Shown piece by piece: positions 1-38,516 of a stretch of 38,516 nucleotides of DNA. The stretch is from positions 1 through 38,516 of the forward strand of contig JALVRC010000083.1 of NCBI GenBank assembly GCA_027025255.1, given 5' to 3'. Source of the stretch: a candidate division WOR-3 bacterium (GTDB lineage Bacteria > Hydrothermota > Tepidihabitantia > B3-TA06 > JALVRC01). A program made the translations under genes and the position numbers. The notes beneath the pieces are model-generated. The model was given only the letters and a program-made list of their open reading frames with translations. It made no database searches and was not told the DNA's origin. Position 1 is the first letter of the stretch; every line of letters begins with the position of its first letter.

Positions 1-1
1 T

Positions 2-367
2 AAATTCTATTTCTATATTAAAAAACACAGTATCTTTATAGTATCAAAAGAAGCGGGTCTTTGTGATATAAAAACACATATAGAAAGAAGAGGTATAAGG
101 TTTATAAGAATATATAGAAAAGGCTGGAAACCTACTACTGCAGGCTTTAGTGTAATTTCGCCTTATATAAAAAAGAATAAAGTTTTGCTTGAACAGGATA
201 AAGCAGATGCTTTTATAAAAGGTAAAGATATTATGGTAGAGGAAGAATATTCTCGCTTAGAAGGTTTTGTAGCGGTTTTTACTGATAATATTTATCTTGG
301 TATTGGTTCTATGAACAAAGGGAAGCTTCGTTCAAGGGTTGCCCTGTCAAGGAGGATTAATGGATAA
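2..367 (+). CDS. 3' fragment (C-terminus) of an RsmF/NOL1-NOP2-Sun-type RNA m5C methyltransferase, PUA-like C-terminal domain. The gene starts upstream of the window.
   Basis: Frame 2 is open from nt 2 to the TAA at 365-367, so the 185..367 track ORF is only its tail. The translation ...RGIRFIRIYRKGWKPTTAGF...LLEQDKADAFIKGKDIMVEEE...GFVAVFTDNIYLGIGSMNKGKLRSRV resembles the RsmF C-terminal/PUA-like pattern (l.l..eea..yl.G..l.....G.v.v....LG.Gk...g.lk). Recognition is from memory only. Confidence 0.45.
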   Translation, partial: KFYFYIKKHSIFIVSKEAGLCDIKTHIERRGIRFIRIYRKGWKPTTAGFSVISPYIKKNKVLLEQDKADAFIKGKDIMVEEEYSRLEGFVAVFTDNIYLGIGSMNKGKLRSRVALSRRING

Positions 368-1721
368 AAGAGTAATAATAGTTGGTGCTGGACCTGCAGG
401 ACTTGGTGCTGGTTATGAGTTGAGTAAGTTAGGGCATAAGAACTTTATGATTTATGAAAAGAAAACATTTCCCGGAGGGATATCAACAAGTTATAAAGAC
501 AGCAAGGGTTTTATATGGGATGTGGGTGGTCATGTTCTTTTCTCTCATTATTCTTATTTTGATAATATAATTAAGGATTTATATAATGATAACGCTTTAA
601 ATTCAATTGTGCGAAGTGCGTATGTTTTTCTTGATGGGAATTTTATTCCCTATCCTTTCCAGTATAATATTAGATATCTTTCCAGAGAGAAAGTTGCTAA
701 GATTGTAGATGAACTATTCCAAAAAACAACAAAAGAGATAAAGAATTTTGAAGATTGGTTGGAAGCTTCTTTTGGAAGAGAACTCAGTGAAATATTCATG
801 TTCCCATACAATTATAAGGTATGGGCTTATCCTCCTTCTAAAATGGGATATCAATGGGTTGGAGAAAGAGTTGCTACTGTTGATTTAAGAAGGCTTTTGA
901 AAAATATTATTACTGAGAAGGACGATATTGGATGGGGGCCTAATGCAAGATTTATTTTTCCGAAGAATAATGGTACAGGAGACATATTTAATCGTATAGC
1001 CAATACAGTTTCGGAAAATATTGTATATAATAAAGAGATTGTAACTATTAGCGGTCATAATATATTCTTTAGAGATGGTAAAGAGGAGAGGTTTGATTAT
1101 TTAATATCAACAATGCCAATTAATCATTTAATTGATAGAGTAATAGATGCCCCAGTTGAGCTTAAGAAGAAGTCCAGGAGATTACTTTATAACCAGGTAC
1201 ATGTTTTTGGCATTGGGATTAAAGGAGAGTTACCTCAAAGGCTAAAGGATATATGCTGGATGTATTTCCCTCAAAGGGATGTACCATTTTACAGGCTTAC
1301 TGTTTTTACAAATTACTCGAAAAATAATGCACCAGACGGTCATTATTCACTTATGGTTGAGGTTTCTGAATCAACTGAGAAAAGGATTGTTAATGATGTT
1401 GGTGGTAAGATAGTTAATATTTTAAAAGATATAGGGTTTGTAAGTGGTGAAATCGTTGATATATGGCATCATGTAGAATCCCAAGCATATCCTATCCCAA
1501 GCGTAGATAGGGATGATATATTACAGGAATTAAGGGCATTTTTAGAGAAAAGGAATATACTTTCAAGAGGACGTTTAGGTGGATGGCAATATGAAGTAGG
1601 GAATATGGATCATTCCTTTATGCAAGGAGTTGAGAGTGCCAGGAGAATAGTTTTAAATGAAACAGAAGTCACATTGTTTAATCCATCTCATGTGAACGCA
1701 AATATCTTTAAAAGGAGGTAG
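360..1721 (+). CDS. glf: UDP-galactopyranose mutase, eukaryote-like long form (FAD-dependent)
   Basis: Rossmann motif VIIVGAGPAGLGAG. There are strings of near-identity to fungal/protozoan UGM as I recall it: DVGGHVLFSHYSYFD, PYNYKVWAYP, GERVA, GWGPNARFIFP, CWMYFPQRDVPFYRLTVFTNYS, SRGRLGGWQYEVGNMDHSFMQGVES. I prefer the ATG at 360 (GGAGGA at 351-356) to the TTG at 339 given in the track. Confidence 0.8.
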   Translation: MDKRVIIVGAGPAGLGAGYELSKLGHKNFMIYEKKTFPGGISTSYKDSKGFIWDVGGHVLFSHYSYFDNIIKDLYNDNALNSIVRSAYVFLDGNFIPYPFQYNIRYLSREKVAKIVDELFQKTTKEIKNFEDWLEASFGRELSEIFMFPYNYKVWAYPPSKMGYQWVGERVATVDLRRLLKNIITEKDDIGWGPNARFIFPKNNGTGDIFNRIANTVSENIVYNKEIVTISGHNIFFRDGKEERFDYLISTMPINHLIDRVIDAPVELKKKSRRLLYNQVHVFGIGIKGELPQRLKDICWMYFPQRDVPFYRLTVFTNYSKNNAPDGHYSLMVEVSESTEKRIVNDVGGKIVNILKDIGFVSGEIVDIWHHVESQAYPIPSVDRDDILQELRAFLEKRNILSRGRLGGWQYEVGNMDHSFMQGVESARRIVLNETEVTLFNPSHVNANIFKRR

Positions 1722-1722
1722 G

Positions 1723-2904
1723 GTGCAAACCGTAGTTCTCATATTTATATTACTTTCTGTAATTGGTTTGATTGTTAATATTGTTTTATTTATAAATATG
1801 TTTTTGTTTAAGCTAATACCTCATAAGTATGAAAAGATAAAGAATTTTACACCTTCTATAACTATACTTAAACCAGTCAGGGGATTACACAAGGGAGACG
1901 AGGAGAACTTCCGTACGTTTTTTGAATTGGATTATCCGAAGTATGAGATTATTTTTCTTTCGCATATTGATGCAAAGGATGATCCGGTTCTAAAGGTTAT
2001 AGAACGACTGATAAAACATTATCCGAATGTTGATGCAAAGATAGAAAGAGTGGAGGAAAGGTATGCTGTACATGAAAAGGTGAACAATTATATTCATGGA
2101 TTACGTATTGCAAAGTATGATTATATTTTGATAAGTGATGCAGATGTATATGTTAAAAAGGATTATCTTAAAGAGCATGTTAAACCTTTATCCCAAGATG
2201 CTATAGGGGTTGTAACATCGGTTCAGACAATGAATGATTTTTCATCTATTGGTACTGCTTTTGAAGGTCTTGGTATGAATGCTGATTTTCCTGCTGCTTA
2301 TACCTTTGCTTATAATTTTGGTTTTATTGATTTTGTTTCAGGGCATTCAGTTATGTTTAGAAAGGAGGTTTTTAAGAAGAGTAATGTCATAGAAGAGGTT
2401 AAGGATCATCTTATTGATGATCAGGGTATTGGTTATGCAGTAAGACACTATGGTGGATACAGAATTGAATTACCGAGATATGTTGTCCCGACGCGCTATC
2501 CGAAAGCCAGTCTTAAACAAACGATGAATCATATTCTAAGATGGGCAAGATTTCAGCGTTCTTATGCAAAGAGGGGGGTCTATATATTTACATTGTTTTA
2601 TTATCCTGCTTTATGGAATATTTTAGGAGTTATTTCAGGCTTGATTTATAACAATGGATGGATTTATTGGGGAGTTCCTCTGTTGATTTTTGTGTTAAGA
2701 AACATCTTTGTTGTCACAGGGAATCTTTTGTACGGTAACAAACCACGTGATTTAATATATGCATGGCTTATACCATTAAGAGAATTTTTTATGCCGTTTT
2801 CCGTTATCTATTCATTTTTTCTTAATAGGTTTTCTCATGCTGGCATAACCTATATTGTTAATGGTACAAGAATGAAACGAGTGGCAGATGAGGGTAAAAA
2901 TTAA
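1723..2904 (+). CDS. Membrane GT-A glycosyltransferase, GT21 ceramide-glucosyltransferase / HpnI-like
   Basis: N-terminal TM helix, ITILKPVRG start of the GT domain, ISDADVYV (DxD), DDQGIG, ILRWARFQR (Q/RxxRW-like) and several C-terminal TM helices. GTG start 4 nt after AAGGAGG (1712-1718). Confidence 0.75.
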   Translation: MQTVVLIFILLSVIGLIVNIVLFINMFLFKLIPHKYEKIKNFTPSITILKPVRGLHKGDEENFRTFFELDYPKYEIIFLSHIDAKDDPVLKVIERLIKHYPNVDAKIERVEERYAVHEKVNNYIHGLRIAKYDYILISDADVYVKKDYLKEHVKPLSQDAIGVVTSVQTMNDFSSIGTAFEGLGMNADFPAAYTFAYNFGFIDFVSGHSVMFRKEVFKKSNVIEEVKDHLIDDQGIGYAVRHYGGYRIELPRYVVPTRYPKASLKQTMNHILRWARFQRSYAKRGVYIFTLFYYPALWNILGVISGLIYNNGWIYWGVPLLIFVLRNIFVVTGNLLYGNKPRDLIYAWLIPLREFFMPFSVIYSFFLNRFSHAGITYIVNGTRMKRVADEGKN

Positions 2905-2918
2905 TGGTTGTAAAATAC

Positions 2919-2946
2919 TTGACATTACTAATAATATGTTTATAAT
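2919..2946 (+). promoter_or_regulatory. Sigma-70 consensus promoter (TTGACA-16 nt-TATAAT) for the exbB locus
   Basis: TTGACA at 2919-2924, 16-nt spacer, TATAAT at 2941-2946. AGGAGG at 2958-2963 precedes the ATG at 2970. Confidence 0.6.
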
Positions 2947-2969
2947 AAAAATAAAATAGGAGGAAATAT

Positions 2970-3590
2970 ATGATAGAACTCTTTGTAAAAGGCGGAGATA
3001 TGATGTGGGGTTTGCTTGCTATAGCAATCCTTGCACTTGTATTTATTATTGAAAGAGCAATCACATTAATTATTAAGGCACGTCTTAATCCTATGACATT
3101 TGTAAACGATTTAAAGGCAACAATTGATGCGGACGGTATTGATGGAGGATTGAAACTCTGCAATGAGACACCTCAACCTGTTGCGAAAATCCTTGCCGCT
3201 GGCCTTGAGAAGGTTTCCTTAGGAAAAGAAGTTGTTGAGGAGAATATCGCAGCGAAAGCTTCTGTAGAGCTTTCATTCTTAGACAGAGGTATGATCTGGA
3301 TAGCTATGAGTTCATCATTAGCTCCGATATTAGGATTTTTAGGTACAGTAACAGGTATGATTAGAGCATTTGAAGGTATTGCTAAGGCTGGTGAAGTGGA
3401 GCCTACAGTCGTTGCTGGTGGTATATCTGAGGCTTTAATCACTACAGCTACAGGTCTTCTTATTGCTGCTCCAGTTGTTTTCTTCCATACCCTTTATTCA
3501 GCTATTATTGATAGATATTCAAGGGATATGGAACAGGCTTCTTCTCTCCTTGTGGATTATTTATTAGAGAAGGGTCTTATTAAAGGATAG
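2970..3590 (+). CDS. exbB: MotA/TolQ/ExbB proton-channel protein
   Basis: Three-TM topology with the conserved C-terminal half ...LGFLGTVTGMIRAFEGIA...GGISEALITTATGLLIAAPVVFF typical of ExbB/TolQ. It is followed by exbD genes and tonB. Confidence 0.9.
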   Translation: MIELFVKGGDMMWGLLAIAILALVFIIERAITLIIKARLNPMTFVNDLKATIDADGIDGGLKLCNETPQPVAKILAAGLEKVSLGKEVVEENIAAKASVELSFLDRGMIWIAMSSSLAPILGFLGTVTGMIRAFEGIAKAGEVEPTVVAGGISEALITTATGLLIAAPVVFFHTLYSAIIDRYSRDMEQASSLLVDYLLEKGLIKG

Positions 3591-3592
3591 AT

Positions 3593-4012
3593 ATGCTTAC
3601 TTTTAGAAAAAAGAAAAAATCTTCTCCGGACATTCCTACCGCTTCAATGGCTGATATTGCTTTCCTTTTAATCGTTTTCTTTATGACAGCTACAATCTTC
3701 TCAAGAGAAAAGGGACTAAAAATGCTTTTGCCAGAAAAGGGTGAACAGAAGAAAATAAGGAAAGAAAATATTATGGAGATTCTTGTAAACCCTTATGGAG
3801 ACGTATTAATTGAAGATAGAAAGATGAAGATTGAACAGGTTAGAGATAAAGTAGAGAAAGCAATTGCAGACAACGAATCTCTGTCTATTGCCTTAAAGGT
3901 ATCTAAGAATGCTCCTTATAGAGTCATGATTGATGTCTTAGATGAGTTGAAACTTTCCCATGCTCAAAGAATAAGTCTTGTTCCTATTGAGGAAGTAGGA
4001 GGTGGGGAATGA
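3593..4012 (+). CDS. exbD: ExbD/TolR biopolymer transport protein (paralog 1)
   Basis: N-terminal PDIPTASMADIAFLLIVFFM signature and single TM, about 140 aa. Starts 2 nt after exbB. Confidence 0.9.
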   Translation: MLTFRKKKKSSPDIPTASMADIAFLLIVFFMTATIFSREKGLKMLLPEKGEQKKIRKENIMEILVNPYGDVLIEDRKMKIEQVRDKVEKAIADNESLSIALKVSKNAPYRVMIDVLDELKLSHAQRISLVPIEEVGGGE

Positions 4013-4416
4013 AAATAGCGAGAAGAAGTAGGTTTAAAGTAGAAATACCTACTGCATCTACCTCGGACATAGCATTTCTTCTAATCCTATTTTTTATGGT
4101 TTCAACTGTTTTTAGAACAGAGCAAGGTATACATATCAATCTTCCAAAGGCTAAATCCACTGAGCGTATCAGGTTAAGAAGAAATACAGTTAATGTCTGG
4201 GTAGATAATGACGGATTTATAACTGTCCAGGATAAAAGGATTAGTTTAGCGCAGCTTGGTTATTTTTTGCAAAATCAACTTGCTGCAAATCCTGATTTAA
4301 TTGTGCTTTTACGGGCAGATAAAGAGGCGAAATACGGTGTAGTTAATAAGATTGTTGAGAAAATGAAGGCAGTAAAGGCATTAAGGCTTGTCTTTGCTAC
4401 TGATTTTGAAGAGTAA
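4009..4416 (+). CDS. exbD: ExbD/TolR biopolymer transport protein (paralog 2)
   Basis: EIPTASTSDIAFLLILFFMV signature. ATGA 4-nt start/stop overlap with the preceding exbD. Confidence 0.9.
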   Translation: MKIARRSRFKVEIPTASTSDIAFLLILFFMVSTVFRTEQGIHINLPKAKSTERIRLRRNTVNVWVDNDGFITVQDKRISLAQLGYFLQNQLAANPDLIVLLRADKEAKYGVVNKIVEKMKAVKALRLVFATDFEE

Positions 4417-4427
4417 GGAGGTGTGAG

Positions 4428-5048
4428 ATGCAGTATGTAATTAAGGATATAAAGAACGAATACGGCATAAATTTGAGAATAGCTACTGTTATTGCATTAC
4501 TGATTATAATTCTTATTTTTGTTTTAAGTCCTAATAAGATTCAGGTACAGGAAATAAAACCTCATAAACAGACAGAGATTATTTCAGAAGATTTACCTCC
4601 TGAACTTGAACAAATAGCACAGCCTCCTCCTGAAGAAAAGGTTGCTGTTCCTGTAGCTGCTGAGAATGAAGAAGAAGCAGAGGCGGCAACAATGGCAGAA
4701 ACAGAATTTGCAGAAATATATCAAAAACCTGAAGAAAGTGTTGAGGTTCCTATTGTCCCTTACTTTAAGGTTGAGGTAAAACCCAAATTAAAGTATAAAC
4801 CATCTGCGAAATATCCTGATATTGCAAAAGAAGCAGGAGTAGAGGGTAAAGTTATTGTAAATGTGCTTGTTGAAACCGATGGGCATGTGAGCGAAGCAAA
4901 GGTGGTTAAATCGAGTGGTGATAGGAATTTAGATGCAGCCGCACTTGAGGCGGCAAGAAAAGCAACCTTTACGCCAGCAAAACAGAGGGATAAATTTGTT
5001 CGTGTTTGGGTTGCAATCCCGTTTGATTTTGTTTTAGAAGAGGAATAA
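4428..5048 (+). CDS. tonB: TonB family energy transducer
   Basis: N-terminal TM anchor, Pro/Glu-rich linker (PPELEQIAQPPPEEKVAVP...) and C-terminal TonB domain (YPDIAKEAGVEGKVIVNVLVETDGHVSEAKVVKSSGDRNLDAAALEAARKATFTPA). Confidence 0.85.
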   Translation: MQYVIKDIKNEYGINLRIATVIALLIIILIFVLSPNKIQVQEIKPHKQTEIISEDLPPELEQIAQPPPEEKVAVPVAAENEEEAEAATMAETEFAEIYQKPEESVEVPIVPYFKVEVKPKLKYKPSAKYPDIAKEAGVEGKVIVNVLVETDGHVSEAKVVKSSGDRNLDAAALEAARKATFTPAKQRDKFVRVWVAIPFDFVLEEE

Positions 5049-5062
5049 ATTAAGGAGGTAAG

Positions 5063-8000
5063 ATGAGAATAAACGTAAGAGCTTTTCTCTTTTTATTCTT
5101 AATCCCAGTTTTTATTTTTGCTGGTATTACGGGTAAAATAGCAGGAAGAGTGATAGATGCTTCTACTGGAGAGCCTCTACCTATGGTTAATGTTATTGTT
5201 GTAGGTTCGGAGATGGGAGCAGCAACAGGAATGGATGGTAGATACTATATTATTAATGTTCCTGTTGGTACATATACTTTGGAAGCTTCCATGGTGGGTT
5301 ATCAGACTGTAAGAATAAGCAATGTTAAAGTTGTTCAGGATATGACAACCCACATTAATTTTAAGCTTTCTCCAGAAGCTATTAAAACCAAAGTAGTAAA
5401 GGTAACAGCAAAGCGTTCTATGGTGCAGAAGGATGTTACTGCATCCATGTCCAGGATTAGTAAGAGAGACATAGAACGTAGGGCTGTAAGTGATTTTACG
5501 GATATAGTTGCCCAGCAGGCAGGAACTGTTGAAACAAAGGGAAGAGCCTCTTCCGGGCTTCATATCAGAGGTGGCCGTTCCAATGAGGTTATGTATGTTG
5601 TTGATGGCGTAAATGTCAACGATCCTGTTTATGGAACAAGTGGTATTCAGCTTGATAACGCTGCTATAGCAGAGATGCTTGTTGTAAGTGGTGGTTTCAA
5701 CGCTGAGTATGGTAATGCTATGTCCGGTATAGTTAACATTGTTACCAAAGAGGGAGGGAAAAGACTCTCCGGCTCTATTTACTATGACACTGACGAGCCA
5801 ATGCGATTGGGAGAAGTACTTTATAGAAATTTTATAGATACAACATACGAGCATCTTTATGGCTTTGGGCACGATAATATAAGTCTGACACTCGGTGGTC
5901 CCTTGTTTACCAGGATGCTTACATTTTTTGTATCAGGTAATATACTTGAGCATTTTGACAGATTGCCCCATGCTGAGTCGCACAGAAAGAGTGGCACTGG
6001 TAAGCTTGCATTTAAGCCATTTAGAGGATTTAAGCTTACTGTAAGCGCTAATTATTCTCAGTCCTGGTGGATAAGCTATGATCATTATCGTTCACTCGGT
6101 ACATGGTGGCAGGATTGGCCAATGAGTATAAGGGATAATTATCAATTAAATATGCAAATAAGGCATCAGATATTGCATTCAACATTTTATTCAGTAAATG
6201 TAGGTACGTTTAGTACGCATTTTCATAGGGCAGGAATGAGAGGAAAGGATTACAAGGACTGGAAAGAATTCGGAAGATTTATTCTTACCTGGCCAGGAGT
6301 AGCAAGGGATTCTTCCTGGTGGGATCAGGAAAACAGAACCTGGTCTGTCCCTCAGGAAGTACTTGATAGATACCATCTTGATACACTTCATCAGGATTCT
6401 GCTGCCTGGTTCTGGTTCTATGAGTATATGGCTGATAATGGGAATGGTTACGGAGAAATGACAGACGAGGGATGGAAATGGACAGGAAAGGATAAACTTA
6501 CCAAACTAAAACATCAAAGAGACGCATTGAATGCACGCTACTATGATGTTAACGAATGGGTCCTTGATGAACAGAATAAGAGACTTATATATCATGAGTT
6601 TGACCTGGAAAAGTATCTATCAGATGTTGATAAGTATAAAAGAGGAGAATTGGGAAAGGATAGTATAGAGTCAAGTGGTGATATGTACTATATACGTTAC
6701 AATTCAGATAGGTTTAGAAGGTTTGGCTATAATTTCTATCCTATCTGGCATGATAGACAGACAACAAAGTATTTTGTTTCATTTTCAATCACTTCTCAGG
6801 TGAACAAATTTAACCAAATGAAAACGGGAATAGACATAAACTATCATGATCTTACATTGAAAAATGTTGCATTTATTAATGAAAACCCCTATTCTGATAG
6901 TTATCATAAAACTCCTATTCTTGCTGCCGGATTCATTCAGGATAAGATTGAGTATGAGGATTTGACACTTAATCCAGGGATAAGGATTGATTATCTTGAT
7001 CCAAGGTCTGACTTTTATCTAAGGCTTGATAGCCTTGAGGCAGGTATGGCTCCTGCAAGCCCAAAGATTCAGATTTCACCGAGGTTTGGTATATCATTTT
7101 CTGTATCTGAGAAGTCTGTAATGTATGCCTCTTATGGCCATTTCTTCCAGCCAGTGGAGTTTGCAGAGATGTACCAGAATCTGCAGGCAGACGTTACAAC
7201 AGGTTATCCTCTTATTGGTAATCCTGATTTGCCTCCTAAAAAGACCATTGCTTATGAGATTGGATACAGACAGGCAATAACTGAAGATATTGCAACTGAA
7301 ATTGTTGCTTACTATAAGGATGTAACAAACCTTTTGGGGACGAGAAATGTAAATACACTTTACAGAACCCCGGAGGGTAAGTATGCCCTTGCCACATACA
7401 CAGTGTATAAACTTCAGGATTATGCTGTTATCAAAGGGGCTGATTTCAGTATAACAAAGAGATTTTCTCCATTCTTATCCGGTAATATAACCTATTCATA
7501 TCTGGATGCAAAGGGTACTGGTTCTTATGGAACTGAATTTTACTTTGTATACAGGACTTCAGGAGTTCCTCTTCCAAAGAAGGAGTATCCTCTTGATTTT
7601 GATATAACACATACTGTGAAGGGTAATGTTAATTTCTATCTTCCCGAGGGTATGCCTGTAAAGATTTTAAGCAATATCAATACCAATGTTACCTTTTCAA
7701 TCGCTTCTGGAGCTCCGTATACCCCGACAGATAGTAAGGGTAGACGTTTAACAGTTGGCTCAAAGCGTATGCCTCCGAGCTTTAATATGGATATGAGGGT
7801 TGAGAAGGCAATGAAAATAGGATTCTTAAATCTTTCTCTGTATACAGATATCAGGAATGTATTTAATGTAAGAAACTGGAATACAGTTTACTCCAATACT
7901 GGTCTTCCCAATGATAATGGGGGAGCACCCAAGCCTGACCCAAGTGCTTATTCAAGTTATGCATACTATGGATTTGATTCCTGGTACGACTACTGGAAGG

Positions 8001-8092
8001 CAGACTATGACAACTGGAAGAGGAAAATGGACAATCCTTATGTATTTTCCGATCCAAGAACAATCCGTGTTGGATTGAAAGTCAGATTTTAG
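5063..8092 (+). CDS. TonB-dependent outer-membrane receptor with N-terminal carboxypeptidase-regulatory-like domain (SusC/RagA-like architecture)
   Basis: Signal peptide, then a CarboxypepD_reg-like segment (GKIAGRVIDASTGEPLPMVNVIVVGS...GRYYIINVPVGTYTLEASMVGYQ). Plug motifs follow (GLHIRGGRSNEVMYVVDGVNVNDP, VVSGGFNAEYGNAMSGIVNIVTK), then a long beta-barrel ending in an aromatic residue (...RVGLKVRF). Confidence 0.9.
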   Translation: MRINVRAFLFLFLIPVFIFAGITGKIAGRVIDASTGEPLPMVNVIVVGSEMGAATGMDGRYYIINVPVGTYTLEASMVGYQTVRISNVKVVQDMTTHINFKLSPEAIKTKVVKVTAKRSMVQKDVTASMSRISKRDIERRAVSDFTDIVAQQAGTVETKGRASSGLHIRGGRSNEVMYVVDGVNVNDPVYGTSGIQLDNAAIAEMLVVSGGFNAEYGNAMSGIVNIVTKEGGKRLSGSIYYDTDEPMRLGEVLYRNFIDTTYEHLYGFGHDNISLTLGGPLFTRMLTFFVSGNILEHFDRLPHAESHRKSGTGKLAFKPFRGFKLTVSANYSQSWWISYDHYRSLGTWWQDWPMSIRDNYQLNMQIRHQILHSTFYSVNVGTFSTHFHRAGMRGKDYKDWKEFGRFILTWPGVARDSSWWDQENRTWSVPQEVLDRYHLDTLHQDSAAWFWFYEYMADNGNGYGEMTDEGWKWTGKDKLTKLKHQRDALNARYYDVNEWVLDEQNKRLIYHEFDLEKYLSDVDKYKRGELGKDSIESSGDMYYIRYNSDRFRRFGYNFYPIWHDRQTTKYFVSFSITSQVNKFNQMKTGIDINYHDLTLKNVAFINENPYSDSYHKTPILAAGFIQDKIEYEDLTLNPGIRIDYLDPRSDFYLRLDSLEAGMAPASPKIQISPRFGISFSVSEKSVMYASYGHFFQPVEFAEMYQNLQADVTTGYPLIGNPDLPPKKTIAYEIGYRQAITEDIATEIVAYYKDVTNLLGTRNVNTLYRTPEGKYALATYTVYKLQDYAVIKGADFSITKRFSPFLSGNITYSYLDAKGTGSYGTEFYFVYRTSGVPLPKKEYPLDFDITHTVKGNVNFYLPEGMPVKILSNINTNVTFSIASGAPYTPTDSKGRRLTVGSKRMPPSFNMDMRVEKAMKIGFLNLSLYTDIRNVFNVRNWNTVYSNTGLPNDNGGAPKPDPSAYSSYAYYGFDSWYDYWKADYDNWKRKMDNPYVFSDPRTIRVGLKVRF

Positions 8093-8101
8093 GAGGTAGG
8101 A

Positions 8102-11100
8102 ATGAAACGTATAAGTGTAATTTTACTATTTATTGTTAGCCTTGCTTTTGCAAGACTAAACTGGCAGCCGCGTCTGAATCTTGATAAAAGACATAAGAAA
8201 TGTAGAGCTCAGACAGCTGTTTCTGATAATCCGGCTGTCTTCTGGTGGTCAGCCTGGACACAGAATAGCTATATGAACAGTATAGAGGTTAGTAATACAT
8301 GCCAGGGTGGTGTAATAACTCGTCCTACAAACTGGGATCATTATGAGGGACAGTGGCCATTTGGTTTTAGTACGGGTAATGGCAACCTTGAGTTTCCCGC
8401 TTACAGTGGTCAGATGTATAACTGGGCATGGGGAGCATGGTTCGGAGCTCTCTATCCCAAGGTAAATGATAAAGGAGAGACAACCTGGGTTAAGAATGTT
8501 TCCAAATGTGCATATTATACTGATTTAGGCGCTATGAGCGTTCCTGAGATGAGTGATGCAGGTGATAAGCTGCATGATATTAGCTCTCTGGGTTTGTACT
8601 TTTCTACCCAGCAAATACCTGAAAAGGTGATGGGTACTAAGGGCTATTATCTGTTTGCACCTTCAAGGAGTAAACCGGAATCATATCAGACACGCTGGCC
8701 CTTCGCAGATACTATGATTAATAAGAGAAGGCCCAAGCATGCCTGGGTATATCCTGATTCAGGTGATATCATAGCTTACGAAGAGACCTTTGCAGTTGCA
8801 GGTGACTACATTCCTGAGGATAATGCTGCATTAATATGGTTAAGAACAAACTCAACACCTTACGATTATCAGGCCCTGGGTATCAGGGTTGAGCAGAGAA
8901 CGTATATATGGAACTATGCGTACAACAATCAGTATATGTACATTAACTACAAGGTTCGGAATATGAACAATTTCCCACTTAAGAATTTCTATGTGGGATT
9001 CTTTATGGATAATGATATTGGCGATGCAACTGACGATATGATTGGCTACCTTGAGGATTTGAACCTTGGCTATTCCTATGATTCTGATGGAAAGGAGATG
9101 GGATGGATAACACCTGCTGGATTTATAGGCTGTGTAATGGTTGAAACACCGGCAGATTCAGGGTTAACTGGTTTTAATACATGGGTAAGATCCACGGAGC
9201 CAGGCGATATTATGATTGATGATGATGGCACGGATTCACTTAAATACGACGCACTTGCAGAAAGAGAGTTTAAAACATACGAGCTTCCAAGAGATGTAAG
9301 ACAGCTGTCTGCAAGCGGACCTCTGCCTGAGATAAAACCAGGAGAGGAAGTTGGGTTTACCGTAGCAATCATTGTTGCTTTTTCTCTTGATGAATTGATA
9401 GAAAAGGCAAAAATGGCAATAGATCAGTTTAACACAGGATATCTTGGGTTTGCTCCACCGCCCTCACCAAATGTTACAGTTAAGCCAGGAGATGGAGTAG
9501 TATATGTTACATGGGACAACAGTCCTGAAGACTATGTCGATTTAATGGCTGATGAGCAGACATTTGAAGGCTACAGAGTATATAAGAGCAGAACTGGATA
9601 CCTTGATGACTGGGAGCTTGTTGCTGACTACGATAGGAAGAATACGGCAACTCCTGATACAGTTATGATTAAACCTGTTAATGCAACCTCTAATGCTGAG
9701 ATAGTCTTTACAGGATACGATGCTGGTGCAGAGAAGGTTTCAGCGCAGTACACAGTTAATTTTTCTCTTTTAAGGGTTGATACCACTGTGATTGATTCTA
9801 CTACCACAGAATACGACACTGTCTTCGGATACGATATATACAACATAGATAAAAAACAGCTTTATTCATACAGTACCAACGAAGCATACTCATTTACATT
9901 CAGGGTTAAATCCCATGAATCTGGGCAGATTTATAAAACATTCCCCGGATACATACCAGGAGATACACTTAAGTTTGACGGCATGAATTTTGTTATCAAG
10001 AATGGTGTACCTGATCCTGAGCTGCCAATTGACACTACACCGAATGCAGGGGATGCATACATGATAACTTCATTCAAGTCAGAAGCAATTGGTCCTGAAA
10101 CAGGCATTAGATACTTTTATGCTGATTCCAATGTTGTTAACGGATACAAGTATTACTATTCAGTGGTTTCATATTCAAAGCCCCTTCCAAAGTATGGTGT
10201 TGATATACTTGAAGGTGGTAAAAGCGGTAAAAAGTACTGGGCTATTCCTATGAAATCTCCAGTAAACTATGCTGATGTTTCAATTGATTACGAAAGAATA
10301 TCAGGAAAGGGTGATATGCGATTCTTCAGCACTATTGTTAATCCTATGGAGGTTAAGGATAATGAGTACACAGTAACATTTAACAGTGATGAGCATGGAA
10401 ACATTGTCTCATGGAATATTCTGGAAGGTTCAACGCCAAAGGCAGAGAGTATTCCGTATCTTGAGGGTGACGGATACTCTCCGGTTATTGATGGTGTTTC
10501 TTTTAAAGCCTATATTACTTCCAAGAATAAACTTGATATTAATGATACGATTATTGACGATGGATATACTCACTGGGCTGACAGCACTATTGATGCACCA
10601 ATACTCTTTCATGAGGCTGATAGCCTTGAAGCCACTGATTTTGCTATAATCTTTACACAGGATGGTTATGTTGATAACAGGCACAAGAAGTACACATTTA
10701 AGATAATAGATATAACTACAGGTGAGATGATGCACTGCTACTTTATAAAAAATAATCAAAAGATTATAAAGGGAGATACAATAACGAGAGACTCTTCACA
10801 GCTTCTATGGTTTAAGGATAAAATATACGTTTATCATGGTGGTGAATACAACAGAAATCAGCAGTTCTGGTTAGAGGTTCAGGATTTGTACAATGAGAGA
10901 ACTAAATTCCCTGAAGAAGGTGATACTCTGTATGTAAAGACTTTAAAAAAGGTATCTTCAGACACTAAGATTAGAATAACCACAACAGGATTTGGAACCT
11001 TAAAGGATACGTTTAGTCTGGATTCAATAAGAGTAGTTCCTAATCCGTATTATGTTAGAGCCCCATGGGATGAGAGTAAATGGGTTCAAAAGGTCTGGTT

Positions 11101-11308
11101 CCAGGGATTACCTGATAAATGTAAGATAAGGATATTCAATGCTGCAGGATTGCAGGTCAGGGTACTCTATCATAATGAGCCTACAGGTGCTGCTTACTGG
11201 GATTTATATACAGAAGAAGGTCAACGTGCTACTAGTGGTCTGTACTTCTACCTTGTTGAAATGGAAAATGGCAAAAAGAAAACTGGTAAGTTTTCAATAA
11301 TTTACTAA
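8102..11308 (+). CDS. Large secreted protein of unknown function with an FN3-like module and a T9SS C-terminal sorting domain
   Basis: Signal peptide (LFIVSLAFA). Acidic cluster FFMDNDIGDATDDMIGY. FN3-like start PPPSPNVTVKPGDGVVYVTWDN...FEGYRVYKS and a distant FN3-like end GYKYYYSVVSYS. C-terminal VVPNPYY...GLYFYLVEMENGKKKTGKFSIIY is typical of T9SS/FlgD-Ig-type CTDs. No catalytic motif recognised. Confidence 0.7.
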   Translation: MKRISVILLFIVSLAFARLNWQPRLNLDKRHKKCRAQTAVSDNPAVFWWSAWTQNSYMNSIEVSNTCQGGVITRPTNWDHYEGQWPFGFSTGNGNLEFPAYSGQMYNWAWGAWFGALYPKVNDKGETTWVKNVSKCAYYTDLGAMSVPEMSDAGDKLHDISSLGLYFSTQQIPEKVMGTKGYYLFAPSRSKPESYQTRWPFADTMINKRRPKHAWVYPDSGDIIAYEETFAVAGDYIPEDNAALIWLRTNSTPYDYQALGIRVEQRTYIWNYAYNNQYMYINYKVRNMNNFPLKNFYVGFFMDNDIGDATDDMIGYLEDLNLGYSYDSDGKEMGWITPAGFIGCVMVETPADSGLTGFNTWVRSTEPGDIMIDDDGTDSLKYDALAEREFKTYELPRDVRQLSASGPLPEIKPGEEVGFTVAIIVAFSLDELIEKAKMAIDQFNTGYLGFAPPPSPNVTVKPGDGVVYVTWDNSPEDYVDLMADEQTFEGYRVYKSRTGYLDDWELVADYDRKNTATPDTVMIKPVNATSNAEIVFTGYDAGAEKVSAQYTVNFSLLRVDTTVIDSTTTEYDTVFGYDIYNIDKKQLYSYSTNEAYSFTFRVKSHESGQIYKTFPGYIPGDTLKFDGMNFVIKNGVPDPELPIDTTPNAGDAYMITSFKSEAIGPETGIRYFYADSNVVNGYKYYYSVVSYSKPLPKYGVDILEGGKSGKKYWAIPMKSPVNYADVSIDYERISGKGDMRFFSTIVNPMEVKDNEYTVTFNSDEHGNIVSWNILEGSTPKAESIPYLEGDGYSPVIDGVSFKAYITSKNKLDINDTIIDDGYTHWADSTIDAPILFHEADSLEATDFAIIFTQDGYVDNRHKKYTFKIIDITTGEMMHCYFIKNNQKIIKGDTITRDSSQLLWFKDKIYVYHGGEYNRNQQFWLEVQDLYNERTKFPEEGDTLYVKTLKKVSSDTKIRITTTGFGTLKDTFSLDSIRVVPNPYYVRAPWDESKWVQKVWFQGLPDKCKIRIFNAAGLQVRVLYHNEPTGAAYWDLYTEEGQRATSGLYFYLVEMENGKKKTGKFSIIY

Positions 11309-11318
11309 GAGGTGTGAG

Positions 11319-12377
11319 ATGAAAAGAAAAGGAATTTTAATAATTGGATTTGTTTTAGCTTTAGCCTTCCCTCTCCATGCAAGATTAGGAGGGAGTGGAA
11401 TAGTCTCTCTTGGTATGGGAGATGGTGTTAGAGCTATTGGTATGGGTGGAGCATTTACTGCTTATGGAGAAGGTGTTGAGGCAGGATTCTGGAACCCTGC
11501 TGGTATTGCAGGAGTAAAGCAGGTTTCCATTTTAACTGCTCATGCAATGAGCTATGTTGGAACATCTGTTGAGAATATTTCATTTGCATTACCTATGAAC
11601 AATAGCGCTCTGGGAATGGATATTCATGCGTTTCTGTCAGGCCCAATTGAGATAACCACTGTTAATAGACAGGAAGGGATAAATCAATACTACAGTGCGA
11701 ATGATTTTGTTATAGGCTTTATGTACGGTAAACAGATGACCAATAAATTCTGGGCTGGTACCAATGTAAAAGCTGTTTATTCTACAATAGACCAGGTTAG
11801 TGCTCTTGGTTTTGCAATTGATATTGGCGGTAAATACTATACAGGTATAAAGGGATTGAATTTTGGCTTTGCCATTCAGAACTTTGGTCCTGATGAGAGA
11901 TATACAGGACAGGCTATAGAGTGGTATACTTCCAAGGATACTCTTCAGGATGAGGATGTTCAGATTGAGGCTGTTACGCAGGCTTTTCCTCTTCCTTTAA
12001 GTTTCCAGGGAGGTTTAAGCTTTACTGCTATTAAGAACGATAATTTTGAGCTAAATCTTGCCTTAGATTATATACATCCAATAGATCAGTTTACCAAAAA
12101 ATCCTCTCTTAGCGATTCAACAGGTAGTATAAACTGGAATGGTAATGATATGGGAAAACGTGATGAGTATTACTATTTTCTTAAGGATGTGAATGCTGGC
12201 ATAGAAATGAAATTTATGAATAGGTTCTTTTTAAGGCTGGGGCATACAGAGAAGAACGACAGATTGTTTACAGCCGGATTAGGTATAGATATGGGTAAGT
12301 ACAGAATAGACTATAGTTTTGAATATCATAAGTATTTGAACGGTATTCATAGATTAGGAATAGTGCTGGGGCAATAG
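11319..12377 (+). CDS. PorV/PorQ-family (UPF0164-like) outer-membrane beta-barrel
   Basis: Signal peptide, then the family hallmark GMGDGVRAIGMGGAFTAYGEGVEAGFWNPAGIAG. Alternating beta-strand pattern, about 350 aa. Confidence 0.7.
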   Translation: MKRKGILIIGFVLALAFPLHARLGGSGIVSLGMGDGVRAIGMGGAFTAYGEGVEAGFWNPAGIAGVKQVSILTAHAMSYVGTSVENISFALPMNNSALGMDIHAFLSGPIEITTVNRQEGINQYYSANDFVIGFMYGKQMTNKFWAGTNVKAVYSTIDQVSALGFAIDIGGKYYTGIKGLNFGFAIQNFGPDERYTGQAIEWYTSKDTLQDEDVQIEAVTQAFPLPLSFQGGLSFTAIKNDNFELNLALDYIHPIDQFTKKSSLSDSTGSINWNGNDMGKRDEYYYFLKDVNAGIEMKFMNRFFLRLGHTEKNDRLFTAGLGIDMGKYRIDYSFEYHKYLNGIHRLGIVLGQ

Positions 12378-12387
12378 TCCCAGCACT
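12362..12387 (+). other. Perfect 9-bp stem / 8-nt loop hairpin spanning the stop codon of the PorV-like gene (possible attenuator or RNA-processing/stabilising structure)
   Basis: AGTGCTGGG (12362-12370), loop gcaatagt, CCCAGCACT (12379-12387). No U-tract follows, so it is not a classic intrinsic terminator. Confidence 0.4.
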
Positions 12388-12449
12388 ACTATATAAAAGG
12401 AGGTGAAATATACAAAACAAAACAAATAACCAAAAAGGAGGTTTTTAAA

Positions 12450-14195
12450 ATGAAGAGATTAATTCTTGCAATAATAGGGATTGTTGCTATTGCTGGTGCA
12501 GCTAATATTTACGCACCGATAACAATACTTTCAAATAACTCCTATAATCTTACCAACATTGATTTAAACCCATATAATGGAGTTATAAACTATGACCCAA
12601 TGGCTGGTGTAGGTACACTTATTGATAGTGCCGGGAACCAATACACAATAATTGCTGCAACTACAAATACCATTTACTATGGTAATGATGCTGTGGTTAT
12701 TATTAACAGAAGATTTGATCCTACAGGTGCCTTAAATTATCATACACTTTACAACGGAACCTGGACACATGATCAGATATATTCTCAGGATTTTGGTCTT
12801 GCTCGTTACCCTTCAGCTTTTGCTGGTTCAGACGGACCTTATGCAGGATTCCCTGTATTAGAGGGAGCATGGCCAAATGTTAGCTGGGGTTATGCAGCAG
12901 GTCAGTATGGCAGTGGTGGTTATGGCTCAGGAACATGGGACTTTGCACTTCTTCTGGGGGATGAGCAGGATAAGGATGCAATTCATGTTTTGCCATTTGA
13001 AACAGATGACGGCAATATTCTTTTCCTTACATGGGGAAAAGATGCTAATGGTGACAATGTTAATAAGATCTTTGCCATTCTTCATACAAAGGATTTATCA
13101 TCAGTAGTATCAGAAACACAGTTAAGGAACGGCTCTGATCCGTATGCAGCATCAATGGATTACAATGGTGGAACAGCTGCTATGCAGATACTTGATAATA
13201 ACGAAGCCGGATACATAACAAGTACTGATAATGGTGCCACCTGGAGCGATATGACTGCTGACAGAGGAGATACTATTGTTGGATTTATAAGAGATGCAGA
13301 TGTTTATGGTGGTTTTTCTACAATCTATGGGGCAAATATTGATTTTGCCCTTAATAGCAGTGCTGAGTATTACTGTGCATTCAATATTGAGGATACTACT
13401 GCTTTCCATACTCCTACGAAACGCTGGCCACCAGCAGGAGCGGTTTATTTTTATAATCCAAAGATAAGTGCTACAAGGAACTATCGTATTGATATTCCTA
13501 AACCATACGATATTTACAATCCTGATACAGTTTATACAGCAAATTTTGTTTATTATACTCAGATAGCGATTGGCGAATCAAAAGGGAGAACAATTGCAGC
13601 TATAGTATGGATGCAGGCAGATACCTCTATAGGAACCTTTGAGCCTACGAAATGGGATATTTATATGAGGTATACTAAAAATGCCGACTCTCAGGATTCA
13701 ACTAACTGGAGTGATATAATCAATATTACAAACACAAATGATGTTTCTGAGTGTTATTTACATGTTGCTCCAAGGCTTAAAATAGATGGTGATTCAGCCA
13801 CAGTATTCATTGCCTGGGCAGAGGACATGGGTAGTAATGGAGCAAAGGATGTTCATTTCTTAACAGATGCAGAAGATCAGGCAGTCCCTATCGCAGTGAA
13901 GTATATGAGCTATACGTTTGATATAAAAGGAGATACCTCAGGAGTAGTAGAAGAGGGGTCTGTTGATATTGTTGCCAATTCAAGTCCCAATACAATTGCA
14001 TTCTCTTTAAGCAGTACCTCCAATGTTGATATTTCCATAGCTGATGTTTCTGGTAGAACAGTAAAAACTATAAGCAGGAGTTTCAGTGTTGGTTCTCATA
14101 CAGTTGATATGAACAGTCTTTCAAACGGCGTATACTTCTATAATATCAAGGTGAATGGCAAGAGCTATAACGGAAGATTGATTGTTGTTCACTAA
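12450..14195 (+). CDS. BNR/Asp-box repeat (sialidase-fold-like) secreted protein with T9SS C-terminal domain
   Basis: Signal peptide. Canonical Asp-box S-x-D-x-G-x-T-W (TSTDNGATWSD) plus a degenerate copy (DSTNWSD). CTD ...ISIADVSGRTVKTI...LSNGVYFYNIKVNGKSYNGRLIVVH. Confidence 0.7.
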   Translation: MKRLILAIIGIVAIAGAANIYAPITILSNNSYNLTNIDLNPYNGVINYDPMAGVGTLIDSAGNQYTIIAATTNTIYYGNDAVVIINRRFDPTGALNYHTLYNGTWTHDQIYSQDFGLARYPSAFAGSDGPYAGFPVLEGAWPNVSWGYAAGQYGSGGYGSGTWDFALLLGDEQDKDAIHVLPFETDDGNILFLTWGKDANGDNVNKIFAILHTKDLSSVVSETQLRNGSDPYAASMDYNGGTAAMQILDNNEAGYITSTDNGATWSDMTADRGDTIVGFIRDADVYGGFSTIYGANIDFALNSSAEYYCAFNIEDTTAFHTPTKRWPPAGAVYFYNPKISATRNYRIDIPKPYDIYNPDTVYTANFVYYTQIAIGESKGRTIAAIVWMQADTSIGTFEPTKWDIYMRYTKNADSQDSTNWSDIINITNTNDVSECYLHVAPRLKIDGDSATVFIAWAEDMGSNGAKDVHFLTDAEDQAVPIAVKYMSYTFDIKGDTSGVVEEGSVDIVANSSPNTIAFSLSSTSNVDISIADVSGRTVKTISRSFSVGSHTVDMNSLSNGVYFYNIKVNGKSYNGRLIVVH

Positions 14196-14211
14196 TGCAC
14201 GCGATTAATAA

Positions 14212-15042
14212 ATGATTAAACGAATTATATTGGGAGGAGCTTTGCTCCTCCCAATACTTTTTACTTTCTGCTCTTCTGAGAGTGACTGGCAGCCAAACGA
14301 GAAAGACAGCAGTGATGTATTTACGCTTATTGATTCAACGCTAAAGAATTATGCCCCACCTGTTTCCAACTTACCGGACAATATTTTATGGAACAGTGGT
14401 GATTCAGTTTTTATTTCATTTATAGAGCAGTCATTTGAGTTTTTTGATACATTGAAACTAATTTCCTGGGGGACGGATACAACAGCAACTTTAACTGTTT
14501 ATGATTCATTGAGGATGAATGTTGTTTTCTATATTGATTCTCTCGTCTATAAAGATAGCAGTGTGTATAAACCGGATACATTTGGATATACTGTTTTCGG
14601 AGAGGGGTGGAGCAAGATGCTTTTTAAGAAATATGATAATGAATGGAGGCTTGAGAAGGTTTCAGCTGGAAGCGACATGGGTTTTCCTGAGTTTGCCAAT
14701 ACGCCTGTGCTTTATAGTTTAAGAATAAATGAAAGAGATGTGTATGTGTATGAAATTGATAGCTTGAATAACAAAAAAAATTACATCTTGCATAATCTTT
14801 ATCCTGTTGATAGTATATTTAAGGCTGAAAATGTTTTAATAACAAACGTGAATTTTTCATATCCAGAGGATCTCTATTTTATTGTCGGGGTAAACAATAA
14901 GAGTGAATTTTTTAAAGATTCAGTCTCATTCACTCTTGAGAGGGGTGTTAACAAGTTGTTTATAGAATCCTTTAGTACGGGTCTTATAAATTCTTTGGTG
15001 ATGAGACCGTCCATTTTCTGGGTATATATTCTGAGTAATTAA
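14212..15042 (+). CDS. Hypothetical lipoprotein
   Basis: MIKRIILGGALLLPILFTFC|SSE fits a lipoprotein signal/lipobox. No other motif recognised. No SD upstream. Confidence 0.55.
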   Translation: MIKRIILGGALLLPILFTFCSSESDWQPNEKDSSDVFTLIDSTLKNYAPPVSNLPDNILWNSGDSVFISFIEQSFEFFDTLKLISWGTDTTATLTVYDSLRMNVVFYIDSLVYKDSSVYKPDTFGYTVFGEGWSKMLFKKYDNEWRLEKVSAGSDMGFPEFANTPVLYSLRINERDVYVYEIDSLNNKKNYILHNLYPVDSIFKAENVLITNVNFSYPEDLYFIVGVNNKSEFFKDSVSFTLERGVNKLFIESFSTGLINSLVMRPSIFWVYILSN

Positions 15043-15127
15043 TGGGGGTTTTATATGGGGTTATTTTTACTTTTATCTTATTGAGAGTAGTTTTTTATAG
15101 ATAAGGATTGACAGAGAAGGAGGGAAT

Positions 15128-17638
15128 ATGATGATAATATTTATTTTCTCAATAGCTTTGAATTTACGCATAGAAGACTATTATAGTATAGATAGCATTA
15201 AGTCTTTTGATCGTATGTACTTATTGAGTGGGAAATCTATTAATATTGTACTGCCAAAAGGAGAAAGTATTGATAATGTTAGATTTGATTATACACTTGA
15301 TACTATTAAAGGCATAAAAATAGAGAGTGGAGTTATTAAGGCTACGGATAACCATATAGTAGGCAAAGGTCTCCACGCAGAGGAGTTTGTACCTTTTAGC
15401 CTGATAAGAGAGGGGCTTTTAAGGGGTTTTAGTATTGCTACATTCAAATACTTGCCGTTTTTTTATATAGAAAAAGATTCAACACTTGTTTATGTATCAC
15501 ATTTACATGTTGATATTGAGACAAAACATAATAGACATTTTGCAAATGAGACAAAAAGGTTTAAGTATGGGTATTTAAAAGACTATGTAAAATCAATTGT
15601 TATTAATAAGAAGGATGTGGATAGATTTTATTCATTTAAATACAACTACATATATGAAGAGAAGAATCTTTTGATTATTGCACCAGGTTCTTTTAAAAAA
15701 ATGCTTGGGTTTTATAAGGATTATAAGGAGAGTATGGGATTTAAGGTGGAAATTATTTCCATGGATAGTATTTATGATAATTATGAAGGCAAGGATAAAC
15801 CTGCAAAGATAAGATATTTTCTTTATAGAAATGTAGAGAGCATAAATTACGTGCTTTTAATAGGAAGTCTTGACAGCATACCCATGAGGTTATGTGTGCC
15901 TTTTAATAATGAGTTATACAGTCCTTACAACAATGCTAATATTTCACCTATTCCTACTGATTTATATTATGCAGAGTTGAGCTTTCCGGATGAGGTTTCA
16001 TGGGATTCTGACGGGGATGGCAGATACGGAGAAGCTGGTGGTTTTTCTCAAGTATCAGGAGATGATAAGATGGATTTCTTCCCTGAGATATCCGTAGGAA
16101 GAGTGCCTTTTAATGATTCAATTACTGTACGCAGTTTTCTTGAACGGTTGATAGCATTTGAGCAAAATACAGATGATGGGTATAAAAAACGAGCTGAACT
16201 TGTCGGATTGATTGGTAACTTTAAAAATGAGAATTATCTGCCGAAAACAGATGGTGCCAGTTTAATGGAACGCATAATTAATACCCGCATAGTCTCAAGA
16301 ACGTCAGCTACTACATTATACGAAAAAGAAGGGCTTGATGCATCGTTGTACAATTGTACAGTACCTGTCAACCATGACAATATTATTTTTCAATGGCAGA
16401 AAAAGGGGCTTTTTAATATATGGGGACATGGAAATAGTAAAAAGACTTATAGAAAAATATGGAAGAAGGATAATGGAGATGGTAAACCTCAGTATGAAGA
16501 GATAGCCTATAAGTATGCTCTGGTGAGTAATGATGATACTTCTATTGATAGTCAATTTCCTGCCTTTGCTTTTTTATGTAGTTGTCTTTCCGGGGATATT
16601 GAGGAGGAAGATAATCTTACCTTTAAACTTTTGAAATCTTCTGCAGCGGGGATTGTATCAGCTACACGTTATTCCTGGTATGTTCCTGCATGGGCTAATG
16701 AAAAACAAGGAGGTGATGCTTCTCTTGATTACTTTTTCTTGAAGTTTTTACTCAAGGATACGACTGTTTCTCATGGAAGAGCTGGTAAATCATTGAATTT
16801 AGCAAGAAGTACTGTTTATCAATACGATAATGATATTTATTCAGTTTGTAATCTCTATGCGTTTAATCTTTTTTCTGATCCATCCATGATATATTATGGT
16901 GAGCGCAATCCTGATACAGTAAGGGAATTGATTTTTGATGAAGGAGCTCTGGGTAAAAATATCTTTCTTGATTATAATATTAGATATGCAGTGCAGTTTA
17001 CCCCTCCTAAGTATCCATTCAGGATTAATAGCATTTCTTTTTATATATCAGATACTATTACACTTTATCCTGATAATTTTTACTACTATATTTCTTATGA
17101 GTGGAACGGAAAGCCGTACTTTCCTGTTTATTCAGGTTTAGGAAAGGTAAGTAAAGTAGGCGGATGGAACACATATGTGCCTGATACGACAATAATTGTT
17201 AAAAAAGGGGATTTTTTTGTTGCCATTCAAAGGGTTGGTACACCGAGAAAACTTTTTCTTGGTGCTGATACTGCTGTCCCTGCGCATAAGAGAAGCTGGC
17301 AGTATAAAAATAATTATTGGCAGAAGATAAGTGAAGATATAGATTATATGATAAGGGTTACTGGTTTTGCAGGAGAGTATAAGAGTATTGAAGAAGATGC
17401 CAATTTTCTTTCTAAGGTGAATATAGAACACGGCAGAATAAACTTTGTTTTAAAACACTATTTAACACTTGATATAGCTCTTTATTCTGTTTGCGGAAGA
17501 AAGGTTTTTAGTCTACATCGTACCTATAGTAAAGGTCCCCACACAGTAAAGCTTTCCTCACTCAAGTCTGGTGTTTATTTTCTACTCCTTAAATCAGATG
17601 ATTTCTTATATACTGAGAAATTTATCTATTTTCAATAA
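15128..17638 (+). CDS. Peptidase family C25 (gingipain-like cysteine peptidase) with T9SS C-terminal domain
   Basis: C25 pattern NLLIIAPGSFKKML..YKESMGFKVEIISMDSIY....KIRYFLY....NYVLLIGSLDSIPMR. Candidate catalytic His (NIWGHGNSK) and Cys (FAFLCSCLSGD). CTD ...LKSGVYFLLLKSDDFLYTEKFIYFQ. GAAGGAGGG lies before the ATG. Confidence 0.8.
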   Translation: MMIIFIFSIALNLRIEDYYSIDSIKSFDRMYLLSGKSINIVLPKGESIDNVRFDYTLDTIKGIKIESGVIKATDNHIVGKGLHAEEFVPFSLIREGLLRGFSIATFKYLPFFYIEKDSTLVYVSHLHVDIETKHNRHFANETKRFKYGYLKDYVKSIVINKKDVDRFYSFKYNYIYEEKNLLIIAPGSFKKMLGFYKDYKESMGFKVEIISMDSIYDNYEGKDKPAKIRYFLYRNVESINYVLLIGSLDSIPMRLCVPFNNELYSPYNNANISPIPTDLYYAELSFPDEVSWDSDGDGRYGEAGGFSQVSGDDKMDFFPEISVGRVPFNDSITVRSFLERLIAFEQNTDDGYKKRAELVGLIGNFKNENYLPKTDGASLMERIINTRIVSRTSATTLYEKEGLDASLYNCTVPVNHDNIIFQWQKKGLFNIWGHGNSKKTYRKIWKKDNGDGKPQYEEIAYKYALVSNDDTSIDSQFPAFAFLCSCLSGDIEEEDNLTFKLLKSSAAGIVSATRYSWYVPAWANEKQGGDASLDYFFLKFLLKDTTVSHGRAGKSLNLARSTVYQYDNDIYSVCNLYAFNLFSDPSMIYYGERNPDTVRELIFDEGALGKNIFLDYNIRYAVQFTPPKYPFRINSISFYISDTITLYPDNFYYYISYEWNGKPYFPVYSGLGKVSKVGGWNTYVPDTTIIVKKGDFFVAIQRVGTPRKLFLGADTAVPAHKRSWQYKNNYWQKISEDIDYMIRVTGFAGEYKSIEEDANFLSKVNIEHGRINFVLKHYLTLDIALYSVCGRKVFSLHRTYSKGPHTVKLSSLKSGVYFLLLKSDDFLYTEKFIYFQ

Positions 17639-20313
17639 ACGGGCCTTTTTTTAAAGTATTCAATAGAGCTGGGTATTTCTATATCTTTTCTTATCTCATA
17701 GCTCTTGGTTAATTGATTCAGGTTTAAGGGAAAGTGTGTATAAAGAAATATATCATGCGTAAGATTACTGTAACCAATTCCAATGGAGGGTGTTAACTTT
17801 AGGTATCCTGATATAATACTGAATTTTGGTGTTATGTATGCTGCAAAGGCAAAAGAAGTAATGGTGTCTGCTATTGCGTATTCAAAAAGAAATGAACCGT
17901 AAACTTTCTCTATGAAAAAGTGCGGGAAATCTATGCCGAACATAGGAGAGAATAAAGGAAATGTTAATCGCGAGACAAATTTTCCTCTTTTAGTGCCTGT
18001 TATAAGAGAGTCATTCAAGGTTATTAAACTACCAGAGCCGTAGGAAAAGGCTATCCCATTATTCCAGATGGCTTTATGTAATAGATCAGTTTTAAGATTA
18101 ATGCCTGTCCCATATACAATATCCGTGGGATTGAAGTGGGTGATGGGACTGTTTAATCCTGAATAGAAATTAAGAGTATTTACAGAGTTTAAGTATAGAT
18201 TTAAGGTTAATCCCGCATTCTGCCATATATTTATATCTGATACACTTATATTTGAGATATTTGAATTGTAAATAGTGTTTGAGTATATAGTTAAAGACCT
18301 GATAAGGTTTATTTTGGATATGTAGAGTATATGGTTTATGGAAAATGTGGAAAGAATATTTTCATTATATAAGAAGGTTATATTTAAAGGGGTGTAAGGT
18401 ATACCCTTGAAGGAGTAGTTGAGGGTAAAAGAAGGCAGGTTAGAAGATAAATTAAAGCTTAACTCAAGCGCTAAGGAATTTATTTCAAATGGATCATGGG
18501 TAACATATAAGAGATTGAGAATAACAGGTTCGTACGAATATATATAAGGTAGTATTAAATCAGGAATAATCATATCTTTAAAATTTTCAAATGTTGATTT
18601 CTTTTTGTAGGAATAATGATTGATATGTGGAATGGTATTCTTATCTTTTTTAAGAAAATTGTTTGCTACTATAGCCGTGGCATCTGTTTGACGTATCGCT
18701 TCACCATCAGTTCTTAATGATATATAGTATAATTTATTCCCGATTATACAGGGGGCTGTACTGAAGTCCCCTGTTTCAATTTTATAGAATTTATGTTCTT
18801 TTGGATTATATTTATACGTTTGCCATCTGTTTAAGTAGTTTGAAGAGAAGTAGAGTTCATTCTGGTAAGTATTTAAATAGGAGAATGAGTATTCAACATT
18901 TGTTATAGGTTTTAGCGTGTTCTTCGTTGTTGAGATTTTGTATAAATTATTCCCCCATCCGTCAATATGCCCTATTGCATATATAGTTGTATCATCAAAG
19001 AAAGTCATATCCTGTATTAATAGACTATCAAGTATAAGAAATATTGTTTTTTTCTTTGTATCTAAATTGTATTTATAAATTGTACAGCCTTTTTTGTCCG
19101 GCAGTGCTTTTGTATAGTAAAGTATGTTATTCTTAACAGCGTATGATCTAATATCATCTTGAAGAATAAATCTTTTTCTTCTATTGTTTAACGCATACAA
19201 TCGCCTTGTAAATCTAAAACAAAGATAAGAGGTATTTTTACCATTTTTCTCCATTTCAGCCAATGTGTAATATATTATGCCTTTGTCTGATTTTATAGGC
19301 AGTGGTATTGTACCGGTTGCTATCTTTTCAATTTTTTTTGTTTTAGCGTTTAATCTATATAATCCTTCATCTTTCCCCTGTGAATTGTATGAAAGGTCAT
19401 ACGGTTTATTCATATAAAAGTATATGTAATTGTCCATTGCAAAAAGATAGTTTAATCTTGTTGAAGAGTAAAGCTCTTTGCCGGCATCTCTAAAACTTGA
19501 TTTTATGTATCTTTTTTCTCTCCATTTATTGTAAAGTTTAATTCTTTCACTCTTATATACTTTGATAGCTGCAACGTCATAATTTATAAGTTGAGAAATG
19601 TTTTTCCCGTATTCGGTGTAGTATTTTCTAAGATTTTCTCTTTTGAGGTGTTTTTCCCAGGCTACATTTATAAGTGGAACAATTGAATCTTCTCCCTTTA
19701 AAAACCTTGTAAACTCTCCACCAATAATGTATGGCAGAGAATAAGAAGGATAATTCTCAGGTATATGGTAAAGGTAGCTGAAAGAAGGTAGAGCATTCTT
19801 AGAGGCAAGCAGGGTAGTATATGGATCGTAATAGCCTTCATTTAGTCTTCCTTCATATGGGACAATACTTGATTCAGTAGAAACTGTTATACCTTCTATC
19901 ATTGCCATTGGTGCCATTACATTCGGGATTAGGATTCTTCCAAAGATTTTGTGCAAGAGCCCTATAATCCCTCCAACATTCGTAAGATGTGAAATGTGTG
20001 TGTATTCATGGACAGATACTTCTCTCCACCATCCTCTCATCGTTCCGAACCTGAAATCCGGATACGGAATATTACTGAAAAGATGCGTAGCGTATCTTGT
20101 AGGGTCTGCAAATCCGTTTGAAGCCAATCCAATATCTTCAATCACCACAAAGGTCTTTTTAGGGTTGTTTCCGGTAAGACTGTCAACATGAGGCTTGTAG
20201 TAGTTTAAATAATTAAATACCATAAGAGCTTCTTCTTTGTATCCAGAAGGGTAGTATATAAGGAAGTTGTCATTCCCTAATCCATGAAGGGTGAGTAAAA
20301 TAAGTATATGCAT
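17632..20313 (-). CDS. Large putative zinc metallopeptidase-like protein (HEXXH) with a propeller-like middle region and a beta-barrel-like C-terminus
   Basis: WWREVSVHEYTHISH contains HEXXH. The middle has repetitive YY/beta-propeller-like segments. The last ~300 aa show an alternating hydrophobic beta-strand pattern. The gene starts 1 nt after the upstream TPR gene. Family not recognised. Confidence 0.5.
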   Translation of the reverse strand: MHILILLTLHGLGNDNFLIYYPSGYKEEALMVFNYLNYYKPHVDSLTGNNPKKTFVVIEDIGLASNGFADPTRYATHLFSNIPYPDFRFGTMRGWWREVSVHEYTHISHLTNVGGIIGLLHKIFGRILIPNVMAPMAMIEGITVSTESSIVPYEGRLNEGYYDPYTTLLASKNALPSFSYLYHIPENYPSYSLPYIIGGEFTRFLKGEDSIVPLINVAWEKHLKRENLRKYYTEYGKNISQLINYDVAAIKVYKSERIKLYNKWREKRYIKSSFRDAGKELYSSTRLNYLFAMDNYIYFYMNKPYDLSYNSQGKDEGLYRLNAKTKKIEKIATGTIPLPIKSDKGIIYYTLAEMEKNGKNTSYLCFRFTRRLYALNNRRKRFILQDDIRSYAVKNNILYYTKALPDKKGCTIYKYNLDTKKKTIFLILDSLLIQDMTFFDDTTIYAIGHIDGWGNNLYKISTTKNTLKPITNVEYSFSYLNTYQNELYFSSNYLNRWQTYKYNPKEHKFYKIETGDFSTAPCIIGNKLYYISLRTDGEAIRQTDATAIVANNFLKKDKNTIPHINHYSYKKKSTFENFKDMIIPDLILPYIYSYEPVILNLLYVTHDPFEINSLALELSFNLSSNLPSFTLNYSFKGIPYTPLNITFLYNENILSTFSINHILYISKINLIRSLTIYSNTIYNSNISNISVSDINIWQNAGLTLNLYLNSVNTLNFYSGLNSPITHFNPTDIVYGTGINLKTDLLHKAIWNNGIAFSYGSGSLITLNDSLITGTKRGKFVSRLTFPLFSPMFGIDFPHFFIEKVYGSFLFEYAIADTITSFAFAAYITPKFSIISGYLKLTPSIGIGYSNLTHDIFLYTHFPLNLNQLTKSYEIRKDIEIPSSIEYFKKRPVY

Positions 20314-20314
20314 G

Positions 20315-20890
20315 TTATACTCCGTAATTCTTTAAATACTTTTCAAGCCATTCTGTAATTTTTTCCTTTCCCTCCTGTGTATTTGGAGAGGCAGTAAAAC
20401 TTGAATCTATAGTCTGAATCTCCGATAGTGCCTTATCATACTCTTCTGCATAGACATATTCTCTTGCAAGAACAGCATGTAAAAGCTTATAGTTTATCTG
20501 AGTGTCATGGGAAAAGACATACTCTGCATCTTTATTTAAAACAAAAAAGATATTATCTACTACCTTTGAGTAGTTGTGTTTTGCACTGGTGCTTATTGCA
20601 AGTCCTGCGTATAAATCAAGTAGGCTATCGGTATTGGGAAGCCCATTCTCAAAGGCTTCAATAGCCTTATTCATACTATCAAGTTTCATATATGTCCATC
20701 CGAGACCATTGTAAGCATCAGCAAAAGTCATGTCCCAATCTAAGGCTGATTGAAAATATGAAAGTGCCTGTGGGTAGTTTTTTGCTTCAAAACTATCCCA
20801 TCCGCTTTCAGTATCACTAACTGCAAAGTCTGTACAGCCTGAAAGACCAAAAATAACTACAAATAGAATAGTGGCTATATGCTTTTTCAT
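20315..20890 (-). CDS. TPR-repeat lipoprotein
   Basis: Lipobox FGLSG|C. TPR-like repeats (YPQALSYFQSALDWDMTFADAYNGLGWTYMKLDSMNKAIEAFENGL). Confidence 0.7.
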   Translation of the reverse strand: MKKHIATILFVVIFGLSGCTDFAVSDTESGWDSFEAKNYPQALSYFQSALDWDMTFADAYNGLGWTYMKLDSMNKAIEAFENGLPNTDSLLDLYAGLAISTSAKHNYSKVVDNIFFVLNKDAEYVFSHDTQINYKLLHAVLAREYVYAEEYDKALSEIQTIDSSFTASPNTQEGKEKITEWLEKYLKNYGV

Positions 20891-22845
20891 TTTAAACCTC
20901 CCTGTATAAGTATTTTTTCTATTGTTTTGTTTGTTTTAAGAAAGTAAATGCCAGAGGGAAGTGTAATTTCAAAATGTTCATTACTTTTTAAAACACAATT
21001 TTTTAAAACTCTGCCGTTAACAGCTATAAGTTTTATAGGCTGTACTTTTTTAGTATTGTTAGAAAAGTAGAGTGTATTATGTCTTATCGTATGAATCAGC
21101 GAAGAGGTATTTTCTACTATTCTGTAGGTGCCTTGAGCAACTTTCACATTGTTAGTTGTATTAATCCTTTTCCAGTTTCCATTTTCAAACTTTTCTATAT
21201 ATGCATCTTTAAGTGTAATTATAAATGTATTGTTTCCCTTTAGACTGAACCCTTCTTTTTGATTAAAGAGATAAAATGGTTTATCAGAGGTTATTATAGC
21301 ATTTTTGATATAAGCAATTTGTGAGAATGTGAATGTAAATGATGTATCAATATTTTCTGCTACAACATTGATTGTATAGTTCCCGGTTGAAGCAACATAA
21401 ATAGTGGAAACATATCCGTAGGTATTGGTTAGAGCCTTTAAAGTTCCTGTGTAGAAGGAAGAGTTAGCCTTAACTGTTATTTGTGGCTCTGCCTTTAAAA
21501 GCCTATTTGCATATAGATATACGTCAAGATAGTGTGCATCTACTGGATGAATAACTGGATAGATTGATAAGGTTAAAGGCTTTTCACCAGAACCTCCACC
21601 TAAGGCATCAACAGGGTTTACAAGCCCGTATCCATAGATATTATCGTATCCATAGGCTCCTAAATCAGTAGCAGTATTATAAAGAACGGATTTTATACTT
21701 GATACAGATGTATATCCTTTAGATTTTAAAAGAGCTACTATCGCTGATACATGTGGTGTTGCCATTGAAGTTCCCTGTAAGAAAACAAATGCGAAATTGG
21801 AAACATTATGTGAAGAGACATCGTCCATTATATCTTTGAATGTTTCCTGCAATATGCCGTCAGCCATACCATCACTGTTCAAGTCCTTAGTTATATCACC
21901 TCCAGGAGCGACAATGTCAATGCCAGTACCATAATTTGAATAGTATGAAAGTCTGTTGTTATAGTCAGTGGCTCCTACAGCAATGCATTCTTCAAATCCA
22001 CCGGGATAAGATATTTGACTTTTACCATCATTCCCTGTTGCAGCAACAACAACGCAATTTTTACTTACTGCATATTTTATTGCATCGTGAACTTCATTCA
22101 TATAAGAACTGTCTCCTGGCGCTCCTCCGAGACTGAGATTTATTACATCTGCTCCATGGTCCACAGCGTAGGTTATACCATTTGCAATGGCTGAAAATGA
22201 ACCAGTGCCGGTATTGTCTAATACCCTTACAGGCATTAAAGATACATTGTATGCTATGCCTGCAACACCATAGTTATTGTTTGTTCTCTGGGCAACCGTA
22301 CCAGCAACATGGGTACCATGTCCATTTTCATCGTTGGGATGGTTATCGTTATTTATAAAGTCGTATCCACTAACAAATGACACACCATCAAGATCCTTTG
22401 CTTTATGGTACATCCCATCAGATGATGATACTTCGCCTGTTTCATGAGAAGGTATTGTATAGTCTTCAAATGCTATACCAGTGTCTACAATAGCCACTAT
22501 AACACTACTATATCCACCAGGGTTATTATCCCATACCTTTTCCATATTTAAGTGAGCGCTGTTGAAAGACCACTGGTAGGAAAAATATGGATCATTGGGG
22601 GTAAAGAATGCATGCATTATTCCGTCGGGAATTGCATAAATAATTCCTGGTTCATTCATTAGTTTCTTTGAGAGTAGAAGAGGATCTTCAGTACATTGAT
22701 AAATATGGGTTTTAATAGATGCGTTATAACTGAGTTCTTTAAGATTATATAGTTTAGCAATCTCTGTATGATAGCTTGAGTCGTACTTGATAATAATTCT
22801 ATTCGGTACGTACTGAAAAGACATAAAAAGGATTGTAAATATCAT
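20887..22845 (-). CDS. Subtilisin-family (S8) serine peptidase with T9SS C-terminal domain
   Basis: Catalytic triad motifs VAIVDTGI (D), GHGTHVAGT (H), GTSMATPHVSA (S). N-terminal propeptide-like segment. CTD ...LPSGIYFLKTNKTIEKILIQ. Confidence 0.9.
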   Translation of the reverse strand: MIFTILFMSFQYVPNRIIIKYDSSYHTEIAKLYNLKELSYNASIKTHIYQCTEDPLLLSKKLMNEPGIIYAIPDGIMHAFFTPNDPYFSYQWSFNSAHLNMEKVWDNNPGGYSSVIVAIVDTGIAFEDYTIPSHETGEVSSSDGMYHKAKDLDGVSFVSGYDFINNDNHPNDENGHGTHVAGTVAQRTNNNYGVAGIAYNVSLMPVRVLDNTGTGSFSAIANGITYAVDHGADVINLSLGGAPGDSSYMNEVHDAIKYAVSKNCVVVAATGNDGKSQISYPGGFEECIAVGATDYNNRLSYYSNYGTGIDIVAPGGDITKDLNSDGMADGILQETFKDIMDDVSSHNVSNFAFVFLQGTSMATPHVSAIVALLKSKGYTSVSSIKSVLYNTATDLGAYGYDNIYGYGLVNPVDALGGGSGEKPLTLSIYPVIHPVDAHYLDVYLYANRLLKAEPQITVKANSSFYTGTLKALTNTYGYVSTIYVASTGNYTINVVAENIDTSFTFTFSQIAYIKNAIITSDKPFYLFNQKEGFSLKGNNTFIITLKDAYIEKFENGNWKRINTTNNVKVAQGTYRIVENTSSLIHTIRHNTLYFSNNTKKVQPIKLIAVNGRVLKNCVLKSNEHFEITLPSGIYFLKTNKTIEKILIQGGLK

Positions 22846-22864
22846 ATTTCCTCCTTTTAAAAGG

Positions 22865-24169
22865 TTAAAAGTTTTTTTTATAAAGCCCGAACTTTTTCAT
22901 CCTGTATCTAAGTGCAAATCTTCCTATACCAAGAATCTTTGCAGCTTTAGATTGATTCCACCCTGTTTCATTTAAAACTTTGATTATCAGTTCTTTTTCA
23001 GATATCTCTCTTTCTCTTGTTAGTTTGTTGAATGAAATATCGTCAAGTAGGTCAAATATTGTTTCAATGCTTACTATATCCTCATCAGCAATGATCATTA
23101 CTCTTTCTACAAGATTTCTTAATTCTCTGATGTTCCCGGGCCAAGAGTATTTCATAAGTATTTCAAGTGCCTCTTTGGAGAATATTTTTTTTGCTATATT
23201 ATGTTCTTTAGAATACAGGGATACAAAATATTTCACAAGGTCAGGTATATCTTCGGGGTGTTTTCTTAAGGGAGGCGTTTTTATATCAAATACATTAATT
23301 CTGTAGTAAAGATCTATCCTAAAAAGGCCTTTATCAATAAGTTTCTTAAGGTTTTTATTTGTTGCAAAAATCATTCTAACATCAACTTTTCTTGGTTTAT
23401 TGTCTCCGAGACGCTCTATTGTTTTATTCTCAAGAACCCTTAAGAGCTTTGATTGAAGATTATATTGCATATCTCCAATTTCGTCGAGAAAAAGCGTTCC
23501 TCTGTGAGCCATTTCAAATTTACCTTTTTTATCTTTAATTGCTCCTGTAAAAGCTCCTTTACTAAAGCCAAAAAGCTCACTTTCTAAAAGCTCTGAGGGA
23601 ATTGCAGAACAGTTGATTGCTACAAAAGGCTCCCTTGCTCTCGGAGAATATTTGTGGATATTGTAAGCTACAAGTTCTTTCCCTGTCCCTGTCTCTCCCA
23701 TTATTAAAACGGATGTGGAGACCTTCGCAATCTTTCTAATCCTTTCAAAGAGTTTTTTCATGGGTTGTGATTTGCCTATCATTTCAATAGGTAGACGGTG
23801 TTTGGCTTTATCTTTTAGTTTAAGGGCTTTTTCAATCATGGATTTTAATGTAGTTATAGAAAACGGTTTTTCAATATATTCAAATGCACCTTCTTTTATT
23901 GCTTGAGTGGCTTCATTTAATGAACCAAAGGCTGTGATTAAGATTATAGGAATTCTTATGTTTTTTTTCTTTAGTTTTTTTAAAAGTTCTGTTCCTGACA
24001 TCTCTGGCATTTTAATGTCTGATATGATTACGTCCCCATGCCCTTCTATAATATATTTAAATGCATTTGTAGGAGAAGAAAAGGTAGCAATTTTATATTC
24101 ATTTCCAAAGGTACTGGAAAGAATTCTTAGAATTTTTTCTTCATCATCTATTACAATGATTTCTTTCAT
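22865..24169 (-). CDS. Sigma-54-dependent response regulator (NtrC family: receiver + AAA+ + Fis-type HTH)
   Basis: Receiver (VIDDEE..., phospho-acceptor context VIISDIKMPEMSG). Walker A GETGTGKE, ESELFG, and the sigma-54 contact loop GAFTGA. C-terminal HTH NQSKAAKILGIGRFALRYRMKKFGL. Confidence 0.92.
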   Translation of the reverse strand: MKEIIVIDDEEKILRILSSTFGNEYKIATFSSPTNAFKYIIEGHGDVIISDIKMPEMSGTELLKKLKKKNIRIPIILITAFGSLNEATQAIKEGAFEYIEKPFSITTLKSMIEKALKLKDKAKHRLPIEMIGKSQPMKKLFERIRKIAKVSTSVLIMGETGTGKELVAYNIHKYSPRAREPFVAINCSAIPSELLESELFGFSKGAFTGAIKDKKGKFEMAHRGTLFLDEIGDMQYNLQSKLLRVLENKTIERLGDNKPRKVDVRMIFATNKNLKKLIDKGLFRIDLYYRINVFDIKTPPLRKHPEDIPDLVKYFVSLYSKEHNIAKKIFSKEALEILMKYSWPGNIRELRNLVERVMIIADEDIVSIETIFDLLDDISFNKLTREREISEKELIIKVLNETGWNQSKAAKILGIGRFALRYRMKKFGLYKKNF

Positions 24170-24172
24170 ATC

Positions 24173-25408
24173 CTAAGGGTATATAAATGCTTCTTTATAG
24201 GTTTTTATAAATGCTTCTTCCGAAATAGACGTAATATTTGAAAATCTGTTTAACATTTCTTTATTTCTTATATCTTCCTTTTTTAGCCTTATCATATAGT
24301 TATATGCAACCTCATAGTATTCACTGTTAATATTTACCCTTCTTGTCTTTATTGTTTCACTGTCTTTATAGAGTTCTTCAAATGGGATTGTATATAGTAT
24401 GTCATCATCGTAGTAAATAAGTGCGTTACTTTTCCCATTAAGAATTGTTTTTATAGCTCCGAATCCAAGATCTCTTGTATACTCCATATCAAATGGAATT
24501 GGCGGAGCGGATCTAAGTTCATACCCTATTTGTTTTGATATTATTTTGATATTTATTCCTATTTGAGAAAGATGCTCTTTTACTTTCTTGGCAAGGATAT
24601 GACTTAATGAGAAATCATTTACCCTCACATGTCCGTATTCATCGTATTCAACATTTCCAATCTTTTTAAGATTGTCTACATCTATCTTTTCAAGGACGCC
24701 TTCAGCTATAATAGCTACTCCATATGGTTTTTTATAAGCGAGTCTTTTTATAACTGCTCCTTCCAATATTTTTACAATAGTTGTTAGAGCGACTTTTTTA
24801 TTCCCAAATTCTTCCGGAATGATTGCTGTTGTGGCTCCTGCTGATTTAGCAATTCCCAATGCAAGATGGCCTGCTTCTCTTCCTTGAGTTACAACAAAGT
24901 ACCATCTTTTTGTAACCTTTGAGTCAAACATAAGATTCTCAACTATGTTTGTTCCTATGTGTCTTGCTGTTTCAAATCCAAAAGTAGGCATATTCCCCGG
25001 GATTGGTAAGTCGTTATCAATAGTCTTTGGTACGTGTATAATATTTAAGGTCTCTTTAGATGCTTTATATACTTTATATGCAGCAAGCCCGGTGCCATCA
25101 CCTCCAATAACTATAAGATGGGTAATTCCTTTACTTTTTAGAACTTCTATTGTATTTTTCATTCTTTCTTCTGTATATGGCTTTTCTCTTGATATGCCAA
25201 GTATAGAGCCGCCAGTGTAATGTATACGGGAAACATTATTGATAGATAAGGGAATAATTGAATCGTCATTTCCTTTTGCAATATGCTTAAATCCATCAAT
25301 AATGCCTAAAATCTCAATCCCGTTATTCTCCGCTTCTATAACTGAAGCTCCTATAACTCCGTTAATACCAGGAGCAGGCCCTCCACCTACAAGGATACCA
25401 ATCTTCAT
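24173..25408 (-). CDS. pfk: 6-phosphofructokinase (PfkA superfamily; phosphoryl donor ambiguous)
   Basis: GGGPAPGINGVI, IGGDGTG, PKTIDNDL motifs, about 410 aa. Confidence 0.9.
   Translation of the reverse strand: MKIGILVGGGPAPGINGVIGASVIEAENNGIEILGIIDGFKHIAKGNDDSIIPLSINNVSRIHYTGGSILGISREKPYTEERMKNTIEVLKSKGITHLIVIGGDGTGLAAYKVYKASKETLNIIHVPKTIDNDLPIPGNMPTFGFETARHIGTNIVENLMFDSKVTKRWYFVVTQGREAGHLALGIAKSAGATTAIIPEEFGNKKVALTTIVKILEGAVIKRLAYKKPYGVAIIAEGVLEKIDVDNLKKIGNVEYDEYGHVRVNDFSLSHILAKKVKEHLSQIGINIKIISKQIGYELRSAPPIPFDMEYTRDLGFGAIKTILNGKSNALIYYDDDILYTIPFEELYKDSETIKTRRVNINSEYYEVAYNYMIRLKKEDIRNKEMLNRFSNITSISEEAFIKTYKEAFIYP
25082..25097 (-). promoter_or_regulatory. Candidate sigma-54 (-24/-12) promoter element inside pfk
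   Basis: The minus strand reads TGGCAC-CGGGC-TTGCT, an exact TGGCAC-N5-TTGCW match. It lies in the codons for GDGTGLAA of pfk and is oriented toward the NtrC-type regulator and protease genes. It may be coincidental. Confidence 0.25.
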
Positions 25409-26730
25409 CTGTCAATTATTGTATATTTTTTTGTAATGTTCATATTTATAATATTTTTTGTATTAACTACATTGAGCTGTTTAAAAAGAAATGTAAATCT
25501 TTCCTTTAGAGAAGCCCTTAATTCTTTTTTTATACTTTCATCAAGTGCATAAAATTTATGTTTGAGTATTCCTGCTGCTCTTTTTCTGTTTTTATAAATG
25601 AATTGTTGTTCGCTCATCCCTTCTTTCCACTGATTCTTGAAATTGTTCTTAACCACGCTTACGATTTCCTCCTTTAGTTCCGAAGGGAGTGCGTCATGGT
25701 CCATGATTATATTCTGAAATTCTGTTGCAAGATGAATTTCAGCAGTTCCAGCCTCAGGGAATTTATCAAAAACTTCTTTGGGTAGTGTACTTGCTCCATG
25801 CTGAACAGCCCCAGCCAAACCATATTCTTCTCTTGCAACCTTAGAAAGTGTTTTTAAGGTGTCAAAATCAATTTTTACTCTGGCTATATTACCGTCAGGC
25901 AATACAACTCCTCCATGAGTCGTTCCTGTTTGAATACTTACCTTACTGATACCTATTTTCCCTTCAGGCATGAATTTATTAAATTCATCAAGATATGCTC
26001 GTAATTCTTCTACAGTAGAGTTCTTCCCTCCTATCTCTCCAATCTCTCCTCCTGTTGATACAGTTATGGGTTCTATATTCCTTATAAGATTTGTAAATTC
26101 TGCTGTGTATTTACTGTTTAGATACTGTTGTTCAGCTACTGTTTGTTTTTCTATAATAACCAGAGTAGAAGCATCAATGTCTATCTGATAAAATCCTGCC
26201 TCAATGGCTGTGTGTATAAGCTCTTTTAGGGTGTTTATCTCTTTATTTTTTTCTTCCTCGCTTGCAAAAAATTTTTTTCTGTTAACTTGAAAGTGGTCTC
26301 CCTGAATAAAAATGTAGCCTTTATATCCTTCCTTAAGTGCTGCTAAAAGCACAGAGCCGACATATTCTATTGGCATCTGATCAGTATACCCAATTTCAGT
26401 TCTTGCAATTTCAAATATAAAGGCTCCTACACCGTTTTCTATCGCAGATGAAAATACAGCTCTTGCCATCTCATAGCTCATTACTCTTAAATTCATTGCT
26501 GGTACAGTTATGTCAAGATATTTCCCTTTGCCTTTTTCTTTATAAAATTCATATATGGATGATAGGTAAATATCTTTGCTCTCTGCGAGAAGTCTTATGG
26601 TCCTATAGACGTTCTGTTTCTTTTCAAAATCAGGAGAAATAAGTCCGTTTAATAGCTCTGGGATATCTTCGTTTATAAAACCTGCATCATTAAGTATTTT
26701 TGCTCTATTTCCCTCTATTAAGTAGTTCAT
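25405..26730 (-). CDS. fba: Class II (metal-dependent) fructose-bisphosphate aldolase, long form
   Basis: IQGDHFQV (Asp-His), IQTGTTHGG and AVQHGASTLP His-ligand motifs of the class II aldolase family. Confidence 0.85.
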   Translation of the reverse strand: MNYLIEGNRAKILNDAGFINEDIPELLNGLISPDFEKKQNVYRTIRLLAESKDIYLSSIYEFYKEKGKGKYLDITVPAMNLRVMSYEMARAVFSSAIENGVGAFIFEIARTEIGYTDQMPIEYVGSVLLAALKEGYKGYIFIQGDHFQVNRKKFFASEEEKNKEINTLKELIHTAIEAGFYQIDIDASTLVIIEKQTVAEQQYLNSKYTAEFTNLIRNIEPITVSTGGEIGEIGGKNSTVEELRAYLDEFNKFMPEGKIGISKVSIQTGTTHGGVVLPDGNIARVKIDFDTLKTLSKVAREEYGLAGAVQHGASTLPKEVFDKFPEAGTAEIHLATEFQNIIMDHDALPSELKEEIVSVVKNNFKNQWKEGMSEQQFIYKNRKRAAGILKHKFYALDESIKKELRASLKERFTFLFKQLNVVNTKNIINMNITKKYTIIDR

Positions 26731-27710
26731 TAACCCTCCTTTAGTATTGTTTCTATTTCTTCCACATCTTTTTTTGAACCTATAAATAATGGAACTCTTT
26801 CATGTATGCTATTAGGGACAATGTCTAATATATCCGTTGTCCCGTTACTCCCTTTTCCTCCAGCCTCTTTAACTATATAGGACAATGGTCCTGCTTCATA
26901 GAGAAGTCTTAGTTTTCCTTTTGGGTTTTTGCTTGTTTGAGGATATAAAAATACACCTCCATAGACAAGGTTTCTATGAAAGTCTGCAACAAGGGATCCG
27001 ATATATCTTAATGAGTGAGTTCTTTCTTGTTTTATTTTGTTTATATATTTTTTTATTCCTTCAGGCCAGGTAGAATAATTGCCTTCATTTATACTGTATA
27101 TTTTTGATTTTTCTGGGATTTTTATATCTTTATGTGATAGTATGAATTCTCCTATTTCCGGATCCAGGGTGAAACCATGAACTCCATTGCCGGTTGTGTA
27201 TACAAACATAGTGCTTGAACCGTATATTATGTATCCAGCTGCTACCATATTTTTTGCAGGTTGTAGCAGGTCTTCTTTGCTACAGTGGTCTTCTTTAGAT
27301 GATTTTTTATATATGCCAAAAATAGTACCAATGCTTACATTTGCATCTATATTGGAGGAGCCGTCTAAAGGATCAAAGACCACTGCATATTTGCCAGTAG
27401 CTTGTTTGAGTATTAAAGCTTCTTCATCTTCTTCTGATGCCAATATACATGTATATCCCCCAATCTCAAGAACCTTTTTGAAAATATCATTCGCATACTC
27501 ATCAAGTTTCTTAACCTCTTCGCCCTGAATATTTACTTTTCCTGTTACTCCAAGTATATTTAAAATCCCGGCCTTATTTACTTTAGCAGCAATAACTTTT
27601 GATGCTACTGCTATATCAGTCATAAGATTGGTAAATTCACCTGTAGCCGAAGGATGTTTTCTTTCTTCTTCTATTATGTGTTTTGAAAGGGTTGAAAAAA
27701 GTCTATCCAT
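26730..27710 (-). CDS. fbp: Fructose-1,6-bisphosphatase class 1
   Basis: Signature DPLDGSSNID, EEDEE metal loop, GKLRLLYEAGPLSYIVKEAGG C-terminal motif. TAATG stop/start overlap with fba. Confidence 0.92.
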   Translation of the reverse strand: MDRLFSTLSKHIIEEERKHPSATGEFTNLMTDIAVASKVIAAKVNKAGILNILGVTGKVNIQGEEVKKLDEYANDIFKKVLEIGGYTCILASEEDEEALILKQATGKYAVVFDPLDGSSNIDANVSIGTIFGIYKKSSKEDHCSKEDLLQPAKNMVAAGYIIYGSSTMFVYTTGNGVHGFTLDPEIGEFILSHKDIKIPEKSKIYSINEGNYSTWPEGIKKYINKIKQERTHSLRYIGSLVADFHRNLVYGGVFLYPQTSKNPKGKLRLLYEAGPLSYIVKEAGGKGSNGTTDILDIVPNSIHERVPLFIGSKKDVEEIETILKEG

Positions 27711-27721
27711 ATATTTTTCTC

Positions 27722-28753
27722 CTATTTAATTATTATAACAGGGGTTTTTATCCCTACATATTTTTTTAACTCCAGAAGGTCCTTATTATGCATTCTTATA
27801 CATCCTTCACTTGCTCTGTTCCCAATACTTTTAGGGTCATGCGTTCCGTGTATGCCTATACCATACCATGATTTTCCAGAAAAGGTCGCATCTTTTAAGG
27901 TATACAGCCTGAGAAAATATGGGCCGTATGCCTTAATTGGTCCTTTCCCGTCTCCAAAATCATGCAGCCAATTTTTTGAATCTTGTACCTGAGATATGTA
28001 AAAAATACCTTCAGGGGTTCTTTTGTCGCCTACTTTTTGTTTATCTCCCGGATTAAGTCCTATGGCTATGTCAAATGTCTTAAACAGTTGATTATTTTTA
28101 TATAGAAATAGCTTGAACAGTGATTTTTTTATGACAATATGGTATTGTGTATTCTTATTTTTATTAAAGGAAGGGATGTAATCATATCCAAGAACAATGA
28201 TAATGTAAGGAATATCTATTGTTTTTAATATTGGTTCGGTCTTTAGAAAGGTTGTAATACGTCTTGTGAGTTCAAGGTATTTTTTAGAAGTGTACACCTG
28301 CGTTGAGAGAACTGTATCAAAATCAAAATTATCAACGGTAATATTGGAGATACCAAATTTATATTTGATTTTATTTGAAAGAGTTTTAGCCAATCCTTTT
28401 CTTTTGGTAGCATTTAGTATAAATATTTTAAGAAGAGTGTCATCTGTTTTGATTATATTGATACCAGCGTATAAGTGAGGAACTGTGAATGTATCATTTT
28501 TTATACTTATATCATTAAAAACATCTTTGATGTCTGCTCCCTTACTATTCATTGAGAGATGTAAATATGCATTTAACATGTATTTATATTCTCCATCTGT
28601 AGTTCTTATCTCGTACTTGTTTAACAGAGGAGAAAGATTTCTTTTCAGCGATACATTATCAATCCCAAACCCTGATATATTATTTACAACTATGAGTTCT
28701 TCTTTAATATTACAGAAGATTAGGGATAAAAGGCTAATACTTAGCAATCGCAT
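27722..28753 (-). CDS. L,D-transpeptidase (YkuD domain) with an N-terminal LytR_C-like region
   Basis: Catalytic motif GIGIHGTHDPKSIGNRASEGCIRMH. Upstream segment IFILNATKRKGLAKTLSNKI resembles LytR_C. Confidence 0.85.
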   Translation of the reverse strand: MRLLSISLLSLIFCNIKEELIVVNNISGFGIDNVSLKRNLSPLLNKYEIRTTDGEYKYMLNAYLHLSMNSKGADIKDVFNDISIKNDTFTVPHLYAGINIIKTDDTLLKIFILNATKRKGLAKTLSNKIKYKFGISNITVDNFDFDTVLSTQVYTSKKYLELTRRITTFLKTEPILKTIDIPYIIIVLGYDYIPSFNKNKNTQYHIVIKKSLFKLFLYKNNQLFKTFDIAIGLNPGDKQKVGDKRTPEGIFYISQVQDSKNWLHDFGDGKGPIKAYGPYFLRLYTLKDATFSGKSWYGIGIHGTHDPKSIGNRASEGCIRMHNKDLLELKKYVGIKTPVIIIK

Positions 28754-30605
28754 TTAACTTAGCCGTGGCTCGTTTAAGGTTATTTCTTGCCTTTACATGT
28801 TTAGGGTCCATTTCAAGCACCTTTTCCCAGTACGAGATAGCAAGTGTATAATTTTCATTGGTATACGCCATAAGCCCTTTAAAATACATATTCTCAATCT
28901 CTTTTTTACTGTACTTTTTGACGTTCTTTTTAGATATTTTGTTCAGGTATTCTTTGGCTTTTGAATTGTTAGGCTCAATCTTTAAAACAGTATTAAAATA
29001 TATAGATGCAGATTTGTAGTTTTTCTGGTTATATGCTGTTATCCCCTTGTTTAGGGTTACATCAATGTTTGTTTTATTTGATTTTTTATACTGGTTGATT
29101 TTCGTATTGATTTCTTCAAGCATAATTCCGTATTTTTTTGCTTTATATAGTTTATTAAGTGCAGCTGAGTAATTTCCTTTTTGTGCTAAAGTGACAGCAC
29201 TTTTTATAAGAGAGGAGACAATTTCTTTTCGTCTTTTGGAAATATTGTCCTTGAGTTTTTCTGCCTCTTTGTTATTAGGACTTTCTTTTAAAATATTATT
29301 GCATATTTTCAGTGCTTTATCGTATTGTTTGCTTGTAAAGTATTTATAGGCCTTTTCAATTTTCAATTTTATTTCCTCTGTTTCTTTCATGGAAAGGGCT
29401 ATTGCAGTACGTGAGAGCTCTATGTATTTGTTGACCTCTTTATTCTCAGGATAAATAGCCTTTGCTCGTTCAAGCTCGTACAGAGCATTGAAATAATCGT
29501 TATTGTTGTAGTATTGCTTAGCTCGATTCAGGTATTCGTTGAATTGAGCTGTTTTTATACGTGCCTTTATCTCGCCTAACTTCTCTGCTATTTCATTATT
29601 TTCAGGGTCCCAGATAGAAGCAATATCAAACATGTTTTCAGCAGTTTTTAAGTCCCCATTGTTCATAGCAGTTATGCCTTTGTTATAAAATATCTGGGCA
29701 GTTGCCTGTTCTTTTTCGTTTGTCTCTTTAACTATTGTTTGGGTTTTTTCAAAACCTTTAAGGTTAAATCTGTATCCTGCAGTTAGCATTATGAAGCCTG
29801 TAAGCAAGGATTGGGCATAAGAGATATCAGTATAGAACTTCCCTGTATTTATTCCAAGGCCTAACGAGGGCACAAGCGTTTTGTATGTATTGGTTTCATT
29901 CTTTACAAATGTTGCTTTCATTCCAGAGCGTAAAAATATTATATTAAGATAGGATATTTCAATTCCTCCTTTAAAAACTGACTCATGGTTCGTTAAATTT
30001 CTGTCATAAGAGATAAACAAGCTCGGTGTGTTGTTAAAAAGACTGTATTTTAGACCAAGGGATAATGTTAATGGTTGAGGAAAGGATATATTTATATGTT
30101 TTATTGGTGTACCAAGATGTAATAGAGAAAGTCCTATGGATAAATTGTTAAGAAGGCTGTATCTTAATCCAATATCGCAAAAAATTCCTCCTGCATTGTC
30201 ATTAAGTAATTTAGAAGAAAGAAGCCCGGTGTTTATTCCGAATGAAACATGCGAAAATGCTTTACTGTAGTTAAGAAGAATGGATGTATTTATAACATTA
30301 CCGTTGTTTATTATATTCCCCTGAGAGTCACGTAACTCAATGCCTGTTGAGTAGTATGAGGCAGGAAAGACATATATATTTCCCCATGTGAAATTAAAAC
30401 CTAAAAGTAGTGAGGAATAGCCAGCGTTTATAAATATCATTTGTGAAGCAGCTATTTCCGGGGTTGTAATATTAGCAGAAACAGCTGGATTAAAATAAAT
30501 GGAAGAAGAGGCATTGTCTGCGGTTAATGCCCCTCCCAGGCTTAATGTATATGCACTGGGAGGTATATACAGTACTCTTGCAATAGTAAATAACAGATTT
30601 ATCAT
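28734..30605 (-). CDS. PorV/PorQ-like outer-membrane beta-barrel fused to a long C-terminal TPR region
   Basis: N-terminal ~290 aa: YTLSLGGALTADNASSSIYFNPA... with an alternating beta-strand pattern, as in the 11319 gene's family. C-terminal ~330 aa: multiple TPR-like repeats (AQIFYNKGITAMNNGDLKTAENMFDIASIWDPENNEI..., YFKGLMAYTNENYTLAISYWEKVLEMDPKH). Confidence 0.6.
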   Translation of the reverse strand: MINLLFTIARVLYIPPSAYTLSLGGALTADNASSSIYFNPAVSANITTPEIAASQMIFINAGYSSLLLGFNFTWGNIYVFPASYYSTGIELRDSQGNIINNGNVINTSILLNYSKAFSHVSFGINTGLLSSKLLNDNAGGIFCDIGLRYSLLNNLSIGLSLLHLGTPIKHINISFPQPLTLSLGLKYSLFNNTPSLFISYDRNLTNHESVFKGGIEISYLNIIFLRSGMKATFVKNETNTYKTLVPSLGLGINTGKFYTDISYAQSLLTGFIMLTAGYRFNLKGFEKTQTIVKETNEKEQATAQIFYNKGITAMNNGDLKTAENMFDIASIWDPENNEIAEKLGEIKARIKTAQFNEYLNRAKQYYNNNDYFNALYELERAKAIYPENKEVNKYIELSRTAIALSMKETEEIKLKIEKAYKYFTSKQYDKALKICNNILKESPNNKEAEKLKDNISKRRKEIVSSLIKSAVTLAQKGNYSAALNKLYKAKKYGIMLEEINTKINQYKKSNKTNIDVTLNKGITAYNQKNYKSASIYFNTVLKIEPNNSKAKEYLNKISKKNVKKYSKKEIENMYFKGLMAYTNENYTLAISYWEKVLEMDPKHVKARNNLKRATAKLNAIAKY

Positions 30606-31909
30606 TTTATTATCACCTCACGTTTTAAAATTGTTTCATATATTCCGTCTTTTGCTTTTGCTATAATTTGAACATAATACATACCACTTTTAAGAGAGGA
30701 TATATCTATGGGTATTATATTGTCTCCTGAAAGATTATCCTTTTTTATGCTATATACAAGAGTACCATCTTCAGTAAAGAATTTTATTTCCACAGAAGCT
30801 TCTTCATTTAAAAGAACCCTTGAAAATATTTCTTCTTGGTTATTTTGTGTAGGTGTAGGTGTATATGGGTTAGGATATATGTATGTGTTTTTAGTATCAA
30901 TAATACCTTTGGTCGGGAGTATATTTACAAACAAACGTAAATTTTCCCTTTCATCCTCTGTATTATAAACAACAAGCAATATTTCAAGATTTCCGGGAGC
31001 AATGCCTTTTGGTAGATAGAGTATGTTAATTTCTCTTAAAGGCTCATCAGGGGTTACGGTAAGAGAATCTTTTATATCATCGTTCTGACGGAATTTTATA
31101 TTTATCTTTGTTATTGCAATGTCTAATATATCATCAAGAACTTTAACATTCAATCTAATTGTGTCTCCTATAAGGTATTTGGAACTGCCTACTGTGGCTT
31201 TTACCCATTGATACGTTCCTTTCTCACAATAAATACTCTCTGAAATCGGTTCACTTGTAATATTATTTTTACTTACAGCCCATAGAGTAACTGGATATGT
31301 TCCGGGTGCATTAAATCTGTAGATAAAACTGAATGAGGATAAAGTGTCATCTTCATTTTCGGGGATAGAAACGATAGTATCTCCTGCTATATCTGCAAAT
31401 ACCTTATCAGGTGAACATTGGGGCGAGGTATAGTAAACATTCCCCGATATTTCAAATTCTTCATTTACATAAACAGGATGAGGAATAATATTGAATTCAT
31501 AAATGTAGAGCTCACATTCTTGAGTGTCTTCGACAAAGTATGTAAAAACATAGCCGCTATCAAGGGGTTCTTGATCAATACTCCTTAGCCCATTTGATAT
31601 TAGAACTATTACAGTATCACCGTTTTTAAACGGTTCGTCAGGAGTAAATATTATCTTTTTGTTTTGATCTATCAGTTGTTTTTCCCCAGGTACAGGATTT
31701 TGGGTTAAGCTCGTAACAATAAAATTTAAATTAACAGTACTGGGATCTATAGATTTGTTGAATAGAACTTCAATTATTTGGTTATTAGGTATTATTGAGC
31801 TATCTTCCGGGATAGTTTCCTTAACATAGAATGCAAGATTTGCAGGGTTTAAGTTATTATTGGTCAAAATTCTTGAGCTAATAAGGTTTAATAAAATAAA
31901 ATATATCAT
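30602..31909 (-). CDS. Bacterial Ig-like (SbsA/Big_5-type) surface protein with T9SS C-terminal domain
   Basis: PEDSSIIPNNQIIEVLFNKSIDPSTVN...IIFTPDEPFKNGDTVIVLISNGLRS (Big_5-like). CTD YIYPNPYTP...LKSGMYYVQIIAKAKDGIYETILKREVIIK. AGGAGGTTA lies before the ATG. Confidence 0.65.
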   Translation of the reverse strand: MIYFILLNLISSRILTNNNLNPANLAFYVKETIPEDSSIIPNNQIIEVLFNKSIDPSTVNLNFIVTSLTQNPVPGEKQLIDQNKKIIFTPDEPFKNGDTVIVLISNGLRSIDQEPLDSGYVFTYFVEDTQECELYIYEFNIIPHPVYVNEEFEISGNVYYTSPQCSPDKVFADIAGDTIVSIPENEDDTLSSFSFIYRFNAPGTYPVTLWAVSKNNITSEPISESIYCEKGTYQWVKATVGSSKYLIGDTIRLNVKVLDDILDIAITKINIKFRQNDDIKDSLTVTPDEPLREINILYLPKGIAPGNLEILLVVYNTEDERENLRLFVNILPTKGIIDTKNTYIYPNPYTPTPTQNNQEEIFSRVLLNEEASVEIKFFTEDGTLVYSIKKDNLSGDNIIPIDISSLKSGMYYVQIIAKAKDGIYETILKREVIIK

Positions 31910-31934
31910 CTAACCTCCTTTTTATACCACATAA

Positions 31935-31962
31935 ATAATACACACATACATATATTTGTCAA
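31935..31962 (-). promoter_or_regulatory. Sigma-70-type promoter for the minus-strand gene string
   Basis: The minus strand reads TTGACA (31962-31957), 16-nt spacer, TATTAT (31940-31935), about 25 nt upstream of the ATG at 31909. Confidence 0.5.
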
Positions 31963-32248
31963 GAATTAAAAATGTATTTAATCAGTTAGTTATAAGGCAA
32001 TTGTTTACTTTTTTCTTTATTCTTCTCCCCTTTCTTCTGATGTTTATTTCCCCTCACGAAGGGAGGAAAAGAGTTAGGGGAGATGGGGGTACTTCCCACT
32101 ACTCAGATTTTAGATCTTAGTTGTTTTACAAGAGGGGGATAATGTTTCTTATTTCTATATTATGTTTTTTTTATGAGAAAGTTTTTTAGAAGGTATTGAG
32201 AATGTGTTGCGAAGGATTGACTTTAAAGTTTATTGTAGTATTTATCTC

Positions 32249-32276
32249 TTGACAATAAACAAATATTATATATAAT
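32249..32276 (+). promoter_or_regulatory. Sigma-70 consensus promoter (TTGACA-16 nt-TATAAT) for the FGE-domain gene
   Basis: TTGACA at 32249-32254, 16-nt spacer, TATAAT at 32271-32276. Confidence 0.6.
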
Positions 32277-32307
32277 AGTGATAAAAATAAAATTTTAAAA
32301 GCTAATA

Positions 32308-33420
32308 ATGGAGCTATGTATGAGAAAAAAATGTATACACTTTATAGAATTAACAGTTGTTTTTTTTCTATTTACATGCCAGAAGTCTGAGCCTCTGGGT
32401 TCGATATTGATAACAACCAGCCCTACAGGCGCAAAGGTGTATTTAGATGGCAAGGATACAGGGGAAAAGACAGACTGTACTCTTGAGAATGTATTAACAG
32501 TTAGTCATACAATAAAGTTAATGAAGGAAGGGTATGAGGATTATGAGACTACTGTGACGGTTGAGGTAGGGAAAGAGGTAGAGGTCTCAGCTACTTTATC
32601 CCTTCAAATAGCAGACATAGAATGGGTGCATGTCCCAGAGGGCTGGTTTAGTATGGGTTCAGAGGATAGTGATGCGAATAGTGATGAGAAACCTGTTCAT
32701 AGGGTATGTTTATCTGGATACTATATATCAAAGTATGAAATTGTCAATAAGCAGTACTGCAAGTTTCTAAATGCAATAAGAGATGAGATAACAACAAAGG
32801 AAAGCGGTTCAGGCGTAGATTTGTATTACAATGGTAATCCTATATACAATCTACCAATGAATGATGAATGGTATGACCAGATAGGGATGTTAGGAGATGC
32901 AGATTCCTTCTATGTGAAGTCAGGCAAAGAGAATTATCCAGTAATAGAGGTAACATGGTACGGAGCAAAGGCATTTTGTGAATCCTATGGCTGGAGATTG
33001 CCAACAGAGGCAGAGTGGGAGAAGGCAGCGAGGGGAACAGAGAAGAGAAAGTATCCCTGGGGCAACCAAGATCCATACTACAATGGGAAGTATTATGCGA
33101 ATTATGATCCAGGAGATTATGATTCAGATGGTTATAAATACACTGCACCAGTGGGTAGTTATCCGGATGGCATATCTCCTTATGGATGTTATGATATGGC
33201 AGGGGATGTATGCGAGTGGTGCAATGACTGGTATGATGAAGATTACTATTCTCAGAGCCCTGATTATAACCCGCAGGGACCGTCAACAGGTTCTTACCGT
33301 GTTAAGCGCGGTGGCAGCTGGTACTATTACGCAAGGAGCATTCGTTGTGCGTTTCGTAATGGTAGTACGCCGAGCCGGTTTGGCAACAAACTTGGCTTTC
33401 GTCCTGTTAAGGATGAGTAG
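32308..33420 (+). CDS. Lipoprotein with PEGA domain and FGE-sulfatase (SUMF1-like) domain, lacking the FGE catalytic cysteine pair
   Basis: Lipobox FLFT|C. The start may be the ATG at 32320 (MRKKC...). PEGA-like ILITTSPTGAKVYLDGKDTGEKT...IKLMKEGYEDYETTVTV. FGE-sulfatase motifs EWVHVPEGWFSMGS, PVHRVCLSGYYISKYEI, RLPTEAEWEKAARG, YPWGN, GDVCEWCNDWY. The C-terminal RVKRGGSWYYYARSIRCAFRNG...LGFR has no Cys at the positions of human FGE C336/C341. Confidence 0.85.
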   Translation: MELCMRKKCIHFIELTVVFFLFTCQKSEPLGSILITTSPTGAKVYLDGKDTGEKTDCTLENVLTVSHTIKLMKEGYEDYETTVTVEVGKEVEVSATLSLQIADIEWVHVPEGWFSMGSEDSDANSDEKPVHRVCLSGYYISKYEIVNKQYCKFLNAIRDEITTKESGSGVDLYYNGNPIYNLPMNDEWYDQIGMLGDADSFYVKSGKENYPVIEVTWYGAKAFCESYGWRLPTEAEWEKAARGTEKRKYPWGNQDPYYNGKYYANYDPGDYDSDGYKYTAPVGSYPDGISPYGCYDMAGDVCEWCNDWYDEDYYSQSPDYNPQGPSTGSYRVKRGGSWYYYARSIRCAFRNGSTPSRFGNKLGFRPVKDE

Positions 33421-33634
33421 TTATCCTAAAAGAAGTGAGAGGTAAGAACCCCTCAAAGGAAGGAGGGGAATATGGGAGAATGGAATATAAGAAGGTAAAA
33501 CATGCAGGTGAGAAGTGCCTCTTAAGTAAAAAAAGAGAGAAAACGTAGTATTCAGGCTTTTGTGTATGTGAAGGTTTTACGTATCCAGCATGGGTATTTC
33601 CCCTTTTCTCAATATTTTATCCAAAATTAATTAC

Positions 33635-33662
33635 TTGACATTCTAAAAAAAGTATGTAAAAT
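33635..33662 (+). promoter_or_regulatory. Sigma-70-type promoter for the ferredoxin minigene
   Basis: TTGACA at 33635-33640, 16-nt spacer, TAAAAT at 33657-33662. AAGGAGG (33681-33687) precedes the ATG at 33692. Confidence 0.5.
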
Positions 33663-33691
33663 AGTGTTTGACAATACAATAAGGAGGACGG

Positions 33692-33871
33692 ATGAAAATA
33701 GTCATAGATGATAATTGTATCGCATGTGGTGTCTGTGTAGATATATGCCCTGATGTATTTGAACTGGGTGATGATAAAGCATTGGTTATTGAGGGTGCTG
33801 ATACAAATGCAGATTGTGTTCAGGAAGCGATTGATTCCTGTCCTACACAGTCAATTTCAATAGAAGAATAA
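33692..33871 (+). CDS. fdx: Small (59 aa) single-cluster 4Fe-4S ferredoxin, Thermotoga/Pyrococcus type. Not in the supplied ORF track.
   Basis: My translation: MKIVIDDNCIACGVCVDICPDVFELGDDKALVIEGADTNADCVQEAIDSCPTQSISIEE*. It has CxxCxxCxxxCP plus a distal C...CP. It closely recalls Thermotoga maritima ferredoxin (…[23 protein letters not shown]…DSCPTGAISVEE). Strong SD and a flanking terminator. Confidence 0.85.
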   Translation: MKIVIDDNCIACGVCVDICPDVFELGDDKALVIEGADTNADCVQEAIDSCPTQSISIEE

Positions 33872-33877
33872 TATTCG

Positions 33878-33906
33878 GGAGAGAGCTTAAAGCTCTCTCC
33901 TTTTTT
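33878..33906 (+). terminator. Rho-independent terminator after the ferredoxin gene
   Basis: GGAGAGAGC-ttaaa-GCTCTCTCC perfect stem (33878-33900) followed by TTTTTT (33901-33906). Confidence 0.8.
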
Positions 33907-35004
33907 ATGAAAATAGTAATATTTGAGAAAAAGAGGGAGAGGTTTTATCCAATAAGTATTTTACACTGGGTAGGAGATATAAAGACAGGTATATATACAT
34001 TTTTTGAACGCATAAAAAGAGTATACAATAAAATAGAATACATTATATATACAGATGGTCCTTATGAGTCTTTATTAAAAGAGAGAGGTTTTAGAGTGAA
34101 CGAGCCTGTGGAGGGTGATGTGCTTTTGATTGAGGCAGGCTACAGATTGGACAATCCTTTCCCTTACGTAAATGTTGATACAGTGTTTACTGATGAGGCA
34201 GGACATGTTGTAGGTGCTTTCATTCACGAAGGAACAAGCTCTCTCCATTTATCTAAAAGCCTTTCTCGTATTAAGCATAGGGTAGTGGTTTCAAATGGAA
34301 GATACTACACATATATTTTTGATACAATTAAGTATTTATCTGAAACACTTTTGATGGATGGTATTTCATCTTCTTATCCTGAAATGGATGGTTTGTATGT
34401 AGACGAGGGGGATGGGAATGTTTTTATCTCACCGGATGTTGTTATTGAACCACCTGTGTTTATAAAGGGCCCTGCATATATAGGTAGAGAATGTGTGTTG
34501 AGTGGCGCGAGGATATATAGTTCATATATAGGAGATGTATGTAAAATTGGAGGAGAGGTTGAGTCAAGTATATTTCATGGATATGTAAACAAACACCACA
34601 AGGGATTCATAGGTCATTCATACATAGGAGAGTGGGTTAATCTTGGTGCTTTAACAACGAACTCAGACCTTAAGAATAACTATTCCCATGTTCGTTTCCC
34701 TTCAGTGCATGGTATTGTTGATACAGGAAGTATAAAGATAGGGGCTTTTATTGGAGATCATACGAAAACAGGGATTGGAACGCTTATAAATACTGGTTCT
34801 TATATTGGTATATTTTCAAATATCTGGGGAGGATATTTGATTGATAAATTTATCCCCAGTTTTAGATGGGGTAAAGAAAGGTATTATATTGATAAGGCTC
34901 TTAAGACTGCTGAAAGAGTAATGAATCGCAGGGGGGAAATTCTCTCAGATGCTTATATTGCTTTAATTAAACACATATTTTCAGTTTATGAGAATAGGTA
35001 TTGA
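33907..35004 (+). CDS. Putative sugar nucleotidyltransferase, GlmU-like (NTP_transf_4 + left-handed beta-helix)
   Basis: N-terminus MKIVIFEKKRERFYPISILHWVGDIKTGIYTFFERI fits the 'putative sugar nucleotidyl transferase' family. The C-terminal half has hexapeptide repeats (...IGDVCKIGGEVESSIF..., IGEWVNLGALTTNSDLKNNY, IKIGAFIGDHTKTGIGTLINTGSYIG). Confidence 0.75.
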   Translation: MKIVIFEKKRERFYPISILHWVGDIKTGIYTFFERIKRVYNKIEYIIYTDGPYESLLKERGFRVNEPVEGDVLLIEAGYRLDNPFPYVNVDTVFTDEAGHVVGAFIHEGTSSLHLSKSLSRIKHRVVVSNGRYYTYIFDTIKYLSETLLMDGISSSYPEMDGLYVDEGDGNVFISPDVVIEPPVFIKGPAYIGRECVLSGARIYSSYIGDVCKIGGEVESSIFHGYVNKHHKGFIGHSYIGEWVNLGALTTNSDLKNNYSHVRFPSVHGIVDTGSIKIGAFIGDHTKTGIGTLINTGSYIGIFSNIWGGYLIDKFIPSFRWGKERYYIDKALKTAERVMNRRGEILSDAYIALIKHIFSVYENRY

Positions 35005-35857
35005 TATAGGGGGAACCAGGATAAAGATAGCAGGTCTTGAGGATGAGAGGGTTATTTTTAAAAAAGAGCTTAGCTTTTCTCTAAAAGAGGAACCTGATAG
35101 AGTTGTTTCCCGCATAAAACAAGCAGTAAGAGATGTATCTATTAGCTCTATTGGTATAGGGATAGCAGGTCTTGTTGAATATAAAAAAGGATTACTTATC
35201 TCTTCTCCTAATCTGCCTTTATGGAAGGGCATAAATATCCCTTTACTCTTCAGGGATTTTTTTAATACTAATATAGCTGTTGATAACGATGCAAATGTAT
35301 ATGCCTGGGGAGAGTACAGAATTTTTTATAGAGATCTGGATAATTTTCTTCTTATTACAATGGGAACAGGTATAGGAAGTGGAATAATTCTTAAGGGTGA
35401 GGTATATCATGGTTCGCGTATGCTTGCAGGAGAGATCGGTCATATTACTATTATTCCTGATGGAAGGTCTTGTTTGTGTGGGAATAAGGGGTGTCTTGAG
35501 GTATATATTGGTAGCAAGGGCATACTTGATATGGCATGGAACAGAGGCCTTCAGGTAGAGGAGGTATATGATATATATGCTCTTGCAAAGAAGGGAAACA
35601 GGAAGGCAAAGGAGGTATTTGAAAAAGTAGGTGTTTATCTGGCAATAGGACTTACAAATGTGATTCAATTGTTAGACCCGGATACTATTGTTTTAGGTGG
35701 TGGTGTATCCAATGCCTTTGAATTATTTTATCCTTCGCTTGAGCAGGAGTTAAAGCAAAGGATATATGAATGGAACGTAAGGTCTGTTTATATAAGACCT
35801 TCACAGCTTGGAAGTTTTGGAGGTGCAATTGGTGCTGCTTTTCTTCCTGAACCTTGA
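34988..35857 (+). CDS. ROK-family sugar kinase (glucokinase / N-acetylhexosamine kinase-like)
   Basis: MRIGIDIGGTRIK, DNDANVYAWGE, GTGIGSGIIL, GEIGHITI and the zinc motif CLCGNKGCLE. 17-nt overlap with the upstream gene. Confidence 0.9.
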   Translation: MRIGIDIGGTRIKIAGLEDERVIFKKELSFSLKEEPDRVVSRIKQAVRDVSISSIGIGIAGLVEYKKGLLISSPNLPLWKGINIPLLFRDFFNTNIAVDNDANVYAWGEYRIFYRDLDNFLLITMGTGIGSGIILKGEVYHGSRMLAGEIGHITIIPDGRSCLCGNKGCLEVYIGSKGILDMAWNRGLQVEEVYDIYALAKKGNRKAKEVFEKVGVYLAIGLTNVIQLLDPDTIVLGGGVSNAFELFYPSLEQELKQRIYEWNVRSVYIRPSQLGSFGGAIGAAFLPEP

Positions 35858-37697
35858 TATAGAAAGAGCAATAGCCTTTATTAAAGAGGGTAATTACACA
35901 AGGGCGATAGAGATACTTGAAAAGGAGAAATCTTCTGAAACTATTTACTATCTTGGATGGTTGTATTTAAAAGAAAGGCAGTACGATAGAATTCTTGAGT
36001 TTTCATTTCCTGATAGCTTTGCTTATTTTAAATTTATGGCAGCAAAGGCACTTAATGATACTGCAGAGATGCTTTCCTATGCGAAAAGGTGTGCTAAAAG
36101 TGATACAAGGTGTTGTGATTTCTTAATAGATTATTACACTAATGAGCCTGATTCTTTTATAGAGTATGTACGGATGTATAGAGATGGGGATAAGAAACGG
36201 AGGTATCTTATTTTGTACTATAAAAACCGTGATACAGCCATTGCAAAAAGGTATGTCAAAAGACTTTCAAGCCGAAAACAGAGGATTTATTACAGTATTC
36301 TGTTATGTAATGACAATCTGTTAAAGCAGTCCTATATAGCAGAGCTTATAAGGGGCTATCCAGATTCCCGTGAGGCGCGGTTATTTGTAGAAGCTTTCAA
36401 ACCCCTTGATGCCACAGATTCTTTTTATTTAGCACGTATAAAAAAAGATAAGGGGTTATTGAAAATCCTTATGAAAAATCAGACACTTAGAAAAAAAGCA
36501 GTATATGAGCTTGCCAGGATTTACTATAAGGAAAGGGAATATGAAATTGCACTCCAGTACGCAAATATGTACAGAAGCAGGGTCTTTTATGGATTAAAAT
36601 ACAGGATTCTAAGAAGGCTTAAAGATAGTTTACGGTTTCAGTTCCTGGATTCCATTATAAAGTATTATCCTGAAAAAAAATATATAGTGTATAAAGGTAT
36701 TGCTTATGAGCGGGATAAAGAGTTTTTGAAGGCAGCAGAGCTATATCTAACCTACGGACAGAGGCTAAATAATGCAAATCTAATGAAAAGGGCAGGTATA
36801 ATATATGCCTATCTGGGTAATGTTGAAAAGGCAAAAAAAATTTTCAAACGATACAGGCATAGTTCTTCTCTTTCTAATTTTTATCTGTTTTATTTAACCG
36901 GGGACAGTACGTATTTAATCTATCTAAAAGAGAAGGAGCCTCTTTCATACTATACAGTATTTCTTGCTAAAATAAAGGCATTTGATAATGAGACATGCAA
37001 AGAGTGGATTGTAAAATGGTGGGATGGGGATAGTTTGTTTGAAGTGGATAGTGCGTATATTATGTATAATTTAGCTTTACGCAGACCAGCAGTGATTGAG
37101 AAATATTTAAAGAGGACAAAGCAAAATCCGTTTGTCAAGCTTATGCTGATTGAATATTTTTTAAGGTTCGGTTATCCCAATTATGCTATAAAATGGGCGG
37201 AAAGGCTTCTTTCACAGGCAAGAAGACACAGGTATTACAGGGTAAGTTATGAACTTGTTTCCTTTTTGTTCCCTCTTTACTATAAAGATTTGATTGATAA
37301 GGATATCAGGGTTGAATTTCTTTCATTAGTAAGGCAGGAGAGCTGGTTTAACGATAGGGCTAAATCAAGTGCCAATGCAATAGGTCTTAGCCAGCTACTT
37401 TATTCAACTGCTAAGAGCATTACAGATACAATTACTAAAGAAGATCTATTTTTCTACAGGATAAACCTCAAGATTGGTATGAGACATTTTAAAACACTCA
37501 AGCAGGCATATAACAATACAATTTTTGCTTATGCTGCGTATAATGCAGGTGGGGGGAATTTAAAAACCTGGAGACGTTATTTGCCCCGGGATAGCATATT
37601 TTTTATAGATTTAATCCCCTTTTCTGAAACAAGGGGATATTTAAGGAATTGCCTTAAAGGAAGGGTTATTTATAATTATCTTTTAGAAGGGGATTAA
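35808..37697 (+). CDS. slt: Soluble lytic murein transglycosylase (Slt70-like: helical/TPR-like N-domain + SLT catalytic domain)
   Basis: SLT motifs LSLVRQESWFNDRAKSSANAIGLSQLL (catalytic Glu in QES) and AYAAYNAGGGNL. The start is uncertain: the track TTG at 35808 overlaps the ROK gene by 50 nt, while the SD-like GGAGGTG at 35819-35825 favours TTG 35829 or GTG 35832. Confidence 0.85.
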   Translation: MEVLEVQLVLLFFLNLDIERAIAFIKEGNYTRAIEILEKEKSSETIYYLGWLYLKERQYDRILEFSFPDSFAYFKFMAAKALNDTAEMLSYAKRCAKSDTRCCDFLIDYYTNEPDSFIEYVRMYRDGDKKRRYLILYYKNRDTAIAKRYVKRLSSRKQRIYYSILLCNDNLLKQSYIAELIRGYPDSREARLFVEAFKPLDATDSFYLARIKKDKGLLKILMKNQTLRKKAVYELARIYYKEREYEIALQYANMYRSRVFYGLKYRILRRLKDSLRFQFLDSIIKYYPEKKYIVYKGIAYERDKEFLKAAELYLTYGQRLNNANLMKRAGIIYAYLGNVEKAKKIFKRYRHSSSLSNFYLFYLTGDSTYLIYLKEKEPLSYYTVFLAKIKAFDNETCKEWIVKWWDGDSLFEVDSAYIMYNLALRRPAVIEKYLKRTKQNPFVKLMLIEYFLRFGYPNYAIKWAERLLSQARRHRYYRVSYELVSFLFPLYYKDLIDKDIRVEFLSLVRQESWFNDRAKSSANAIGLSQLLYSTAKSITDTITKEDLFFYRINLKIGMRHFKTLKQAYNNTIFAYAAYNAGGGNLKTWRRYLPRDSIFFIDLIPFSETRGYLRNCLKGRVIYNYLLEGD

Positions 37698-37720
37698 GAT
37701 AAGTAGTTATTTTAAGGAGG

Positions 37721-38470
37721 CTATGTTTTTACTCTCATAAAGAGCTTAAAGAGGGCCTGTTTTTCTTTTAAAGAAAAAAGTTGAAAGGCACCAGGGGAAA
37801 GCGAGTTAAGTTTTACAGGGCCAAATGCAGTTCTCTTTAATACCTCTACCTTATAGCCCAGGCTTTCAAATGCCCTTCTTATTATGCGTTTTCTTCCTTC
37901 TTTAATGATAAGTGTTATATGTTCATTATAAGTTTTTCTTATTTCTATGTTGAGAGTTTTTTTGTCTATAACAGGTCCTTTTTTAAGAGCTTTTATATGA
38001 TAGGAACTCAGTGCTTTATTGAGCTTTACATAGTATTCCCTTTTTACCGCAAATGACGGATGCATTAGTGTGTTTGCTACATCTCCATTGTTTGTTAGTA
38101 TTAAAAGACCTTCGCTATCTTCGTCAAGTCTTCCAACTGGGAATATTCTTACAGAGAATGGAGGTAGGAGCTCTGTAATTGTCCTTTTGAACCTGTCTTT
38201 CATAGAGGTTACGTATCCTCGTGGCTTATTAAGTTTAATAAACACATCTTCTTTTGGCTTTTGTTTTCTCTCATACATACGGCTTTTGTAAAATACAGTA
38301 ATGTTATCATTGTTGTAGGTAAAGTATAGATAGTCTTTAAGGTATCTTTCTCCTATGGAGACGTTTTCAGGCAAGCATTTAAATAGTTTTTTTTCTTCAA
38401 TTAACTTTTCTATTTTTCGTCGCGCGTTAAGGCCGAGTTTGGCCAGATAAGAATGTATTTTAGAAGACAT
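37721..38470 (-). CDS. Pseudouridine synthase, RsuA/RluB family (S4 domain + catalytic domain)
   Basis: N-terminal S4-like YLAKLGLNARRKIEKLIEEKKL. Catalytic motif PVGRLDEDSEGLLILTNNGD and REYYVKL. Confidence 0.9.
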   Translation of the reverse strand: MSSKIHSYLAKLGLNARRKIEKLIEEKKLFKCLPENVSIGERYLKDYLYFTYNNDNITVFYKSRMYERKQKPKEDVFIKLNKPRGYVTSMKDRFKRTITELLPPFSVRIFPVGRLDEDSEGLLILTNNGDVANTLMHPSFAVKREYYVKLNKALSSYHIKALKKGPVIDKKTLNIEIRKTYNEHITLIIKEGRKRIIRRAFESLGYKVEVLKRTAFGPVKLNSLSPGAFQLFSLKEKQALFKLFMRVKT

Positions 38471-38516
38471 TGAGATATGACTTGATTTTTAGTTTTAATT
38501 CTTCATTATCAGTAAG

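Follow-up and report, generated by a model that had tools for sequence, protein, structure and literature searches.

A three-gene module, which consists of an Oar-type TonB-dependent transporter (TBDT), an all-beta protein of about 1000 aa (here called GIANT) and a PorQ-like outer-membrane barrel, is kept together in the same order, with tens of nucleotides between the genes, in many FCB-type phyla. We judge the chances to be about even that this triad is the functional unit of the locus described here and works as a SusD-free uptake system; it is probably an undescribed SusD-free route of nutrient capture. In this lineage, the triad is predicted to be transcribed with exbB-exbD-exbD-tonB from a strong sigma-70 promoter (Table 1). 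The window, i.e., the whole stretch of DNA analysed, comprises 38,516 nucleotides from a candidate division WOR-3 bacterium.

The order and strand of TBDT, GIANT and barrel are conserved in 47 of the 50 loci with full flanks. A TBDT lies upstream of GIANT homologs in 55/58 cases and a barrel downstream in 56/60, with median gaps of 25 nt (TBDT-GIANT) and 48 nt (GIANT-barrel). When TBDT homologs of 31-48% identity were instead selected blind to their neighbours, the triad was present in 5/5 complete loci, including those of Cloacimonadota and Ignavibacteriae. Both results bear out the original prediction that receptor, giant cargo and PorV-like barrel are syntenic. The triad recurs in the same order in more than 10 bacterial phyla, mostly uncultured and many of them FCB-type, and can be found in the cultured Caldithrix abyssi around Calab_3298. 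Several divergent triads may share a genome or contig (L001, L051 and L060; L019 and L040 belong to one MAG), which fits diversified uptake specificities. Tandem triads also occur.

Table 1. Features of the locus, with their positions in the window and the supporting matches
Feature	Coordinates	Strand	Evidence
Sigma-70-type promoter	2919..2946	+	TTGACA-N16-TATAAT, exact 12/12 match
exbB (MotA/TolQ/ExbB proton channel)	2970..3590	+	PF01618, 7.7e-28
exbD copy 1	3593..4012	+	PF02472, 6.7e-24
exbD copy 2	4009..4416	+	PF02472, 5e-25; 4-nt overlap with copy 1
tonB	4428..5048	+	TonB C-terminal domain PF03544, 2.5e-23; TIGR01352, 78.4 bits vs cutoff 27.1
Triad gene 1, TBDT, Oar type, 1009 aa	5063..8092	+	CarbopepD_reg_2 + Plug + OMP_b-brl_4
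Triad gene 2, GIANT, 1068 aa	8102..11308	+	Signal peptide; AF2 model nearly all beta
GIANT N-domain, aa 36-452	8207..9457	+	Galactose-mutarotase-like beta-supersandwich (AF2 and Foldseek)
GIANT FN3-like module, aa ~453-565	9458..9796	+	Alignment consensus and model strand pattern; after PPPSP linker
GIANT C-terminal domain (CTD), aa 968-1068	11003..11305	+	T9SS-type, distinct PorZ-like subclass
Triad gene 3, PorV/PorQ-family (FadL-like) outer-membrane barrel, 352 aa	11319..12377	+	NF033709, 154.9 bits vs cutoff 90
T9SS type-A cargo, 581 aa	12450..14195	+	PF18962, 36.6 bits; TIGR04183, 35 bits vs 23
Putative lipoprotein, 276 aa (MIKRIILGGALLLPILFTFC...)	14212..15042	+	Signal peptide then Cys
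Terminator-like hairpin	14228..14256	+	13-bp stem then CTTTTTACTTT (T-run)
C25 (gingipain-family) peptidase, 836 aa, type-A T9SS CTD	15128..17638	+	PF01364, 8e-30; TIGR04183, 27 vs 23

Ten co-directional genes on the plus strand (2970..17638) were identified from the open reading frames of the window and profile searches. Eleven had been counted originally; all the genes that were listed lie where they had been placed, and no gap is large enough for another, the intervals from exbB through the C25 gene being 2, -4, 11, 14, 9, 10, 72, 16 and 85 nt. The perfect sigma-70 promoter that had been reported is present, 24 nt from the exbB start codon (ATG), and an AGGAGG ribosome-binding site lies in between; the window holds two exact promoter matches against 0.11 expected, both directly 5′ of a plus-strand gene. 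A terminator-like hairpin (RNA fold dG -24.2 kcal/mol, z -5.35; 0 of 200 shuffles fold equally well) sets off the last two genes. It is located 3′ of gene 8, which encodes the 581-aa cargo, and within the signal-peptide codons of the 276-aa ORF. Because of this hairpin, the 276-aa ORF and the C25 peptidase gene may form a separate or attenuated transcription unit.

The TBDT contains, in order, a signal peptide, a CarboxypepD_reg N-terminal extension (PF13620), a conserved TonB-box-like motif (V-x-V-T-A-x-R, residues 112-118), a plug and a large barrel into which ~150 aa are inserted at residues ~391-540; a weak match to PF25183 was also found. The receptor had been called SusC-like, which holds for the domain order but not for family membership. 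No match of the window TBDT to the SusC/RagA profile TIGR04056 was found at E <= 1e-3, and its relatives match this profile weakly, so that the SusC family is ruled out and the TBDT is of Oar type instead. For a TBDT outside the SusC family, the absence of a SusD is no anomaly as such. This absence had been claimed and is upheld: profile searches gave no match to SusD families at the locus even at E <= 10, and a SusD fold, which is alpha-helical, is ruled out for GIANT by a model that is almost entirely beta.

GIANT is a 118-kDa multidomain protein, and the AF2 model of its full length has a pLDDT of 84.2 and a pTM of 0.74. No Pfam or NCBIfam family matches it above threshold, and the only match below threshold is CHU_C (23.5 bits vs cutoff 27). 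At E <= 1e-30, its own family comprises 1757 clusters (50% identity). The model of the N-domain (pLDDT 93.5, pTM 0.92) matches in Foldseek the supersandwich N-domains of GH94, GH116, dextran dextrinase and GH92, as well as aldose epimerase. This fold is known best from carbohydrate-active enzymes, not peptide binders, and the TM-scores of the N-domain matches (TMq) are only 0.35-0.46. Invariant acidic and aromatic residues of the N-domain, including those of an F-M-D-N-D-I-G motif, are D303, D305, D311, D327, E332 and W335. The FN3-like module carries the conserved motif FEGYRVY[RK], which was used as a search pattern. In GIANT, the N-domain is the conserved part and the middle is variable, whereas simple substrate-specific binding would predict the reverse.

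No segment of GIANT is more conserved than the CTD (mean identity 0.51, gap-free). A T9SS CTD had been assigned to this protein and was found, but it forms a separate subclass that occurs only beside a PorQ-like barrel: the CTD HMM is bimodal, with 60-154 bits only in proteins adjoining such a barrel and at most 27 bits in ordinary cargo. In the second triads of L051 and L060, the middle protein is a different one but has the same CTD type. The confinement of this subclass to neighbours of such barrels supports the suggestion that the giant cargo has a dedicated barrel. Partial mirror-tree correlations, in which shared phylogeny dominates and which are soft evidence, are 0.33 for CTD and barrel given TBDT, 0.02 for N-domain and barrel given TBDT, and 0.45 for N-domain and TBDT given barrel. 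Against the specific models, the triad barrel scores 73.3 for PorQ (cutoff 220) and 48.7 for PorV (cutoff 250). Orthology with PorQ, PorV or PorV2 is ruled out by scores below the cutoffs, with PorQ nearest; all 59 triad barrels behave in the same way, PorQ being the best-scoring equivalog among the specific models. The barrel family profile matches F. johnsoniae PorV (6h3i_F) at 9.4e-31, and a weak PorP/SprF match was seen in only 2 of the 59.

At the compared triad loci, nothing syntenic corresponds to the 581-aa cargo, the lipoprotein or the C25 peptidase, and the Ton genes adjoin the triad only in close relatives, so that the view of the whole gene string as one system is not sustained. 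The 581-aa protein, described as a BNR/Asp-box T9SS cargo, is indeed T9SS cargo, but the BNR label comes down to one Asp-box (PF02012, E = 0.17); its matches in other loci are via the CTD only. For the 276-aa putative lipoprotein, profile searches gave no family match and the loci compared no homolog in syntenic position. Por_Secre_tail was found in 25 of 79 genes just downstream of triads vs 9 of 109 upstream (odds ratio 5.1, p = 8e-5), where the control is the upstream flank only and peptidases are common among T9SS cargo anyway. The downstream peptidases include S8, M6, M14, C10 and C11, and M20, S51 and M14 peptidases surround the L086 triad; a few triad loci have LacI regulators or GH94/GH31 genes in place of peptidases. 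A substrate-binding role of GIANT, and hydrolases that feed the receptor, may be suggested, the support for both being this enrichment of T9SS cargo, often peptidases, just downstream.

The same enrichment, together with the C25 peptidase at this locus, could also be explained if GIANT and the barrel are the counterpart of PorZ-PorQ in non-Bacteroidia, forming a glycan/LPS-binding part of the cargo attachment complex, with the TBDT linked for, e.g., assembly or regulation. Among PDB sequences the sole match of the GIANT CTD, a weak one, is the PorZ CTD (5m11, E = 0.058), PorZ is second in the Foldseek ranking, and the barrels are closest to the PorQ equivalog. Carbohydrate-binding supersandwiches typically have the fold of the N-domain, and PorZ delivers A-LPS to PorU (PMC10202324). 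However, the T9SS machinery is normally single-copy, whereas triads can be tandem and present in several divergent copies per genome, with cargo and barrel adjacent and TBDT-linked. There would be no role for the TBDT, although it is a near-obligate partner (55/58, and 5/5 in the reverse test), and outside the CTD the folds of GIANT and PorZ differ, GIANT having no PorZ beta-propellers. The C25 protein is not syntenic, and PorU orthology is ruled out for it (PorU2 model, 28 bits vs cutoff 450). We therefore regard this explanation as unlikely. What the triad does share with PorZ-PorQ and PorU-PorV is the combination of a T9SS protein with a cognate PorV-family barrel that is presumed to hold on to its CTD. 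Published work takes this view of PorZ/PorQ and of type-B cargo paired with PorP/SprF (PMC10202324). The triad differs in that its barrel scores below the equivalog cutoffs for PorQ and PorV.

Like type-B CTD cargo with PorP/SprF-like barrels (SprB-SprF), the triad pairs a dedicated CTD subclass with its own adjacent barrel for surface anchorage; unlike them, its barrel is of the PorV/PorQ family, its CTD has motifs of its own and does not reach the CHU_C cutoff, and a TBDT is linked. Such cargo-barrel pairs are adhesin systems (PMC10202324), and the multi-beta-sandwich/FN3 build of GIANT is typical of adhesins. GIANT might thus be an adhesin or S-layer-like protein anchored by the barrel, and the TBDT a co-inherited neighbour without joint function. 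This is highly improbable, because conservation of order, strand and short gaps in more than 10 phyla, also in TBDT-selected loci, is unexpected without functional coupling. Moreover, N-domain paralogs with an ordinary type-A CTD (L041, L043) adjoin neither TBDT nor barrel, both neighbours being lost together.

A private Ton motor had been proposed, and exbB-exbD-exbD-tonB do adjoin the triad here, but elsewhere only in three close relatives (L007, L011 and L017). Myxococcus xanthus Oar is a precedent for a TBDT encoded next to a Ton system of its own (PMC6434023), and it shares with the triad TBDT the PF13620 extension, a plug with TonB box, a large barrel and adjoining exbB/exbD/tonB; unlike the triad, it lacks both T9SS cargo and a PorV-like partner. 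Oar and its Ton system are needed for PopC secretion (PMC6434023), whereas import is proposed for the triad. By this precedent, the TBDT could be a TonB-energised secretion channel for GIANT or neighbouring cargo, whose product the PorQ-like barrel receives and anchors; the Oar architecture, the adjoining Ton genes and the secreted proteins enriched beside triads are in line with this. Nevertheless, T9SS is the simpler route, since GIANT carries a T9SS-type CTD and the same loci encode ordinary type-A cargo; Ton genes are adjacent in few loci, Oar is the single documented case so far, and nothing in the sequence indicates the direction of transport. Export by the TBDT thus appears quite improbable, and import is supported by its plug and conserved TonB-box-like motif and by the Ton genes in the same operon here.

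For uptake by the triad, GIANT would use Sec to cross the inner membrane and T9SS to cross the outer one. Its CTD would stay uncleaved and bound to the cognate barrel, in the manner of PorZ on PorQ and of type-B cargo on PorP/SprF, and the N-terminal supersandwich would thereby be placed at or over the adjoining TBDT. The supersandwich would capture or present the substrate, and the TBDT would import it with TonB-ExbBD energy. We infer surface location, CTD retention, GIANT-TBDT contact and transport direction from sequence and models. More speculatively, the module may take up peptides or fragments of proteins, given that T9SS peptidases from several unrelated families repeatedly adjoin it.

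RagAB imports peptides produced by T9SS gingipains. Like SusC/SusD (RagA/RagB), the triad has a TBDT with a CarboxypepD_reg-type extension directly 5′ of a partner predicted to be surface-exposed, with secreted or surface hydrolases nearby and, in some genomes, several divergent copies. Unlike them, its TBDT is outside the SusC/RagA family, the partner is an all-beta T9SS cargo of ~1000 aa rather than an alpha-helical SusD lipoprotein, and a PorQ-like barrel is an obligatory third gene. BtuB-BtuG and HmuR-HmuY are TBDTs capped by non-SusD surface lipoproteins, and GIANT would resemble these caps as a non-SusD surface protein encoded beside a TBDT to which it passes ligand; those partners are lipid-anchored, whereas the triad would rely for anchorage on a separate barrel to which a T9SS CTD binds. 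If the triad does import, the locus would be analogous to a Sus/Rag-type utilisation locus but SusD-free, with T9SS cargo and an anchor barrel in place of the SusD lipoprotein.

A dedicated clade of Oar-type TonB-dependent transporters (TBDTs), a giant protein (1068 aa in the window) ending in a module-specific subclass of C-terminal T9SS-type domain (CTD), and a clade of PorQ-like barrels make up a conserved three-gene module without SusD. One genome per GTDB species was scanned with a profile of 22 homologs of the giant protein, which yielded at least 499 confirmed loci, and the neighbourhoods of the best 80 were analysed by tblastn with the window proteins and by clustering of the loci's ORFs. 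In these best 80 of at least 499 loci, the genes lie on one strand in the fixed order TBDT, giant protein and barrel, with median gaps of 25 and 48 nt. The TBDT is found upstream in 55 of the 58 homologs with enough upstream flank, the barrel downstream in 56 of the 60 with enough downstream flank, and the full triad in 47 of the 50 loci with both flanks. Because these loci had been picked through the giant protein, we also ran the test in reverse, selecting TBDT homologs (31–48% identity) by TBDT similarity alone and then inspecting their contigs. The five loci whose flanks are complete all encode a TBDT, a 920–1080-aa protein and a PorV/UPF0164-type barrel of ~330 aa, in this order; a sixth locus is truncated, and Cloacimonadota and Ignavibacteriae are among the sources. 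The 920–1080-aa proteins are without Pfam matches, yet they bear the N-terminal domain (N-domain) and the CTD of the giant protein. The neighbourhood survey proposed with the original prediction thus upholds the receptor/giant cargo/PorV-like triad, whether it is entered through the giant protein (47/50) or through the TBDT (5/5). Such synteny makes it unlikely that the giant protein is an adhesin with the TBDT as an unrelated neighbour.

The record titles of the triad loci name WOR-3/Stahlbacteria, Gemmatimonadota, Zixibacteria, Calditrichota, Fermentibacteria, Neomarinimicrobiota, Eisenbacteria and KSB1, and further Ignavibacteria/Melioribacteraceae, Balneolaceae, Bacteroidota, Poribacteria and Mcinerneyibacteriota. 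The module is also present in TA06, Marinimicrobia/Fidelibacterota, Cloacimonadota, Bacteroidota MAGs and others. All homologs recovered in a search from the window protein belong to uncultured FCB-type lineages (WOR-3, TA06, Fermentibacteria and Marinimicrobia), and those bearing a name are all called "hypothetical". When the search starts from a distant member in a Bacteroidota MAG, more than 907 relatives are found, among them Calab_3298 of the cultured Caldithrix abyssi DSM 13497, which is located between a TBDT and a PorV-family barrel; the genome paper of this species makes no mention of the locus. Among 1.84 billion cluster representatives, the family profile matches 1757 at E ≤ 1e-30 (50% identity clusters) and 5907 at E ≤ 1e-10. 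Where triads occur in tandem, each has its own barrel (locus L001). In six Marinimicrobia loci (L026, L028–L030, L033 and L038), the triad lies directly 3′ of tig-clpP-clpX. Next comes a conserved T9SS protein of ~700–880 aa and after it one of ~1000 aa, which contains a HELFH motif in L028, the single member read.

The remainder of the window's ten-gene string (see table) does not share this conservation. In the best 80 of at least 499 loci, synteny does not extend to the 581-aa cargo, the 276-aa lipoprotein or the C25 peptidase; their matches elsewhere are limited to the CTD, for which reason we left them out of the core. The exbB-exbD-exbD-tonB block adjoins the triad in only 3 of these 80 loci (L007, L011 and L017, the closest relatives), and among upstream proteins MotA_ExbB was found in 3 of 109 and TonB_C in 4 of 109, so that a private Ton motor cannot be taken as a defining feature. 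The original prediction had read the whole string as a self-powered system for capture, degradation and import; what survives of this interpretation is the triad without SusD, and the ten-gene string does not hold as a conserved unit. In close WOR-3-type relatives (L003, L004, L007, L008, L017 and L082), an NHL beta-propeller lipoprotein of ~590 aa, with faint PKD matches in some cases, is inserted between the giant protein and the barrel; the window is without such an insertion.

Coordinates of the ten-gene string and of other features in the window
Feature	Coordinates	Strand	Description
Promoter 1	2919-2946		exact TTGACA-N16-TATAAT
ORFs 1-4		+	ExbB, ExbD, ExbD, TonB (Pfam)
ORF 5	5063-8092	+	1009-aa TBDT: CarboxypepD_reg N-terminal extension, plug, large barrel (Pfam)
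ORF 6	8102-11308	+	giant protein, 1068 aa; sole match a sub-threshold C-terminal CHU_C
ORF 7	11319-12377	+	352-aa PorV/PorQ-family barrel (NF033709)
ORF 8	12450-14195	+	581-aa protein, type-A T9SS tail
ORF 9	14212-15042	+	276-aa ORF, signal peptide then Cys; no family match
Hairpin	14228-14256		perfect 13-bp stem and T-run
ORF 10	15128-17638	+	836-aa C25 peptidase, type-A tail
893-aa ORF	17632-20313	-	no Pfam match
Regulator	22865-24169		sigma-54-dependent response regulator
Sugar phosphate string	24173-27710	-	phosphofructokinase, class-II aldolase-like protein, fructose-1,6-bisphosphatase
Promoter 2	32249-32276		exact TTGACA-N16-TATAAT
PEGA gene	32308-33420	+	PEGA and FGE-sulfatase domains

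None of the SusD families (PF07980, PF12741, PF12771 and PF14322) matches any of the ten window proteins at Pfam E ≤ 0.01, and none appears even at E ≤ 10 in the giant protein, the 276-aa, 581-aa and 893-aa proteins and the TPR protein. The AlphaFold2 model of the giant protein (54 homologs; pLDDT 84.2, pTM 0.74) is nearly all beta, which excludes a SusD-like helical fold for this protein. The empty Pfam search and the beta model together bear out the prediction that no SusD partner is present.

Modelled alone, the N-domain of the giant protein (aa 36–452) reaches a pLDDT of 93.5 and a pTM of 0.92. Its nearest solved folds (TMq 0.35–0.46) are the non-catalytic beta-supersandwich N-domains of GH94 phosphorylases, GH116, dextran dextrinase and GH92, together with aldose 1-epimerase and the YidC P1 domain. 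These matches point to a galactose-mutarotase-like supersandwich without a close solved relative or an attached catalytic domain. The giant protein was also considered as a recognisable enzyme and rejected as such: fold searches with the whole chain and with the N-domain hit nothing but the non-catalytic supersandwich domains of glycoside hydrolases/phosphorylases and reveal no (alpha/alpha)6 or TIM catalytic domain. In the family alignment, many acidic and aromatic residues of the N-domain are invariant, F-M-D-N-D-I-G...D-D among them; the domain is followed by a PPPSP linker, an FN3-like module with FEGYRVY[RK], variable beta-sandwiches (identity ~0.2) and the CTD. In some WOR-3 homologs (P0008, P0010, P0013, P0023, P0024 and P0030; ~1190–1220 aa), the second half, which is divergent, has a Baseplate_J (PF04865) match. 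Paralogs at L036, L041, L043 and L046 share the N-terminal supersandwich only, which suggests that the N-domain is a separable module; the L041/L043 ORF has ~900 aa, is without the giant-type CTD and is located amid other T9SS cargo, with no TBDT or PorQ-like barrel.

The CTD is the best-conserved segment of the giant protein (mean identity 0.51, gap-free); a signal that is merely removed would not usually be so well conserved. An HMM of the last ~100 residues of the alignment was searched against 788 ORFs of the best 80 of at least 499 loci and against the window proteins. Its scores are bimodal: 60–154 bits are reached only in proteins directly upstream of a PorQ-like barrel, against at most 27 bits in ordinary type-A cargo of the same loci and no score in the 581-aa and C25 proteins of the window. 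Neither type-A model (TIGR04183, PF18962) matches the giant protein. Assignment to type B is not indicated either, since CHU_C (PF13585) stays below its cutoff in the giant protein (23.5 vs 27 bits) and TIGR03519 (PorP/SprF) is matched weakly, in 2 of 59 triad barrels. No Pfam or NCBIfam model covers the giant protein or its CTD. Where the N-domain is joined to an ordinary type-A CTD (L041 and L043), neither a TBDT nor a barrel stands beside it, and P0066, P0072 and P0081 are N-domain paralogs that carry PF18962. In L051 and L060, the middle protein of the second triad is unrelated but has the same CTD type. These cases, together with the tandem triads and their own barrels, are natural controls that agree with the bimodal scores.

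The only PDB sequence matched by the profile of the giant-protein family, weakly, is the PorZ CTD (5m11; E = 0.058), and PorZ ranks second in a whole-chain Foldseek search with the giant protein. All 59 triad barrels match the PorV/PorQ family model NF033709, the window barrel with 154.9 bits (cutoff 90), and by best E-value they fit the PorQ model more strongly than the PorV model. The window barrel falls below the equivalog cutoffs for PorQ (NF033711, 73.3/220 bits), PorV (NF033710, 48.7/250) and PorV2 (NF052325, 58/325). A PDB sequence search with this barrel alone gave no significant match; the profile of triad barrels matches Flavobacterium johnsoniae PorV (6h3i_F) at 9.4e-31, and then FadL-family TbuX and TodX. 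In the published view, PorZ keeps its CTD for binding PorQ, and substrates may be protected and anchored by their cognate PorV-like barrels, among which PorP/SprF would serve type-B cargo (PMC10202324). The pair of giant protein and barrel fits this PorZ/PorQ and type-B/PorP-SprF principle, as a third class. A PorZ/PorQ-like role in T9SS cargo attachment is a rival, less probable reading of the module.

The original prediction called the TBDT SusC-like, which holds for its domain order and fails for membership of the SusC/RagA family, as TIGR04056 does not match the window TBDT at E ≤ 1e-3. Weak matches to TIGR04056 occur in 31 of 44 triad TBDTs (best 4.1e-29), on a par with other generic TBDT families. 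The Oar subclass is defined by a CarboxypepD_reg N-terminal extension, a plug with a TonB box, and a barrel (PMC6434023), and the window TBDT has this order (PF13715, 1.8e-20; PF13620, 4.7e-18; PF07715, 4.1e-12; PF25183, 9.9e-09). Oar has the same architecture, and the oar gene too adjoins its own Ton genes (PMC6434023). Ahead of the plug, after the N-terminal extension, lies a conserved TonB-box-like V-x-V-T-A-x-R, with V114 in 40 and A116 in 37 of the 44 triad TBDTs. A PDB search with the single TBDT sequence matched the N-terminal extension domain and nothing else. Long-form triad TBDTs contain an insert of ~150 aa at residues ~391–540 that is rich in Trp, Tyr and charged residues and is missing from those shorter than 930 aa; this insert could be an extracellular docking domain. 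With this likeness to Oar, Oar-like export through the TBDT is a further rival reading of low probability. It is very improbable, in our judgement, that the triad is a self-contained outer-membrane device for export and display, in which the TonB-energised Oar-type TBDT translocates the ~1000-aa protein with its own CTD subclass and the dedicated PorQ-like barrel captures and anchors it independently of the SprA/Sov translocon. If true, this would be a new secretion route borrowing T9SS-type signals and shuttles, and would account for the module in lineages whose labels place them beyond the classic T9SS phyla, such as Poribacteria and Mcinerneyibacteriota.

Within the window, ten ORFs were counted between 2970 and 17638, with intergenic gaps of −4 to 85 nt, instead of the 11 co-directional genes first proposed; the Ton genes, TBDT, giant protein, barrel, cargo, lipoprotein and C25 peptidase are otherwise all in place. 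The MotA_ExbB, ExbD, ExbD and TonB_C domains pass their Pfam cutoffs (97.2, 84.8, 88.5 and 82.7 bits), as does the C25 catalytic domain (104.7 bits, cutoff 23). The 581-aa and C25 proteins pass TIGR04183 (35 and 27 bits, cutoff 23), and at least three window proteins besides the giant protein have a Por_Secre_tail. The BNR/Asp-box label once given to the 581-aa cargo is not borne out, resting on a single Asp-box (STDNGATW), with PF02012 at E = 0.17 (12.4 bits, cutoff 27). The C25 protein is probably no PorU-type sortase, judged by its score with the PorU2 model (28.3 bits, cutoff 450), and a canonical PorU model is absent among its family-model matches. PDB sequence searches with the 581-aa and with the C25 protein gave no significant match.

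The perfect sigma-70 promoter of the original prediction is an exact one, with a 16-nt spacer. Exact matches number two in the window, against 0.11 expected, each just 5′ of a plus-strand gene; the second lies 32 nt 5′ of the PEGA gene. This suggests that the organism uses canonical sigma-70 rather than Bacteroidota-type promoters. A hairpin (ΔG −24.2 kcal/mol, z −5.35) lies 33 nt past the stop codon of the 581-aa gene, within the signal-peptide codons of the 276-aa ORF, and codes for ILGGALLLPI, the hydrophobic core of that signal peptide. It looks like a terminator or attenuator doubling as coding sequence, and because of it the last two genes may form a unit of their own or an attenuated one. 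GC content is 0.37–0.41 over 3000–14000, from the Ton genes to the 581-aa gene, vs 0.32–0.35 in both flanks; the lower-GC stretch takes in the lipoprotein and C25 part, in agreement with a break at the hairpin. The 893-aa ORF, with a HEYTH (HExxH) zinc-peptidase-like motif near its N-terminus, is convergent with the C25 gene and shares 7 nt with the end of that gene; next on the same strand come a small TPR protein and an S8 subtilase. The sigma-54-dependent regulator adjoins the phosphofructokinase string.

Clues to function come from the neighbours. Por_Secre_tail is found in 25 of 79 products of the first two genes 3′ of the barrel (41 loci) vs 9 of 109 upstream (odds ratio 5.1, p = 8e-5). 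Most of the downstream enzymes that could be identified are peptidases (S8 four times, M6 and M14 three times each, C10 twice and C11 once); GH94 and GH31 occur one time each. An M6 T9SS peptidase lies directly upstream in L083, the L086 triad is set among M20, S51 and M14 peptidases, an M20 peptidase follows the Caldithrix abyssi triad, and the C25 and convergent S8 peptidases are near that of the window. LacI-type regulators are upstream in three loci; a search for riboswitches or other RNA clues to the substrate gave no Rfam match at the gathering score in the window, L007, L013, L019 and L028. Partial mirror-tree correlations over 43 triads are 0.33 for CTD and barrel given the TBDT, 0.02 for N-domain and barrel given the TBDT, and 0.45 for N-domain and TBDT given the barrel, values that would fit contacts of the CTD with the barrel and of the N-domain with the TBDT, although this evidence is soft because all matrices share one phylogeny.

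T9SS is reported for the FCB superphylum (PMC11205867), which, like the other Por_Secre_tail proteins of the window, lends indirect support to the giant protein as a T9SS substrate. We propose that T9SS would export the giant protein, that its CTD would stay on the cognate barrel, and that its N-domain would cooperate with the TBDT in TonB-dependent import. More speculatively, the imported cargo may be peptides made by co-encoded T9SS peptidases, for which RagAB with gingipains is a precedent.

The TBDT, the T9SS cargo and the PorV-family barrel are already known as kinds, as are the principles of a TBDT with a surface partner and of a CTD cargo on its cognate barrel. In the full-text literature set searched, whose coverage is incomplete, no TBDT/CTD-cargo/PorV-like module is described. 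Almost all understanding of TonB-dependent uptake in the FCB superphylum comes from SusC/SusD, and almost all that of type IX secretion from Bacteroidota. The module joins the two in one fixed genetic unit with thousands of members, and its presence in cultured Caldithrix abyssi makes it directly testable there. If the model holds, the CTD subclass, N-domain and barrel clade would serve as a marker set for annotation, the CTD and its PorV-like barrel would be a third class of cognate pairing, and the triad would be a nutrient-capture machine built independently of SusD, in the groups by which proteins and polymers are mainly turned over in sediments and in the deep ocean.
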